The translations under genes were made by a program, and so were the position numbers. From a virus: a stretch of DNA of 64,000 nt. The notes beneath the pieces were generated by a model that had not been told where the DNA came from, ran no database searches, and worked only from the letters and a program-made list of their open reading frames with translations. Location: IMG/VR virus record IMGVR_UViG_3300032893_000012, positions 32,001-96,000 of that record, one strand, 5' to 3'. Of the stretch, positions 1-64,000 are shown piece by piece (position 1 is the first letter of the stretch; each line of letters starts with the position of its first letter).

Positions 1-1003
1 AGCCGGCCGCCATCTGAAAACCCCTCGTTGCATCGCCAGGCGCGACGGATTTGATAGCTTCTGCGAGCCCCGGTGTCGACGAAAGCGCTTGCTGTCCGGC
101 GGCAAGTACCGCCTGAAGCCCTTCAGGCGCGATACCGACGAGTCCTTTCGCAAGTGCGTTTTGGATCTTCTCGCCGGTTGCGACAGAAACGCCGATGTCG
201 AACGCTTTTCTGGCGGGACCATCCGGAACAAGATTTCGAGCGCTCTCGATTGCGGCCTTGGCGACGTTCTCGCCAGAGGCGACTTTCATCGCAGCGTCGA
301 AACCGGCAGCGGCGATAGGACCACCCGGGATCGCTCCGCGGATTGCAGCCTTCGCCGCTTCGTCGATACTTTTACCCTCGGCGAGCGCTGCGCCTGCTCC
401 GATAGCTGCCGCGACTCCGGTACCGATACCCGGGACGAGAGACACGACGGTTTGTGCGTACGGAGCAACGTCTTTGACGATTTTGACCTGATCCTTGAGC
501 GCTCCAACGAGTGCGTGATCGAGTCGTTCGCCAGTTGCGATGTTTTTTGCGAGATTGAGAGGTGCGACCGCTGCCTCACCAACGATATGCGCCAAATCTC
601 CTACGACTGGGATGCTCGAGATGGCGTGACCAACATCTGAGATCGCTTTGCCGGGATCGAATCTTGTGGTGATTGTCCAGCTTCGCTTGGCGGCATCGCG
701 TAGGTAGCGGTCGTGATCCTCTTTCCTCTTCGGAGTCGACTGCCAAAACTTGTCATCCGGGCGCGTGTTGACATCGTTGGGTTTGTCGTAACCGTTCATC
801 TCCGCAAGTCGTGCGGTACGCGCCGCTATTGCAGCCGTGTCATTGGCTTCGGTCTCTTTTCGAAGCGCAATTCTGTTGGCGTCCACATCCTGAATCACAG
901 CCATCGCAAAACCGGTCCAGCGCTGGCGGTCGGCGTTGGTCGCATTTTTGATGTGTATCTGAAGCCATCCGGGCCATTCGCTTCCAAGTCCTATTTCGTC
1001 CAT
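1..1003 (-). CDS. Ala/Gly-rich putative virion/membrane protein, 3' end beyond window
   Basis: Read manually: ATG at 1003 gives MDEIGLGSEWPGWLQ... and the frame appears open to position 1. Amphipathic Ala/Gly-rich helices; N-terminal IGLG motif. Confidence 0.75.
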   Translation of the reverse strand, partial: MDEIGLGSEWPGWLQIHIKNATNADRQRWTGFAMAVIQDVDANRIALRKETEANDTAAIAARTARLAEMNGYDKPNDVNTRPDDKFWQSTPKRKEDHDRYLRDAAKRSWTITTRFDPGKAISDVGHAISSIPVVGDLAHIVGEAAVAPLNLAKNIATGERLDHALVGALKDQVKIVKDVAPYAQTVVSLVPGIGTGVAAAIGAGAALAEGKSIDEAAKAAIRGAIPGGPIAAAGFDAAMKVASGENVAKAAIESARNLVPDGPARKAFDIGVSVATGEKIQNALAKGLVGIAPEGLQAVLAAGQQALSSTPGLAEAIKSVAPGDATRGFQMAAG

Positions 1004-1007
1004 GGCG

Positions 1008-1403
1008 TCAAGATCGTATCACCATCTTGAGAAAATGGGGATTGGTCAAACCGTTGCGAATTCGCTGGATTCGCCGCGCGGCTCGAGGTCCAGGAACACC
1101 GAGTTCTACGAGTGCCAGTCCCGCGATGACCCCGGAACGGTTACGCCCCTGCCAACAAGTTACGAGTACGCGTTGTCCGGAGCGAATTTGCCGAGCGACT
1201 TCGTACGCGGTGTCTCTGATCAGTGCTTTCTCTTCTCTGGTCGGCGGAGGGCCGTCGTCGAGCGGTACATGAATGACTTCGTATCCGGGTATCTCCGGTT
1301 GGTATTCGATTGCCGCGAGCACGATAGTATCGAATGGGATTTCGACGCTAATCGGCGGAGCACTTCCTTGCGCTAACCTTTGCGACAGATACGAATACCC
1401 CAT
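1008..1403 (-). CDS. Dual-specificity protein phosphatase (CX5R)
   Basis: P-loop VLVTCWQGRNRSG, general-acid loop PLDDG, C-terminal IRNGLTNPHF. Start at 1403 overlaps the upstream stop (TGATG). Confidence 0.85.
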   Translation of the reverse strand: MGYSYLSQRLAQGSAPPISVEIPFDTIVLAAIEYQPEIPGYEVIHVPLDDGPPPTREEKALIRDTAYEVARQIRSGQRVLVTCWQGRNRSGVIAGLALVELGVPGPRAARRIQRIRNGLTNPHFLKMVIRS

Positions 1404-1789
1404 CACGTTGCGGCGAGTAGGGTCACTCCGTGATGCAACCCCCATGGCTTCACCGGCCCTCCAGGCTCATGGTAGTGCTGCTCGATCCATGTAGCGTACA
1501 TTTTCCCATCCGAAGCTGTAAACGGTGCGAGTGTTCCGTACGGCATCGACGTAAATCCAGGGGTACTTCGAAGAGCGTTTGCCTGTGCACGTAGATCTGA
1601 TGTGACCTCAGAACTGGTTACTCGACGCCACCCGGGTGGTACGGCAAGCGAGACTTTTTTAGTTTCTCCGTAAGTAGTGGGTGGTACTGCTGTTGATACA
1701 ATCGGTGTTGCGCGTGATTTTCGCGCAAGAAGAAACACAGCTGTTGCTGCTGCGGCTGCTCCTCCAAATACGATCCAGTTCGATTTCAA
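1403..1789 (-). CDS. N-terminally membrane-anchored protein with His-rich C-terminal domain
   Basis: Hydrophobic N-terminus; IEQHYHEPGG...WGLHHGVTL motif; coupled to neighbours. Confidence 0.7.
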   Translation of the reverse strand: MKSNWIVFGGAAAAATAVFLLARKSRATPIVSTAVPPTTYGETKKVSLAVPPGWRRVTSSEVTSDLRAQANALRSTPGFTSMPYGTLAPFTASDGKMYATWIEQHYHEPGGPVKPWGLHHGVTLLAAT

Positions 1790-2346
1790 GCGAACCTTCG
1801 CACTGGTAGTGTTCGGTAGGCTACGTATCCAGCGGTCGCTGCGAGACCAAGAGCAGCGACCACCACAAGCGCATCAGATCCTTTAGTGCGCTGTGGCGCG
1901 ATCACTTGTGTTTCAGGCTGCACGTCTTGAAGTCTAGCAATCAACTTATTCAAAGATGGGTACGTGCTACCGAGATACGAATTCAAAGCGTTCTGCCACG
2001 CGGTTACGTCGCCTGAGTCTGCCGCCACAAGGCCGCCGTATCGATCCAGAGCCTTCAGCATCGAATACGCACCGGATCTCGCGTCTGAGAATGCGCGGAA
2101 TTTCAGTGGCGAGGAAACTTTTGGATTATAAAACCACGATACATCGTCGCGCGACGTGGTCACATTTCCGACGTTCCAGTTGTACATCGATTGCCACTCA
2201 GCTGTTTCGTTTGCGCTGAGCGCTAGTGGCCAAAGCCACGAGCTTTTTGCCGGAAGATCGCGAGATCTCAGCGTACGATACGCCTCGACAATAGCGCCGG
2301 CGACGTGCGGCGCATTACTCGGCGTTAGAGCGGCGGCGACCTGCAT
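1786..2346 (-). CDS. GH73/glucosaminidase-like peptidoglycan hydrolase with C-terminal TM anchor
   Basis: SANETAEW..MYNWNVGNV and KFRAFSD motifs resemble lysozyme-fold FlgJ/GH73 enzymes. C-terminal TM plus basic tail. Confidence 0.6.
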   Translation of the reverse strand: MQVAAALTPSNAPHVAGAIVEAYRTLRSRDLPAKSSWLWPLALSANETAEWQSMYNWNVGNVTTSRDDVSWFYNPKVSSPLKFRAFSDARSGAYSMLKALDRYGGLVAADSGDVTAWQNALNSYLGSTYPSLNKLIARLQDVQPETQVIAPQRTKGSDALVVVAALGLAATAGYVAYRTLPVRRFA

Positions 2347-2464
2347 TAGCGCGAAGGGGTACGACGCGGTTCCGGATCTGGACCTGGCGCGACGGAAGGC
2401 GAACTCGTATCGAGTTTCGTGCTGCGTACGACTTCAAGCTTCGGTGGTTCGTATTTTTCTTTCG

Positions 2465-3904
2465 TCATGGCAACGCGACGACCTCCGAGAGGTTACTGGT
2501 GTTCGCGAACGGAAGCGTCGCCCACGTCTTGTCGGTTCCGGCGATGCGAGCATCGACGGTGGAGCCGGTAAGGGAGGGCAAAATATCGTACTGAAATGCG
2601 GCCATCGAGTAGGTTCGAATCCCGAAGGCGTACCCGCTCGTTGGCCCCCAGAGACGCGCGTTGTTGTGCTGGTAGCTTGCACATCCTGGGTCTACCTCCC
2701 ACGCGACGCCGCCTGAGGCGGTCGCTCCTGCTTGAACCTGCGCGCCGTTCGCTTCGATGAAGCCAGCATCAGTCTGGAGCACGCGGCCGCCGTCGAGCGT
2801 GATCGCGTTCTGCATTTGCAGGGTCGCCGAACCAAAGACGTTCAGCGTCGACTGAAAGACGCAGTCGGCCATTCCCAGGGTCGAATTCAATCCAACTGTC
2901 ATGCTCGACTTGAAGATGGATTGATCAACGTGGCAGGTCGCGTTCACGAAGCCAGCGAAGCAATTCGAGTCGAAGGAACATCCGACGAACTGAACGCCGG
3001 AAACGGTCGACGGATCCGACTGAGGACGCCAATACTGGAACGAGGCGAAACCGCTCGAGGGATCGCTCGTGAAGTTCATGTCCTTCCATAGGAAGCGTCC
3101 AGCGCCTTTGACGCGGAGATCCATGCGCCCCTGAAACGTCGTCTGGAGAGTATCGACGACGTAGGAATCACCCGGGGACGGGTTTACTCCGGTCGCGATC
3201 ACATTGCCCGGCGGCGCGTTCGACGTGAAGCGCGACCACCCGGTCACCTGGGCGACGGTACCGGTCGTACCCCCCTGAGTGTAAGTGATGGCCCCGCTCG
3301 TGGCGCCGCTCGTTGTCCGGAGACGTTGCCCACGTGAGAACGAGCCCGCACCGTCTGTTGCCGTTCCACGGGTGTTCGAGCCTGAAGCAGTTGGCGTGAG
3401 CGCCGAGAAGGTCGACGCGACGCTTGAACTGACGGTCCCCTGGATCGTGACGAGGATGCCGGTTCCGATGTGCAAGTCGAGCGGTCCGAGATCGGTCAGT
3501 GTTCCTGCGGCGACAGTGACAACGACGTTCGAGGAGACGTCGTTCCAGCGCATCCGATTTCCCCATTCGACGAGTGTCTTGAGCGGCGCACCGAGCGTCA
3601 TGCCGCTGTTCCGGTCGTCGCCCGAGACAGGGTCGATGAACCATGTCGTGACGTACTGGGCGAGCTGGTTTCGAATGTATTGCCGGATAGCTAAGGCCCC
3701 TGCGGGCGCCGCCGGTGCGATGACGTTCAGCCCGTCCGCGGCGGGAGTTGGGGAAGGTGCGACGAGGTAGAGATACTGGTCGTTCACTACGCCGACGGTT
3801 ACCACCGTGAGATCGTTCATCGTCGTCAGATCCGCTGCAGCGAGTGCCTGCGGCGACGCGAACGCGGTCTGGGTGATCTGGCTCTGACGAACCTTCTCGG
3901 TCAT
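2465..3904 (-). CDS. Spike/receptor-binding protein, probable beta-helix
   Basis: WFIDPVSGDDRNSG...PLKTL motif typical of N-caps of beta-helix proteins. Paralogous to the C-terminal head of the 1814-aa fibre. Confidence 0.65.
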   Translation of the reverse strand: MTEKVRQSQITQTAFASPQALAAADLTTMNDLTVVTVGVVNDQYLYLVAPSPTPAADGLNVIAPAAPAGALAIRQYIRNQLAQYVTTWFIDPVSGDDRNSGMTLGAPLKTLVEWGNRMRWNDVSSNVVVTVAAGTLTDLGPLDLHIGTGILVTIQGTVSSSVASTFSALTPTASGSNTRGTATDGAGSFSRGQRLRTTSGATSGAITYTQGGTTGTVAQVTGWSRFTSNAPPGNVIATGVNPSPGDSYVVDTLQTTFQGRMDLRVKGAGRFLWKDMNFTSDPSSGFASFQYWRPQSDPSTVSGVQFVGCSFDSNCFAGFVNATCHVDQSIFKSSMTVGLNSTLGMADCVFQSTLNVFGSATLQMQNAITLDGGRVLQTDAGFIEANGAQVQAGATASGGVAWEVDPGCASYQHNNARLWGPTSGYAFGIRTYSMAAFQYDILPSLTGSTVDARIAGTDKTWATLPFANTSNLSEVVALP

Positions 3905-3914
3905 CGCGATGTTC

Positions 3915-4406
3915 CTACGGTGACTGGTTTACAGTGAGCTGCTGAATGAAAAGTTTCGTGCCGCTCGCGAGAATGAGTCCGCTTGCGCCGATCATGTTCG
4001 CCTGTGCGAAGATGACCGTCGGAAACCCGGCTGGCGTCCCGGAGTAAGGGATCTCATTTCCGAGTCGATTCGCGTTCAGGGTCATGGTGAGGACGGAGGT
4101 GCCCGAGTGAAGATCCGTCACCGAGACGTCAGAGGTCGTCGTCGATGAGCTCGCCAGAGTGACCTGGGTCTCGCTCGGCTGTACGTTCAGAGCAAACTGA
4201 AGCTGGACGAAGTAGAATCCGTACTGGCACGCGAATGCCGGGGAGGCCCCGAAGCTCCCCCCTGGGAAAGCGACGACGCCGAACGAGTCGGAGATAAACT
4301 CGAGCGAGCTGAAGGGGATGATCAACGGAACGCCGCTCGAGAAGGCGGTGTTCGTCGCTAGACCGAGTCTTGCGAAGGGGCGACTGCCGTAGGTTCGATT
4401 GCTCAC
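3915..4406 (-). CDS. Beta-rich hypothetical protein, possible fibre-associated domain
   Basis: 163-aa beta-strand-rich ORF packed between two spike genes. Confidence 0.55.
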   Translation of the reverse strand: MSNRTYGSRPFARLGLATNTAFSSGVPLIIPFSSLEFISDSFGVVAFPGGSFGASPAFACQYGFYFVQLQFALNVQPSETQVTLASSSTTTSDVSVTDLHSGTSVLTMTLNANRLGNEIPYSGTPAGFPTVIFAQANMIGASGLILASGTKLFIQQLTVNQSP

Positions 4407-4409
4407 AGG

Positions 4410-7400
4410 TCAGGTTCCTCCCGGACCATACGTCGCGCCGTTCGTCAAATCGACGAACTGATCGGAGTAGGAGTGGAAGACATTGTTCGCTGCCACCTGC
4501 TGTGACGCGATCATGCCTGGGATGGTCGGGGTTGCTCCGTACATGAACGTCGATCCGCCAGACACGTAGATCCCGAACTGTAGTCCGGTATTGTTTGCGC
4601 CCCAGACATACGACGAGGAGCCGTTGAAGACCATCTTCGCGCCTTCGGTGACCAAGATCGCGCCGGCCGGAGGTGTGCCCGAGAGTCCGACAAAGGAACA
4701 GTCGAAGCCGTTCGAGAGCCAGTTGCCGCTCCGGATGGTGAGGCTCGAGGTTCCGCCTCCGACGATTTGCACCGATTCGAGCTGTGACACGTAAGAATCA
4801 ATCGACGTGAGCGAGCCAGATACGACAACGGCTGCAAGTTGAATATTACCGCCCTGCAGGGTCGAGCTGCCTCCGAAGTTACCTCCGAATTTGCTGCAAC
4901 CGATGATCCCTGTCGAGTCCTGGAAAAAAGCCCCGAAGGGGAAGTCGCATCCGTAGACGAATGCCCCGAGAGCGTTTGGATTTTGGTTTGACCAAATCCG
5001 GCAAGCGTCGGTCGCGATAGTGCTCGTATCAAGGAGCGCGATGACGCTACGACTCGTTCCGATAGCACGGATCTGGAATCCAGGAATGAGGCTGTCGAGT
5101 GTATCGACTACGAAGATGTCGCCTGGATCGGGATTCAGTTCGGAAAAGACCGGAGCGATCCCGCCGGTGAGCTTCGCCCAACCGTTCGTGTTCGAATCGG
5201 AACCGTCGATGGTGTGGGTCGTCCAGGTGATAGCGCCGACGTTGTTCGCATTTGCGGCTGCGGTCACTCGAAGGCGTGCGTTCTCTGCGATACTGATCCC
5301 GAGGTAACTGAGGAGCGCACGCGTGTTCGTCGCGCCATTCTGGGGCGTGCTCGAAACCACCGCGTAGTTCGGGCTTGAGGTGACATGCCCTTGGATAAGG
5401 AACTCGATACCGTCGACGTCAGCGAAGATGATGTCGAGATTGATGGCGTCGAAGGTTCCCGCGGCGAGCGTAACGAGCACGCTCTGTTGGATGACACCCC
5501 CCTTCAGACGGTAGCCGAGCTCGCGGAACGTGCGGATGGCAGTGAGCGCGGTCGATCCGTCGAGCTCATCGTTTCCGTTCACCGGATCGATGTACCAGTT
5601 CGTCTGGAGCCACGCCTGATAGTTGCCCCAAAAGAGTCGTACCCAGACGGCTCCTGCCGGCGCGAGCGCGAGGACGACGCTCGTCCCGTCGACGGCGCCG
5701 ATGAGACTCCCGGGCGCGTTCTTCACAAGCTCGTAGCCGTCGTTGATGGTGCGGGTGTAGGCAATGGCTCCGTCGGCGATGCCCGTCGCGTCGGTGTTCG
5801 CCATCTGGTTCACCGAGGCGAACAGGATGCTCGCGCCAGGGCCCGCGGGGCCGGTCGCACCAGTGAGACCTGTTGGTCCCGTGCGTCCCGTGAAACCGGT
5901 TGGTCCGGTTGACCCTAGATTACCCGTGGGTCCCGTGCGTCCGGTTGGTCCAGTAAATCCGGTCGGTCCCTGCGTACCGGTCGTTCCGGTTGGCCCGGTG
6001 CGTCCCGTCGAACCGGTCGGCCCCGTGCCGAGGGCCCCTGTCGGTCCGGTCGGTCCCGTGCGACCCGTCGCGCCCGTCGGACCCGTGCCGACAGCGCCAG
6101 AAGGTCCCGTGGGTCCCGTTCCGCTCGCTCCGGGGACGTCGTAGAAGAAGTCTAGCCGGTAGTTCCCGTCGAGGTTGAAGCCGGCGACGCTCTGGTTCCA
6201 GTAACAGCGATCACCCAGAACGATGGCGCCTTGCGCGCGCGCCGTCGCGCCGCCGTCGCCCGAGAAATAGCAAGAGACGCCGATCTTGGTACCGTTGCCG
6301 ACGCTGTAGAGGACTCCGTCTGCGGCGACTGAGGTGTATCCGATGGGAGTCGCGGCAATCGCCGTCGCGGTCGCGAGATCTCCGTCCGCTGTCGTGACGG
6401 AGGCGACCATCTGTTTGTTCAGGGCGGATGGCGCGTTGGCGATGTTCGCAGGCCCGGTCGGTCCAGTGGCGCCGGTGTTTGCAGCCGTCCCCTGGGGTCC
6501 CGTAGAGCCGGTCGGTCCGGTCGTTCCTGTCGCACCGGTGTTTGCCGCCGTACCCGCGGGTCCTGTCGCACCAGTGACGCCCGAGGCGCCGGTCCACCCG
6601 GTAGGCCCTGTTGCGCCCGTTATGCCGGTTGGTCCGGTACGTCCCGTTGGACCCGTCGCGCCGGTGTTCGTAGCCGTTCCGGCGACGCCGGTCGGACCCG
6701 TGAATCCAGTAGGTCCGGTAAATCCGGTTGCTCCAGTTGCGCCCGTATTCGCCGCGCTTCCGTCCGGACCTGTGAATCCGGTTGGACCAAGCGGCCCTGT
6801 GACACCTGCGGGGCCAGCGGCGCCGACAGGTCCGGTTGTGCCCGTTGGCCCCGTCGTTCCGGTCGCACCCGTATTTGAAGCGGTTCCCGCGGGACCCGTC
6901 GAACCTGTGACCCCAGAGGGCCCTGTCGGTCCCGTGACCGTGCTTGTTGCTCCCGTCGGCCCGGTCGCTCCGGTGTTCGTGGCGCTTCCAGCGGGGCCCG
7001 TTGGACCCGTCGAACCAGAGGGGCCCGTCACGCCGGAGGGACCGGTAGCGCCGGTCGATCCAGTCACGCCTGAAGCACCTGTGGGGCCCGTCGCGCCGGT
7101 GTTCACGGCCGTGCCTGCAGGACCCGTGGACCCAGTCGGCCCTGTATTTCCGGTGGGACCTGTGAATCCGGTCGCGCCCGTCGCGCCCGAGGGACCTGTG
7201 CTTCCGGTGGCGCCCGTCACACCGGAGGGTCCCGTCGCCCCCGTGGCGCCGGTGTTGGTTGCCGAACCGGCAGGCCCAGTAGGACCCGTTCGTCCAGTAA
7301 ATCCAGTTGGCCCGGTTGCTCCGGTATTGGTCGCTGACCCCGGAACGCCGGTCGGGCCAGTGAAGCCCGTGGGGCCCGTCGCGCCGGTGTTTGAGGCGCT

Positions 7401-9854
7401 TCCAGGCAGGCCTGTTGGTCCAGTAATTCCGGTTGGTCCTGTGGGTCCCGTGCGTCCGGTGGCTCCGGTGTTCGAAGCCGTACCGGCGGGGCCGGTCGCG
7501 CCGGTTGGTCCCGTGCGTCCGGTCGCCCCCGTGTTCGCGGCGCTGCCGGCGGGCCCCGTGAGTCCTGTCGGTCCCGTGAACCCGGTGGGTCCCGTGACGC
7601 CGGAAGGGCCCGTGACAGTGCTTGGCGCGCCTGGAATCCCTTGCGAGCCGGTGGGCCCAGTCGTTCCGGTCGCGCCCGTGTTTGTCGCCGTGCCCGCAGG
7701 CCCGGTCGTGCCGGTTGGCCCTGTCGCTCCGGTATTGGTTGCGCTACCGGCGGGGCCAGTTGGGCCACTCGGGCCCGTCACGCCGGAGGGACCGGTCGCG
7801 CCGGTGTTTGTCGCGCTTCCCGCGGGCCCCGTAGATCCTGTGAACCCGGTAGGCCCAGTGCTACCGGTCGACCCTGTCGCTCCAGTGTTCGACGCAGTCC
7901 CCGCGGGTCCAGTCGGACCCGTCGCTCCCGTACGACCGGTCGCCCCCGTGTTCGTCGCGCTACCGGCGGGACCCGTCGCGCCAGTCGGTCCAGTATGCCC
8001 GGTAGTGCCCGTTGGACCCGTGACCGTGCTCGGTGCTCCGGGAGGGCCAACGGGCCCCGTACTTCCGGTCGCGCCGGTGTTCGAAGCGCTTCCCGGGGTG
8101 CCGGTTGGTCCAGTTGCACCGGTCGCGCCGCTTGCGCCAGAAGGACCCGTCGCTCCGGTATTCGTTGCGCTTCCAGGGACTCCGGTTGGTCCCGTGTAGC
8201 CGGTCGGTCCTGTCGCTCCGGTATTTGTCGCTGAACCAGGGACGCCGGTTGGTCCCGTCGCGCCTGTCGGTCCAGTCGTACCCGTCGCACCGGTGTTCGT
8301 TGCACTGCCGGCGGGGCCGGTTGCTCCGGTTGGACCTGTAGGTCCAGTGCGTCCGGTCGCGCCGGTGTTTGCTGCGCTGCCAGCAGGACCCGTTGCGCCA
8401 GTCTGTCCGGTTGGTCCTGTGCGTCCCGTAGATCCGGTTGAAGAAGCTCCAATGGGCCCAGTCGCGCCCGTGGAGCCTGTGAATCCAGTCGGACCTGTTT
8501 GACCCGTCGCTCCGGTGTTCGTCGCGCTGCCAGCGACGCCGGTAGGACCGGTGATGCCAGTGGGACCTGTTGGACCGGTAGCTCCGGTATTTGTCGCGCT
8601 TCCGGCTACGCCCGTCGGTCCAGTGAATCCAGTTGGACCGCTCGCACCAGTGGATCCAGTTGCACCAGTATTTGTTGCTGATCCGGCGGGTCCTGTTGCG
8701 CCCGTCGGGCCTGTTGGACCTGTTCTACCTGTCGCACCGGTGTTTGCGGCGATGCCTGCTGGACCGGTTGCACCGGTTCGTCCAGTTGGACCTGTCGCGC
8801 CTGTCGCTCCCGTGTTCGTGGCAGAGCCGGCGGTACCGGTCGGGCCTGTCGTACCTGTTGATCCGGTAGGACCGGTCGCTCCGGTATTGGTTGCACTTCC
8901 TGGAGCACCAGTCGCTCCGGTGGCACCAGTCGGACCGGTGGCGCCAGTGGCGCCTGTATTCGTTGCTGATCCGGGTGCACCGGTTGCGCCAGTTGGACCA
9001 GTTGAACCGGTCGCTCCTGTGGCTCCTGTGTTTGCTGCGGTTCCGGCGGGACCTGTTGCACCAGTGACTCCGGTCGGTCCTGTTCTTCCGGTCGCTCCGG
9101 TGTTGGATGCACTACCCGCCGGTCCAGTTGCACCGGTTTGTCCTGTTGGACCGGTTGTGCCGGTTGCCCCGGTGTTTGTTGCAGATCCAGCAGTACCGGT
9201 AGGACCAGTGAATCCCGTTGGTCCAGACGGACCTGTAGCACCGGTGTTTGTCGCAGATCCGGCGACACCGGTAGGACCCGTGAAACCAGTTGAACCTGTT
9301 GGTCCAGTTGCTCCTGTATTAGTTGCTGATCCGGCGGGACCCGTTGTTCCGGTTGCCCCAGTTGGGCCAGAGGGACCTGTGGCGCCTGTATTTGATGCGC
9401 TACCAGGAATTCCAGTTGCACCCGTTGGTCCGAGTGCGCCAGTTGGGCCAGTTATACCAGTAGGTCCAGTAGATCCAGTCGCTCCGGTGTTTACGGCTGT
9501 GCCCGCGGGTCCTGTAGCTCCAGTGCGTCCAGTGGGTCCCGTCGCGCCGGTATTCGTAGCCGATCCTGGAGCCCCAGTAGGACCAGTATTTCCGGTCGAT
9601 CCGGTTACACCTGTGGGCCCAGTAGCACCTGTGTTCGTTGCGGATCCAGCCGGACCAGTAGTGCCAGTGGGTCCAGTTTGTCCTGTTGCGCCAGTGTTCG
9701 TCGCAGTGCCGGGAGCTCCTGTGGGTCCGGTAGGTCCAGTTGGACCGGTTGCGCCGGTAACGCCGGACGCACCGGTTGCGCCGGTAACGCTCTTGTGCGC
9801 ATCGGGGTAGGTCTCCCCGTGGTAACGCCCGCGCCTACCGGTGATGTAACCCAT
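4410..9854 (-). CDS. Collagen-like fibre protein 1 (1814 aa) with beta-helix-like head
   Basis: Roughly 1200 aa of G-X-T triplets with periodic GSATNT interruptions, a small inserted globular domain, and a C-terminal head starting [14 protein letters not shown]. Confidence 0.9.
5840..9787 (-). repeat. Collagen (Gly-X-Thr)n coding repeat, fibre 1
   Basis: Degenerate 9-bp period, interrupted by a non-repeat domain at about 6130-6450. Confidence 0.9.
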
Positions 9855-9911
9855 ATCCGGAAACCTTTTTTATGTTTGAAGTCGTTCAAGGTCGCACAGG
9901 AGGCAAATGGA

Positions 9912-10151
9912 TCAGCTCGGTGGTCTAGACAGCGGTGTGACCGATCTCAACGAAATCGCGAAGTCGCGAGGCCTGCTCATGTTCGAAATTCCGCTATATC
10001 GCGCATCCCAATGAGGGTTCCCACTGCCATTTGCAACCACGTTGGTGTTGTTGACGGCTTCTCGATAAATGGCTTCATCGATCATCTGTCGAGGAGAACC
10101 ATTCTCCGAATGTCCACTCTTGTTCTTGAGGTTCTTGAGTTTGCGTCTCAT
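9912..10151 (-). CDS. Hypothetical protein
   Basis: 79-aa ORF filling the gap in the minus-strand operon. Confidence 0.5.
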   Translation of the reverse strand: MRRKLKNLKNKSGHSENGSPRQMIDEAIYREAVNNTNVVANGSGNPHWDARYSGISNMSRPRDFAISLRSVTPLSRPPS

Positions 10152-10166
10152 TGGGAGTGTTTCTTT

Positions 10167-10439
10167 CTATTCGATGACTTCACCGAGTAACGCGACAGTT
10201 ACCCCGCCAGCTAAATGCGACATGAGGCTGACGGCGCACCCGACGAACATCGCGTCCAGGATGCGACCACTGTCAGCTGATACGATGTTGCACGCTCCTC
10301 CAATCACACCGATCCAGAAGCCGACACACTGGTTGCATTTCAACACTGATAGTCGTCGTCTAACTGAGCGAAAGATCGTGCTCTGCGTTACGATGAGAGT
10401 TGCCCCGATCAGCGCCAATACACGGATCAGGGTGAACAT
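10167..10439 (-). CDS. Small membrane protein with CxxC..GFW motif (DUF1360-like)
   Basis: Hydrophobic helices and LKCNQCVGFWIG. Confidence 0.6.
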   Translation of the reverse strand: MFTLIRVLALIGATLIVTQSTIFRSVRRRLSVLKCNQCVGFWIGVIGGACNIVSADSGRILDAMFVGCAVSLMSHLAGGVTVALLGEVIE

Positions 10440-10442
10440 CGT

Positions 10443-10631
10443 TCACTTCTTCGCTTTGGACGCGATCTCAGCTAGACGCGCTACGACTTCGGGGCGAATC
10501 TTGATCGTTCCTACCGAACCGTTCTCTTTGTCGTCGTCGGAGATTTCCATCGAACCATCGTCCATTGTCCGCACCGTGGGACACCTCTTTTGTCCGCAGC
10601 ACAGTGTTTCTTGATGGATCGTTTTCGGCAT
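10443..10631 (-). CDS. Small Cys-containing hypothetical protein
   Basis: 62 aa, CCGQKRCP; AGGAG upstream. Confidence 0.55.
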   Translation of the reverse strand: MPKTIHQETLCCGQKRCPTVRTMDDGSMEISDDDKENGSVGTIKIRPEVVARLAEIASKAKK

Positions 10632-10641
10632 AGCGGACTCC

Positions 10642-11190
10642 TTATCCAGTTGGCGCTGACACCTCTTGCAGATCGAGAGACGATCCTTCCGACAGAATCA
10701 CAATGAGATTGTCGGCGTTTGCGGTCACATGAATGCGAACATCCGCCAGTACACCAACCGGTGTCTGAATTGCCGTTGTCTCTATGAGAAATGGTACCGC
10801 TTCCAAAGCGGTAGTGTTTCCACCGCTACCGATCCCGACTGTATTAGTGAAAATAGGAACCGGAGACGATAGAACAACGTTGTTGATCGATACTTGCACT
10901 TCAACTGATCCGGCGGCAGCAGGATCGTTCGACGTGTTTTTTAGAGACAGTACACCGGAGATGCGAACGATTCCGGTGGAAAGAGGAGTGATTGGTACAG
11001 CAGTTCCTGCAGGAGCGCCGCTAGCGATAATTTCCCAAGGTACCTGCGTTCCAACACCGGTTGACACGACGTCGGTTTGATCCGTTGGCCCGGTTGCGTA
11101 ATTCCGCGCGAAATCATTGTTCGTACCGACGCCACGAGATGTTGGATACACCTCTGGAGACTTGCGCTTACTGTTTGTGAGATATCCCAT
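10642..11190 (-). CDS. Short spike/vertex-associated protein (stalk-less fibre paralogue)
   Basis: N-terminus MGYLTNSKRKSPEVYP shared with both collagen fibres, followed by a beta-sandwich-like domain. Confidence 0.65.
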   Translation of the reverse strand: MGYLTNSKRKSPEVYPTSRGVGTNNDFARNYATGPTDQTDVVSTGVGTQVPWEIIASGAPAGTAVPITPLSTGIVRISGVLSLKNTSNDPAAAGSVEVQVSINNVVLSSPVPIFTNTVGIGSGGNTTALEAVPFLIETTAIQTPVGVLADVRIHVTANADNLIVILSEGSSLDLQEVSAPTG

Positions 11191-11193
11191 TTT

Positions 11194-11430
11194 TCAGGTT
11201 CCTCGGAGTGCGTTACGAGCCGCAATGAACTCTTCGGTCGTCATTGGCACGAGTTTTCGAGCTACCAGGAAGTCCAGATACCTAGAGCTGATCCGGTTCG
11301 ACAGCAGACGCATCACTGTCGCGTTCCAATCAGAATACACCAGCGCCTCCCCATTCCATTCCGGAGAGGTCAAGTACACATCACAGGCTCGCGCCGCGAC
11401 GAGTTCTGCTCTGGTGATTATGACTTGCAT
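11194..11430 (-). CDS. Hypothetical protein
   Basis: 78-aa ORF tightly packed in the operon. Confidence 0.55.
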   Translation of the reverse strand: MQVIITRAELVAARACDVYLTSPEWNGEALVYSDWNATVMRLLSNRISSRYLDFLVARKLVPMTTEEFIAARNALRGT

Positions 11431-11439
11431 CTTGGTTGT

Positions 11440-12798
11440 CTATTTTCGCTTCTTCGTCTTCTTTGAAGGCCTCTTGTGAGGTGCGCTTCGCGCACTCTTC
11501 TTTCCTGTAGCCGCAAGCGCAACTACACCGACGAGTGCCGCGACACCGAGACCGCCGGCAACGAGCGCTCCGGTGCTGAGTCCTTTTTGTTCAGGCGCTG
11601 CGACTGTAGGTTGAGAGGGTCCTACCGGGGTGACCGTTGTTGTAGATGTTGCCGTGACTGGCGAAACGCCTGGTCCAGGAGGGGGAGGCGTAGCTTCTAT
11701 AATTGGCTGAACGGGAAGAGAGGGTGGCGTTGCCTGCCATCCTGCAGACGTAGTTGTTGCAGGCGTAGAAGGCGGCGTGAACACGGGAGGCTGCAGTGAT
11801 GCGCCACCGCACTTGTTGTCGGTCGCTTTCCCCCACCACAGCGGCGCTGGGCTGCACGGCGCTGGAGCGCTTGGCAGAAATCGTCGCAGAGCGTTTGCGG
11901 TATTGGCGCCGTACTTACCATCCGCCGGAAGGCCAAGGGCCGCCTGTGCCGCGCACACCATTGCTGCGTTGCCGGAGTAGCAAGGATCGATCGATACGAG
12001 TGCCTGTACGGCGGTCGGAATCGACGTCGGAATGATCGTAGGAACGGTTGAGACCTGTACCGGTGCAGGAACTGGCGGCGGTGGTACCGATGGCGCAGCA
12101 CCGCATCCAGGTGGAGCGGGAATACCGCCTAGAGCAGATGAGAGCGCGGAGGCTACGACCGGTTCGTACTTACCTGTGTTGATCGGTACCGCTTGTCCAG
12201 GATTGGCTGCGTTCCATGCTGCTTTGAAATTGTGGACAGCTGTGTTTACCGGAGTACCGCTCCGGGCGACACTGGAGCAGTAGTTCGGATCGGCCATGAT
12301 TGCCGCAGAAGCCGCAGCGGCCGCTGCCGCAAGCGATGCTGTGGCAGCGATCGGTGTAGCCACAGCAGGGATTGCGGCAGCCGCAGCCGGGAAAGCACCA
12401 CCGAGTGCCGCTCCCCAAGTGTTTGGCCCGACGACACCATCTGGAGCGACTCCGTGCGCGCTCTGCCATTTGCGTGTCGCGGCGTCTGTGCCGGAACCGA
12501 AGATACCATCAGCAGTAACCCCGATGATCGTTTGCCAGAGAGCAACGTCTGGACCAGTGCTTCCTTGCTTGATCAAAGAGTGCGGCGCAGAGGGAGATGC
12601 GGGAGCTATCGCGCCGAGTGCGCCAACTGTGCCAGGTACGTTCAGCGTCTCGCCAGCGTGAAGTGATCGCCAGGTGCGAACCCCTGCTACCACCGTCGTT
12701 GCCTTGTGCGGATTTGCCGCCACCAGTGAACCCAACGGCATACCGAATTTGCGAGCGATGATCGACGGGCTCTCACCGCTTCGAACTGAATAACGCAT
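11440..12798 (-). CDS. LysM + peptidoglycan-binding protein, C-terminal TM anchor
   Basis: N-terminal LysM (YSVRSGESPSIIA...ANP); PG_binding_1-type repeats (ADGIFGSGTDAATRKWQ, PDGVVGPNTW); Pro/Thr linker; TM plus Lys/Arg tail; AAGGAG upstream. Confidence 0.85.
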   Translation of the reverse strand: MRYSVRSGESPSIIARKFGMPLGSLVAANPHKATTVVAGVRTWRSLHAGETLNVPGTVGALGAIAPASPSAPHSLIKQGSTGPDVALWQTIIGVTADGIFGSGTDAATRKWQSAHGVAPDGVVGPNTWGAALGGAFPAAAAAIPAVATPIAATASLAAAAAAASAAIMADPNYCSSVARSGTPVNTAVHNFKAAWNAANPGQAVPINTGKYEPVVASALSSALGGIPAPPGCGAAPSVPPPPVPAPVQVSTVPTIIPTSIPTAVQALVSIDPCYSGNAAMVCAAQAALGLPADGKYGANTANALRRFLPSAPAPCSPAPLWWGKATDNKCGGASLQPPVFTPPSTPATTTSAGWQATPPSLPVQPIIEATPPPPGPGVSPVTATSTTTVTPVGPSQPTVAAPEQKGLSTGALVAGGLGVAALVGVVALAATGKKSARSAPHKRPSKKTKKRK

Positions 12799-12828
12799 CT
12801 CGCATTCTCCTTAAAAAAATCTCGATGC

Positions 12829-13545
12829 TCAGCGCCCGCGGCGCCCCTTCTTCGTAGCAAGCAGAACGATACCGCCGAGTGCGGCCGCCCCTGCCACACC
12901 GATTCCGACCATAGCTCCCGTGGAAAGCTTCTTGTCGGACGCTGCTGCGACTGGAAGCGGCGCTGCACAGTATTGTCCGCTCGGCTCAGGGAACACGTCG
13001 TAGTCCTTTGGGTGCATCTTCGCGATCATGATGAGCGCGCAGAGCGTATCTTCATCGAATGTGCCGTCGGTTCGGAGCGCCTTGCTCGGACCGCCCTGTC
13101 CGGCGTAGTTCGCGTTGTACCAAGCCTGAAAGCAGCCGCCGGCCAGATTGATCGCGGGTCCCCATGTCGGACACGGCTTGGATCCCTGCGCAATGATCGC
13201 ACTGTTCAGCTTGTTCAGCGTATTCGACACCCACATTTGTTGTGGCTGCGTGAGCTTGCTCCAGATCTCCGGATCACTCGGACTGTCGAGCGCGAAGCCA
13301 AGCGCACCTCTACCTCCTATCGAAAGGTGCTCTGCAACGAAACCTGATCCATTACCTCGAACCGGAGAGAGTGATTGCTGTGCCCACATTGGAATTGGTC
13401 CTTCACAATCGACGCATGCTGGTTTTCGCGTCGGCAGTCGTTGCTGTTGAATGCAGTCGGCCGAACGGAGACCCTCATCGGTCGGGCCTTGTACGGGGAC
13501 GTCTGTAACGAAATTCGGATGCCCGTAAGCTTGAGCGGGGGTCAT
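12829..13545 (-). CDS. Tail-anchored protein with PG-binding-like motif
   Basis: LRTDGTFDEDTLCAL; C-terminal LSTGAMVGIG TM plus basic tail. Confidence 0.7.
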   Translation of the reverse strand: MTPAQAYGHPNFVTDVPVQGPTDEGLRSADCIQQQRLPTRKPACVDCEGPIPMWAQQSLSPVRGNGSGFVAEHLSIGGRGALGFALDSPSDPEIWSKLTQPQQMWVSNTLNKLNSAIIAQGSKPCPTWGPAINLAGGCFQAWYNANYAGQGGPSKALRTDGTFDEDTLCALIMIAKMHPKDYDVFPEPSGQYCAAPLPVAAASDKKLSTGAMVGIGVAGAAALGGIVLLATKKGRRGR

Positions 13546-13766
13546 GGGAACCTCGGTGGAGCTAATTGCTGTTGCGGCTGCGGATCAGGCCCGGCGCCGA
13601 TCGCTGCACCGACAAAACCGCCAAAGACCGCTCCGAGTGCGACGCCTGCCTCTTGAGCGTCACCACGGGTTAGTCCTCCAGGGAATCTGGTTGCGAGCTG
13701 TTCACCGACGATCGCTCCCACGATGACGCCAAGTCCGCCGCCGAGTCCAGCTAACGCGCGGCTCAT
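13542..13766 (-). CDS. Small glycine-zipper membrane protein
   Basis: MSRALAGLGGGLGVIVG...GAVFGGFVGAAIG; paralogue at 28237-28488; ATG overlaps the upstream stop. Confidence 0.65.
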   Translation of the reverse strand: MSRALAGLGGGLGVIVGAIVGEQLATRFPGGLTRGDAQEAGVALGAVFGGFVGAAIGAGPDPQPQQQLAPPRFP

Positions 13767-14650
13767 GGGACATCGCTCCCGATGTTCTGGTCGAACACCA
13801 GCGCTCCGGCGATGGATCCATATTGCGCGAACGTCGGATACGCAGCAACGAACCGATCCTCGGATCCGAGGGCAGCGATCTGTTGCGCCGAGACGGTTGG
13901 ATCGCTGAAAAATGGATTCGTCGACGGATCGTTTTGACGCACACTCGCGAACAGCGCGACGTCGCACGGAACAGGTAGAGGCACATCGAGCACGCGCTCG
14001 CTTCTCGTTGTGCGCCACGGATATCGGAGCTCGTGAATGTTGCCGAGACTAGCCGCGAGAGGCGTACCCCACGGACGTCCACCGTTCGGAGCCGTGTACG
14101 GCGCAAGATTTTGAAAAAGCAACGCAGGTGAAAGAGAGTCCTGGAAGATAAACCCGTCCGTGTTGAACGGATTTCTGGTGTCTCGTTGCACCTTGTTGAT
14201 CACCATCACGTGCCAGGAGATGTCGCCGTCGAGCGGATGCCAAAGCGGGCTCTCGATCTCCTTACGGAAAGTGACTGTGCTGCCCAGCGGTGGCCCAGAG
14301 ATGGCTCCGTCTTCTACAATCGGTATCCGCGCAACGAGTTCGGCGTACTGGCGGATCCCGACCAGACGAACGCCACAATTGTCCGAACTCTGCTCGCCGG
14401 TACCAAAGCTCGCTCGCGCCAGAAGAAATAGATATCGCGCGTCACCGATAGCTGCGCTCGGAACGGATGGGACTACGAGACCCGTGTAGGCGTTCGTGTT
14501 GTACGGATCGCTTCCGATGAATCCGAACTCGGAATTCGGACCTACGGTGACGAGTTCCTGTCTCCCGTTCGCGAGTACCGAACGGATCTGTTCCGCTACA
14601 CCGCCGGGGCGGTATTGCATACGGATCACGTTGTCGGTCTTAGCGGCCAT
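13763..14650 (-). CDS. Putative structural protein (candidate minor capsid/penton)
   Basis: 295 aa, beta-rich, directly downstream of the capsid candidates. Function inferred from position only. Confidence 0.5.
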   Translation of the reverse strand: MAAKTDNVIRMQYRPGGVAEQIRSVLANGRQELVTVGPNSEFGFIGSDPYNTNAYTGLVVPSVPSAAIGDARYLFLLARASFGTGEQSSDNCGVRLVGIRQYAELVARIPIVEDGAISGPPLGSTVTFRKEIESPLWHPLDGDISWHVMVINKVQRDTRNPFNTDGFIFQDSLSPALLFQNLAPYTAPNGGRPWGTPLAASLGNIHELRYPWRTTRSERVLDVPLPVPCDVALFASVRQNDPSTNPFFSDPTVSAQQIAALGSEDRFVAAYPTFAQYGSIAGALVFDQNIGSDVP

Positions 14651-14652
14651 TT

Positions 14653-15324
14653 TCAGCGCGTGGGTAGAAGCAGTTGCAAATCTGGTGTTTCGATGCCCAG
14701 CTTGCGCAAATTCGAACGCGCGTCTGCGTCTGAGAGATCGTCTATGGTCTTATCTAGAAATTGCCACCCTAGAAACGTGAGCGTCACGGTGTACGGGACA
14801 CTGACCGGCGTCTGCGTGAGGATCGCGCTCACCTTCACGTTCATCTGCTTGTAAAGCGGCCATCCTTGTGGCCAGGTCACAGCGAAGACATCGATCAGAT
14901 TGCCGAGATCCGTGAACGTGTCGTTGATGGCGTACTTCGGGCCTCCGTAAGCGTCCATCCTGATCCCGACACCCGTTTGCCCGCTCTGCTTCAGCTGGTT
15001 GAAGTAGGTCGATTGGAACGGACTTCCAGCGAAACTGTTCTGCTGAAACAGGTTGTACGAGACGCGCTCGATGAGCGTGTCTTGAGTCAGGTTGTTCTGA
15101 AAGCTCTGAACTACCGGCGGTGCGTTCACTGTGCTCGAGGAGAACTGGATCGGAATATCGAGCACGGTCGGCACGCGGGGGACGCCAATGATCATGGCGT
15201 ACGCAAATCGCGGTGCGTAGATAGCGAGATTCCTCACATCGAAATCACGAGGCTGCAAGGCGGGCCTTCTTTCTTTGGCGGTATTTCTCTTGCCGCACAT
15301 TGCTCCTGACAGAAAAATCCGCAT
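14653..15324 (-). CDS. Candidate single jelly-roll capsid protein (small)
   Basis: Alternating beta-strand pattern ending YTVTLTFLGWQF, resembling terminal strands of single-jelly-roll capsid proteins. Start may be 15300. Confidence 0.45.
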   Translation of the reverse strand: MRIFLSGAMCGKRNTAKERRPALQPRDFDVRNLAIYAPRFAYAMIIGVPRVPTVLDIPIQFSSSTVNAPPVVQSFQNNLTQDTLIERVSYNLFQQNSFAGSPFQSTYFNQLKQSGQTGVGIRMDAYGGPKYAINDTFTDLGNLIDVFAVTWPQGWPLYKQMNVKVSAILTQTPVSVPYTVTLTFLGWQFLDKTIDDLSDADARSNLRKLGIETPDLQLLLPTR

Positions 15325-15408
15325 GCGGCTTTACTGTCTTACAGCCGCCGCAAAACTTCTCTACTTGTGTGGCAGTCGACTTCAAAAACTTGTTCTCCTG
15401 AAACGCGA

Positions 15409-15444
15409 CGAGCGGCGCGGCGCTGTTTTCGCCGGCGCCGCTCG
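15409..15444 (-). terminator. GC-rich stem-loop downstream of the capsid candidate
   Basis: CGAGCGGCGC-GGCG / CGCC-G-GCGCCGCTCG; only a weak U-tract. Confidence 0.45.
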
Positions 15445-15494
15445 CGCTATGTGCTTAGAAAAGGCGATCGACCTTCTTCGGCACTCCTCTCGAA

Positions 15495-16832
15495 TCAGCC
15501 AGCCTTCTGCACGAGCTGCGGCGCGTTCTGGCTGCAGTATGCCTTCCAGCCGCCGGGCATTTCCCAGCCCTTGATCTTGATACCGATCTTCAGGATGCCA
15601 CCCTTGAAGACCTCTCGGCAGACGTTGACCGACTGCTGGATCAGCACCGGCGTCGCGTCGAGCGTCTGCTCCAACATGACGTTGTTTGCGCCTGAAGCAA
15701 TGGCGCCTGCGGTCGGTACACCGTTGCCTGCCGCAGCCCCCACCTGTGTCGAACAGGAAAGATTCGTGTCCGGCGAGATGTTGACACCGAGAGGCTCGTT
15801 GTTGATCGTGACTGCCTGGAGCATGAGCGCCTGGTGCACGGCGTCCTGCACGACGAACAGCATGCCGATGGGGATACCGCGCTCGAGGAAGCACGGACTC
15901 TCGATCGGCCGGTACATCTGGCCACGGCAACCGTAGCCCTGCCACCGGAGACCGCCCCACGTAACCGGTGCGAGATCGAAGTCGCGCGTCGGGTGGAACA
16001 CGCCGACGTTGTTGGTCGCGCTCGTGCTGTTGACGCTGCCGACGCGCCTGAAATTCACCGGAAGGAAGATCGTCGCCGATCCCTTCGAGCGATAGAGCGC
16101 GTTGACCGCAGCCACGAATTCGATGATCGGCACCTCGCTCGTGCCGCTCGCTTCGGCGTCCGCGAAGGATCCGAAGTACGAGACGTCGGCCGCGAGCTCG
16201 TTCAGTACGAGCTCACGCTGCGAGGTCTTCCATTGGAACTGGTAGGCGTTGATGAAGTTCCAACCTGCACGCCACACGTCGGCACCGAACTCGAACACCG
16301 CCGGAGACGGCGGCGTATCGCTCGTCGGAGTCGCGCCGGCGAACTGTCCACCGAGTGCGCCGTTGAAGAGATCGTTGGCGGTGAACACGTCCGGTGAAGG
16401 AGGCGGAACCTGCGTCGTTGCCGGCGCCGCGAAAGCGTTGCCGATCGTCGAGAAGCTCATTGGTTCGCAGAAGGTGTGCACGCCGACTCCCTGAGCGAGG
16501 ATATCGGTTTGCAAGATCCCGTTGATGAGGAACGTCGAATCGATCGACGCCACTCCGGGCACGCTCGATGAACCGCTGAGCAGGTTCACCGTGTCTCCGA
16601 GAGTGGCGAGCGCCTCCTCGGCAGTGAGCGGCAGAGGGATCGTCCAGACCACCTCTTCGATGACGGGGATGTTGCCGAATGAGCAACGAAGGCACTTGTC
16701 CATCGCGGCTGCGGCGAGCGTGCCGTCGATCTTGTTGGGGTCGAGACCGAGTCCAAACTGCGGACGCGCCACTTTCGGCTGGTCTCCGCCGAAGGTCTTG
16801 ATGGTTCTGCCGATGATGCTTCTCGAGGACAT
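15495..16832 (-). CDS. Candidate major capsid protein (445 aa)
   Basis: AGGAG then ATG (MSSRSIIGR); flanked by hairpins; beta-rich, ending LKIGIKIKGWEM; N-terminal FGLG motif. No HK97 motifs recognised. Confidence 0.5.
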   Translation of the reverse strand: MSSRSIIGRTIKTFGGDQPKVARPQFGLGLDPNKIDGTLAAAAMDKCLRCSFGNIPVIEEVVWTIPLPLTAEEALATLGDTVNLLSGSSSVPGVASIDSTFLINGILQTDILAQGVGVHTFCEPMSFSTIGNAFAAPATTQVPPPSPDVFTANDLFNGALGGQFAGATPTSDTPPSPAVFEFGADVWRAGWNFINAYQFQWKTSQRELVLNELAADVSYFGSFADAEASGTSEVPIIEFVAAVNALYRSKGSATIFLPVNFRRVGSVNSTSATNNVGVFHPTRDFDLAPVTWGGLRWQGYGCRGQMYRPIESPCFLERGIPIGMLFVVQDAVHQALMLQAVTINNEPLGVNISPDTNLSCSTQVGAAAGNGVPTAGAIASGANNVMLEQTLDATPVLIQQSVNVCREVFKGGILKIGIKIKGWEMPGGWKAYCSQNAPQLVQKAG

Positions 16833-16891
16833 GATTTTTCGAGCTCCTGTTTTGCTTCGCCGTTTCTCTGGGCCGACGCGAAGCGTCTCTG

Positions 16892-16933
16892 ACACCTCAA
16901 CCCCGGGGCTCGAGGCCTACCGGGGCGAGGTGT
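16892..16933 (-). promoter_or_regulatory. Long stem-loop in the leader of the capsid candidate
   Basis: ACACCTC..CCCCGG-GGC / GCC..CCGGGG..GAGGTGT inverted repeat. Confidence 0.5.
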
Positions 16934-16947
16934 TTCACTGAACGAGT

Positions 16948-18633
16948 TCAGGTGCCGGGCAGGTACGGCAGCTCCTCGCGACTTTCTCCGAGGAAAGCGG
17001 AGTGACCGGCGAGCGGATCGCCTACGCACCCGCACGACGGATCCGAATGCGGTCGCGCCTGTGGCCCGGGACCGACGTCTGAGGGCGGTCCTGGTTGCCA
17101 ATCCTGGCTCACGCCAGGTTGACCCGGATTACCGCGTCCGTACGGCGCTCCGGTCCCCATGGACTGCGCCACGGTCGGGTAGTCGCTTCCGGGACCACCG
17201 GTTCCCCACGTGTTTTGCACGGTGGGGTACTGGGAGTCCTGAATGCCGGTGGCGTTTCGCAGCGCCTGGCCAGCATCCGGGTAAGGCGACTCCGCGGCGA
17301 GCGCGAACGGACCCACGTCGGCTCCGGAGAGCACGCCAGCCACGGCAGTCACCTGCTTCTGCTGCATGTTCAGGGATGCCGCGACCTCCGCTGGATAGAG
17401 GCGCACGATGATGCTCTTCTGGAGCGACGGAGGACTCGTGTCCTTCGGTGTGAGCATCGGCATGAGGAAGTTGTTCCAGAACATCCGGAACAGATTCACT
17501 CCGGCGCCGAGCGCCAGACCATCCAATGCCGCTTTCCCTGTTCGATTGCGGACGGCATACGCCGAGAGCAACGCTGGCGCGGCAGCGACCCCGACTCCGG
17601 CGCCGATGCGCATGAGGTTGGGACGCATGGCCACGTTCAACGTGTTTGCGAGCGTGCCCGAACCATCGCTCGTAAACTTGTCGGTCGGCTTCGGATCTGT
17701 CGAGGACGGATTGTACGTAGCGAGCAAGCGATCGATGCCGTCCGCTAGAATGAAACCGACGCCGCTGGTGACAACCGCCACCGCGAAATCAGCAACACCC
17801 ATTCCGCTTCCGCCTCCGCTAGATGCGTGCATACGCCGACTGTGACGCCGACGAGAATGACGACGACGAGGCGATTCCATCACGTGCGCTCGGCGCCGGC
17901 TGTGGCGCCTGCGACGACGACGCGGAGCTTCGCTCACCACCGCTTCTCGAGTGGTTCGCCTACGCGCGTGCCGGCGCGTCTTCTTGCGACGCCAACCCTT
18001 CTTGGCTGCCTTCCGGTGACCGGAGGGGTTACCGCGCCACGCCTGCACGTTGCTATGCACGCGACGCCGATGCCGGCGACGTCGCCACTTCTGCTGCGGC
18101 GTGAGCACGCGCTTGCGCGTTCGACGACTTGCGCGGGCCTGTGTCTTGCGCGCTCGGCGACGACGCCTCCGCTTGGGGGCTGCCACCGATGTAGCTGCAC
18201 GAACGCGCCGGCGACGCGCGCGCTTGGGCGCACTCTTCTTCTTGCTAGAGCGACGACGACGACGGGGTGAGGATACTTTCGCAGTTCTGGCCATGCTTTC
18301 CTCTCGAGCGACTACGGCGCGGATGCCTTTGCCGAACGGGACGGTCCGTTTGACTTTGGACCCTTTCGGATCGAATTGACGGATGCGGATGTACTGGTCG
18401 GTGACGTCCACCTTCCCGTACCGGTAGCCGTGAGACCTAGCCCACGCTTTCGCCTTGCTCTCGGTCCACCCGGCGCTGCGATGAAACAGCAACGATTGGA
18501 CAGACATCGATTTCGACTCGTGCGGCGCAACGGCGTCCGTACGCGGGTATGCGATCGGAGATGGCCTGTTTCGCGCGACATCACTACGGCGTGATTCGCT
18601 GAGATCGGCCAGTCGATCGTCGTAAAGACCCAT
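16948..18633 (-). CDS. Arg-rich core-like protein (QSLLF domain + protamine-like region + hydrophobic segments)
   Basis: SVQSLLF...HGYRYGKVDVTDQYIRIRQ domain; ~160 aa of poly-Arg blocks; hydrophobic helices. Possible internal start at 18294 with GAGG SD. Confidence 0.75.
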   Translation of the reverse strand: MGLYDDRLADLSESRRSDVARNRPSPIAYPRTDAVAPHESKSMSVQSLLFHRSAGWTESKAKAWARSHGYRYGKVDVTDQYIRIRQFDPKGSKVKRTVPFGKGIRAVVAREESMARTAKVSSPRRRRRSSKKKSAPKRARRRRVRAATSVAAPKRRRRRRARKTQARASRRTRKRVLTPQQKWRRRRHRRRVHSNVQAWRGNPSGHRKAAKKGWRRKKTRRHARRRTTREAVVSEAPRRRRRRHSRRRAHVMESPRRRHSRRRHSRRMHASSGGGSGMGVADFAVAVVTSGVGFILADGIDRLLATYNPSSTDPKPTDKFTSDGSGTLANTLNVAMRPNLMRIGAGVGVAAAPALLSAYAVRNRTGKAALDGLALGAGVNLFRMFWNNFLMPMLTPKDTSPPSLQKSIIVRLYPAEVAASLNMQQKQVTAVAGVLSGADVGPFALAAESPYPDAGQALRNATGIQDSQYPTVQNTWGTGGPGSDYPTVAQSMGTGAPYGRGNPGQPGVSQDWQPGPPSDVGPGPQARPHSDPSCGCVGDPLAGHSAFLGESREELPYLPGT

Positions 18634-18856
18634 GTCACGATGCACTGACAGGCTCTCAGCGCAACCTATTACGGTCAATACGATGGCAAATAACGAGACG
18701 AATCACGCGCGCGTTGCCATCACGCGAATGCGCGTCAACACCCCGACTCAGCACATGTCTAAAAATTTAGTATTCACGCGATGTTACGCATGAACACCCT
18801 CGTGACAATTCGACGCCAAATACCACTACGACATCGGCGTAACTCGAGCACCGTTT

Positions 18857-18897
18857 CTGTTCAACGAACGTTAAACAATCGTCAAACGATCGTTTGA
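18857..18897 (-). promoter_or_regulatory. Three 11-bp direct repeats (TCGTTTGACGN-like) plus a 16-bp palindrome
   Basis: Minus strand TCGTTTGACGA TTGTTTAACGT TCGTTGAACAG; perfect palindrome TCAAACGATCGTTTGA at 18882-18897. Confidence 0.7.
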
Positions 18898-20529
18898 TTA
18901 TCGGATGTTCGGGTAGAGCAGATCGAGCAAAGTTGTGCGTTTACGGTGCACGCCGCCGAGCGAGCCTTCGCTCATACCAACGAAGTCTCCCGCACCGATC
19001 TCTTTTGCGGTCTTCCCTGGTTCGACCCACCACTCTTTTGCGTTGGGAGAGACGTGTCCGACGGGATAGTTCGTCGTTCCGTCCATTCTCACCCAATCTC
19101 CGAGGTCATCTTCGAACGCCATGAATACGTGTGTCGGTACTTCATACGGCGCACGGTGACTGCTTCCGATGATCATGGCGTCGATACCGATCGACATCAC
19201 CGCTGCGGCGAGCGTGATAGCCGCTTCGTCACAGTTGCTTACGGTTACGTCGTGCTCTGGGAGGTAGACGTAGTGATCGTCGGTAGAAATATCCCAGCAA
19301 GGGACTTTTCTGACGGATCGATCTATCGATCGAACCGACAGTGTGAGTGATCCTTTCTCCCGTTGACCGACACGCCACAGAGGATGCTTTCCAGCTCCGC
19401 CATGTTGCTCTGGAGTGAGCATTTTAACGCTTGTCATCTTGCCGAACATACGATGCAGTACGCGCACCTGAAGCATGAGTTGTCTGCTAGTCGTCGAATA
19501 CGTACGCGTGGCGGCGCCGGTGTTCTTCGTGCTATCGGCCATCAATCCGCGCAAGGCCGCAGCGGCGCTAGCCTCTTCGAGATTAATCGTTTCCAGATGT
19601 TTAAATCTCGCTCGAGATCCTAGTCCGGCTATCCGTGAAGCCCATTCTCTATCTTTGATCTCGATGTATTTCGCGTGCCAGAGAGTCTCGATCCCGAGGC
19701 GTTCGCAGATGGCCTTGACCTCATGCTTCTGTTCTTCTTTGCGTTTGCCGTCGCGACCGCCAATGCGAAATTTCAGATGCGGCAGATTTTTGTTTTTGCT
19801 CGCTTCCACCCATCCGTCTGCGAGCGTCAGAGCTTCGACGTACATGCGATCCGGATCAACTCGCATCGATCCGAAAACGATACGTTCTGGTTGGAGAAGT
19901 GCGTCTCCCTCCGACAGATCAGTCACGCGGACACGCTCAAATGCGTTGCAATCTTTTTGGTAGCAGGCTCCGTGTGCTGACCGACCGTGCGGACACCTGC
20001 CGACATATACCTTGTGATCGCCGGTCAAATGCATCGTCGAGCCGTTGCTCATCTCGATAGCATCGACCGAAAGCGCTCCTTTTGCCCATTTTTGCGTAAC
20101 TTCGCTCCACTTGTCCTTGCCCCAGATACGATCGCCGATATTGATCTTTTCGATCGGAATGAATTCAAAATCGTCGCGTAGGAGCAGCGTTCCTTCCGGG
20201 AAGCAATCGCCGCCGATGATGCAAAGCCCTCCCTCGTCGAGACAGAGAAGCTGGTTCGGTGTCGCCATAAATTCTCCCATGACTGGGTCAGCGACGTACG
20301 GAACCTTCTTTCTGAAGGCATCGAGAATACACTGCGCCTTTTGACGTTTCCCGCCACGTGACACGCCTTTTTTGTCGAGCTGTTGGAGCACCCAGGCGCG
20401 CAATCTCGGACTCATTCGTGCGGACCATGCGCGGTCGGCCACCTCTTGCAAGGATTTCTTCGCTCCCTTAGCGCCAGCAGGGTGCGGTCCAGCATCTGTC
20501 TTCACTCCATTTATAGGCTTGTCGATCAT
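18898..20529 (-). CDS. Transglutaminase-like cysteine enzyme interrupted by an intein
   Basis: Spliced sequence GGD|CDEAAITLAA...THVF...WVRMDGT gives a Cys-His-Asp triad; 219 aa after splicing. Confidence 0.85.
   Translation of the reverse strand: MIDKPINGVKTDAGPHPAGAKGAKKSLQEVADRAWSARMSPRLRAWVLQQLDKKGVSRGGKRQKAQCILDAFRKKVPYVADPVMGEFMATPNQLLCLDEGGLCIIGGDCFPEGTLLLRDDFEFIPIEKINIGDRIWGKDKWSEVTQKWAKGALSVDAIEMSNGSTMHLTGDHKVYVGRCPHGRSAHGACYQKDCNAFERVRVTDLSEGDALLQPERIVFGSMRVDPDRMYVEALTLADGWVEASKNKNLPHLKFRIGGRDGKRKEEQKHEVKAICERLGIETLWHAKYIEIKDREWASRIAGLGSRARFKHLETINLEEASAAAALRGLMADSTKNTGAATRTYSTTSRQLMLQVRVLHRMFGKMTSVKMLTPEQHGGAGKHPLWRVGQREKGSLTLSVRSIDRSVRKVPCWDISTDDHYVYLPEHDVTVSNCDEAAITLAAAVMSIGIDAMIIGSSHRAPYEVPTHVFMAFEDDLGDWVRMDGTTNYPVGHVSPNAKEWWVEPGKTAKEIGAGDFVGMSEGSLGGVHRKRTTLLDLLYPNIR
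19234..20205 (-). mobile_element. Intein (324 aa) with LAGLIDADG-type homing endonuclease remnant
   Basis: Block A CFPEGT, block B LTGDHKV, block C ALTLADGW, block E LRGLMADS, blocks F/G CWDISTDDH...TVSN|C. Confidence 0.9.
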
Positions 20530-21578
20530 CGGCGATTACGCTTTCGGTTTGTCAGATAGATCGCACTTCCTACGACTCCTGCCCCGAGGAGTCCGATTCC
20601 CGCCATCGCTCCGACGCTGAGTCCAGATGATGCAGTCGCTACAGGTGCAGCAGGCGTGATAGGCGCAACAGGTGATACGGTTACATGCGGTGCGCACGCA
20701 GTCGGAGCGCTCCCTAGCGCCTGCGCTAGAGCGCTCGCTGTCGCTTGCTCGTAGTTGCTCGTGTTGATCGGAACTGGGTTAGCGCCGGACGAATTCCAAG
20801 CCGTTTTGAAGGCGTGAACCGCTGCGTTGACGCTGCTTCCGGGGTGCGTCACCGACGTGCAGTAACTCGGATCGGCGACAATGGCGGCTACTGCGGCTCG
20901 TGCGGCATCGGCTACTGAGGTAGGCGGCGCCGGGACATCGCCGTAAAACGCTTGCAGCGCTAGCCTAGCCGATGACATCGCATCCGAGAGATCGTGTAAG
21001 ACGTCCGAACGAACCTGAAAGGAATCGTTGCTATTTCCGGCAACGATTGCAGCACTAAGCGCCGGAAGTCGAGCGCGCGCTTTACTGGTGCTCTTACGTA
21101 CGTCTTGCGCGTACGGGATTGCGTACACCGCAGGGGACCCACTGCCGACGATTTCCGAGACCGATGCATCCACAACATTGGCAGCATTTTCAGCGGCGTC
21201 GCCGAATCCTTGATCTCCCATCGCAGCAAGCGCACTGACCTTCGCATTCGCCGCATCGAGCGCGGCGTAGTCGGCGAGCACTCCAGCGGCCGCATCACCG
21301 AGAGACGATGGCGTGACGCCATCCATATGAGGAAGCGCAGCGAAGTACGCCCGGGGACGCGTATCCAGTTCGCCAGAGAACCACTTCTCCGGTAAGTTGA
21401 GAACCTCGCCCTCGCGTAGATCTTTGAACGTAACGAAACCGTTCGGAAGACGCTTTGCCGCCTTGTGAGGGTTGGCGCGCACGATGTCAATTGCGCATTT
21501 TGGGCAGCCAGCCATGTCCGGCCGACTGGCGATACTAGCCGGGCTATCTCCAGCCTGAACGACGTAAGTCCGCGTCAC
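20526..21578 (-). CDS. LysM-like protein with C-terminal TM anchor
   Basis: YVVQAGDSPASIA...ANPHK; shares an ADPxYC..VN.AVH.FK.AWN domain and the anchor with 11440-12798. Confidence 0.8.
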   Translation of the reverse strand: MTRTYVVQAGDSPASIASRPDMAGCPKCAIDIVRANPHKAAKRLPNGFVTFKDLREGEVLNLPEKWFSGELDTRPRAYFAALPHMDGVTPSSLGDAAAGVLADYAALDAANAKVSALAAMGDQGFGDAAENAANVVDASVSEIVGSGSPAVYAIPYAQDVRKSTSKARARLPALSAAIVAGNSNDSFQVRSDVLHDLSDAMSSARLALQAFYGDVPAPPTSVADAARAAVAAIVADPSYCTSVTHPGSSVNAAVHAFKTAWNSSGANPVPINTSNYEQATASALAQALGSAPTACAPHVTVSPVAPITPAAPVATASSGLSVGAMAGIGLLGAGVVGSAIYLTNRKRNRR

Positions 21579-21631
21579 GCCTCAAAGACTACGCGCTAGT
21601 CATGAGGGTCGTCCAGCAGCAGCTGGAATCT

Positions 21632-21823
21632 TTAGGCGTATTCGCGCTCTGGCTGGTGTACGACAGGGCTTCCGTTACCGTCCGCGAGCCGGATTCCTTC
21701 ATTTTCGACTGCCATCCGTACGAGCGGACTCTTGAGGAGTTCGAGTAACTTGATCGCTTGTTCAAGCCCCTGATGGTCGTTCGCCGCTTCGATCGCAACG
21801 CTCATTGTGACGCGGTATCTCAC
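21632..21823 (-). CDS. Hypothetical protein
   Basis: 63 aa, start overlaps the upstream stop. Confidence 0.55.
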   Translation of the reverse strand: MRYRVTMSVAIEAANDHQGLEQAIKLLELLKSPLVRMAVENEGIRLADGNGSPVVHQPEREYA

Positions 21824-22095
21824 GCAGAGAACCCCGCATCAGGCTGCGGCTCAGGCGGCTGTGGAGCGTTTTCCTGCGGAGGCGTGTCAGAAGTAATCGG
21901 AGGAGCGCTAGGCGGCGTCGAACCCACAACAGCAGCAGCGAATATTTCTCCAGCTATCCGAAAAAGATTCGGATCGATTCCACGCAAGTGTCTCAAAGTG
22001 TCGTGGATAGCGTTCAGTGTCCAACGCCGCCCTACGTCTTCGGCATACTTGAGCACTTCATCGTCAGTGAGTTCAACTTGAATAGAAAAACGCAT
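21820..22095 (-). CDS. Hypothetical protein
   Basis: MRFSIQVEL start coupled (TAATG) to the 560-aa gene. Confidence 0.55.
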   Translation of the reverse strand: MRFSIQVELTDDEVLKYAEDVGRRWTLNAIHDTLRHLRGIDPNLFRIAGEIFAAAVVGSTPPSAPPITSDTPPQENAPQPPEPQPDAGFSA

Positions 22096-23777
22096 TAGGA
22101 GTTTCCTTGTCCAGAAATATTCGGTGGTGCCCACGTCTGTCGCGATGCAGGTGAAGGCGAAATAGGCGGCGGTAGATTCGCTGGCGGAGGAGGAAGCGGC
22201 GCTGCGGTCGGGGGCAATTGATGCGGATCCACCGCTGCCGCAACGAATCCTGGCGGTGGTTGGTAGTCTGGCGGCACCTCTAAGTAGCCTGGCGGCAACA
22301 CGCGCTTCTGTTCTGGAGCTCGATTTTGACTCTTCTGGATCGCCTCGCGTTGTTCACCGAGCCACTTGAGAAAGCTTCCCAGGTTCGCCGCTGCAGATTC
22401 GCCCCAGCGCATAGTGCCATCCGCTTTGCTGTACGCGATCTTGCCGTTGCCAGTATCGAGAATTTTGATCGGACTGTCGTCTTCTTCGGTCGCTACCGGT
22501 TCCGGCGCTTCTCGCTCTTCGTCCGTCCCTAGAATACTTCCAAATTCTTTCGCGGTAGCTACAGCCGTGCGTACCAATGTCAGCGATTCTTTGAGATGCT
22601 CCGCCGCAGTTTGCTGGCGCGGTGGCTGCTCACTGCTGTATCGCGGTGGCGGTGGCGGCGCCTGACCTGGATCTCCTTGCGGGTAATACTGACGCTGAGG
22701 CCCCATGCGCGCGCCCGATCCGGGCCCCATGTTCGGAACGAACAGCGACGCTAGTCGGTCGATCGGTACGAAACCGAGCGGCGTCCACACCGTGCCCTGA
22801 GGAGCAGGTATCGGGGGCGCACCCATCATTCCTGGAACGAAGCTTGGTACCGCTGGCGGCGTCGGCGGCGCTCCCTGCGTTACCTGTTGCGGCTGCATGG
22901 ACTGCGCGAGAGTGAGCATCCGCTGGAACCATTCCATCATCGTCGGCATGTCCGCCCCCGGTGGGGGCATTGGCGGCGGCGGCGGAGGAGGCGGCGGCGC
23001 TTGCGGCGGAGGCTGCATGCTCTGAACTATTTGCTGCATCCGCTGAAACCACTCGAACATCGTACCCATGTCGGGTCCAGCCGGCGCCTGAACAACGACT
23101 GGTACTTGCGGCGGCTGCGGCGACGGAGCTGTCGCAGCTGCGGGCGGATACGCTGGTTGCGGCTGCGGGGGCGAGTAACCAGGTTGAGCTGGATAACCGG
23201 GCAGCGGATACTGTGGTGGATAGCCGGGCGGATATGGATATGACATCGGCTGTCCTTGCTGCGGTCGAGTATCCGGCAATGTGATCTTACCGTTACCGCG
23301 AAACTGCTTGCTATTGGTGTCGAGGATTTTGACCTCGTAGTCGGCCTCACCGTGCTGGCCGTGAATGATCTTGAGCGCGTCGTAGAGTTCCGCCGCGGAT
23401 CTTGGACGACTGATGATTACTTGCTGGACCGGAGTTCCAGTAAGCCGTCTAACGTGTATGTCGAGTGTGTTTGCTGGCCAATACCGAAGAAGCGTCTCGT
23501 ACGTGGTGAGCAGATCACCGGTGTTGAACGAGACCTTGCTCTGGTTCGAGCGCTTCTTGTCGACGATAGCGTCGAGGCGACGGTTTTCACGTACGCTTTC
23601 GGCGTCGACGGCGCCTATCGCGCGAACGGCATCTTCGGATGCTACGAGTTCGCCAGTGTCCTCGTCACGTTCAGCCCCAACCTCGGCCAGGACGTCGGCC
23701 TCGTCCTCCTGCGCAGGTGTATTCGAGGCTGTATGCGCAGGAGGCGATTCACTGCGAATTCGTCTACGTGTTCCCAT
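22095..23777 (-). CDS. Pro/Gln-rich 560-aa protein
   Basis: Globular N-terminal part, long polyproline tracts, duplicated DMxTMxEWFQRM motif. Confidence 0.75.
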   Translation of the reverse strand: MGTRRRIRSESPPAHTASNTPAQEDEADVLAEVGAERDEDTGELVASEDAVRAIGAVDAESVRENRRLDAIVDKKRSNQSKVSFNTGDLLTTYETLLRYWPANTLDIHVRRLTGTPVQQVIISRPRSAAELYDALKIIHGQHGEADYEVKILDTNSKQFRGNGKITLPDTRPQQGQPMSYPYPPGYPPQYPLPGYPAQPGYSPPQPQPAYPPAAATAPSPQPPQVPVVVQAPAGPDMGTMFEWFQRMQQIVQSMQPPPQAPPPPPPPPPMPPPGADMPTMMEWFQRMLTLAQSMQPQQVTQGAPPTPPAVPSFVPGMMGAPPIPAPQGTVWTPLGFVPIDRLASLFVPNMGPGSGARMGPQRQYYPQGDPGQAPPPPPRYSSEQPPRQQTAAEHLKESLTLVRTAVATAKEFGSILGTDEEREAPEPVATEEDDSPIKILDTGNGKIAYSKADGTMRWGESAAANLGSFLKWLGEQREAIQKSQNRAPEQKRVLPPGYLEVPPDYQPPPGFVAAAVDPHQLPPTAAPLPPPPANLPPPISPSPASRQTWAPPNISGQGNS

Positions 23778-23780
23778 CGT

Positions 23781-24170
23781 TCAAACTTGCGCCTGTCCGC
23801 CCGTCGTCTGCTGCGGTTCTTCCTCTTCTGGTTCGGTTCCGTCAGATTCGGCTGCCTCGAGTTCGTCAGCGAAGACCTCGAGAGGCATCGCCTCTTGTAC
23901 GAATCGAATTCGACCCATTGGAACGAAGTCGCGCATACCTACTGCGTCACCACCTTCAACCGCATCCAAATACGAGAAAATCTCGATTCCTCCGCCCGCA
24001 TCTGTTCCAATGAACATACGTACGACTTTCGCGCCTGGCACGTGCGGATGCTCGCTACCCACCGCCCATCGTGTGGTCTCAGGCTGCCCCGATACGGGAG
24101 CTAGATTGTCACTGATCACGAGTGTGACCATTGGATAGGTCGGAGGCGGAAGCTTAAAAACTGTCGTCAC
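23781..24170 (-). CDS. Hypothetical protein with acidic tail
   Basis: 129 aa, coupled to neighbours. Confidence 0.6.
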   Translation of the reverse strand: MTTVFKLPPPTYPMVTLVISDNLAPVSGQPETTRWAVGSEHPHVPGAKVVRMFIGTDAGGGIEIFSYLDAVEGGDAVGMRDFVPMGRIRFVQEAMPLEVFADELEAAESDGTEPEEEEPQQTTGGQAQV

Positions 24171-24769
24171 AGCGCGTTATCCTCCAAGAATGAGTAGTAG
24201 CTCCGCCTACGAGCGTCGCCGGCGACGATAATGTGGTCGAGGAACTTGATGTCAATGGTTTCGAACGCATCAACGAAGGCGTCTGTCGTTTCGATGTCCG
24301 CCTCGCTCGGTTCGGCTTCGATGCCCGACGGGTGTACGTGGAAGATGATCACCGCGTGCGCCCCGTCCGCTACGGCGGCTTGAAGAGTCGGTAGGATGGG
24401 TGCCATCACGCTGGACGGCTCCCCACGTCCGGTCTCAGCAAGACCCTTGAATCGTAAATGCAGATCAAGCGTCACGACTCCGAAAACCTCATTGACCTCG
24501 TCTTCGATGGCCTCACCGATGAGATGGAAGGCCTTTTCCGGTTCGTCGAGCGGTCCGATCTGATCTGAGAGCGCGTTACACGCCGCGAACCTGTCAGCGT
24601 CCTTCTGAATCGTCAAAAACGGACGGCACCGCGCGCCGCGCTTGCCATCGATGATGAGCGGTTCTACTTCGCGCGGTCGTCGCGGGGCCACCCGATCCCG
24701 TACAATACCGCGGATGGCATGTTCCGAGACTCCGTGCATGCGAGTAAGCGGCCTGCACGCGCAAGTCAC
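24167..24769 (-). CDS. radC: RadC-like JAB/MPN domain protein
   Basis: EVFGVVTLD...FHVHPSG..EPSEADIETT...LDHIIV matches the RadC JAB pattern. Confidence 0.85.
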   Translation of the reverse strand: MTCACRPLTRMHGVSEHAIRGIVRDRVAPRRPREVEPLIIDGKRGARCRPFLTIQKDADRFAACNALSDQIGPLDEPEKAFHLIGEAIEDEVNEVFGVVTLDLHLRFKGLAETGRGEPSSVMAPILPTLQAAVADGAHAVIIFHVHPSGIEAEPSEADIETTDAFVDAFETIDIKFLDHIIVAGDARRRSYYSFLEDNAL

Positions 24770-25074
24770 GCTACAGCCGCCTGTATTGATGCGCCTTTCA
24801 GATCGACAAATTCATCTAGCGATACGCCGCGCACGCGGCAGATCGCTTCGTCGATCTTGAAAGTGACGCAATGCCTCTTGAAGGTCATGTCGTACACTTT
24901 TTGTGCCACGACGATGTCTCCCGGCTTGTATCCTGCAGCCTCTGCCGCTGGACCAACCTCGTCGAGCAGGAAACAGCGCGTGACACCTTTCGCGTGATCA
25001 AGCACCAGTTCACTGGTCGGTTTCGGCACAAGAGCGCGTCCGATGACCCAATCGTTAACAGGTTCGAGCTTCAC
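24766..25074 (-). CDS. GroES-like co-chaperonin (divergent)
   Basis: MKLEPVNDWVIG...EVGP...KPGDIVV resembles GroES (L.PL.DRV...VG.G...VK.GD.V). Confidence 0.55.
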   Translation of the reverse strand: MKLEPVNDWVIGRALVPKPTSELVLDHAKGVTRCFLLDEVGPAAEAAGYKPGDIVVAQKVYDMTFKRHCVTFKIDEAICRVRGVSLDEFVDLKGASIQAAVA

Positions 25075-25655
25075 GTCTGTTCCTCTTCTTGTTCGATAGT
25101 GAATCGATCGTAGAAAGACTGCGAAGGTGACGGAGGGGTTAGCGCAGCGATGGTACCGTCCGTATTCGGCGGAGGTTCGACCGTTGCGCTTTGAAGGCGA
25201 GCCAGTTCCGCTTTCGTTGTTTCGAGCTCGATCTCGAGAGCCATACGCGAGGTTAATACTTCACTGAAATACTCACGACTTGGGGCGAAGTACGGTTCCT
25301 GTGCCGGCGGACGCGCAGCGAGAGGAGCAAACTGTCGTGCGGCGTTCAATACAACGAGAGCGTTCATGCGCTGTTCGCGGTCAGGGCAACCTCGAGTGAT
25401 CAGAACAGCAGGCTTCCCTGAATCTGAAGTGTCGTAGCGATCGTTTACGCACGGTTCCGTTTCATCGTCTTTGCCGGGACAGCCGTTCACGTGCGCGCAT
25501 CGTTCAAGTATTCCGAAGGCAGCGCGCGCCGCAATCTGCCAGCCGACTTTGTTGCGCCACAGAGCGAGCTTGACGGCGTTCCAGTCGCGTACCGATATCG
25601 GTACCTTCTGATCGACTGGAGTTTCGAGCCCCTGCCTTCTTTTTTCGTTCATCAT
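25071..25655 (-). CDS. Hypothetical protein
   Basis: 194 aa with a Cys cluster and a coiled coil. Confidence 0.6.
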   Translation of the reverse strand: MMNEKRRQGLETPVDQKVPISVRDWNAVKLALWRNKVGWQIAARAAFGILERCAHVNGCPGKDDETEPCVNDRYDTSDSGKPAVLITRGCPDREQRMNALVVLNAARQFAPLAARPPAQEPYFAPSREYFSEVLTSRMALEIELETTKAELARLQSATVEPPPNTDGTIAALTPPSPSQSFYDRFTIEQEEEQT

Positions 25656-25927
25656 CAGATCGTCGCTCCGTCTGGTTCAACGATGCGGATGTACCCGTCG
25701 CTCGGAGGGCGCTTAGCCGCTTGAACAAGGATCGAGCGCATCCACGCGCTCATGCTTAGTCCGCGTTTCTTCGCTCTTTCTTCGATCAAACGGTACTGAG
25801 CCGGCGTGAGCTTGACGCCCGCGGTCTTGGCCTTGAGCGGTAGACGTTCGGTTGGACGTTCGTTTGCCGTTCGTTTGCCTTTCGTTGACGCTTTCGTATA
25901 CTGCTCTCCGTCCGCTAGACGTGTCAA
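25655..25927 (-). CDS. Ribbon-helix-helix DNA-binding protein (start uncertain)
   Basis: TAGVKLTPAQYRLIEERAKKRGLSMSAWMRSIL is an RHH pattern. Nearest in-frame start is TTG at 25927. Confidence 0.65.
   Translation of the reverse strand: MTRLADGEQYTKASTKGKRTANERPTERLPLKAKTAGVKLTPAQYRLIEERAKKRGLSMSAWMRSILVQAAKRPPSDGYIRIVEPDGATI
25837..25902 (+). promoter_or_regulatory. Array of ~11-bp TCGTTTG-type repeats overlapping a sigma70-like promoter
   Basis: TCGGTTGGACGT TCGTTTGCCGT TCGTTTGCCTT TCGTTGACGCT; TTGCCT(25875)-16 bp-TATACT(25897). Confidence 0.6.
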
Positions 25928-25954
25928 GACGCTAGACGTAGACTCAGCGTACGG

Positions 25955-26368
25955 ATGGCACAGTTCGGCATCGGACCTGAACTCGCGGCACAGTGCCCAC
26001 AAGCGTCGACGCCAGACGGTTGGCGTCCGTGGTCACCTGACGCAGATGGGCCAATTCCGGACGCTCTAGCTGCGCGCGCGGCTGCTCTTGTGGGCGATCA
26101 GGCGACCGCGCTCGGAGCGACAGAAAGCTATCCTCTTCCAGGGGTTACGACACTTATTCGAATCGAACCACGTGTCTGGGGACGCGATGCACAGGGCGCA
26201 CTCGTCGAGGGGTGCTTTCGAAGTGGCGGTGTCTATCTACCGTACGGAACCCCGGCAGGCGCAGCGACACCGAGCGACGACAAGCTCGCAAAAACAGTTG
26301 GAGTACTCACCGCGGTGAGCCTGGTGGTCGGAACTGCGGCAACGATTGCTACCTGGGGACGTCGATGA
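25955..26368 (+). CDS. Tail-anchored membrane protein
   Basis: MAQFGIGP start; C-terminal TM plus GRR. Confidence 0.65.
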   Translation: MAQFGIGPELAAQCPQASTPDGWRPWSPDADGPIPDALAARAAALVGDQATALGATESYPLPGVTTLIRIEPRVWGRDAQGALVEGCFRSGGVYLPYGTPAGAATPSDDKLAKTVGVLTAVSLVVGTAATIATWGRR

Positions 26369-26547
26369 CCATCGAACGTAATGGTCGTACTGTTGTTGGA
26401 TTCGGAGATGAGGCTGTTTCGCTTCCGATCAAAGCGCCGCCGTCGACGTGGACCGTTGCGCTCGCGACGAGCGTCGTTGGCGCTGCGACAGGATGGGTCA
26501 TCGAGGAAATAGCGAGCAACATCCGAGGTCGAAAGAAGCGCCAATAA
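26365..26547 (+). CDS. Small membrane protein
   Basis: MTIERNGRTVVGFGD...TM...RGRKKRQ; ATGA coupling. Confidence 0.6.
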   Translation: MTIERNGRTVVGFGDEAVSLPIKAPPSTWTVALATSVVGAATGWVIEEIASNIRGRKKRQ

Positions 26548-27170
26548 TGAACGAGCAGATTCGAATCAATGGCGCATCTGTCGTCGGGCTCGGGGACGCG
26601 AAAGTTGTGGCGCCTCCAAGTTCCCGTGTAGCGCAAACACTCGCGGATGCTTTTCTCGGTGCGGCAGCGGGAGCAGGGCTCGGTGGGCTTATCGGAGGGA
26701 AGACTGGCGCACTAATCGGCGTCGCGGTTGGGGGTATCGGTGTGGGAGCAGTTACGTATGCGGTGCTGGGAGAGGATACGTGGAATACATCACCTCTACC
26801 TCCAACAACGACATCTGTCTGGCGCCAGCTCACTCAACCGACTGACAGCGTGAAGGCGGGAGAGGAGATGGCCGTAGCGATCTTAGGACCCAACAGGACA
26901 CCTCTGTCGCCGGATCTGATCGCGCAGCTAGATGCTGCACTTGCATTGATTCCTAGCTACAACGTGACGGCGCTCATAGCGAAGTATCCGCCAGGAACAT
27001 CGCCGCCTGCAAACGATTGGCCCTCAGACTATGTGATACCGCCCGGAATGAGAGATGATTTCGGTCCCGGCGCGTATCGCGTGCTACTTCGTGCGCTTAT
27101 CGATTCCCCTCCGACGTTCTGGCACTCCGTACCATCAAATGTCGGGACGTTCGGAATATGGGCACGATGA
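26547..27170 (+). CDS. Glycine-zipper membrane protein
   Basis: MNEQIRINGASVVGLGD, Gly-zipper TM hairpin; TAATG coupling. Confidence 0.65.
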   Translation: MNEQIRINGASVVGLGDAKVVAPPSSRVAQTLADAFLGAAAGAGLGGLIGGKTGALIGVAVGGIGVGAVTYAVLGEDTWNTSPLPPTTTSVWRQLTQPTDSVKAGEEMAVAILGPNRTPLSPDLIAQLDAALALIPSYNVTALIAKYPPGTSPPANDWPSDYVIPPGMRDDFGPGAYRVLLRALIDSPPTFWHSVPSNVGTFGIWAR

Positions 27171-27721
27171 AGTACGGCGGTTACTCTGAAGCGGAGGCAA
27201 CGATGATCTTTCTCGGCGAAACGGCGTTCCTAGGCGCGTGTCCCGTCATTCGGCCGGAAGGGATCTATCTCGATGGGCAGCGTGTGATTAGATTTGGGCT
27301 CGGTGCCGTAGAACGCAAAAATCCGCTACCTGCAGGAAGATACTGGGTCGATGTTTTCGCAAAAGATTCAGACGCTTTTGGCGCATGGCTCAACTCAAAT
27401 AAAGCCACCGTTCAGGTACGCACAACGGAACATTTTGACTCGGATCCGGTACGTGATTGGTACCTGTTTGAAGTAAGCGTTCCGACTCCGTGGCAGGGAC
27501 CTGGTTTTCCAACTATCGCTGGGCCGCACGTAACGAGTTCGAGCGATACCGCACAACGACCCGATCCAGTACCTTCAGTCGCGACACAGGTTGAAAAAGA
27601 ACTCGCGGATCTGAAAAGCGCAACCAGAACCGCGACATGGATCGGTGCTGCGGTTCTCGTCGTGGTTGGTGGAGCTCTACTCGTCTACTACGTACCTCGC
27701 CCTGCAACGCGATCTAGATGA
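27167..27721 (+). CDS. Tail-anchored membrane protein
   Basis: RFGLGA motif, globular domain, C-terminal TM. Confidence 0.65.
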   Translation: MKYGGYSEAEATMIFLGETAFLGACPVIRPEGIYLDGQRVIRFGLGAVERKNPLPAGRYWVDVFAKDSDAFGAWLNSNKATVQVRTTEHFDSDPVRDWYLFEVSVPTPWQGPGFPTIAGPHVTSSSDTAQRPDPVPSVATQVEKELADLKSATRTATWIGAAVLVVVGGALLVYYVPRPATRSR

Positions 27722-27924
27722 CGCTTCGAGCTCGCATTCAAGAATTGGAAGAACGAGTCGAAGCGATAGCCGCAGAACTCGCTGACGTACGTCAAAATCT
27801 ACTCGAAGCCCTAGCGCGAGCAATCCACGGGCCGTCCCAACCGCCCCCGATACTCTCACTTCAGTCGCAAGACCCAAGCGAGAACGACGATGCCGACCAC
27901 AATCACGAAAAGAATAAACGCTGA
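27718..27924 (+). CDS. Short coiled-coil protein
   Basis: 68 aa, ATGA coupling; 3' end overlaps a convergent gene. Confidence 0.45.
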   Translation: MTLRARIQELEERVEAIAAELADVRQNLLEALARAIHGPSQPPPILSLQSQDPSENDDADHNHEKNKR

Positions 27925-28170
27925 CGGGCGCGCGTTTTTCAATAGGACGCGGAGCCCAGTCGGACGAAGCGAAAACTGCGTTTCGCTCGGCAACTCATCT
28001 CGATAGCGATCGATCGCACTCTGGCTCTGCCGATCCTCTGCCTCGCCCTGCAGTGTCGCAAGTTCGTTTCCGAGTCGTCGTACACGCCCCCAGATCACGA
28101 TAACCTCGGCTTTTAGCTCATCGACTTCCCGCTCCAGGTCGAGTCGGCGCTGGCGTTCATCAGTCGGCAT
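27856..28170 (-). CDS. Coiled-coil protein with C-terminal TM
   Basis: Heptad pattern followed by FILFVIVVGIVVLAWVL. Confidence 0.55.
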   Translation of the reverse strand: MPTDERQRRLDLEREVDELKAEVIVIWGRVRRLGNELATLQGEAEDRQSQSAIDRYRDELPSETQFSLRPTGLRVLLKNARPSAFILFVIVVGIVVLAWVLRLK

Positions 28171-28236
28171 ACCCACCAAGGTAGCGCGAACTCACGCATT
28201 TCGCTTGACGGTACCGCAAGCGGTACTCTCGGGTTG

Positions 28237-28488
28237 TCAGCGCGGTAACTGTTGCGTCGGTACTGGTGCGGGTTCGTCACTTCCGATTGTCCCACCGATG
28301 AATGCTCCGACCACTGCGCCGGTCGCGCCGCCAACCACCATCGCGTCTTCGATATCTGCGCCACGTTGAGCCGCAGTGTATCTGACGCGCGGACGATACC
28401 GCGCTGCGTAATGCCCAGCGGCAGCGCCGGCAGCACCCCCGACTAACGCACCAAGCGCGCTCCAGAGACCAGTCTTGGCGTTGCTCAT
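28237..28488 (-). CDS. Small glycine-zipper membrane protein
   Basis: Paralogue of 13542-13766 (GAVVGAFIGGTIG..P.P.QQLP). Confidence 0.65.
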   Translation of the reverse strand: MSNAKTGLWSALGALVGGAAGAAAGHYAARYRPRVRYTAAQRGADIEDAMVVGGATGAVVGAFIGGTIGSDEPAPVPTQQLPR

Positions 28489-28500
28489 GGAATTTTGCTT

Positions 28501-28899
28501 TCAGTTCGTAGCTGTCGTCTCGTACGAGACGGCGAACAACACGGTGTCCATCGTCAAAGTGTCATTACCGCGAGCCACGACGAGCCATAGTGCCTCCGCT
28601 TCCGAGGGAAGGTGCACCATGCTGTGCGCCGACTTGTGGGCGATCGTGAGTGCGCGTAACAATGCGGGCGCTTTCGAACCCATTTTCTCTCGAAACCATT
28701 TCACGTAGGCGGGGCGTGGCATCGCCTGAAAACCACTCGGGTCCTGCTCCGACACTAGAAGAACGAGATCGCTCGTCTTGAACGTATCGCGCGCAACTCG
28801 ATAGGCGCCGAGAATGTCTTCCGGCGCGAACAGTTGCGTGATCAAGCGTTTGCAGTTTTCTGCTGTATTCGGAGCGAAATCGATTCCTGTTCGACGCAT
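28501..28899 (-). CDS. Hypothetical protein
   Basis: 132 aa; GAGGAG upstream. Confidence 0.6.
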   Translation of the reverse strand: MRRTGIDFAPNTAENCKRLITQLFAPEDILGAYRVARDTFKTSDLVLLVSEQDPSGFQAMPRPAYVKWFREKMGSKAPALLRALTIAHKSAHSMVHLPSEAEALWLVVARGNDTLTMDTVLFAVSYETTATN

Positions 28900-28925
28900 C
28901 TCCTCATGCTACCATATCTTTCGCC

Positions 28926-29543
28926 ATGGTCGGAATCGCGCAACACGTTCCGCTCTTCACCAAGATGGTCGATAGGTTAGCGCCGATTTCCGCCGAGCTT
29001 GCATCGGCGTTCAAGGCAGCTGGAATAGGGGTCGTCGGACGCTACCTGGAAACGCTTACTCCGTACGAACGCGACAATCTGTTCGAGGTCGGACTCGGAA
29101 TTTTACCCCTCTCGAAGGCGCCCCCTCAACCTCTCTCGGCAGCGTTCGGGCGCGCTCGTGCTGAGGAGCTACTTCAAAAAGCGTCGTTGCTCGGCGTTCC
29201 GGCAGGCGTGCACCTCATGATCGATCTCGAGGCGCAGCAGGGGGATCACACGGATGTCGTTGGCTACGACAGCGAACTTTCAACCGAGATCGCTCGCATC
29301 GGTTACATTCCGCTCGCGTACATCGGAGCCGATCAGCGACTCTCGAGCGCAGAACTGTTCACGCTTCCAGATATCCATCTCTACTGGCGTGGTGGATCGC
29401 TCGGCATTCCGGAACCGGCATGCGGGTTCGCTATTTGGCAAATTCCACCGCTCGAACAGCAGGTATGCGGTTCGATTGTCGACATGAGTCTCACTGGAGC
29501 CGATCTACGCGGACGTCGACCGATCTTCTGGTATCCAGACTAG
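28926..29543 (+). CDS. DUF1906/GH25-like glycoside hydrolase (candidate endolysin)
   Basis: FKAAG..VVGRYL...LT..E, IDLE, and AIWQ motifs typical of Rv2525c-like TIM barrels. Confidence 0.7.
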   Translation: MVGIAQHVPLFTKMVDRLAPISAELASAFKAAGIGVVGRYLETLTPYERDNLFEVGLGILPLSKAPPQPLSAAFGRARAEELLQKASLLGVPAGVHLMIDLEAQQGDHTDVVGYDSELSTEIARIGYIPLAYIGADQRLSSAELFTLPDIHLYWRGGSLGIPEPACGFAIWQIPPLEQQVCGSIVDMSLTGADLRGRRPIFWYPD

Positions 29544-30091
29544 TTCCACTGTTTTCCGTTCACTGGATTCGGACACGCTCCCTCTATGCCGACGTATCCG
29601 GTCGTGTTTCCTTCGTAGCCCCAGACGTAGTTTTTTGGATCGCTCGATGGCGTCTGTACGACATGGATCGCGGTACCGCACCCAGGAGCGACATGACAGT
29701 CTCCGCTTCCTGTGGAGGCAGTGTATGACGAGCATGCCATCAACGCTTGATATATGTTGTACGTACGCAACGGTACGCAGTCGATCCAAACCTGTCCGAC
29801 ACCGTTGTCGTGTATTACGCCCGAACAGGTCTTGGCTGCTCCACCAGTTCCGGAGCCTCCGGCGCCTTCAGACACTTTCCCAGCTTCGTTTTCGCTAGAG
29901 TCGGTGGCGCCACCTGCGGCATCACTGTCGACGGTTACCGCGTCGAACGCACCATCAGCTGGGGTTAAGCCTCCGTCGTTCTGGTCGTTACTTGGACTCG
30001 CGAAACTGGGTTCGAATCCGAACGGGGATCCAGGGTCGCAGCCAGCGACTACCAGCATGCTCAAAACCAGCTTCACCTTCATGTTTTTCAT
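29540..30091 (-). CDS. Lipoprotein with Cys-rich C-terminal domain
   Basis: Lipobox LVVAGC; DGG/GAGGSGTGG linker; paired cysteines. Confidence 0.75.
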   Translation of the reverse strand: MKNMKVKLVLSMLVVAGCDPGSPFGFEPSFASPSNDQNDGGLTPADGAFDAVTVDSDAAGGATDSSENEAGKVSEGAGGSGTGGAAKTCSGVIHDNGVGQVWIDCVPLRTYNIYQALMACSSYTASTGSGDCHVAPGCGTAIHVVQTPSSDPKNYVWGYEGNTTGYVGIEGACPNPVNGKQWN

Positions 30092-30447
30092 TTGATCTCT
30101 CCGAGCACTTCCAGATCGAACGATATCGGCAGCTTCAAATCGAAGTTTTCACAACCATCGACATGCTCCGTTCGACCTTCGCAGACAGCGCACGCTGAAT
30201 ATCCAACCGGCGCGTAAGACGAAGGCTCGCGACCGAGTTTCGTGATCACACGCTGGCGCACACGAAGTTCGATGAGTGCTTCATCGGCGGCGCGTTTCGC
30301 GCACTCACGATCGGACGTTCGCATCTCGTAGGCATACGCTCCGGTATTCTTCTGCGTCGCTTCAGACAGCAACCGCGCGAATATGTCGCCCCAAAAACGA
30401 CGCTCGATATCGTCCCTGAACTCGATCTGCTTCATGACGTGACGCAT
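30088..30447 (-). CDS. Hypothetical protein with CxxC..H..C motif
   Basis: GGAGG upstream; CAVCEGRTEHVDGC. Confidence 0.6.
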   Translation of the reverse strand: MRHVMKQIEFRDDIERRFWGDIFARLLSEATQKNTGAYAYEMRTSDRECAKRAADEALIELRVRQRVITKLGREPSSYAPVGYSACAVCEGRTEHVDGCENFDLKLPISFDLEVLGEIK

Positions 30448-30472
30448 TCTGGATACCTCCGGCGTCGATGAC

Positions 30473-30730
30473 TTATGCCTTTTCCCGAGTCAACTTCCAG
30501 ATGCTGTACGAACCCCGATCAAACAAGCGCGCGATCTCGCGGTAGCCCATGCTCTTGGTGCCGCGTAGCCATCCGTAAACCGCTCGTCGCGCGGCGATGA
30601 CAGGACCCGTGCGGGGACCCTCGTAGATCTCCTGGAGCGAGACGCGGGTCGCCTTTGCGCGCTTCTCTAGCTCGGGGCGGAGACCGCTTGAGTCGAGTCG
30701 CTTGAGGAACTTTTTGTAGGAACGCGTCAT
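30473..30730 (-). CDS. DnaA C-terminal (domain IV)-like HTH protein
   Basis: VIAARRAVYGWLR...MGYREIARLFDR matches the Bac_DnaA_C pattern. Confidence 0.65.
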   Translation of the reverse strand: MTRSYKKFLKRLDSSGLRPELEKRAKATRVSLQEIYEGPRTGPVIAARRAVYGWLRGTKSMGYREIARLFDRGSYSIWKLTREKA

Positions 30731-31716
30731 CGTGTCGCACTCCTGGTCAGCGCGGAGAGGAGCGCCTCGACGACGGTCGTCATCTCTCTGACATCACCGA
30801 GATCGATCCATTCCCCCGAATCGCTCACGCGGTATGCGTGATACGAAAGTACGTCGATGCCGCACTCACCGAGCTTCCGCCGACGGCGATCGGCGACATG
30901 GTCCCACCAAGAGATCGAGACCGATCCGTCGTCGCCCGCCGTGGCGGTGCCGGCGTAGCCCGCCGTGGCGATGCCGCCGTCGCCCGCCGTGGCGGTGCCG
31001 CGTGCGCCCGCCGTGGCGGTGCCGCCGTCGCCCGCCGTGGCGGTGCCGGCGTAGCCCGCCGTGGCGGTGCCGGCGTCGCCCGCCGTGGCGGTGCCGCGTG
31101 CGCCCGCCGTGGCGGTGCCGCGTGCGCCCGCCGTGGCGGTGCCGTCGTCGCCCGCCGTGGCGGTGCCGGCGTCGCCCGCCGTGGCGGTGCCGGCGTCGCC
31201 CGCCGTGGCGGTGCCGGCGTAGCCCGCCGTGGCGGTGCCGGCGTAGCCCGCCGTGGCGGTGCCGTCGTCGCCCGCCGTGGCGGTGCCGGCGTAGCCCGCC
31301 GTGGCGGTGCCGAACACGCATGCCACGGATGGGTAAGCCCCCTGGATCAGGGCAATCGCACCGGCGCGGTCGCCCGCGAACACCACGAAGCCGCGCGGCG
31401 CCTTCGACTTGCCGCCCCCATCTTCGGTGATCGGTACTACCTCGCTGGCAACGGCGGCCCAGACGAGCCATTTCGCATCGTCATATTTAGAGAGAAGATT
31501 CGCCTTCCCTTCGCCGCGAGGTAGGCCGTGCAGGCCATAGCCGCAGCAGTCTCGCGACGACCAGTCTGGCGCGGAAACAAGCCCGCGTTCGGGCCATGTG
31601 AAGTCGCCGTACGAGCGCATTGCAGCGGAACAAGTGCGTAGAAGGAGGAGTAGGTCATCCGGCGCGCACCTGAGTGCCGCAGCAGCTTCGTGGCGGATTG
31701 ATTTCAGGTCGATCAT
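30727..31716 (-). CDS. Phage protein with TATAGxxG octapeptide repeats
   Basis: N-terminal APDW...CGYGLHG domain plus 16 octapeptide repeats; GGAAGG upstream of ATG 31716. Confidence 0.8.
   Translation of the reverse strand: MIDLKSIRHEAAAALRCAPDDLLLLLRTCSAAMRSYGDFTWPERGLVSAPDWSSRDCCGYGLHGLPRGEGKANLLSKYDDAKWLVWAAVASEVVPITEDGGGKSKAPRGFVVFAGDRAGAIALIQGAYPSVACVFGTATAGYAGTATAGDDGTATAGYAGTATAGYAGTATAGDAGTATAGDAGTATAGDDGTATAGARGTATAGARGTATAGDAGTATAGYAGTATAGDGGTATAGARGTATAGDGGIATAGYAGTATAGDDGSVSISWWDHVADRRRRKLGECGIDVLSYHAYRVSDSGEWIDLGDVREMTTVVEALLSALTRSATR
30925..31308 (-). repeat. 16 x 24-bp tandem repeat
   Basis: Near-identical GCCCGCCGTGGCGGTGCC core with two variable codons per unit. Confidence 0.95.
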
Positions 31717-31952
31717 TACTAACTGTTCACCTTCCGTACAACATCTACGCCACCCGCGCAAGTTTCCTTCCCCACAAAGCCAGCGAGCCCCCTTTTGGAG
31801 GCTCTTTCAAGACGGACTGGATACCGCTGGTATATCCGGTAATTAGCAGGGCTGGCACGACGATATTGACTGCTGCCGCGCAAATGGCAACGGGAAAAAA
31901 TACCCGACGCCTTGACGATCCCCGGATCTCTGCGGGACACTCCTCGTACAAG

Positions 31953-32354
31953 ATGAGCCTTCCCCCGCGACGCCGAGTCGTTGCGGCTTCCGTCCGGCGG
32001 CCGCCGGCGGAGCTCCGCGCCGTGAGGGTCATCTTCGAGCACGACCCGAACCCGGAGACCTCGTACCTCGAGCAGGACGAGTTCCGGGAGCGGCGCGAAG
32101 CCTACGGGCGCGACGAGTGGTTCCTCATCGGTTGTCGCGTCGAGGCCGATGTCGTCATCGCCCCCGAGACGGTAATGCAGACGCTCAGAAGCAGCGGCCT
32201 CAACGGCATCGAGAGCGACAGCGAACAAGATGAGCTCGACGAGATTGCGCACCAGGAATGGATGCGGCTTCGTGACGTATTGAAGGCGGTGGGAGTTTCC
32301 ACCGAGCAGTTACCCCTGGAAGTCGACCGAGAGTGGGTCGAGTGGAGAGTGTGA
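31953..32354 (+). CDS. Hypothetical phage protein
   Basis: Basic N-terminus then an acidic domain (SYLEQ...SSGLNGIESDS). Confidence 0.65.
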   Translation: MSLPPRRRVVAASVRRPPAELRAVRVIFEHDPNPETSYLEQDEFRERREAYGRDEWFLIGCRVEADVVIAPETVMQTLRSSGLNGIESDSEQDELDEIAHQEWMRLRDVLKAVGVSTEQLPLEVDREWVEWRV

Positions 32355-33440
32355 ATGGCAACGGCGGTAGACAAGAAGAAGTGGGACAGTCTCCACGCGG
32401 CGTACGCGAAGGCGCACGAGGCGCTGTCTGAATATGAGCTCGCTCTCGGCTCAAAGTACGGCCACAACTTCAACGCTTCATGGCTCACTCGGGGGCAGCG
32501 TGACAAGCTCGACAAGCTTCATGAGAAGAAGAGCGCAATCGGTGACAAGATCATCGACCTACTTGTTCACGTAAGTCCACGCGGTGACAGGTGGCTCTCC
32601 GGAGTCCCGTCGTGGTGGCTCCGCGAAAGACTCACCTGGGAAGACGCCATCCGACCCGTCAACGAACCGTTGTCCGTCGTAGTCCCCGGAGCGTGGGGTT
32701 ACCCGGACGGAACCGTACAGGAGAATGTAGCAGCCATGCCTCGATCACTAAGCACCGATCCAAATCACCTTCGAGAGATTCTGGAAAAAGGCGTCGTCCT
32801 CGTAGGCGGCGAGGTCGTCGACAACAACTCGATCGATCTCGACAGCGACGAACCGGTGGTGGTTGCCATCGTCTTCAATGCCACCGGCACCGGACGCCAA
32901 CCGGGCGCGATCAGCGCCGCACAAGGCGATCATCCCGACGCCGCGCTCGAGGTTGCGCACGAGATCCTAGAAGAATGGGAACACGAACACTATGGGCGCG
33001 ACGAACACGCTACCGAGACGTTTGACGGACAAATTTGGGAGCTGCCAGTCGACGCTTTCCTCGAAGCCATCGAAGGTACCGAAGCCGAGAAACTCCTCGA
33101 TATTGTCGGGGGTGAAGACAACGAAGAGATCGACGAGGAAGAAGAAGAGGAAGTCGACGAGGAAGAGGTCGACGACGAAACCGACGAAGACGCCGATCTG
33201 AGAGAGTCATCGAGAAACGATCGCCCAGACGACATCAGAGTCTATTGGGACAGACAGGATCCTCGCAACGAAGGATGGGCGTACAACGCCTACTGGCGAG
33301 ACGAGCGCGGGCGAATCACCCACGAGGATTCAGGTCCAATCGAAGGAAGGCGAGACATGTCCGACGCGACTCTAACTAGTCGCGCCAGAGCCGCCGTCGG
33401 ATACCCCGGAACGAGAATACCGGTGGAGGTTGTAAGGTAA
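32355..33440 (+). CDS. Multi-domain protein (about 3 domains, acidic linker)
   Basis: Domains separated by TVQENVAA and DLRESSR. Confidence 0.75.
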   Translation: MATAVDKKKWDSLHAAYAKAHEALSEYELALGSKYGHNFNASWLTRGQRDKLDKLHEKKSAIGDKIIDLLVHVSPRGDRWLSGVPSWWLRERLTWEDAIRPVNEPLSVVVPGAWGYPDGTVQENVAAMPRSLSTDPNHLREILEKGVVLVGGEVVDNNSIDLDSDEPVVVAIVFNATGTGRQPGAISAAQGDHPDAALEVAHEILEEWEHEHYGRDEHATETFDGQIWELPVDAFLEAIEGTEAEKLLDIVGGEDNEEIDEEEEEEVDEEEVDDETDEDADLRESSRNDRPDDIRVYWDRQDPRNEGWAYNAYWRDERGRITHEDSGPIEGRRDMSDATLTSRARAAVGYPGTRIPVEVVR

Positions 33441-33829
33441 TGTTCCCCCTCCTCTGGCTCCTCCTCGGCGCCGGCCTCGGTACCGGCGTCACGCTCCTTG
33501 TCAAACAAGCCTCGAGCTCGACGCTGCTACCGGGGCAAGTCTGGACCGTCGTCATGCTTGCCCGTCCAACAAAGGCGTGGGTCGACATCTCGAAGGGCGA
33601 CGTCGCGCGAGCAATCAGAGCAGCGCTGGCGAACATCGGCGTTTATCCGATCGATGCATTTTGGAGCGGCAACTACCAGCTCACTGTAGCGGTCTCCGTC
33701 ACCGCAACGACTGAGCTAAAAACGGGTGCTGCTCTCACGCTCAATTCCGAATGGGCTGACCAGGCAACGATCACCAGCATCAATCAGGCGCCAGCGTCAG
33801 TGCCGGTTCAGATCCCAAGATTCCCCTAG
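33440..33829 (+). CDS. N-terminally anchored membrane protein
   Basis: MFPLLWLLLGAGLGTGVTLLV; TAATG coupling. Confidence 0.65.
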   Translation: MFPLLWLLLGAGLGTGVTLLVKQASSSTLLPGQVWTVVMLARPTKAWVDISKGDVARAIRAALANIGVYPIDAFWSGNYQLTVAVSVTATTELKTGAALTLNSEWADQATITSINQAPASVPVQIPRFP

Positions 33830-33841
33830 GAGTGATAATTC

Positions 33842-34192
33842 ATGGCCGAATGGAGCAGAGCGCACGCCGACAAGTACGCCAACCAGATCGAAGATCTAGA
33901 AAAGCGGCGATTGATCTCGGCCAAGAAGTTTCGCAAAGAGGTCTCGGGCATGATCAAGCAGTTCGTCGCTGACGATAACGAGCTTCTTCAGAAGATACTC
34001 AACTACGAAAACAAGTTAGAGGAATGGGGGATCACGTCCCTTGCCTCTAAAGACGAAGTCGATTCGAGTTCACTCAGTGAACCGCGGGACTACGTCGTGG
34101 ACCAGATCGAAGAAGACGTGTTCGAAGATCTCAGAGAACAGATCGAAGAAGCGGATGAACAAGAAGAAGAAGATGACGAGGAGGGAGACTGA
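33842..34192 (+). CDS. Acidic hypothetical protein
   Basis: AGGAG upstream; Glu/Asp-rich C-terminus. Confidence 0.65.
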   Translation: MAEWSRAHADKYANQIEDLEKRRLISAKKFRKEVSGMIKQFVADDNELLQKILNYENKLEEWGITSLASKDEVDSSSLSEPRDYVVDQIEEDVFEDLREQIEEADEQEEEDDEEGD

Positions 34193-34473
34193 TGCACCTA
34201 TCCGGAGGATTCGAAGATGCTCCAGGTGAGACGGTGCGCCCCCCATGCGCCGCTCTGCCCTCCGGGCAAGCTGCGTACAATCTGATCTCCGGTGACTGGG
34301 GTGCGTTGCTACCTACGATCGGGACTACTGCCGCGCGCGCCGCACTGATCGGAGTCGGAATGGCGGTCGCTGGCGAACGAAAACATCTCGTGCGCAACGC
34401 AGTCGGCGGCGCACTGGCGGTCGAGGGGTTCGTGCTCCTGTGGGCCGCTGTGACACGAAACGCACGGACTTGA
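34192..34473 (+). CDS. Small membrane protein
   Basis: MHLSGG start, two hydrophobic helices. Confidence 0.6.
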   Translation: MHLSGGFEDAPGETVRPPCAALPSGQAAYNLISGDWGALLPTIGTTAARAALIGVGMAVAGERKHLVRNAVGGALAVEGFVLLWAAVTRNART

Positions 34474-34484
34474 GAGGCAAAAAA

Positions 34485-35294
34485 ATGGCAACGCGCAAAA
34501 AGAAGAGTTCCCGCAAAAATGCGACTCATCGAGAGCCGGCAGACGAACACGCAGCAACCGAACTGGTCATGTTCATCGAGAACACCTCTGACCTGTCTCC
34601 CGACGGACCTAGCGGACAGGGTCACAGTGTTCTCCTGAACGCGCTCCGCAAGTGGCGCAAGGGCACCTACGACCCGACCATGGCGGTGCGTCTCTTCGAG
34701 TACCTCACCGAGGCGGGGGCGAAGCGATATCAGAAAGAATTCGGCTCCGACTCTCCGATATTCAATCCAGCGACCAGACACGAGGCTGCGCGGCAGCTCG
34801 AGGCTAGCTTTCGTAGCTCCGTCGAGCGCGGGGAGTACGACCATGTCGATACGCGCGTCGGAGCGCGCTCGGAAGAAGTGAGCGAGGCGGCGCGTAACCC
34901 ATCTCCACGCGGACTGGTGCGCGAGCGTGGAGGTGATCGACCGATCGGGATGACCTACGGCACCCTTCCTCCCTTCGAAAAATTCGAGCGCGATATCCGC
35001 CGCCCGAATCCCGACGAGAGTGACGGAGGCGCCTACTGGCCGCCGGGGACGATCTATCCCATGGAGCTCGTCGACGCGCACGAAATCGAGCTCGCCGAAG
35101 ATTACGGTCTGAATGAGTTCGAAGCCGAGCGTCGAAAAACTGGGCGTCACAGCGGCGTTCGCGGGTTTCGAGGAAACGAAGAAGAGATTTACGGATTTCT
35201 CAAGCACCTCGTCGAATGCCTCAATGACGGCGACGACGGAGCTGGCGATCTCGCATCATCGATCATGACCACCCTCGGCTACGAGTGGATCTGA
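34485..35294 (+). CDS. Two-domain protein with basic N-terminus
   Basis: GAGG upstream; ELVMFIEN...KGTYD...KEFG domain; linker VSEAARNP..LVRERGG. Confidence 0.7.
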   Translation: MATRKKKSSRKNATHREPADEHAATELVMFIENTSDLSPDGPSGQGHSVLLNALRKWRKGTYDPTMAVRLFEYLTEAGAKRYQKEFGSDSPIFNPATRHEAARQLEASFRSSVERGEYDHVDTRVGARSEEVSEAARNPSPRGLVRERGGDRPIGMTYGTLPPFEKFERDIRRPNPDESDGGAYWPPGTIYPMELVDAHEIELAEDYGLNEFEAERRKTGRHSGVRGFRGNEEEIYGFLKHLVECLNDGDDGAGDLASSIMTTLGYEWI

Positions 35295-35305
35295 GGAGAG
35301 CACCA

Positions 35306-37444
35306 ATGGCAAAGCGATACATCGGCGACGCGGTCATCACGATCGCGTACAGGGACCAGGGGGACTACGCAGGAACGATCAGGGCCGGCGGGTACACGTG
35401 GCGGTTCGACAACCTGTGGCCCTCTCAGAGCGGATTCGGACCTGGCATCGGGTACGACTCGCCCGAGGCCTACGACCAGATGGCGCAGAGCGCGGTCAAC
35501 TTCGGGTCTAATCCGTCTGAAGAGAGCTGGTCTCCTTCGGAGGAGGTGGCGAGCGCCATTGCAGATGCGACACAGGGAGCGATGGATGATCAGGGGAACT
35601 ACGAGGTGAGGCGGAGCGCGAAGGGGATGGCGCGTGAGGAGTCATCCCATCGAGACGGCTACTACATAGTCCAAAGGCGGCTCAGGAATGGGCGCGTAGT
35701 AGAGTTCGAATTCAATCGCGATGAGAAGGACGAAGCGCTCGCCGATGCGAAGAGGTTGGCCGCTGCCGCCGATCCTGGTGAGGTGGTACGTCTGCTAACG
35801 CTCGACAACGAGCTAGTATGGTCGTCGGCGCAACTTAACGAAGCGCCGACCCATCACGTCGCCGACTTCAGCACCCTCGACGACCTAGTCGCGCACGCGC
35901 GCCAAGAAGGCGCGACGCACGTGCTTCACATCGACGACGAGATCCATCTCTACTTCAAACGTCGCGATGGTCGCTACGAGAAGTCGGAGGTCTGGCAGAA
36001 GGACGGTTACTGGCACACGCAGGGGCCGGGGTCGCGGGCCGTGGTGAGTCGGCCGCCGACGAATGCGCAACCAATCGGAGAACAACGGCGGACGGCGGAG
36101 ACAGTAGCGCGCAAGCCGCGCCGGCGAGAACCTTCGACCGTTAGGCGAGCCGAAACGGCCGGCATCGAGTACGCCAGCGAACAGATTGGCAGCGAGCACT
36201 TCATGAACTGGGTCAACGACCAGCTCGTCGAGGCGAGTAAGATGGATCCGTCCCGGGTTCACCCGCTCGAGACGAAGGCAGACGCCGCGCGGGCCGCGCG
36301 CGCAATGCTTCAGCAGCTCGAATGGGATACGAAGCGAGATCTCAAGGCAACCGATATCGAAAGGCAGCTCGGTATCGATCGCGCCACATCGGATGTGATC
36401 AGCGCGTTCAATGAAGGACTTCACCGCGGCCTGAGCAATCCATCGACGGTGGATTGGCTCGCTGAAGAGATTTTGGAACAGAACAAGGGATTACGGGGTG
36501 GGGGCGCCAAAGAGACAAGACGACACTCCGGCCCTCAACCCAACTCGGAAAATCGCGCGCGTCTCGCTGGATACATCGCACACGCGGTCATGTACGACGT
36601 CTCAACGTCGCCGAACGATCTCGTCAGGGCCTATCACCTCTCACCGGAGGAGGCGCAAGCGGTACTGTCTGATCAAGGCGGTTGGTTCGGTCCGGGCGGA
36701 AAAGGATACGCCGCCTACGTCAAGCACATCGAGAAGGTACTCAAGAACAAGGAGTGGTTCTCGGCGCCGGATCCGAAAGCTATTCCTGGCGCGGCGCGTG
36801 CGTACGGGCGGTATGTATGGCTACTCGAGAATGCTGCTTCCGGAGACCAAGGACGCAAAGATAAGTCAGACACGGAGGAGCTCCAGCGAGAGCTCTCCAA
36901 TGTCGGATTCAACGGATGGGGGCTCGCTATCGACAACTGGCCCGAGGCACAACGCTACTACGACGCCGCTCCGAGCGTGTACCGTCGCCACCGTGGCGAA
37001 GTGCGTGAGAGCTCCACCGTCCGCGACTACATCGCCGTCGACCGCAACGACCGCAAGGTCGCCGGCCCCTTCCGGAGCCGTGGCGAAGCCGACAAGCACG
37101 TACCGCCGGGCGGCTACGTCAAGTTCTCCTCGTCGCAGCATAGGAAGGCGCCGCCGCCGCCTTCGTCGTATCCAATGTTTCGAGAGGGCGACGGAATAGC
37201 TGAACGCCTGCTTGCCGCTGGGGCTAAGACATACGCCATGATGCCAGACGCTGTCGCCAGCGTCCGCGGTTTCAACCCGGCACAAGCGATCTTCTTTGCG
37301 ATGACTTCTAGGCGGAAGGACGCCCGTGTAGCCGCTGCGGCTATTGGCAAGAGTGAAATGGAGCGAACCGCACGTCGGATTGGCGGTGTAGTCAAGCTCG
37401 GCTACGTAGTAGATGGCGTCGCGTACGTTTTGCCGAAACCATGA
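35306..37444 (+). CDS. Polyvalent multi-domain protein (~712 aa)
   Basis: GAGGAG upstream; about 7 short domains joined by MAREES, LNEAP, TAETV, AKETRR, VRESS and FREG linkers. Confidence 0.8.
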   Translation: MAKRYIGDAVITIAYRDQGDYAGTIRAGGYTWRFDNLWPSQSGFGPGIGYDSPEAYDQMAQSAVNFGSNPSEESWSPSEEVASAIADATQGAMDDQGNYEVRRSAKGMAREESSHRDGYYIVQRRLRNGRVVEFEFNRDEKDEALADAKRLAAAADPGEVVRLLTLDNELVWSSAQLNEAPTHHVADFSTLDDLVAHARQEGATHVLHIDDEIHLYFKRRDGRYEKSEVWQKDGYWHTQGPGSRAVVSRPPTNAQPIGEQRRTAETVARKPRRREPSTVRRAETAGIEYASEQIGSEHFMNWVNDQLVEASKMDPSRVHPLETKADAARAARAMLQQLEWDTKRDLKATDIERQLGIDRATSDVISAFNEGLHRGLSNPSTVDWLAEEILEQNKGLRGGGAKETRRHSGPQPNSENRARLAGYIAHAVMYDVSTSPNDLVRAYHLSPEEAQAVLSDQGGWFGPGGKGYAAYVKHIEKVLKNKEWFSAPDPKAIPGAARAYGRYVWLLENAASGDQGRKDKSDTEELQRELSNVGFNGWGLAIDNWPEAQRYYDAAPSVYRRHRGEVRESSTVRDYIAVDRNDRKVAGPFRSRGEADKHVPPGGYVKFSSSQHRKAPPPPSSYPMFREGDGIAERLLAAGAKTYAMMPDAVASVRGFNPAQAIFFAMTSRRKDARVAAAAIGKSEMERTARRIGGVVKLGYVVDGVAYVLPKP

Positions 37445-37716
37445 CTCTCGCCCAGATCAAAAAACTGCTCGACCGCGTAGAAGAAGCAGCCGCGCAGGTC
37501 TCGGACGACATCGAACAAGCCACCGACATCGCTGCCTCGCAAGCGGCTTTGCACGAGCTGGCACAGCAGGCGCGCACGCTGGCGTCGCGTGCCCAAAAAA
37601 TCGTCGACCTCCTGAGAGAAAAATCGGACGAGTGCACCACCGCTGCCGACTCGGCGGAAACGCTTGTCGGCGATCTCGAAGCGATCGCCGATCAGCTGGA
37701 AGGATTCGAAGATTGA
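37441..37716 (+). CDS. Helical acidic protein
   Basis: 91 aa, ATGA coupling. Confidence 0.6.
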   Translation: MTLAQIKKLLDRVEEAAAQVSDDIEQATDIAASQAALHELAQQARTLASRAQKIVDLLREKSDECTTAADSAETLVGDLEAIADQLEGFED

Positions 37717-38660
37717 TTCGCCTCGTCGGTACGTGTCCCGTCTGCGAGCGCCAGCAAAAGGTGACGCCGCAGCATCGGATGGTTCATCACGGCTACCGTC
37801 GGCCTGGCGTCGGTCACATCTTCGGTGACTGCCCTGGCGTCGGCTGGCCGGCTTACGAGATCTCGTCCGAAGGTTGCGTAGCGTACCGCGAGGGACTCAA
37901 AGAGACTCGATCGCTCCGTGAAGAGGCGCTCCGACTTCTTCGGATGCGCCCGGAAAAGATAGATGTCTATTCGAGCTTCTCAAAAAAGTACAATACGTAC
38001 CGCCGCGACCCTGAAGACCGAAACGAAAGCTACAACTATGAGCAAGCACTGCGAAACAGGATCGCAGAGATCGAGTACGAGATTCGCGCCATCGACGCAG
38101 CGTTACTTCGGATGACGGAGCTCATCGAGCGGTGGGCGCCGGCGCCCCTCGTCGAGATCGACGAAGAGGGTCTCACGCCAGCGAGACGCGAAGAGCGCGC
38201 CGCCCGCAAGACCGAACGCGACACCAAACGCGCCGAGCGACTCGAGAAGCAAGCAGCGACGCGCGCGAAGCAGAACGAGCGCATGGCGCGCAAAGCGACG
38301 ACGCTACTCTTCTTCTTCAACGAGTTCGAGCGTCTCGCGGCGCTTCCACCGAGCAAGGCGCGCGCCGACTACGCGCGCGACCTGATGTTCGAGGCGAACA
38401 AGACAAAACATAAAATCAACTATCCGTGGGATCTTCACGCGATGAAGTTCGAGATACCCGGCCCGTGGCAACAGCTTCACGCTCGCGCACAGAGAACGCT
38501 CGTCGCTCTCGGCCTCGCGCGTCCGTGGGAACACGGCAACGGAATCGAAGTCCTCCAGGTGTACAGACCGTGCGGGAACAAGATCGTCGTTCCGTCCCTC
38601 GACCGCCCCGCCGGTGAAGTGCTCGATGACATCGCGCACATGCCTCCGCCTAGAGAGTGA
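37713..38660 (+). CDS. Zn-finger (CxxC..HHG..C) and coiled-coil protein
   Basis: GTCPVCER...MVHHGY...GDCPG; probable TTG start overlapping the upstream stop. Confidence 0.65.
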   Translation: MIRLVGTCPVCERQQKVTPQHRMVHHGYRRPGVGHIFGDCPGVGWPAYEISSEGCVAYREGLKETRSLREEALRLLRMRPEKIDVYSSFSKKYNTYRRDPEDRNESYNYEQALRNRIAEIEYEIRAIDAALLRMTELIERWAPAPLVEIDEEGLTPARREERAARKTERDTKRAERLEKQAATRAKQNERMARKATTLLFFFNEFERLAALPPSKARADYARDLMFEANKTKHKINYPWDLHAMKFEIPGPWQQLHARAQRTLVALGLARPWEHGNGIEVLQVYRPCGNKIVVPSLDRPAGEVLDDIAHMPPPRE

Positions 38661-38665
38661 AGCCA

Positions 38666-38902
38666 TCACCGCGTCCGTCGCGCGATCGGGGTGCCCGGAC
38701 TTGTCGGGGGATCATCGTCATGACCATCCGGCAGGACAACAGTCGTAGAAAGTTCTCCAGCGCGATCTAGCGGAACCCGCCAAGTCTTCTCGAACACGAA
38801 ACATACGCATCCGCATCGCTTGCACCAGAACACCCGATCGAGCATCGTGTGCCAGTGATCACTGCCGCATAGGCACGTTTCGCTAAGCGGTACATCGGAC
38901 AT
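38666..38902 (-). CDS. Small Zn-ribbon protein
   Basis: CLCG...CKRCGC. Confidence 0.5.
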   Translation of the reverse strand: MSDVPLSETCLCGSDHWHTMLDRVFWCKRCGCVCFVFEKTWRVPLDRAGELSTTVVLPDGHDDDPPTSPGTPIARRTR

Positions 38903-38970
38903 GGTGTCGTACTTTCAGGACCGCACTTTCAGGGTTGCCTCTCGGTTCGCACCCGCGGTACTCCCGCTTG

Positions 38971-39498
38971 ATGCACGCTCTAGCACTCTACCTCCTCACG
39001 GTCCTAACCATCATTGCTCCCAAGCTCGATATGACGAGAGCGCGTTCGATTTCGACGGATATTGCTGCGGTGGTCGTCTCCGACGAGCGCGCGTTCAGGG
39101 ATGACGCAGACGGACACAAGACAGCGTTACTGCTTCTTTCGATTGCGCACTTCGAGACGGGCAAATCGTGGGCGGCATGGATCGACGACGGGCGATGCAA
39201 CGATCCCGCATGGCGCGCAACGCATGCGAGCTGGCTTCGAGGCGGAGACTGCGACGGGGGACGCTCCTACTCAATGTGGCAACTGCTCGTGCCAGGTAAT
39301 CCGAGATACGGAAAATCTCTCGTGGCAAATCGCCAGCTAGCTGTTCGAGCTGCGCTCGCGCACGCGCGCATGAGCCTCCAGTTGAACGGCAATCTCTGTG
39401 CGTACTCCGGTGAACGTCCGCCGCACTGCTCGAAGGCGAAAACTAGGCTCGAAACAGCGCGCGAATGGGCCGAACGTTTTCCTTATATCACTCAGTGA
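38971..39498 (+). CDS. Secreted lysozyme-fold (lytic transglycosylase-like) protein
   Basis: Signal/anchor N-terminus; IAHFETG (catalytic Glu) and SYSMWQL motifs. Confidence 0.6.
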   Translation: MHALALYLLTVLTIIAPKLDMTRARSISTDIAAVVVSDERAFRDDADGHKTALLLLSIAHFETGKSWAAWIDDGRCNDPAWRATHASWLRGGDCDGGRSYSMWQLLVPGNPRYGKSLVANRQLAVRAALAHARMSLQLNGNLCAYSGERPPHCSKAKTRLETAREWAERFPYITQ

Positions 39499-39523
39499 TT
39501 TGGCGCATTGACCAAGACACCAC

Positions 39524-39556
39524 TCGTTTGACGTTCGTTTGACGTCTGGTTAACAC
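39524..39556 (+). promoter_or_regulatory. 11-bp direct repeats upstream of fibre 2
   Basis: TCGTTTGACGT TCGTTTGACGT CTGGTTAACAC. Confidence 0.7.
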
Positions 39557-39642
39557 AACACCGCGACTAGTCAGGTACCGCATCGACCGTGATAGAGTGC
39601 TCCGGGCGGTCCGAAAATGCCCTTCCGAGTACCTTTACCTGA

Positions 39643-42797
<3,155 letters not shown>

Positions 42798-42811
<14 letters not shown>

Positions 42812-43379
42812 TGTTTCCGCCGAGCTCGACCCATCCGTAACTGATCAAGACGTCGGCGCTGTACATCTTGCAGATGATTGCAAGAGATCCGTTGGCGAAG
42901 GTGGTTCCGGTTGGAGCGCCAGGAATTGTCGTAGGAGCCGATAGAGTCAACGAGCTCCAGTTGAGACCATACCCTAACCCTAGTTGAGGACCATTGGCCT
43001 GATAGAACTGTCCGTCCGAGGTCGACAACGCTGTTGCAGTAACCCAACACGTGATCGTGTTCATCGGAGAAACGTGATTATAGAGCTCGACATGTGCGCT
43101 TCTGACTCCCGCGGAATCGGCAGTGTCATCTCGTACGATGGGACACACCGTGTAACAGTAGTCTGTGCTGGACGCCAGCGTCGGCATGATGAGAGCCGTT
43201 CCGTAGGACATGTCATAGTTATGGGCTAAAGTGAAGGATGCTGCGCTAGAGCAAGCCCTGACTTGACAAGCCGTTGCCGGGGCTGACTTGTAGTCGTAGA
43301 CTACGGCCGCCTTGATATTGTCTCGATGGAGCGTACAGGCAATTCCTAGCACTATGACTATCTTTACTAGCTTCGACAT
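42798..43379 (-). CDS. Secreted Cys-containing protein
   Basis: Signal peptide MSKLVKIVIVLGIAC; beta-rich. Confidence 0.6.
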
Positions 43380-43642
43380 TTGTCTTTTACCTTCTTGAAC
43401 GTAATCGAACCGCCGCACCGACATGCGTAAGAGATGGTCCAAAATGTTGACGTCGTTTCACCCATACCGACACTGACGATCGGTAATGTTTTTGCCTGCT
43501 CGAAAGAATATGCGTAAGCACAGTTCGAGCACGTTACTCGAGGTCTTTCAAAGAACCTCACGATGCGTGCCCGGAGACGCCCCAATAAGGACGACTCCGG
43601 GATGAGCGTGAACACAAGCGGCCATTCGGCGCGAGGCATCAT
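43367..43642 (-). CDS. Zn-ribbon protein
   Basis: CSNC...CRCGG. Confidence 0.5.
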   Translation of the reverse strand: MMPRAEWPLVFTLIPESSLLGRLRARIVRFFERPRVTCSNCAYAYSFEQAKTLPIVSVGMGETTSTFWTISYACRCGGSITFKKVKDKCRS

Positions 43643-43648
43643 CGACGA

Positions 43649-45016
43649 TTACCTCAGATGAACGTAGTCGATCTGGCTCGTAGCAGGCAGCGTTGCCGGA
43701 TTGATGGTCCCGCCGCCAATCCCGCCTATGGCAGTGTTGATAATCAAGAACATGGGCGTGTTCGGTACATAGCTAGCCGCAACTGTGCACGTCGTTGCGC
43801 CGTCGATCTTCCAGATGAGTGATCCGGGCGTCCATGCGAGCGTGTAGACGTGAAAGTTCGCGCTCGTGTCAGTGGTCGCTGGACCGCATCCGTCATCATG
43901 GCCGTTCGAATGAAGCTGCTGGTTCACGTGGCCATGATCCCCGTTGAGGATTTCTGCGATGTCGATCTCGTCCGACCCGGGCGCTGGCCAGTTGCAGCTG
44001 CATTTGTTGTCCGCGCTCTCGAAGTTGGAAACCTGACAGTTCGCGCCGAGCAGCCACACCGCCGGCCAGGTCGTGCCGCCGGCGAGTTTCGCTCGGACGT
44101 CGAGCGTCCCGTAGGTGAACGAGAAGGACCGGAACTGCACGCCGCCCGAGGTGAACTGCGGATTCGCTGTCATGTTGTAGTTGGAAGAGAGAGAAAGCAG
44201 GCCGCCTGACGCGGCTACATTGTCCGGCGAGTAGAATTCGAGCTCCGCGTTGCTCAAGTCTCCAGGCCGATCGAACGTAAACCACTGAGTTCGATCGAGA
44301 CTGTCGAATTCGTCCGACCAGACGAGCGCGCCGCTAGATCCACCTGAACCTACTGTGCCGCCGGAACCGACCGTTCCGCCTGAGCCGACTGCTCCGCCGG
44401 ATCCAGACGATCCGCCGGTACCTGGCGCTCCACCAGATCCGGCGTCACCCGCTGTGACTACGGCGCCGTAGAAACCGGCCGTTGTGGGGCTCCAGGTCTG
44501 CCCACCACTCGGATACGTCGCAGGGAGACTCGAGAGACTCGTTCCGCTCGTTGTGCGAGAGATCGTGCCGCTCGATGCTCCGCAATAAACCGGTATACCG
44601 CCACTGCTAGGTCCTAGGAGCGCTAGCCAGTAACGCGTACCACTAGTCACGGTGACGGAAGGAACGGTCACGGTGTTCCAGCCAGCTACAGGTGAAGCGA
44701 CTGTCCCGGATGTGAGAAGCGCAGTCGGAAGTGTTCCGCCTGAGTTGCTCGAGTAAAGCCCGATCTTGATTTGCGAAGCCCCGTTTCCGGAAGCAACACA
44801 AAGGCTCAACGAGTTGAGTGTCCCGCTCGCTGTCGCGGTGTATCGCCACGCTTCGGCGGAGCCTGCGTTGTTGTTGTCGGTAGTCGTATACTTCGTCGTG
44901 TCACCGACGAGCACTGTCGTCGATGTCTGACTCACCGTTCCGATATCGTCACGGGCAGACGGTGCGCAAGCAAGCGCCACGAGCGGCGCGACCAAGAAGG
45001 CAAACAGGGTTTTCAT
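43649..45016 (-). CDS. Lipoprotein: beta-sandwich domain + Gly/Ser linker + GH16 glycoside hydrolase
   Basis: Lipobox ALAC; LVWSDEF, WPAVWL, catalytic EIDIAE, FHVYTLAW. Confidence 0.85.
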   Translation of the reverse strand: MKTLFAFLVAPLVALACAPSARDDIGTVSQTSTTVLVGDTTKYTTTDNNNAGSAEAWRYTATASGTLNSLSLCVASGNGASQIKIGLYSSNSGGTLPTALLTSGTVASPVAGWNTVTVPSVTVTSGTRYWLALLGPSSGGIPVYCGASSGTISRTTSGTSLSSLPATYPSGGQTWSPTTAGFYGAVVTAGDAGSGGAPGTGGSSGSGGAVGSGGTVGSGGTVGSGGSSGALVWSDEFDSLDRTQWFTFDRPGDLSNAELEFYSPDNVAASGGLLSLSSNYNMTANPQFTSGGVQFRSFSFTYGTLDVRAKLAGGTTWPAVWLLGANCQVSNFESADNKCSCNWPAPGSDEIDIAEILNGDHGHVNQQLHSNGHDDGCGPATTDTSANFHVYTLAWTPGSLIWKIDGATTCTVAASYVPNTPMFLIINTAIGGIGGGTINPATLPATSQIDYVHLR

Positions 45017-46407
45017 TGGTTTCCTCTTTCTTTGAACCATTCTAACATTTCGTCGAATGACACGAGCCCGAGCAGTTCCTTACGATGCGTAACGAGATCG
45101 GTGTAGGTCTCTGCCGGAAGCGACGGGATCCCATCATCAGATCTATTTGGAATTACGATCGCCACACCGTAGTCTGCGTCGACGGTACGTACCATATGGT
45201 TTCCCTCGCGACGAATCCGCACAATAGCCTTCCAAACATCGCCGGTCCACTCTCCCTGCACCTGCGGCACCGCCTGCATCGCTTCGGTTGAAGGGTTCGC
45301 GTCATGCACAACGACTACACGCGAAATATTGCAGGCACTCTCGATGTCTTGATAGGCTTGCTCGGAGTGGTGAAGACCGTCGACGAAAGTAATGTCGTAT
45401 GGTTTCACCGCGAACCCGTCAAAGAACGCATCTGAACTGCAGCGGTAAAATACATTTGCGGCGGATGGCCCCTCGACAGCCGGAGCTGGGTCGACGCCTT
45501 CTTTCCACCGAATATCGACCTTTCGTAGCGTCTCGCCGGAACCGATCCCGATTTCGAGATAGCTCTTCGCGTCGATACGACTCGCGATGGCGTTAATGAC
45601 GTCCCATCGGTAGATCTTTCTAACAAGCGTGCGCCACATGCCGCGGTGAGTTCTCTTCCGGAGCGAATAGGCGATCGGTGCACCATCGAAGGGAGTCCGG
45701 AAGAGAAGCGATTCGTCGCCTCTTGGGTCACCTCCCCACTTGCGTTCGAATTGCTCGAGGCCGCGACGAATTTGCTTCTGTGACTCGTCAGACCAAGAGC
45801 CGCGGACGGCGTGTTTGAACTCGGTCTTGACGAGCACGGGCTCGATACCACCGAGCTTCATGCGCCAGCGGTAGTCGGAGTCCTCGTAGTACGCGGGGTA
45901 GAACGACTCGTCGTAGGGACCGATCTTTTGGTAGAGCTCGGGCGAGTGGAGGAAGAGGCACCAGCCGCTCGCGTCGAGGCCGCCGTCGGCGATGACGAGC
46001 GGAGTCATCAGGGCTCTCTGCCGAAACGAGTCCGATTCGGTAGAGGCGAGCGCGCGGGTTCCCTCGTATTGCCCGACCAGATCCTGGAGCGTGGTCTCGC
46101 CGAGCTCGACGTCGTCGTTCGAGATGACGACGAGGTCTTCGGCCGCCTCGTCGAGGATTGCGTTCCACGCGGCGGCGACGCCGATGTTCGAGCCCGGTTC
46201 GAGGACGCGGACGGTCCTCCCGTTTGAGAGGGCGTGATGAATGACGGGAGAGCCTTCGAGCTTCGCGCGGAACTCGCCGCCGTTGTCGACGATGAGGTAT
46301 CCGTCGAGCTTGTAGGTGGCTTCGGCCGAGGCGAGAAGACGCTCGAGGAGGTCGTAGCGCTTGAGGACCGGGACGCCGAGGAGCATGTGCCGGTGTTCCG
46401 TATCCAT
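45013..46407 (-). CDS. GT2 glycosyltransferase fused to class I SAM methyltransferase
   Basis: IVDNG, SNDD, YDESFYPAYYEDSDY; then SYLEIG...FVDGLH...VVHD. Confidence 0.85.
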   Translation of the reverse strand: MDTEHRHMLLGVPVLKRYDLLERLLASAEATYKLDGYLIVDNGGEFRAKLEGSPVIHHALSNGRTVRVLEPGSNIGVAAAWNAILDEAAEDLVVISNDDVELGETTLQDLVGQYEGTRALASTESDSFRQRALMTPLVIADGGLDASGWCLFLHSPELYQKIGPYDESFYPAYYEDSDYRWRMKLGGIEPVLVKTEFKHAVRGSWSDESQKQIRRGLEQFERKWGGDPRGDESLLFRTPFDGAPIAYSLRKRTHRGMWRTLVRKIYRWDVINAIASRIDAKSYLEIGIGSGETLRKVDIRWKEGVDPAPAVEGPSAANVFYRCSSDAFFDGFAVKPYDITFVDGLHHSEQAYQDIESACNISRVVVVHDANPSTEAMQAVPQVQGEWTGDVWKAIVRIRREGNHMVRTVDADYGVAIVIPNRSDDGIPSLPAETYTDLVTHRKELLGLVSFDEMLEWFKERGNQ

Positions 46408-46814
46408 TATTCTGGTTCTATGTGTCGGTCGTTGAGTTTAAAATACGCTACCTCGACGGGTTCGCCGACCCAGTTTTTCCCGTCGTAATAGCGCGATGTG
46501 TTTTGTCCGTAAGGAAACCACCCACTGCTTTGTTGGCATTCATCGCATGTACAACGGTTGCCCATGCTGCCGCCAACTTCGTGGCCGCCGTACATTCTGG
46601 CGCAGCGAGGACACTCGGCCCAGTAGTAACCGCAGAGCAAAGCATAGAGCCAGTTGATCGAACGAATGCGTGTCGGTAATTCATGCCCCTTCTCATGTTT
46701 TCGACGCTCTCCGATATTCTCCGAGTACCAACGCGCGGGGATCGCGAGCGCGATGTAGAGACACAAAAGCCCGAACGGTAAAATGAGAATAGCAGTGAAG
46801 ATGTAGAGAATCAT
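46407..46814 (-). CDS. Membrane-anchored Zn-finger protein
   Basis: N-terminal TM; CPRC...GGHE...CDEC. Confidence 0.55.
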   Translation of the reverse strand: MILYIFTAILILPFGLLCLYIALAIPARWYSENIGERRKHEKGHELPTRIRSINWLYALLCGYYWAECPRCARMYGGHEVGGSMGNRCTCDECQQSSGWFPYGQNTSRYYDGKNWVGEPVEVAYFKLNDRHIEPE

Positions 46815-47083
46815 TTGCGGCCCCTTTCCAAGTTCTCCCAATAGCGTATCAGACGGCAATCTCCGCGGTGTGGCCCCTCGCGACCGCCACCGCAATCGCA
46901 GAGCGACGGCTCCGGAGCAGACGGCTTCGGCTTGAACGTCGCTTGCACCCAAATCGCCAGAAGGCCTGTGAAAATCGCTAGCGCTGCGCCTACTGTCACA
47001 TCACGCAGCGCCCAACCTAGGTTGAACGCAGAGACGCAGAGCATGTTGATTCGAAACGCCTCCTGCACGTCCTTTTTGTTCAT
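46811..47083 (-). CDS. Small membrane protein
   Basis: Two TM helices; CDC..H..DC motif. Confidence 0.5.
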   Translation of the reverse strand: MNKKDVQEAFRINMLCVSAFNLGWALRDVTVGAALAIFTGLLAIWVQATFKPKPSAPEPSLCDCGGGREGPHRGDCRLIRYWENLERGRK

Positions 47084-47892
47084 CGGGCCCCTCCGAGCGC
47101 CAAGAACCGTTCCCGCGCCTCCTCCGGCGACCCGTCCTTGAGTGCCTCGAGCGCCATGTGGGCGATCAACTCGTGGCTCCGCCGGACCCCGCTCCAGTTC
47201 GCCGCCAAGCTCGTGTGATCGGCGTAGTAGAGATCGAACTTCTCCGGGTGCTCGATAACGATCCTCCCCAGCATCATCTCGTCGGTGACGGCGAAGCCGA
47301 GATCGAGGCAGCGCGCCCACTCCTCTGAGATCCTGTCGGCTAGCCACTCAATCTCCGGCGCCCGCGCCGACCAGAGCCCTCCCCCAACGGGCCACCAGTG
47401 CCGCGAGTAGTAGACGTCGAGGTCCTCGCGGGCGTATCGGGGTACATGGGAGATCGACGCGAGGCGGATCTTGCCAGGGGCAGGGTCGCGCCGCGCGACG
47501 TCGAGCAAGCTGTCCTCCGGCGCGTGCGGAAGGCCAAAGTCGACCCAGGTGAAGACTTCTTCCGTCTGAAACTGTTCGAGGTTCGTCACCATCCGCATCC
47601 ACCGATAGCGCTCCTTCATGAGGAGGAGGTAACGCGCCGTGTCCTTCGCGGGGTCGTACTGAAACTTCGACCGGGAGAGGAGCGCGTCGACGCGGGGAAC
47701 ATCGCTGAAATCGAGTCTCGGGGTCGCGACGTACACCATCTTGCGCTTTACCGGGAGGGGGAACGTGTCGGAGAAGTAGACGAGCGGCACGTCCTGGGAG
47801 AAGAGCCACTTGCCGCGCTGCATCCACTCCTCGGTCGACGTGCGCCGCGGTTCGTGGTGGGAGAGATCGATGAAGCCGGTGACGAAGATCAT
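47080..47892 (-). CDS. HtrL/WlaTC-like glycosyltransferase
   Basis: FVTGFIDL, WVDFG, GGGLW, TDEMML, PEKFDLYY. Confidence 0.7.
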   Translation of the reverse strand: MIFVTGFIDLSHHEPRRTSTEEWMQRGKWLFSQDVPLVYFSDTFPLPVKRKMVYVATPRLDFSDVPRVDALLSRSKFQYDPAKDTARYLLLMKERYRWMRMVTNLEQFQTEEVFTWVDFGLPHAPEDSLLDVARRDPAPGKIRLASISHVPRYAREDLDVYYSRHWWPVGGGLWSARAPEIEWLADRISEEWARCLDLGFAVTDEMMLGRIVIEHPEKFDLYYADHTSLAANWSGVRRSHELIAHMALEALKDGSPEEARERFLALGGAR

Positions 47893-48674
47893 CCTCGTAC
47901 CCGTTCGAGGACGAGCGCGTTCTTCAGGCGCTCCACCATCCGGAAGCGCCACCCGACGATCGCCTCCCAGTAGTGGAAGACGTACGAGTCCTCACCGTTG
48001 ATGTCCTCGATCACGTAGTGACCGCCAGGGGCCACGCGCGAGTGGAAGTTGACGAGCGTCGCCATCTGCATGTCGGGTCGGTGCCCGCCGTCGTCGATGA
48101 TGAGGTCGAACGATTCGTCTCGCCGCCACGCGAAGAACTCGGCAACGGAGATGGCGTTGGTCGAGTCGCAAATCCCGGTCTCGATCCGCGGTTCCGAGAA
48201 CTGCGTGTCCTGCTGCACGTCGAGCCCGAGTAGCGTCGCGTGCGGGAGGTAGTCCCGGAACGCGCGGAGGCTCCCTCCCGGGCGATAGCCAGGACCGTGG
48301 AAGCCCACCATCGTGCTGAAGGCGTGCTCTTCCAGCGTGCCGATCCCAATCTCGAGGAGGCGAAAAGGCTCGCGGCGCCGGGGTGAGAGGATGCGTTCGT
48401 ACATCGGCGCGTAGCCGTTTCTGGCTTTGTCGGTGCCGTGCTCCTCGAAGAGATCGTGGAGCGCGATGGTGCCGGCGTCTTTCAAGGGGCTTTCCTCGCC
48501 TTTCGTCTTGCTTGATAGCAATGCTGAGGCATCTTCTTTTCTCATTCCGGAGAGGAGCTCGAGCGCCTCTCGATCGCATTCTTGGCCACTTGCCGACAGG
48601 ACTCCGCGAGCGATGATCTCGTCTAGGCCTTCCTGTTCTTCCTCATCCACTTCGACGAGCGTGATAGTGCTCAT
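47889..48674 (-). CDS. Class I SAM-dependent (sugar O-) methyltransferase
   Basis: TDK...Y...Y, LLEIGIG, GLD, FDLIIDDGGH, YVIED. Confidence 0.8.
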   Translation of the reverse strand: MSTITLVEVDEEEQEGLDEIIARGVLSASGQECDREALELLSGMRKEDASALLSSKTKGEESPLKDAGTIALHDLFEEHGTDKARNGYAPMYERILSPRRREPFRLLEIGIGTLEEHAFSTMVGFHGPGYRPGGSLRAFRDYLPHATLLGLDVQQDTQFSEPRIETGICDSTNAISVAEFFAWRRDESFDLIIDDGGHRPDMQMATLVNFHSRVAPGGHYVIEDINGEDSYVFHYWEAIVGWRFRMVERLKNALVLERVRG

Positions 48675-49723
48675 GCGTGTTTCCTTTTTTCGCCTAGTGG
48701 CTCCATCGCAATTTCCACACGATTCGGCTCGAAAAACGTCAGGTGGGCGGAACCTCCTTCGTTCATACCAAAGCTCGCTACCAGCTGATCTCCGTCCCAA
48801 CCAAGGCCAGCACAGAATTCAATCCCGTCCAAGCGAGCGAAGTAAAACGGCTCGCTCACGGAAGTGATGCGGAAGTCCGAGTCGAATCGAATGAAGCGAT
48901 GTAGATAGAACCGCTCGTTTTCGCGGTACGCCACCTCGTGCGCGAGACATAGATAACCCGCACCGAACTTCACCAGCTGCGAGCCCCCGCGGATGTCTGT
49001 CAAGCACACCGGAGTCTCGTGCCGAGCGACTTCGACGGTACGAACGCCATTCACGGACACCGCTATGGTCGGGTCGCACGTGTAAAGGAAGAGTCCAGAG
49101 CTTCCAGACACCGGCATCCAGTTTTTCTGGAGCAGATGCGCTTCGTAATCGCGGATCACCTTCACGTCTACGACGTTCCAAGCCTCGTCGAAGTAAAGGC
49201 AACCCATCTCCGAGCTTCCATACGGATCCCCGTGATCCGTGCCTGGAAGTAGGTTGCGCAAGCTTCCGGAGGCCCAGTACGATCCATCCGCGTTCCTCAC
49301 CAAGCGGAGATCCTCGAAACCATGCGCCCTGAAACCGTCGTCACACGCCAGGATTCCGGTCGCATCCCTGATCTCGGTGGCGCTCTTTACGCTCCAATTC
49401 GCGTCGAGCTCGACGACATAGCTCCGGGTGCGCAGGTTTCTGAAGCCGTCGAGCGTGAGCGGCTTCCACTTCGACATGAAGTAATTCACCGTACGCACGA
49501 CGGACAGGCGACGTTCCTCCAAGCAGATCGAGGGATTGATGGGGAGCCATCCGTCGTCTGGAGACCACTCGATCTTGGTCGTCCGGGCGCCGAAGAGCTC
49601 GGAAGAGGACCTCGCGAAGTAGGTGAAGACGTCGAGGGCTTGGGACCTCATGACGGGACTTACGGTCAACTCTGCGAGCTTTTGGAGCATCTCTTTCGAC
49701 GACTCACACGCGTTCCAGGGCAA
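48671..49723 (-). CDS. GH130-like beta-propeller protein
   Basis: NPSI, GFEDLRL, QKNWMP, RGGSQ, IEFCAGL; paralogue of the 716-aa C-terminus. Start uncertain. Confidence 0.7.
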   Translation of the reverse strand: MPWNACESSKEMLQKLAELTVSPVMRSQALDVFTYFARSSSELFGARTTKIEWSPDDGWLPINPSICLEERRLSVVRTVNYFMSKWKPLTLDGFRNLRTRSYVVELDANWSVKSATEIRDATGILACDDGFRAHGFEDLRLVRNADGSYWASGSLRNLLPGTDHGDPYGSSEMGCLYFDEAWNVVDVKVIRDYEAHLLQKNWMPVSGSSGLFLYTCDPTIAVSVNGVRTVEVARHETPVCLTDIRGGSQLVKFGAGYLCLAHEVAYRENERFYLHRFIRFDSDFRITSVSEPFYFARLDGIEFCAGLGWDGDQLVASFGMNEGGSAHLTFFEPNRVEIAMEPLGEKRKHA

Positions 49724-50228
49724 GCGCGTTCGGACGACGGTCGAATGGACGGAAGCGCCATCCGGCGATGGCCTCCCAAAAATGGAATACGTATGAATCT
49801 TCGCGTTCGATGCCTTCGATCACGTAGATGCCGCCCTTACGCACCTTTCGGTGAAAGTTGACGAAGGTAGCCACCTGAGCATCTTCGAAATGGTCGCCGT
49901 CGTCGATGATGAGGTCGAACCACCCGTCTCGACGCCACGCGAAGAAGCGCGAAACTCCGAGGGCGTCAGTGGAATCGCAGGTTCCTGTTTCGATGCGCTC
50001 TTCCGTGAACCGTGCACTCGGATCGATGTCGAGCCCAAGGAATGTCGCGTTCGGACAGTAGTCGCGAAAGGCCCTGAGGCTTCTTCTGCTCGTTCCGGCG
50101 CCGATCTCCAAGATCCTAAGCGGAGCGCGCTTTCGAATCGGATTGAAGATCCGTTGATACATCCCGGAATAGCCATTTCGAAGCTTGTCGCTTTCGTGCC
50201 GTTCGAAGATCTCGTCGAGTTCGCTCAC
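49704..50228 (-). CDS. Class I SAM methyltransferase (paralogue of 47889-48674)
   Basis: ILEIGAG, FDLIIDDGDH; near-identical C-terminus. Confidence 0.8.
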   Translation of the reverse strand: MSELDEIFERHESDKLRNGYSGMYQRIFNPIRKRAPLRILEIGAGTSRRSLRAFRDYCPNATFLGLDIDPSARFTEERIETGTCDSTDALGVSRFFAWRRDGWFDLIIDDGDHFEDAQVATFVNFHRKVRKGGIYVIEGIEREDSYVFHFWEAIAGWRFRPFDRRPNALALERV

Positions 50229-51808
50229 GTGTGCTTCCTCACTTCACGCATGGCCCAGAGGAGCTTCTCGAGCTCCGCATCGTCGAGCTCGCACTTGCCG
50301 AGTACATACGAATCCCAGAGCCGCGCCTCCGCGAGCTTCGCCACCTCCCAGTCCCCCGCAGCTACCGCCGGCAGGAGCAAGTTGCCGATCGGCGCGCCTG
50401 GGTTCTCGCGCACGCCAACGTAGTTCATGATCATCTGGGCATAATCGCCCGGATACCAGTTGAAGAGATCGGGTCGACGCGCGTGCACGAGCGCCATGAT
50501 CTGCTCGTCGGCGTGTCCGTAACCCGCCTCGAGCGCACGCACGAATTGCTCCTCCATGAGGGTCGAGACTTCGTGCATCGAAGCCCGATCGCCCGTGTAG
50601 AACCCGCTGCAGAACGTGCAGCCGCCGCAGGAGGACGCCGGATCAGCGCATCCCCCCTTCCCGTAGAATGCCGCGAGATCCGTCGGCGGGGGCTGGTAGC
50701 CGATGCGGCAGGTCGAGAAACCGTGTCGCCGGCAAGCGAGCGCGTCGTCCAAGTACATGATGTTCCGGATCCCCATCCGCTCGACGCAGATGTTGATCCA
50801 GGCGTAGAACGGCGCCTCCGTCACGTCGATCGCGTGCTTCAACATCGCCGAGCGCGCCATACAGAAGAGGTAGTAGGACGCCGTGTTTCGGCGATCCCGC
50901 GCGCACTGGTGAGCGCCGTGGCGGTTCTCCCAGATTCGCTCTCGATGCTCGTAGAGAGGAAAATCCGAGAACCGTTGACAGACGACCATCGTTCTCGAGT
51001 GGAGAAACTGAGGACGCTTCCGCCACACGGCTTCTTCGAACTCCGGCTCCGTGAAGACAACGAGATCGTGCTCAGCGGCGAGCGTTCCGCTCGAGTGCTC
51101 CTCGAGATACCACGACGGCGGCCGCGACGAGAGCTCGGGGTTAGCGTCCGGTTCCTTCGTGAGGTCGAAGTATCCGGTGACGAGCGTCCAACCGGAAAGG
51201 TCCTCCGAGCTTGGCGCCTCGTTGAAGTAGATACCTTCTCGACCGTTGATGGAAACGAGTCCCGTTCCCGACCAGTGGCCAACGCTCGTAAGATCGATCT
51301 TCTGCCGGCGTGGGATTTGGTACCAGACCTTCTCGCGGAGAGCCTTGAAATGCCAAACGTCGTCGAGAAGGACGATGCCCCGATAGCCGTTGTTTTGAAG
51401 CCACGAGAGGAACTCCGCTTCTCGCGTCCCCTCGTGCGGGTCGATGTCGAGGAGGATGAGCGGGCTCTTGAGGAGCTCTTCCCGAATGCGCTCGCGACCC
51501 TCGGGAGCCACGATGTCCCGGATGAACCGGAGGATGTTCGGTTTTCGGTCGACGATCGGCGGGGCGTTGTCGGCTACGTCGTAGGTCACGACGGTGTTCT
51601 CCGGGTTGTAGGAGAGCGCGATCGCGGAGGCGCCCCGGTGCGTCCCAATATCGAAGATCGTCCCCGACACCTTCGTCGAGAGGTAGGCGAGGAGCCGGTA
51701 GTGCTCGCGTCCGGCAGGCGCGTAGAACTCGGGGTTGTCGCGCGCGAAGGGGCGGAGTTCTTCGAGGGAGAAGCAGCGGACGTCGTCGGCGATGATTCGG
51801 AGGGTCAT
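50225..51808 (-). CDS. Methyltransferase fused to HtrL-like glycosyltransferase
   Basis: EHYRLL..FDIGTHRGAS...LDDVW; then LVTGYFDL...GHADEQ...YPGDY. Confidence 0.75.
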   Translation of the reverse strand: MTLRIIADDVRCFSLEELRPFARDNPEFYAPAGREHYRLLAYLSTKVSGTIFDIGTHRGASAIALSYNPENTVVTYDVADNAPPIVDRKPNILRFIRDIVAPEGRERIREELLKSPLILLDIDPHEGTREAEFLSWLQNNGYRGIVLLDDVWHFKALREKVWYQIPRRQKIDLTSVGHWSGTGLVSINGREGIYFNEAPSSEDLSGWTLVTGYFDLTKEPDANPELSSRPPSWYLEEHSSGTLAAEHDLVVFTEPEFEEAVWRKRPQFLHSRTMVVCQRFSDFPLYEHRERIWENRHGAHQCARDRRNTASYYLFCMARSAMLKHAIDVTEAPFYAWINICVERMGIRNIMYLDDALACRRHGFSTCRIGYQPPPTDLAAFYGKGGCADPASSCGGCTFCSGFYTGDRASMHEVSTLMEEQFVRALEAGYGHADEQIMALVHARRPDLFNWYPGDYAQMIMNYVGVRENPGAPIGNLLLPAVAAGDWEVAKLAEARLWDSYVLGKCELDDAELEKLLWAMREVRKHT

Positions 51809-52185
51809 AACGGCAGGATCTCCGCCCAGTGCGTGGGCCATTCCTTCAGTCCGCAAGAGAAGTCCACCGTGTGAGCGAACCAGATGCTCCCATCTTTCGT
51901 TCCCTCGTACCTCTTCGGCGTCCAATTGACGACCCGCACTGCACCGTCCTTCCAGCGCCCCAGGACAACTTTCCCGGGTTCTGGCTCTCGCTCCTCGACG
52001 GCTACCCACGATTCTACAGAACCGCCAATTCTGTGGAGTTCGACGACGACGAACCCATCGTCTTCCTTGCCGTCGTCAGTAAGAGCCAACCCGTGCGGCT
52101 CGAGGAGTTCTGCAACGCCGTCGATCACATCCTCGATGTGCGAGCGATGACCAAACTCAACTGAGCCCAATAGTTTCTTGCTCAT
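51805..52185 (-). CDS. Hypothetical phage protein (DUF551-like C-terminus)
   Basis: WVAVEEREPE...VLG...PTHWAEI. Confidence 0.55.
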   Translation of the reverse strand: MSKKLLGSVEFGHRSHIEDVIDGVAELLEPHGLALTDDGKEDDGFVVVELHRIGGSVESWVAVEEREPEPGKVVLGRWKDGAVRVVNWTPKRYEGTKDGSIWFAHTVDFSCGLKEWPTHWAEILPL

Positions 52186-54332
52186 GAAGTCCGACCTTTC
52201 ATCTCAAGCTGCTCAGCATCGTCCGGCGAAAACACGATGAACCGCGCCTCACGATCCTCGAAGCTGTAGGTCACCAGCATGTCGTCACCAACAGGAACAA
52301 GTCCGGCAGCGTACTCAATCCCCTGATGGTCGAAGGTGAATACGCGACTCGCTTCCGTGATCTGGCCATCCTCCTCCGAGAAGAAGCGATGGAAGTACAC
52401 GTTCCGATCCTCGACAACCTTGCCGTTCTCCTCGCGGTAGTGATTGATCCGCTCGTGTACGAGCCCGCAACCGTTGTCTGAGTCGAACGCCCCACCTCGC
52501 CACATCCCCGCCGACATCGGTGGCCATGTGCGGATCCGTTCGGTGCACTGCCCTGTCTCGAGATCGATCTCGAGCACGACGAAAGGATCGTATGAGTAGA
52601 TGAGCTCGAGGCGCCCTTTGTTGCTCCGTGGAACCCAGTTCTTTTCGCAGTCGGTTGCCTTGTCGTACTTGAGATCCGTAAGGTGCATGACATCGAGCCC
52701 GTCGCTCGACAGACACCCGAGCACGACCCGTGGCCCCCGTGGGGGGTGCCCGTCGAACGTAGTCGCGGTGAACCAGATCTGACCCTGGTGCAAACACCAA
52801 CGCTGGTCCTCGAGCCCTCGAATCTGGTCGTGTGCGCGCCAACCGTTCCAGAGCCCGTTCTGGATACCTACCCGCTGCGTACCAAGAAACTCCTGCTTCG
52901 AGAAGTCGGCCGAAAGCCTAACGACGGCCGTCTTCGTACGAATGACTCGATCCGGATCGCGCGACTCGTACCACCGCCCTCGCTCCTGCGAGTAGTTCAC
53001 GAGACGTACGCCCACGAGGAATCCGTCGCCACTTCGCACGATCGTCGGCGTCGACGGCGCCCAACGACCTCCCTCGAGCACCTCTTCAGGGATCTCGAAG
53101 ATGCCGCGGTGTTTCGCCTTCACCGCCGGTGGCGTGTAGAAGCCGGCCGTTCGAAGGACGAAGTCTTGAAACCCTGCTCCGCGCTCGCGCGCGTACGCGA
53201 GGCGGTCGCATGCCGCGAGACCGCCTTCGAGATCGCCTACGTAGTACGACGCGATTGCAATTTCTTCGTTCGCCTTCGCCGTGCGCGCACTCTCATCTAC
53301 GAAGAGCCGATCCTTCGAAGGAGGAAGACTCGATGCAGTCTTCGCAAAGAGAAGCGTGAGTGCATTCTTGCCCATCAGGCGGAAGTGCTTCGCGATCTCT
53401 GCCGGCACCTCAGGCCGCCCCGGACGATAGTTGTAAGCGTCGAGCAAGATCTCGATGCCAGGGCCTGGCTTACCAGTAAGGCGCGTGAGGTGGAGCTCGG
53501 TGAGCCCCTGCTTGTACCTCGAGAACCACCGCTCCTCGTCCCAATCGCCGGCGTCGTAACGCTTCTGATAGAACTCAGACGCCGTCCGAAAACGCCCGAT
53601 GGCGATTTCTGGACGCTTCAACTCTTCGGCGCGCTGCGCCCAGTGGTAGTGGCTTTCAGCAAGGTAGAAAAGCGCACGCACGCTTGACGGATCGTCTTCT
53701 AGATCCTTCACCAGGAGCTCGATGTCGCGCTCGTGTTTGCGTCCGTGTTCACCGCCATCGTTTTGATCATCAATCCAGACGCCGTCGAACCGGATCGGGA
53801 AGACGTCGGGGAACGGAGCCCAGTGTTCGTGGGTTCTTCCGACACAACGCCAGTCATGATCCAGTCGGATGAGCCGAACATTTTCGTACACCAGTGCTCC
53901 GCTCCGCTGATCGAGGCAATAGACCGGGTACACGAGTCTCTCCCGAAACTTAGGATCATCGACCCTGAGCACCATGTCCGCGTCAACGAGGAGTAGGTAA
54001 GTGTTCGTTCCGTCGAAATGAAATTCGCGGAGCGCATGTCGGCGAGCTGCCTGCGCCGCACGAGTGCGGTTGTACCCGAAGTCCCGCCATGGCTCGCGTA
54101 CAACGTGGGCACCGTGTTCACGGGCGATCTCTTCGGTCCGATCGCGACCGTTGACGGAGACGACCATCAGGTCGACGTGAGGCGAAACAGACGCGAGGCA
54201 ACGCCCGATGACCCGCTCCTCGTTGCCGGCGATCATCGACAGAACGATCCTGGGCGTGCGGACGGCGTGTCTGGAAACTTCAACTAGCGGGTGAGTCAAC
54301 AGATCCTCTCCTTCATGGTGCCGGTTCGACAC
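52182..54332 (-). CDS. GT2 glycosyltransferase + TPR + GH130-like propeller
   Basis: LSMIAGNEE..IGRCL, LLVDADM, GRTHE; TPR helices; GLEDQR, EKNWVP, IEYAAGL. Confidence 0.85.
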   Translation of the reverse strand: MSNRHHEGEDLLTHPLVEVSRHAVRTPRIVLSMIAGNEERVIGRCLASVSPHVDLMVVSVNGRDRTEEIAREHGAHVVREPWRDFGYNRTRAAQAARRHALREFHFDGTNTYLLLVDADMVLRVDDPKFRERLVYPVYCLDQRSGALVYENVRLIRLDHDWRCVGRTHEHWAPFPDVFPIRFDGVWIDDQNDGGEHGRKHERDIELLVKDLEDDPSSVRALFYLAESHYHWAQRAEELKRPEIAIGRFRTASEFYQKRYDAGDWDEERWFSRYKQGLTELHLTRLTGKPGPGIEILLDAYNYRPGRPEVPAEIAKHFRLMGKNALTLLFAKTASSLPPSKDRLFVDESARTAKANEEIAIASYYVGDLEGGLAACDRLAYARERGAGFQDFVLRTAGFYTPPAVKAKHRGIFEIPEEVLEGGRWAPSTPTIVRSGDGFLVGVRLVNYSQERGRWYESRDPDRVIRTKTAVVRLSADFSKQEFLGTQRVGIQNGLWNGWRAHDQIRGLEDQRWCLHQGQIWFTATTFDGHPPRGPRVVLGCLSSDGLDVMHLTDLKYDKATDCEKNWVPRSNKGRLELIYSYDPFVVLEIDLETGQCTERIRTWPPMSAGMWRGGAFDSDNGCGLVHERINHYREENGKVVEDRNVYFHRFFSEEDGQITEASRVFTFDHQGIEYAAGLVPVGDDMLVTYSFEDREARFIVFSPDDAEQLEMKGRTS

Positions 54333-54696
54333 TTTTCAGTCTAAACCACGACTCTCGACTGAGTATGTTCATGACATCTTCGGCGCGGTCGGACTGCACT
54401 GTGATGATCTGCACCTCTAAACCAGTCGCTTGTAGATACGTTAAAAACGTATCTCCGAATGAGCGCAACACAGCTCTCTCGTCCATTTTCTCTGGAAAAC
54501 GAATGGAGTACCACCGTTTTTCATCGGTGCTATCGAACACCTTCTTGTCGTTATGGTAACGGAACCGGTACATAGCCTCCCAATGGCTCGCTCCTGCGTC
54601 CTTCCACACTGCTGCCATCACATCGAACGGAACGTTCGTGGCGCAGGCGAAGTACCAGCGCGAAAAAAAGCGGCCGTCTCGAACTTCGATTGTCAT
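54313..54696 (-). CDS. Hypothetical protein
   Basis: 127 aa; YRFRY..D.KVFDS.D.K.WY. Confidence 0.6.
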   Translation of the reverse strand: MTIEVRDGRFFSRWYFACATNVPFDVMAAVWKDAGASHWEAMYRFRYHNDKKVFDSTDEKRWYSIRFPEKMDERAVLRSFGDTFLTYLQATGLEVQIITVQSDRAEDVMNILSRESWFRLKSVEPAP

Positions 54697-54699
54697 GTA

Positions 54700-54963
54700 T
54701 CATTGTCCTCGGATTCGCTTGGCAATACGATCCCGCGCCCGTTCAGAAGCCTCTAGCTGCCTACGAAGAACAGCGCGCTGCTCTAGAGATGATTCCATAA
54801 TCAGGCGCCGCCGAGTGTCGCCGATGACCTCTTCGAGTTCTGTGAAGAGTTCCTCGTCAGTACGAGCAAGGGCGCGCTTCTTGAGATCGTCGTCGGATGA
54901 CATAGGTGTGAAGCGTAGCTCGGCAGGAAGAATTGCGCGAACAGGAGTCGCCATCTTGGTCAT
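54700..54963 (-). CDS. Hypothetical protein
   Basis: Helical; start overlaps the upstream stop. Confidence 0.5.
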   Translation of the reverse strand: MTKMATPVRAILPAELRFTPMSSDDDLKKRALARTDEELFTELEEVIGDTRRRLIMESSLEQRAVLRRQLEASERARDRIAKRIRGQ

Positions 54964-55166
54964 ACCTGTATTCCTGACACTCTGCTCTCTCCCAAAATCC
55001 ACCGGTGGATGGTGCGTCGATCAACCCCGAGCGCAAGCGCCGCCTTGGACTTGTTGCCACGATGGAGCATCAGTACCGCTTTGACGTATCTTCGAAGAAG
55101 CTCATCGAGCGAGATGAGTCCCTCGTCGGTCGTGGCACATTGGTTGAGAATTTGGACTAGCGTCAC
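54960..55166 (-). CDS. Fis-type HTH protein
   Basis: YVKAVL..HRGNKSKAALALGVDRRTIHR matches HTH_8. Confidence 0.8.
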   Translation of the reverse strand: MTLVQILNQCATTDEGLISLDELLRRYVKAVLMLHRGNKSKAALALGVDRRTIHRWILGESRVSGIQV

Positions 55167-55420
55167 AATTTTTTCCTGTATTCGAGAATGTCTCGAACTT
55201 GAATATCAAAGCGTTCGCTCAGAGCCATTGCGAACTGGAAGTCATGTTGAGTGGCGTCGGGAAAACCCAAGACACGAGATACATACGCCACTGCTTCAGT
55301 TTTGCTCTGACTGTTGACAGGTGGCATCGGAGCGTCCTCGACGGTCACGCTCCTGTAGCGGCCGTTTGGGCGGATGTTGACCTGGGCGGGGGGTGGAATA
55401 CCGAGACGGGTGGCGGCCAT
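55163..55420 (-). CDS. Hypothetical protein
   Basis: 85 aa, coupled to neighbours. Confidence 0.5.
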   Translation of the reverse strand: MAATRLGIPPPAQVNIRPNGRYRSVTVEDAPMPPVNSQSKTEAVAYVSRVLGFPDATQHDFQFAMALSERFDIQVRDILEYRKKL

Positions 55421-55648
55421 CTACTTCGTTTCCATCAAGAGACGCTTCGCGAGTTCTTCTTTCGCCTTCTTAAGCCACAAATCCACTTTCCCTTGCTCTG
55501 TTGCGAGCAAGTGTGAAACGTAGGTCATAGATGCCTGTTGTCTTCCGGCACTCATGATTGCGTCAACAAGCCCGTCTGTTGTTAATTCGTCGGGTTGATC
55601 TGACCAGAATTCCAACCCTTTTATACATAGCTCATTAAGTGCGCCCAT
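55421..55648 (-). CDS. Hypothetical protein
   Basis: 75 aa, abuts the next gene. Confidence 0.5.
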   Translation of the reverse strand: MGALNELCIKGLEFWSDQPDELTTDGLVDAIMSAGRQQASMTYVSHLLATEQGKVDLWLKKAKEELAKRLLMETK

Positions 55649-55938
55649 TTTTTAACTCACAATGTCCTCATAGGATCACTCCCAATATACGTTCATCCTG
55701 CTTCGCTAGCGCGTGTTCGATGGCGTCGCTCGCCTCACGAGGAGTCATACTTTTTCCGTCGTCGCTGAGCGGCACCAGGCTTCATAAACACGCACGGCGA
55801 GGACGCCGTATGGCGTCAGGTCGAACTCTTCGTCTTCTATGCGTATGAGCCCTCGTCGAGCGAGATCGTTGGCGTGCACCTAGGAGATCCCCTTCTTCGG
55901 AGGTATGAGCGCCGCGTAGTCGCGCGGAGAGAGAGATT

Positions 55939-56199
55939 TCACTGGAGCACCATCATGAGCCAGCGCTCGACCTTGGTTACATCCTCGCCGTTGCGGAGTT
56001 TGGATGCGGCCTCCTCGATCGTTTCGGCTCGGATTATATCTCTGCGCGCGAGCGCCGGCCATTGTTGCGGCTCGACGTCTTTGACGCCTTCGACGTCTTC
56101 GTTCGATGCTGCCGGCGTTCGGGTGCGCTCGACGTGTCTCAACCCTAGCCATGTCACGAAAGACAGGAATGCAAGAACTGCGACCACAATCGTCATCAT
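55939..56199 (-). CDS. Small membrane-anchored protein
   Basis: GGAGG upstream; N-terminal TM. Confidence 0.55.
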   Translation of the reverse strand: MMTIVVAVLAFLSFVTWLGLRHVERTRTPAASNEDVEGVKDVEPQQWPALARRDIIRAETIEEAASKLRNGEDVTKVERWLMMVLQ

Positions 56200-56341
56200 C
56201 GAAACCTCCGAACGGCTCGGCGACACGCCGCTTGAGCTCCTTTTTTTCGGTCGTCCGTCATGGTGCTCAAAGCAGCGGCCACGTCTCCGACTGCAAACTC
56301 GATAGCTTCGAAGTCCGGGCCGTTGATCGGGATGCGGATCG

Positions 56342-56722
56342 TCATGGCTGCTTTCCGAAGCGCGCTTCGTCGTACTTCCGGAGTACGCTCTGCGCGTCTT
56401 CGCCGGGCGACGCCGAAAGAATGATGCCATTGAACGTTCCTCGCACCGTTTGCCAGAGGCGGTCCGAGTGGAACACCATGTCACTCGCGAATTGTCCGAT
56501 ATCACCGCCTAGCTCGAACCAGTCCGCGCGATTCTTCTCCATTTGCGCGACCTGTCGGTTGCGCCGCTCCTCGGTTCGGAGTTCCTGCTCGTACTTCTCA
56601 AGCTCCAGGCGGAAGGTTCGAGCCGCTTCTGAATTCGGGTATGGCTGGTCTTTGCTCCCCGTCATGCGCTGAAACGCCACGGTGAGCCGACCGATCCGGA
56701 TGAGATGGTCCCTGGGAGTCAT
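56342..56722 (-). CDS. Hypothetical protein
   Basis: MTPRDHLIR start overlapping the upstream stop. Confidence 0.5.
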   Translation of the reverse strand: MTPRDHLIRIGRLTVAFQRMTGSKDQPYPNSEAARTFRLELEKYEQELRTEERRNRQVAQMEKNRADWFELGGDIGQFASDMVFHSDRLWQTVRGTFNGIILSASPGEDAQSVLRKYDEARFGKQP

Positions 56723-57006
56723 GTTACCTTCTGGCGGAGCGGATCGACAGTTTCCCATCGTCCGTCTTCCGTCTCGTACGCGACGAAACAAGTCCAGCTA
56801 TGTGGCCCGAAACGCGCCGCGACGAACCGACACCTGATACCGACGCTCACGGCGAGCGCGATGACGAACAAGCAGGCATCGTCGGCGTCTACGACACCGG
56901 ACCACCGGCGGTGAAGTTCGTCGACGAGCGCGCGCATCTTGGAGTTCCGGTCGGGTTCGCTGTCCGTCAGCTCTCGTGCGAGGCGACTGATGTAGTCGGC
57001 GTTCAT
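56719..57006 (-). CDS. Minimal transglutaminase-like protein lacking the catalytic Cys/His
   Basis: VDADDACLFVIALAVSVGIRCRFV...WTCFV..E..DGRWETVDP aligns with the TGase core, with DCD>DAD and H>C. Confidence 0.65.
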   Translation of the reverse strand: MNADYISRLARELTDSEPDRNSKMRALVDELHRRWSGVVDADDACLFVIALAVSVGIRCRFVAARFGPHSWTCFVAYETEDGRWETVDPLRQKVT

Positions 57007-57191
57007 TCTTCCTCACTCTCACGCATATCGCGTGCGCCTGCCGCCGGCGTCGGTTCGAAGTCGAACTTGAGCTGAGCTCCGCACGCCGGACATTTTTCCG
57101 GTGTGTCGGATGGCTTGTCGATCGGATGTGTGAGTCGGCACTCCCGACACCAGACTACGAGAGCCCCGATTGGACTGGTGGACACTTTCAT
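57003..57191 (-). CDS. Zn-ribbon protein
   Basis: CREC...CPACG. Confidence 0.55.
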   Translation of the reverse strand: MKVSTSPIGALVVWCRECRLTHPIDKPSDTPEKCPACGAQLKFDFEPTPAAGARDMRESEEE

Positions 57192-57488
57192 CGGAAACAT
57201 CCCGCAAGAAGTACCAACGGCCACACCGCAACAACGAACAGGAAGTCGAAAATGGTCATCTCGCCGCAGTCGACTCGTTCGGTAAAGAGAACCGCAACGA
57301 TGACGCCGAGGATGAGGTAGCCGGTGATGAGGAGGGCGGTCACTGTATCTCCACACGCACCGAAACGATTTCGTGGTCCAAACTGGACGAGATGGGGCAA
57401 CCGAAGTCGAGCAGCGTCGGATGGCCGCGATGGGACCACGGGATTACCGCGACGAGCTCGTTACCGATCAGGAGGCCGTACCAGGTGG

Positions 57489-57863
57489 TCATCGCCCTTC
57501 TGTCTCTTCTGCGAGTGCCTGCGGCTCATGAGCCCTCAACCGGCTTGCCCACTTCCGAGCGAACGCAGCCCGCTTCTCAGGGTGAATCGCGCACTCGGGG
57601 TTCGCGGCGATCTTGCGTAGCTCACGTCTCAGATCGAGGCCACGTCGGCGATAGGAACGCAGGATGGCTTGCAGGTTGTGTGCTGCTAACTCGCCGCTGG
57701 AGGGCTGTATACCAGCGTGCGCGCGCACGACGGTGTCAATCATATCGACCGCGGTCTCAACCATCGTCGACGTCGGACGAGGCTTCTTAAGCTTGCGCAC
57801 CCAGCTCGGTAACGGCTGTCGTGAGCGATAGAACTCGAGATCGGTGTAGGTCGGAAAGGCCAT
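57489..57863 (-). CDS. Hypothetical basic protein
   Basis: 124-aa ORF in the operon. Confidence 0.5.
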   Translation of the reverse strand: MAFPTYTDLEFYRSRQPLPSWVRKLKKPRPTSTMVETAVDMIDTVVRAHAGIQPSSGELAAHNLQAILRSYRRRGLDLRRELRKIAANPECAIHPEKRAAFARKWASRLRAHEPQALAEETEGR

Positions 57864-57868
57864 AGTGT

Positions 57869-58417
57869 TCACGCGAGCTCCGTGTTGAGGGCCTCGGGGG
57901 CAACTGCGCGCACGGTCCCGACCGCGATGGCGCCAGTGAAAAGGCCGCCAAGATGGCAGCCAAACGAGGCGCTTTCGCTACCGCCGAAAAAGGCGAACCA
58001 GACATTGACCGCTCCGAAGGCGAGGACGAAACCGAGGAGTCGCGGCCTCAACACTCCGGCAACCGCGAGGAGCCCGAAGATCGCCCCACTGGCTCCGACC
58101 AGGGGCGTCGTGGTGTTCGGGTCAACCAGGTAGTGGACGCCGGCGCCGCCGAGTCCCGCGGCCGCGAAGAGGGCCAGGAGAGCGATGCTCCCGAGGGCTC
58201 CCTCGACGACACCGCCGAAAACGATCAAGAAGGCCAGATTACCGGCCAGGTGTAACGCGCTCCCCGGATCGTGGAAAAACACGCTCGAAAGAGCTGTTCC
58301 GAGTTCCGCCTTGGCTGGAACGAAGCCGTAGGCCCGGCAAAGTGCCATCCCGTCCCCGCCCAGCTCGAGGCCATAAATTCCAGCCATAACGACCGCCAGA
58401 AGAACCGTTGCTCTCAT
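57869..58417 (-). CDS. Rhomboid family intramembrane serine protease
   Basis: FFH...HLAGNL, catalytic VGASGAIFG, CHLGGL; multiple TMs. Confidence 0.9.
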   Translation of the reverse strand: MRATVLLAVVMAGIYGLELGGDGMALCRAYGFVPAKAELGTALSSVFFHDPGSALHLAGNLAFLIVFGGVVEGALGSIALLALFAAAGLGGAGVHYLVDPNTTTPLVGASGAIFGLLAVAGVLRPRLLGFVLAFGAVNVWFAFFGGSESASFGCHLGGLFTGAIAVGTVRAVAPEALNTELA

Positions 58418-58430
58418 GTTGAGTCCTACG

Positions 58431-58506
58431 ATGAGTACCCCGCCGGTCTTCCCTTGTCAACCGTTGAATCTTATTTGGTTGACAAGGAAGGTCTGTCGTA
58501 TACCAT
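58431..58506. promoter_or_regulatory. Back-to-back divergent sigma70-like promoters forming an inverted repeat
   Basis: CCTTGTCAACC-14 bp-GGTTGACAAGG. Plus: TTGACA-16-TACCAT. Minus: TTGACA-17-TACTCA. Sits at the strand switch. Confidence 0.7.
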
Positions 58507-58565
58507 GCGTAGGAGCTCCAGGTCAGGACCCCGAGTTCGGGGACCCCCCAAAGGAGACACCCAAA

Positions 58566-58853
58566 ATGGCCAGAAAGAATTCACTTGCAACGATTCGCAA
58601 CACCATGAGCGTCGCGGAGCTCCACTCCGTTTCTCGGGAGACGGCGCTCCTCGCGGCGAATCGGGAGGTCGCCTCGCTCGAGGAGGCGCTCGAGATCATC
58701 GACCGCGCCAAGACCGCCGCCGAAGCCGTATTCTCGACTACCGCCTCCGTCCACGCGCGACACGAAATCGTTGCGGCGGCCGTCGCGCTCAGCGGGGCGG
58801 TCACTCATCTGGGGGCGGCGATCAAGTCGATCACCTCAGGAGGCACACCGTGA
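58566..58853 (+). CDS. Hypothetical protein
   Basis: AAGGAG upstream of MARKNSL. Confidence 0.6.
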   Translation: MARKNSLATIRNTMSVAELHSVSRETALLAANREVASLEEALEIIDRAKTAAEAVFSTTASVHARHEIVAAAVALSGAVTHLGAAIKSITSGGTP

Positions 58854-59071
58854 CCCCGGTGGTAGTCGTCGGTCAGATCTGGATCGACAACGACAAGCGA
58901 CTCGAGGGTAAGCGTGCCGTCCGCATCGATTCGCTCGATCACAGTCATGCGCACTGCACGGTCGGCTTGATCGTCGACGGCGCGTTCGTCCCTGCCAACC
59001 GTCGGACCGACATCCTTCTGAAGCGATTCCGCCCTACCGCGACCGGTTACCGGCTTGCTGAAACGCCATGA
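58850..59071 (+). CDS. Small SH3-like phage protein
   Basis: VGQIWIDNDKR...RFRPTATGYRL; GGAGG upstream. Confidence 0.6.
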   Translation: MTPVVVVGQIWIDNDKRLEGKRAVRIDSLDHSHAHCTVGLIVDGAFVPANRRTDILLKRFRPTATGYRLAETP

Positions 59072-59277
59072 AGAGAAGAATTTTCGAAGCGCGTCTCGAC
59101 GTCGAACGAGCCGCCCGCAAGACAACCATCGAGCGCGCGCGCCGAATGACGGCCGAACTCCAGGAGCACGAGAAGCTTCGCAAGACCCTCGAAGCTGTAC
59201 GCGCAAAGCTCGAAGCGCATCGTGTGAAGCAAGAAGCGTCTCGCGATGTGGTGGCGCGCCCTCGGGGCGAGCCGTGA
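59068..59277 (+). CDS. Coiled-coil protein
   Basis: 69 aa, coupled to neighbours. Confidence 0.5.
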   Translation: MKRRIFEARLDVERAARKTTIERARRMTAELQEHEKLRKTLEAVRAKLEAHRVKQEASRDVVARPRGEP

Positions 59278-59648
59278 CGATGACATCCAGCGAAGCAAGT
59301 GAACTGCTCGGGCGTGTAATCGGCGACACGCCCGAGCAGCTCAAGTTCGCTCAAGCGCTCCGACGAGCCAAACAGGCGCTCGACATCCTCACAGTGCTCG
59401 ATGAGCACCTCGGTTTGAATGAGCCAGTCACGATCGAAAACCGCGCGTTCGAATGGTGCGTGACACGCGGTCATAGAACGCATATTGGTAGCGATCCGAC
59501 TGACGCGCTCGAACAGCTCTGCGCCACGCTCACGGCCGAGGCGCCTGATATCGAATGGGCAGCATGCCCCGGTTGCGGCGAGCTCAATCGTGTTGACGGG
59601 GGAGCCGTAGTCCACAAGAAAGGCTGTCGAGCCTTCGGGCGTCTGTGA
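59274..59648 (+). CDS. Hypothetical protein with CPGC..H..C motif
   Basis: GTGA coupling. Confidence 0.5.
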   Translation: MTMTSSEASELLGRVIGDTPEQLKFAQALRRAKQALDILTVLDEHLGLNEPVTIENRAFEWCVTRGHRTHIGSDPTDALEQLCATLTAEAPDIEWAACPGCGELNRVDGGAVVHKKGCRAFGRL

Positions 59649-59663
59649 AAAAAAAAAAAAAAA
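59648..59663 (+). repeat. A16 homopolymer
   Basis: 16 consecutive A between a stop codon and the RHH start. Confidence 0.9.
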
Positions 59664-59666
59664 GAG

Positions 59667-59861
59667 ATGGCACCCAAGAAGCAAGAACAGTGGATTCAAA
59701 CCGCGATCCGTCTGCCCAAGGAGTTGCTCGATCGAGCAGAGAAAATCGCAGACACGATGCGCCAACCTGGAGTGAGATTCAAACGCGCGGACGCCATTCG
59801 CGTAGCGGCCACTCGCGGCATGGAGATGCTCGAAAATGAGCATGCCGGTAAAAAGAAGTGA
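59667..59861 (+). CDS. Ribbon-helix-helix regulator
   Basis: IQTAIRLPKELLDRAE...RADAIRVA. Confidence 0.7.
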   Translation: MAPKKQEQWIQTAIRLPKELLDRAEKIADTMRQPGVRFKRADAIRVAATRGMEMLENEHAGKKK

Positions 59862-60046
59862 AACTGCCACCCGGATTCCCTGAGAAAATTTGGCTCGTCG
59901 TCCGTCCGAGCGGAGAACGTCATTTCATCCATCGAGAGCCGCTCGAAGGAATGGCGGAATGGGCGAAGGGGCTCGATGCAACAATCGTCGAGTATTCATG
60001 TGGCACCGTTGTGCATACCCCACCGCAACGAAGAAAGAACGTCTAA
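59858..60046 (+). CDS. Hypothetical protein
   Basis: 62 aa, GTGA coupling. Confidence 0.45.
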   Translation: MKLPPGFPEKIWLVVRPSGERHFIHREPLEGMAEWAKGLDATIVEYSCGTVVHTPPQRRKNV

Positions 60047-60097
60047 AATGTACGAAGTCGACGCCTCATACCCATCAAAAGAAGGAAGACCAATACC

Positions 60098-60895
60098 ATG
60101 AGAGTTCACCTGATGTGCATCGATGCACAGAACGATTTCACCGACCCGAACGGCTCGCTCTACGTCAAGGGCGGCGACGCCAACGTCGGACGCACCGCCA
60201 AGATGATCGAGCGACTCTTACCGAAGATCACTGAGATCACGACGACGATGGATAGTCATCGGAAGATCGATATTAGTCACCCCATGTGGTTTCTGGACGA
60301 CCACGGAAAGCACCCGGCCCCGTTCACGCTGATCACAGCTGCGGACATCGAGTCCGGCAAGTGGCGAACGACGCAACTCTCCGCGCGGAAGCGGACCATC
60401 GCCTACCTGAATGCCCTTGCGGCCACGAACCGCTACCCGCACGTCATCTGGCCGGAGCATTGCTTGATCGGCGACCAGGGGCACAACATCCATCCGACGC
60501 TCGCCGCCGCCATCCACGCTTGGGAAGAGAAGCGCTACGCGATGGTCGACGTCGTCACGAAGGGCTCGAACCCCTGGACGGAGCATTTCTCCGCCGTGCA
60601 GGCCGAGGTGCCCGATCCGGAGGACCCCTCGACGCAGGTAAACCGCCGCCTGATCGAGGCGCTCGAGAGCGCCGACATCATCATATGGACCGGTGAGGCA
60701 CTCTCCCACTGCCTCGCAAACACGTTCCGAGACGTCGTGAAAAACTTCTCGGATCCCGCCTACGTGCAGAAGATGACGCTCCTCACCGACGCGACGTCTC
60801 CAGTGCCGACGTTCGAGAAGTACGGCGAGGACTTCATCCGAGACATGACCGCGCTCGGGATGAAGCTCTCCACCACGACCGACATTCTGAGCTGA
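60098..60895 (+). CDS. Nicotinamidase/isochorismatase-family cysteine hydrolase
   Basis: IDAQNDF, DSH, WPEHC, TKG, SHCL: Asp-Lys-Cys triad plus metal ligands. Confidence 0.85.
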   Translation: MRVHLMCIDAQNDFTDPNGSLYVKGGDANVGRTAKMIERLLPKITEITTTMDSHRKIDISHPMWFLDDHGKHPAPFTLITAADIESGKWRTTQLSARKRTIAYLNALAATNRYPHVIWPEHCLIGDQGHNIHPTLAAAIHAWEEKRYAMVDVVTKGSNPWTEHFSAVQAEVPDPEDPSTQVNRRLIEALESADIIIWTGEALSHCLANTFRDVVKNFSDPAYVQKMTLLTDATSPVPTFEKYGEDFIRDMTALGMKLSTTTDILS

Positions 60896-60908
60896 AGGGA
60901 AGACGACG

Positions 60909-61655
60909 ATGCCCATTCTAGGAGATGATGACTCGATGGAAACGCACCGCCTAGGCGGGAGCGGATTTCAATTTTCCGCCACGAAGATCTCGAACCTCGG
61001 AGCCACCGAATATACGCTGTTTGGATTGGCGGTGGACTCGAGCGGCAGCGTGAGCGGGTTCAAAGGAGAGATCGAGGCGTGCGTGAAGAGCGTCATCGAG
61101 AGCTGTCAGCGCTCCCCGCGCGCCGACAATCTCATGGCCAGAGTGATCACGTTCGACCATCAGATCGAGGAGGTGCACGGATTCACTCCGCTCGCGGATT
61201 GCCATCTCGCCAAGTACGCTGGCATCCTCAACCGTAGCGGCGGTACGGTGCTCTACGACGCATCGACCACGTTGATCGAATCCGTTGCTACATATGGTCG
61301 CTCGCTCATCCAGCAGGACTACTGGGCAAACGGCATCGTATGCGTGATCACGGACGGACAAAACGAGCACGGGACGCTCACCGTCAAATCCGTCCGGGCG
61401 GCGCTCGAACAGGCAAAGCAGGGCGAGTGTCTCGAATCGCTCGTGAGCATCCTAATCGGCGTCAACGTCACGAGCCCCACGGTCCAGCGGGCGCTCGAAG
61501 CGTTCAAGAGCGAAGCTGGCTTCACTCAGTACGTCCAGACATCGGACGCGAATCCGAAGACCTTGGCGAAACTAGCGGGGTTCATCTCGAAGAGCGTCTC
61601 GAGTCAGTCGCAGTCGCTCGGTACGAAGATGGCAAGTCAACCGGTCACGTTCTGA
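60909..61655 (+). CDS. vWA domain protein (TerY-like)
   Basis: MIDAS VDSSGS, GGTVLYDA, ITDG. Confidence 0.85.
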   Translation: MPILGDDDSMETHRLGGSGFQFSATKISNLGATEYTLFGLAVDSSGSVSGFKGEIEACVKSVIESCQRSPRADNLMARVITFDHQIEEVHGFTPLADCHLAKYAGILNRSGGTVLYDASTTLIESVATYGRSLIQQDYWANGIVCVITDGQNEHGTLTVKSVRAALEQAKQGECLESLVSILIGVNVTSPTVQRALEAFKSEAGFTQYVQTSDANPKTLAKLAGFISKSVSSQSQSLGTKMASQPVTF

Positions 61656-61664
61656 AGAAGTACG

Positions 61665-62459
61665 ATGGAGACCGACAGCTTCTATCGAATGGGATCGACC
61701 CATTCGGTGTGCCAGGACTATGCGGCTTCGGGCGTCTCTCCTTTCGGAGACGTCCGAGCCGCAGTCTCCGACGGATGCTCCACCGCCCTCGATAGCGACT
61801 GGGGCGCCCGCTTTCTTGCGCGCGCGGCCATGACCGAGAAGGAGATTGGAACCTTTTCGGTTCTCGATGCGGCGAAGGATATGATCGCGGCTTCTCGCCT
61901 TCCGCGTCAAGCGCTCCGGGCGACCCTTCTCATCGCCTACGTCTTGTCAAACGGCGAAGTGAGAGCCTACCGGTCCGGCGATGGCGTCATCGTGACGCGG
62001 GCGCGCAGCGGCTTCGTCGCGTACGAACGCGTGGAGTTCGAGGGAAATATGCCGCCTTATCTCTCCTACATAGGCGTCCATTCGGACGTCGATGAATATT
62101 ACCAACTCTGTCGCACACAAACGATCACACTCGGCGCGCGCGACCTCGGTGGCAAATGGACTCGGAAAGAGTCTCAGGATTTTCCCTCGGTCATCGGACA
62201 TTCGTCTCTGCTTGGAAGCCCCAGAGAGCTCGATCTGGTGCTGCTCTTCAGCGACGGGGTCGAGAGCTTCCAGGACCGTGACGGCAACGTCGTGCCTCTA
62301 GAGACCATCCTCGATGAGCTCCTGGCGATCCGGAACTTCAAGGGGCAGTTCCTCGGACGAAGGTGCGGAGCGTTCCTGCAACGGACGTGTGCCGAACGTG
62401 GCTGGAAGCACAGCGACGATTTTTCGGTCGCTGGGATCTACTTCGGAGACACGCAGTGA
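61665..62459 (+). CDS. PP2C-like protein phosphatase
   Basis: H.VCQD, VSDGCS, GDG, FSDG, HSDD. Confidence 0.85.
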   Translation: METDSFYRMGSTHSVCQDYAASGVSPFGDVRAAVSDGCSTALDSDWGARFLARAAMTEKEIGTFSVLDAAKDMIAASRLPRQALRATLLIAYVLSNGEVRAYRSGDGVIVTRARSGFVAYERVEFEGNMPPYLSYIGVHSDVDEYYQLCRTQTITLGARDLGGKWTRKESQDFPSVIGHSSLLGSPRELDLVLLFSDGVESFQDRDGNVVPLETILDELLAIRNFKGQFLGRRCGAFLQRTCAERGWKHSDDFSVAGIYFGDTQ

Positions 62460-64000
62460 AAGTCTTCGTCAAAGGCAAAGGGGAGATCACACTCACCCAA
62501 TCGAATTACGTCGCCGAAGGTGGCCAGGCGGCCGTGTACCAGCGCAACGGTACCGCCTACAAAGTGTACACGGATCCGGCGAGCGCCATTCCGGAGGCGA
62601 AGTTCTCGCAGCTCGCCGCGATTCAAGACGCCGACGTCGTGAAGCCGGTGGACCTACTCATCGATCCGAAGACCAGTCAGCCTATCGGCTACTCGATGCG
62701 TTTCGTCGACGACACCTACGCGCTCTGTCAGCTCTTCCCGAAGGCCTTCCGCGACCGAAACAGTATTGGGCCTGCCAAGATCGCGAAGGTCGTCGAAGAG
62801 CTCCAAAAGCACGTCTCGAACATCCATCGCGCCGGAGTCCTCGTCGTCGACTTGAACGAAATGAACATCCTCGTAAGCCGTGCGATCGACGCCGTTTTCA
62901 TGATCGACGTCGACAGCTACCAGACACACGAGTACCGTGCGGAAGTCATCATGCCATCGGTGCGAGACTGGTCAGTCTCGTCTTCGGCCTTCTCGGAGCT
63001 CTCGGATTGGTTCTCGTTCGCGGTGCTCGTTTGCCAGCTCTATCTTGGGATCCATCCCTACAAGGGAACGCATCCCGGCTCAGCGAACATCGCCCCTGAC
63101 CAGCGGCTCGAGTACCGGATGCGGAACCATGTGTCGATCTTCGACACATCCGTGAGTCTCCCGAAGGCCTGCGGGTCACCAGACTCGATCCCGGCCGTTC
63201 AACGAGAGTGGCTCCGGGCAGTCCTCCAGGGCGGCAAGCGTCTTCCTCCGCCTGTGACAGGGGCCGCCGTCGCCCCGGTCGTGCAAGCGCAGCAGGCGGT
63301 GCTGAAATTCGGCGGTCGACTTCTGGTCACGGAACTCCGAGGCTTCGAGGAACCGGTGCTCGCGTTCGCTGTGTCATCGGTATTCACGATGGCGCTCGTT
63401 GCGAGCGGCATTATTCTAAACGGAGTGACTGCCACACGTGGCCCAATCGAGGGAACGATGCTCCTCGGGTTCACGCCGAAGATGGGTCGCCCAATCGCGT
63501 TGAATCTTCACCGAGGGATTCTGCGCCTGTACGAACTCGCTGACCGCCGCGTAACGGAGCTCCCGATCGCGGCGAAAGAGATCACGAAGAGCGGCGAGCG
63601 TTTCTACCTCCGAAACGGAACACAGGTGCTCGAGATCGACTTCCGTGAGCAACCCGACAAGCTCATTGTGACAGCGGGGCACCCCGTCGCGAATGTCCTC
63701 GAAAACGCCTCCCAGCTTTTCGACGGCGTAGCCATCCAGAACATGATCGGCTCGACTTTCATCTCACTCTTCCCTCGGACGCAGGCGGGATATCAGCTGC
63801 GGGTCCCTGAGCTCGACGGCTACAGGATCGTCGAGGCGCGCTTCGAGGGTCGTGTACTGATGGTCGTCGGGACGAAGGCCGGCGAGTACCACCGGCTCGT
63901 CTTCTGTCTCGATGAGGCGTTTACGACGTACCGGCTAGTGACAACGTTCAGAAACAGTGCCCCGGGCGCTGTAAACTTCACCGTTACTGACTCGGGTGTT
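62456..64000 (+). CDS. Ser/Thr kinase-like protein (TerY-P type), runs off window
   Basis: Read manually from GTG 62456: EGGQAAVY, YKVY, VVDLNEMNILV, MIDVDS, GIHPYKG; appears open to the end. Confidence 0.85.
   Translation, partial: MKVFVKGKGEITLTQSNYVAEGGQAAVYQRNGTAYKVYTDPASAIPEAKFSQLAAIQDADVVKPVDLLIDPKTSQPIGYSMRFVDDTYALCQLFPKAFRDRNSIGPAKIAKVVEELQKHVSNIHRAGVLVVDLNEMNILVSRAIDAVFMIDVDSYQTHEYRAEVIMPSVRDWSVSSSAFSELSDWFSFAVLVCQLYLGIHPYKGTHPGSANIAPDQRLEYRMRNHVSIFDTSVSLPKACGSPDSIPAVQREWLRAVLQGGKRLPPPVTGAAVAPVVQAQQAVLKFGGRLLVTELRGFEEPVLAFAVSSVFTMALVASGIILNGVTATRGPIEGTMLLGFTPKMGRPIALNLHRGILRLYELADRRVTELPIAAKEITKSGERFYLRNGTQVLEIDFREQPDKLIVTAGHPVANVLENASQLFDGVAIQNMIGSTFISLFPRTQAGYQLRVPELDGYRIVEARFEGRVLMVVGTKAGEYHRLVFCLDEAFTTYRLVTTFRNSAPGAVNFTVTDSGV

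Follow-up and report, generated by a model that had tools for sequence, protein, structure and literature searches.

A conserved peptide signal ending in hydrophobic-G-x-G on virion-module proteins probably serves particle assembly and may be the site of a viral cysteine protease

Introduction

In phage T4, internal proteins carry capsid targeting sequences, which are removed by the prohead protease gp21 at L/I-x-E. Adenovirus protease (adenain) sites have the forms (M/I/L)XGX-G and (M/I/L)XGG-X, and the proteases of ASFV and poxviruses use Gly-Gly/Ala-Gly sites. In staphylococcal phage 80alpha, the capsid and scaffold leaders are cut by the host protease Prp at a motif of ribosomal protein L27. 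LapG, a bacterial transglutaminase-like cysteine proteinase, cuts the N-terminal module of LapA at an Ala-Ala site. Encapsulin cargo-loading peptides are retained, are usually C-terminal and bind an HK97-fold shell.

In this study, we analysed a window of 64,000 nucleotides (positions 32,001 to 96,000 of IMG/VR record IMGVR_UViG_3300032893_000012) from a genome of 109 kb. The source is a large (about 80-125 kb), uncultured, tailless and apparently membrane-containing bacterial virus. An initial annotation had listed eleven strings of a recurring G-L-G-like motif, proposed as a maturation-cleavage or assembly signal, and had named a Cys-His-Asp transglutaminase-like protein as the best candidate protease.

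Results

Instances of the motif in the window

All eleven strings were found in the sequence, at or near the genes to which they had been assigned:

983..994, minus strand: minimal tag M-D-E-IGLG, N-terminal in a 611-aa protein whose gene runs from 1003 leftwards off the window
12610..12630, minus strand: junction motif TVGALGA directly after the LysM domain in the 452-aa product of gene 11440-12798, a LysM/PG_binding_1 protein that also has a C-terminal TM
13288..13332, minus strand: internal full-hairpin copy EHLSIGGRGALGFAL (aa 72-86), which includes GALGF, in a 238-aa protein with a C-terminal TM (gene 12829-13545)
13728-13751, minus strand: AGLGG, a weak instance inside the glycine-zipper TM helix of a 73-aa membrane protein
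16746..16832, minus strand: basic 25-aa leader plus FGLG (16746-16757) at the N-terminus of the capsid-protein candidate (gene 15495-16832)
21294..21308, minus strand: junction motif SSLGD, about 90 aa into the product of gene 20526-21578, the second LysM protein, which also has a C-terminal TM
25964..25975, plus strand: minimal tag MAQ-FGIG, with which the 137-aa product of gene 25955-26368 begins; this protein has a C-terminal TM
26371..26409, plus strand: full signal IERNGRTVVGFGD (VVGFGD hairpin), N-terminal in the 60-aa product of gene 26365-26547, which also has a C-terminal amphipathic/TM segment
26553..26597, plus strand: full signal EQIRINGASVVGLGD (VVGLGD hairpin), N-terminal in the 207-aa product of gene 26547-27170, a glycine-zipper membrane protein
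27206..27307, plus strand: tandem/extended signal (IFLGE, AFLGAC, IYLDGQRVIRFGLGA), a double hairpin ending FGLGA, close to the N-terminus in the 184-aa product of gene 27167-27721, which has a C-terminal TM
34195..34218, plus strand: HLSGGFED (LSGG), a weak, degenerate remnant in a 93-aa membrane protein (gene 34192-34473)

Nine of the eleven are part of a signal, or of a junction motif, that is conserved; AGLGG and LSGG are weak instances. The loose wording of the recurring motif had overstated it.

Comparison with relatives showed what surrounds each instance. In two homologues of the 611-aa protein (L034 and L035), full hairpins, ..IRIAGRLVDPFGLGA and MTVFLGEQLTSIGVGF, precede otherwise different N-terminal regions. 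At the TVGALGA junction, relatives carry VP[VI]GVGA, LGLGD or RFGVGD, and the L031 version of this protein is without LysM and begins MRNMPYPLGLGD. SSLGD is a weaker member, with S[ST]LGD, GSLGD, FGVG or GVG at the aligned position. The internal copy in the 238-aa protein is matched by the signal profile at the same position in four homologues (L007, L006, L004 and L001). MAQ[FY]G[AVI]G is kept in 15 loci of the 137-aa family. The signal at 26371..26409 is kept in 10 loci with a varying linker and scored 29.1 bits against the profile, of which it is itself a seed; that at 26553..26597, also a seed, scored 22.4 bits and has the homologues MNEQVFLNGAPVVGFGD and MHERISLNGVSVVGFGD. Homologues of the 184-aa protein, for which the Met at aa 13 is probably the real start, begin MNETVFLGGCPVIRPEGIYL.G.RVIR.G... 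Six homologues of the HLSGGFED protein start ..ESISRGGR..GFGLGE and have a downstream ..C.ALPSG.. segment in common with it.

The longer signal in relatives reads roughly M-x(2-5)-[VI]-S-[RF]-[NG]-G-R-x-V-x-G-F-G-[LV]-G-[DE], followed by a variable Ala/Pro-rich linker. These alignments indicate that hydrophobic-G-hydrophobic-G is the conserved end of a modular peptide signal. Its full form is a predicted beta-hairpin-like N-terminal stretch, [VI]-S-[RF]-[NG]-G-R-x-V-x-G-F-G-[LV]-G-[DE], and its apparent minimal form is hydrophobic-G-hydrophobic-G alone, a few residues from the start or at a domain junction.

Conservation and profile search

The initial annotation had called for conservation in homologues, and this was borne out in about 30 IMG/VR relatives. 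Homologues of the capsid candidate retain the motif down to 45% identity. So do members of five further families, those of the genes at 1003, 25955, 26365, 26547 and 27167, whose flanks diverge or are replaced. The plus-strand genes at 26-27.7 kb, suggested earlier to be structural, thus belong with the virion-protein set, since they carry the conserved signal.

A profile of 20 columns was built from 26 N-termini. It matched 38 ORFs at 10 bits or more, as against 0 among reversed decoys; 26 of the matches were the seeds, which match by construction, and 12 were new. Nearly all have an ATG within -1 to +4 codons of the profile start, and the parts downstream of the signal fall into 15 clusters without BLASTP links. 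The whole hairpin of about 17 residues is conserved, beyond G-x-G alone. At conserved positions, Gly is encoded by all four of its codons and Val by four, and such free synonymous variation at conserved glycines points to selection on the peptide. These results indicate that the motif is a real, conserved peptide-level signal on virion-module proteins, as judged from sequence comparison.

Enrichment of the motif near N-termini

Counts were taken over the genome's own approximately 145 ORFs, the first 60 aa being compared with the rest. The loose pattern [GAS][LIF]G, for which an enrichment had been anticipated, was barely enriched (37 in 8516 residues versus 73 in 23899 elsewhere; odds ratio 1.4, p=0.05). 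G[LIF]G occurred 20 times in the first 60 aa and 17 times elsewhere (3.3-fold, p=3e-4), and the strict hydrophobic-G[LIF]G 10 times versus 5 (5.6-fold, p=0.001), so that the expectation holds for the strict form. The contrast between the virion module and the other genes was also found: the strict motif occurred 6 times in the first 60 aa of 33 virion-module ORFs versus 4 times in the other 111 (p=0.01), or per residue 6/1980 versus 4/6536 (p=0.014).

When the N-terminal 60 aa were shuffled in three genomes, 8-10 motifs were observed versus 3-4 expected, and the observed count was reached in 14-28 of 2000 shuffles; the excess was not significant in the most distant genome. Depletion of GLG and GFG in protein interiors was looked for and was not seen (observed/expected 0.86 and 1.04), which gives no sign of selection against stray cut sites. 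The motif by itself is thus only moderately enriched; the weight of the evidence lies in homologue conservation and the extended signal.

Carriers, leaders and the capsid candidate

A majority of the 38 carriers have at least one TM, usually near the C-terminus, and 24 have a strong TM within the last 50 residues. Unusual basic C-terminal tails were also observed. By this comparison, the tagged set consists of the capsid-protein candidate and otherwise unrelated, mostly membrane-anchored proteins. What precedes G-x-G ranges from 3 residues, a hairpin or a basic arm of 25 aa to a LysM domain, alone or with an insertion of about 300 aa. Leaders are thus interchangeable while the G-x-G junction stays, which fits a cut site or a junction signal.

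In the capsid candidate, which has no TM, F26, G27 and G29 each reach 90% conservation or more across 27 homologues, and a hypervariable linker follows the motif. Two homologues at 45-47% identity have leaders of 7-12 aa and retain MIGLGA, and the motif is also conserved in a Polyangiaceae MAG contig. Structural comparison of the candidate gave weak jelly-roll-type matches only (Z up to 6.6; model pLDDT 57).

The transglutaminase-fold enzyme

The candidate protease is encoded in the window by an intein-split gene:

18898..20529, minus strand: transglutaminase-fold Cys-His-Asp enzyme
19234-20205, minus strand: 324-aa Hint/LAGLIDADG intein, directly before the catalytic Cys C433 (19231-19233)
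19123-19137 and 19081-19095, minus strand: catalytic His and catalytic Asp
18952-18990, minus strand: tag-like GDFVGMSEGSLGG near the enzyme's own C-terminus

The intein has Hint and LAGLIDADG_3 matches, both weak, and the boundaries GGD/CFPEG...VTVSN/CDEAA, that is, Cys at position 1 and a terminal Asn followed by Cys+1. About 21 enzyme homologues are without exactly residues 109-432 and represent intein-free alleles. C109, H143 and D159 are invariant in 19 intein-free homologues and correspond to aa 433, 467 and 483 of the window copy; the Cys-His-Asp order and the G-x-C..H..D context are those of the PF01841 superfamily. Pfam PF01841 matched the L001 homologue over profile positions 15-107 of 108 with E=0.0033 and 18.1 bits, below the gathering cut-off of 23, and many among the 120 enzyme homologues listed, of 367 found, carry precomputed PF01841. 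A profile search of PDB sequences with the enzyme gave no match.

The structural model (pLDDT 75, pTM 0.74) has a transglutaminase/papain-like core fold. Its best Foldseek matches are almost all of the transglutaminase superfamily (3isr, 4xz7, TglA, 3kd4, PeiP/PeiW, TgpA, PNGase, NAT and LapG) and include both putative Cys proteases and true cross-linking enzymes (4xz7, TG2). Probabilities reach 1.0, but the scores are weak, with E-values from 1e-3 to 0.1 and not one under 0.001. The enzyme is homologous to gp34 of phage SSIP-1 (hhalign probability 96.8%, E=2.5e-10). All 26 related loci with a match in the fetched flank retain it, the most distant included. It carries a tag-like FVGMSG, or VGIG..FGLG in L029, before a C-terminal variable linker. 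The protein is thus a genuine transglutaminase-fold enzyme and a core gene, in agreement with its first description. Its gene adjoins genes for LysM and PG-binding proteins, and phage cell-wall endoisopeptidases are among its fold matches. The enzyme may therefore act in entry or lysis, and a virion endopeptidase against the cell wall, of the PeiW/PeiP kind, is as good a reading as a protease that cuts the motif.

Other protease candidates

Two further genes were considered:

57869..58417, minus strand: 182-aa rhomboid intramembrane serine protease (PF01694, E=1.4e-17), with GASGA and CHLGG intact
24167..24769, minus strand: RadC-like JAB/MPN protein (PF04002, E=3.5e-23) in the virion-module neighbourhood, a weak alternative candidate

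The rhomboid scored 60.7 bits against a cut-off of 22.6 and has the GxSG serine and the TM6 histidine; rhombosortase was looked for in NCBIfam and gave no match. Among 5 complete relatives with the capsid motif, 2 have a viral rhomboid and 3 lack it, so that enzyme and motif do not consistently occur together; a host rhomboid may act instead. Rhomboids were present in 14 of 14 control cellular genomes. The RadC-JAB protein has homologues in 21 loci and scored 76 and 67 bits against NCBIfam RadC, below the curated cut-offs of 180 and 134. These two candidates, like the longer hairpin upstream of G-x-G and the C-terminal membrane anchors, were absent from the initial annotation.

Discussion

The locus resembles T4 in that a short N-terminal leader is common to the capsid protein candidate and unrelated virion proteins (38 profile matches, 15 unlinked clusters). 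In T4 the leader directs incorporation and ends at the protease consensus, and the same is proposed here. Unlike T4, with L/I-x-E and an assemblin-type serine protease, the motif here is hydrophobic-G-x-G and the candidate is a transglutaminase-fold Cys enzyme; no prohead protease family was among those listed in the Pfam scans. The carriers here are membrane proteins of an apparently tailless virus, and their cutting is what we infer. Phage 80alpha likewise has a common short N-terminal leader motif on several structural proteins and a cysteine protease (a candidate here), but there the host encodes the enzyme and the motif mimics one of the host's own proteins, whereas a virus enzyme is the main candidate here.

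With adenovirus, ASFV and poxviruses, the locus would share glycine-based maturation sites over many particle proteins of a jelly-roll-capsid virus, the jelly roll being putative here. The adenovirus/poxvirus analogy drawn earlier survives as a resemblance only. No clan CE adenain/Ulp1-like family was among those listed in Pfam scans of about 120 ORFs, which divergent members may escape, and the candidate enzyme has the papain/transglutaminase-fold C-H-D order instead. P4 is often not M/I/L and is Pro or Gln in the capsid candidate; VVGFG and VVGLG fit adenain sites if Val is allowed at P4, whereas capsid PFGLG/QFGLG and MAQFGIG do not. LapG offers a transglutaminase-fold Cys-His-Asp enzyme acting on an N-terminal module at a small-residue motif, and such cutting by the enzyme here is our proposal; unlike it, LapG is a periplasmic regulator with one adhesin substrate, and the fold match is weak (E about 0.1).

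In SSIP-1, gp34 is annotated as a structural protein, its catalytic DCD/H/D aligns with the enzyme, and several late membrane proteins combine G-[LM]-G close to the N-terminus with TM segments at the C-terminal end. No further relationship was detectable between SSIP-1 and the other module proteins, and a search of SSIP-1 with the hairpin profile gave no match. A C-terminal TM sets gp34 apart from the window's enzyme, which has none, and SSIP-1 has a genome of 44 kb versus 109 kb here.

We tentatively propose, as a possibility somewhat short of even, that the signal tag would direct its carriers into the assembling particle, after which the virion transglutaminase-fold cysteine protease (18898-20529) would cut the G-x-G end and so remove the leader. 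Gly at P1 is acceptable to papain-like enzymes, which prefer a hydrophobic residue at P2. A serious, if rather unlikely, rival is that the tag is a retained docking peptide and nothing is cut. The N-termini of membrane proteins and the N-arm of the capsid protein would then bind a common site, on the shell underside or on a hub protein, and tether the membrane to the capsid, in the manner of encapsulin terminal cargo-loading peptides or the adenovirus fibre tail. The order of conserved hairpin, G-x-G, hypervariable Ala/Pro linker and protein body suits this reading, as do carriers that are membrane proteins whose N-termini would face the shell, and the undepleted protein interiors. A well-conserved hairpin before G-x-G would be less usual in a leader that is discarded than in a binding peptide that is kept, and tandem copies, as in the 27167 family, also count against cleavage. 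Where the leader has just 3-4 residues (MDE before IGLG, MAQ before FGIG), cutting would be trimming without obvious purpose. Yet the hairpin is dispensable in several families, in which minimal tags and the short leaders of distant capsid proteins keep just hydrophobic-G-x-G, and the motif also follows folded LysM domains. Encapsulins share a short conserved Gly/hydrophobic terminal peptide with a flexible linker on unrelated proteins, and this architecture is present here, but here the shell protein candidate is itself tagged and its weak matches are jelly-roll-like.

It is unlikely that another enzyme cuts the motif, be it a virus or host rhomboid, the RadC-like JAB protein or a host protease comparable to Prp of 80alpha. 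Rhomboids prefer a large hydrophobic P4 and a small P1 and remove a short N-terminal TatA leader in Providencia; in hydrophobic-G-x-G these would be a hydrophobic residue and Gly, the presumed substrates are membrane proteins, the rhomboid gene is intact, and a host copy could serve. However, the motif lies far from TM segments, its P2' is not hydrophobic, and the capsid candidate lacks a TM. The RadC-JAB protein is conserved in 21 loci, but such proteins are not known to act as proteases. Quite improbable is a site for a non-hydrolytic transglutaminase reaction (transamidation, cross-linking or lipid attachment), or a membrane-targeting/topology signal of tail-anchored proteins. True cross-linkers share the fold, and the carriers are membrane proteins with unusual basic tails, but no Gln/Lys pattern lies alongside the motif and the tag is not hydrophobic. 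Chance recurrence in a Gly/Leu/Ala-rich proteome, which the loose-pattern statistics, the most distant genome and the two weak instances might suggest, is hardly credible: for the core instances it is refuted by homologues 45-90% identical, the profile search against decoys, the exact N-terminal placement and the 15 unlinked clusters.

These results suggest that the shared signal probably marks virion proteins for particle assembly, and that it may be the cutting site of a virus cysteine protease.

Enrichment of a glycine motif at N-termini

The initial annotation had listed eleven short glycine motifs near the N-termini or domain borders of structural proteins, and all eleven strings were found in the sequence. 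Within the first 60 residues, the pattern proposed there, [GAS][LFI]G, exceeded its frequency elsewhere only 1.4-fold (p=0.05). This loose form is over-inclusive, and stricter forms were enriched: G[LIF]G by 3.3-fold (p=3e-4) and hydrophobic-G[LIF]G by 5.6-fold (p=0.001). Occurrences in the first 60 residues numbered 6 among 33 virion-module ORFs versus 4 among 111 others (p=0.01). When the N-terminal 60 residues were shuffled, 8-10 occurrences were observed versus 3-4 expected in three genomes; in the most distant genome the enrichment was not significant. Taken alone, these counts indicate a signal of moderate strength.

The motif ends an extended N-terminal hairpin

The motif, hereafter the tag, is a hydrophobic-G-hydrophobic-G sequence that often ends a longer N-terminal hairpin. 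A six-frame scan of relatives revealed many further ORFs with the same kind of start, and the consensus of 26 aligned N-termini was x-E-x-[VI]-S-[RF]-[NG]-G-R-x-V-x-G-F-G-[LV]-G-[DE]. A 20-column HMM built from these 26 N-termini was run against four whole genomes and 26 loci, divided into 10,836 stop-to-stop segments. There were 38 matches of at least 10 bits and none to reversed decoys; 26 of the 38 are the HMM seeds, which match by construction, and 12 are new. In nearly all 38, an ATG lies at -1 to +4 codons from the profile start. The regions downstream of the signal form 15 clusters unlinked by BLASTP, on carriers of 60 to about 760 residues. Most carriers have at least one TM segment, with a strong one in the last 50 residues of 24.

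At the conserved positions, Gly is encoded by all four of its codons and Val likewise by four. Since synonymous codons are used freely, selection acts on the peptide, and an RNA or translation signal, which would be conserved at the nucleotide level, was ruled out. A Rossmann GxGxxG reading was also rejected, because a linker rather than a helix follows the motif and some carriers have only 60 aa. FLG[AG]C in the 27167 family (named by coordinate, as are those below) was not accepted as a lipobox, as no hydrophobic signal peptide lies upstream.

Several families carry Cys-Pro 3-10 residues after the tag (G-E-N-F-C-P-T-L-P, G-E-P-P-A-M-C-P-A-L-P, F-L-G-A-C-P-V and G-P-E-L-A-A-Q-C-P):

27230-27250, window, Cys-Pro after tag
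25990-26000, window, Cys-Pro after tag
17128 in L020, 16070 in L018, 8209 in L017 and 14464 in L021 (related loci), Cys-Pro after tag

The N-terminus M-G-Y-[IL]-T-..-(E)-[TV]-Y-P is shared by three fibre/spike proteins:

9800-9854, minus strand, fibre/spike N-terminus
11140-11190, minus strand, fibre/spike N-terminus
39673-39730, plus strand, fibre/spike N-terminus

Relatives have M-x-x-I-[IV]-G-[LFW]-G-R-Y-x-R-E-T-Y-P in its place, a form that includes hydrophobic-G-x-G, and the capsid N-terminus R-S-I-I-G-R-K resembles it.

At the other end, several virion-module proteins have a common three-part tail: [KG]-L-S-T-G-A-[ML]-V-G-I-G, a Gly/Ala/Val TM segment of ~20 residues and a terminal Arg/Lys cluster. 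Its arrangement is reminiscent of sorting signals of the sortase, exosortase and rhombosortase kinds.

11440-11560, minus strand, three-part tail at gene C-terminal end
12829-12950, minus strand, three-part tail at gene C-terminal end
20526-20640, minus strand, three-part tail at gene C-terminal end
6839 in L007, 7755 in L006, 16545 in L020 and 15093 in L021, three-part tail in relatives

Conservation in individual families

The conservation suggested as a check was found in the capsid candidate and in the 25955, 26365, 26547, 27167 and 1003 families. In the capsid candidate (15495-16832, minus strand), a basic leader of ~25 residues terminates in K-V-R-R-V-P-F-G-L-G-x-x-P-G, with at least 90% conservation of F26, G27 and G29 among 27 homologues. 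The most variable part of the protein follows directly, with insertions of up to about 20 residues. Two capsid homologues of 45-47% identity keep M-I-G-L-G-A despite leaders of only 7-12 residues, and T-P-F-G-L-G is retained by a copy of 51% identity from a Polyangiaceae MAG contig. M-A-Q-[FY]-G-x-G is kept in 15 loci of the 25955 family. The 60-aa 26365 family has N-G-x-x-V-V-G-F-G-[QDE] or F-L-G-D-x-P-V-[VI]-G-F-G in 10 loci, with a variable linker, and the 26547 and 27167 families have the start M-N-E-x-V-F-L-[NG]-G in common.

Other families keep the tag behind exchangeable leaders. The 611-aa protein (1003 family) begins M-D-E-I-G-L-G in the window; its homologues start ..I-R-I-A-G-R-L-V-D-P-F-G-L-G-A or M-T-V-F-L-G-E-Q-L-T-S-I-G-V-G-F, and differing N-terminal domains follow. 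In the 11440 family the post-LysM motif is kept whether the leader is LysM, LysM with a ~300-residue insertion, or only seven residues. Among the other listed strings, GALGF (13545) is an internal full-hairpin copy at residues 72-86 that homologues keep, and LSGG (34192) is what remains, in degenerate form, of the full signal with which members of its family normally begin. AGLGG (13766) belongs to a glycine-zipper TM helix and was dropped. Its conservation in homologues establishes the signal as real. The tag is a conserved and modular peptide signal on virion proteins, and it very probably functions in assembly.

A transglutaminase-like enzyme and other candidate proteases

Three genes were considered as candidate processing enzymes:

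18898-20529, minus strand, TGase-like protein with a Cys-His-Asp triad, 543 aa including a 324-residue Hint/LAGLIDADG intein
57869-58417, minus strand, minimal virus-encoded rhomboid protease, 182 aa, GASGA and CHLGG intact
24167-24769, minus strand, RadC-like JAB/MPN protein (E=3.5e-23) in the virion-module neighbourhood, in 21 loci

The intein of the TGase-like protein (19234-20205, minus strand; boundaries GGD/C...VTVSN/C) directly precedes the predicted catalytic Cys, which is its +1 Cys. Besides the window copy, four relatives (L026, L009, L010 and L007) carry it, and it is exactly missing from about 21 homologues. C109, H143 and D159 were invariant in 19 intein-free homologues. One of these covered the whole Pfam Transglut_core profile with E=0.003, below the gathering score, and many of 120 listed homologues (367 found) carried a precomputed Transglut_core annotation. 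The family profile gave no match to PDB sequences. Nearly all matches of the structural model (pLDDT 75) were to transglutaminase-superfamily structures, among them LapG, putative cysteine proteases and PeiW/PeiP, which are phage pseudomurein endoisopeptidases; the E-values were weak (1e-3 to 0.1). The gene was found in 26 loci, the most distant included. By hhalign, gp34, an annotated structural protein of the 44-kb-genome phage SSIP-1, is its homologue (probability 96.8%, E=2.5e-10), and nine other module families gave probabilities <2% against all SSIP-1 late proteins. At the C-terminus of the enzyme, a conserved G-D-F-V-G-M-S-G is followed by a variable linker and then by D-L-L-Y-P-x-I-R, also conserved; the L029 copy of this region reads Y-V-G-I-G...F-G-L-G.

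The rhomboid gene was present in two of five complete relatives keeping the motif and missing from three, and this patchy distribution rules it out as the universal enzyme. It had no rhombosortase signature in NCBIfam.

The virus and its relatives

The whole virus record is 109,321 bp with 59% G+C and contains the window as bases 32001-96000. No tRNAs were found in the window, and Pfam scans of ~120 ORFs gave no terminase, portal or tail families. Replication functions are encoded in the left arm (helicases, Dam methylase, nucleases and a Cas12f-like protein). An orphan-gene block at ~1-28 kb of the window includes collagen-like fibres, two LysM proteins, one also with a PG_binding_1 domain, and numerous small proteins terminating in a TM segment and a Lys/Arg cluster. 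The main virion genes had next to no matches in Pfam and PHROGs. The capsid-candidate model was of low confidence (pLDDT 57); Foldseek gave it no match below E=1, and VIA-align gave generic jelly-roll or beta-sandwich matches only (Z up to 6.6). At the virion-module edge, a 145-aa ORF (1008-1445, minus strand) had sub-threshold matches to dual-specificity phosphatase families (E about 3e-4).

Relatives of the capsid candidate occur on 31 IMG/VR contigs (5-125 kb); they share 45-90% identity with it, and the gene order is kept. Homologues were also present on MAG contigs L058 and L059, one with the label Ca. Binatia (85% identity) and the other with Polyangiaceae (51%); since viral contigs are binned unreliably, these labels may serve as a host hint only. 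No match was found among 50,697 phage records with the capsid region (blastn) or the TGase-like protein (tblastn), and a literature search on virus-encoded rhomboids and this virus group found nothing relevant. Just ahead of the capsid gene, relatives share a non-coding stretch that is conserved as DNA and reads ..ARVGPGNGE.. in frame; it could be a late promoter or leader element:

~16833-16895, window, conserved non-coding DNA ahead of the capsid gene
about 60 nt before ~10001 in L002, L003, L005, L008, L011 and L025, same stretch

Cutting or docking

Whether the G-x-G motif is also a cleavage site is about evenly balanced. In favour of cutting, the G-x-G junction persists behind leaders that are freely swapped or reduced, the linker after it is variable, and a conserved virion cysteine enzyme is always there, of a fold known to include proteases removing N-terminal modules. 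Viral papain-like and adenain proteases typically cut at Gly-based sites. However, the hairpin itself is well conserved, some leaders have only 3-4 residues, tandem copies of the tag exist, and GLG/GFG is not depleted in protein interiors as site avoidance would predict. These same four features favour a docking peptide retained in the particle, a serious alternative of somewhat lower probability. Cleavage by the TGase-like enzyme, the initial annotation's best candidate, is plausible at somewhat less than an even chance; its LysM neighbours would instead fit a wall-degrading entry enzyme.

Under the maturation model, particle loading of the capsid protein and of membrane proteins would be driven by the modular N-terminal hairpin-GxG tag, which the virion transglutaminase-fold cysteine protease would next trim. 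We tentatively propose that such a dedicated assembly code, tag loading and then trimming, belongs to a large clade of bacterial viruses that is undescribed and whose members are tailless and contain a membrane. Among described systems, the closest are the adenovirus protease code and, in T4, the targeting sequences together with gp21. The tag system differs from these in motif, enzyme fold and substrate class; the proposed maturation system would be analogous to both but made from unrelated parts.

Should the tag serve for loading and trimming, particle proteins could be recognised by a sequence rule throughout this large clade of uncultured viruses, in which the TGase-like enzyme alone has hundreds of metagenomic relatives and the other genes are orphans. 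Being portable, the tag could also be placed on foreign proteins to bring them into such particles. Tailed phages, adenoviruses and poxviruses/ASFV have independent solutions to virion maturation, and a transglutaminase-fold protease combined with a Gly-x-Gly code would be the fourth. If the tag is instead retained for docking, it would still show how an internal membrane is tied to a capsid shell.
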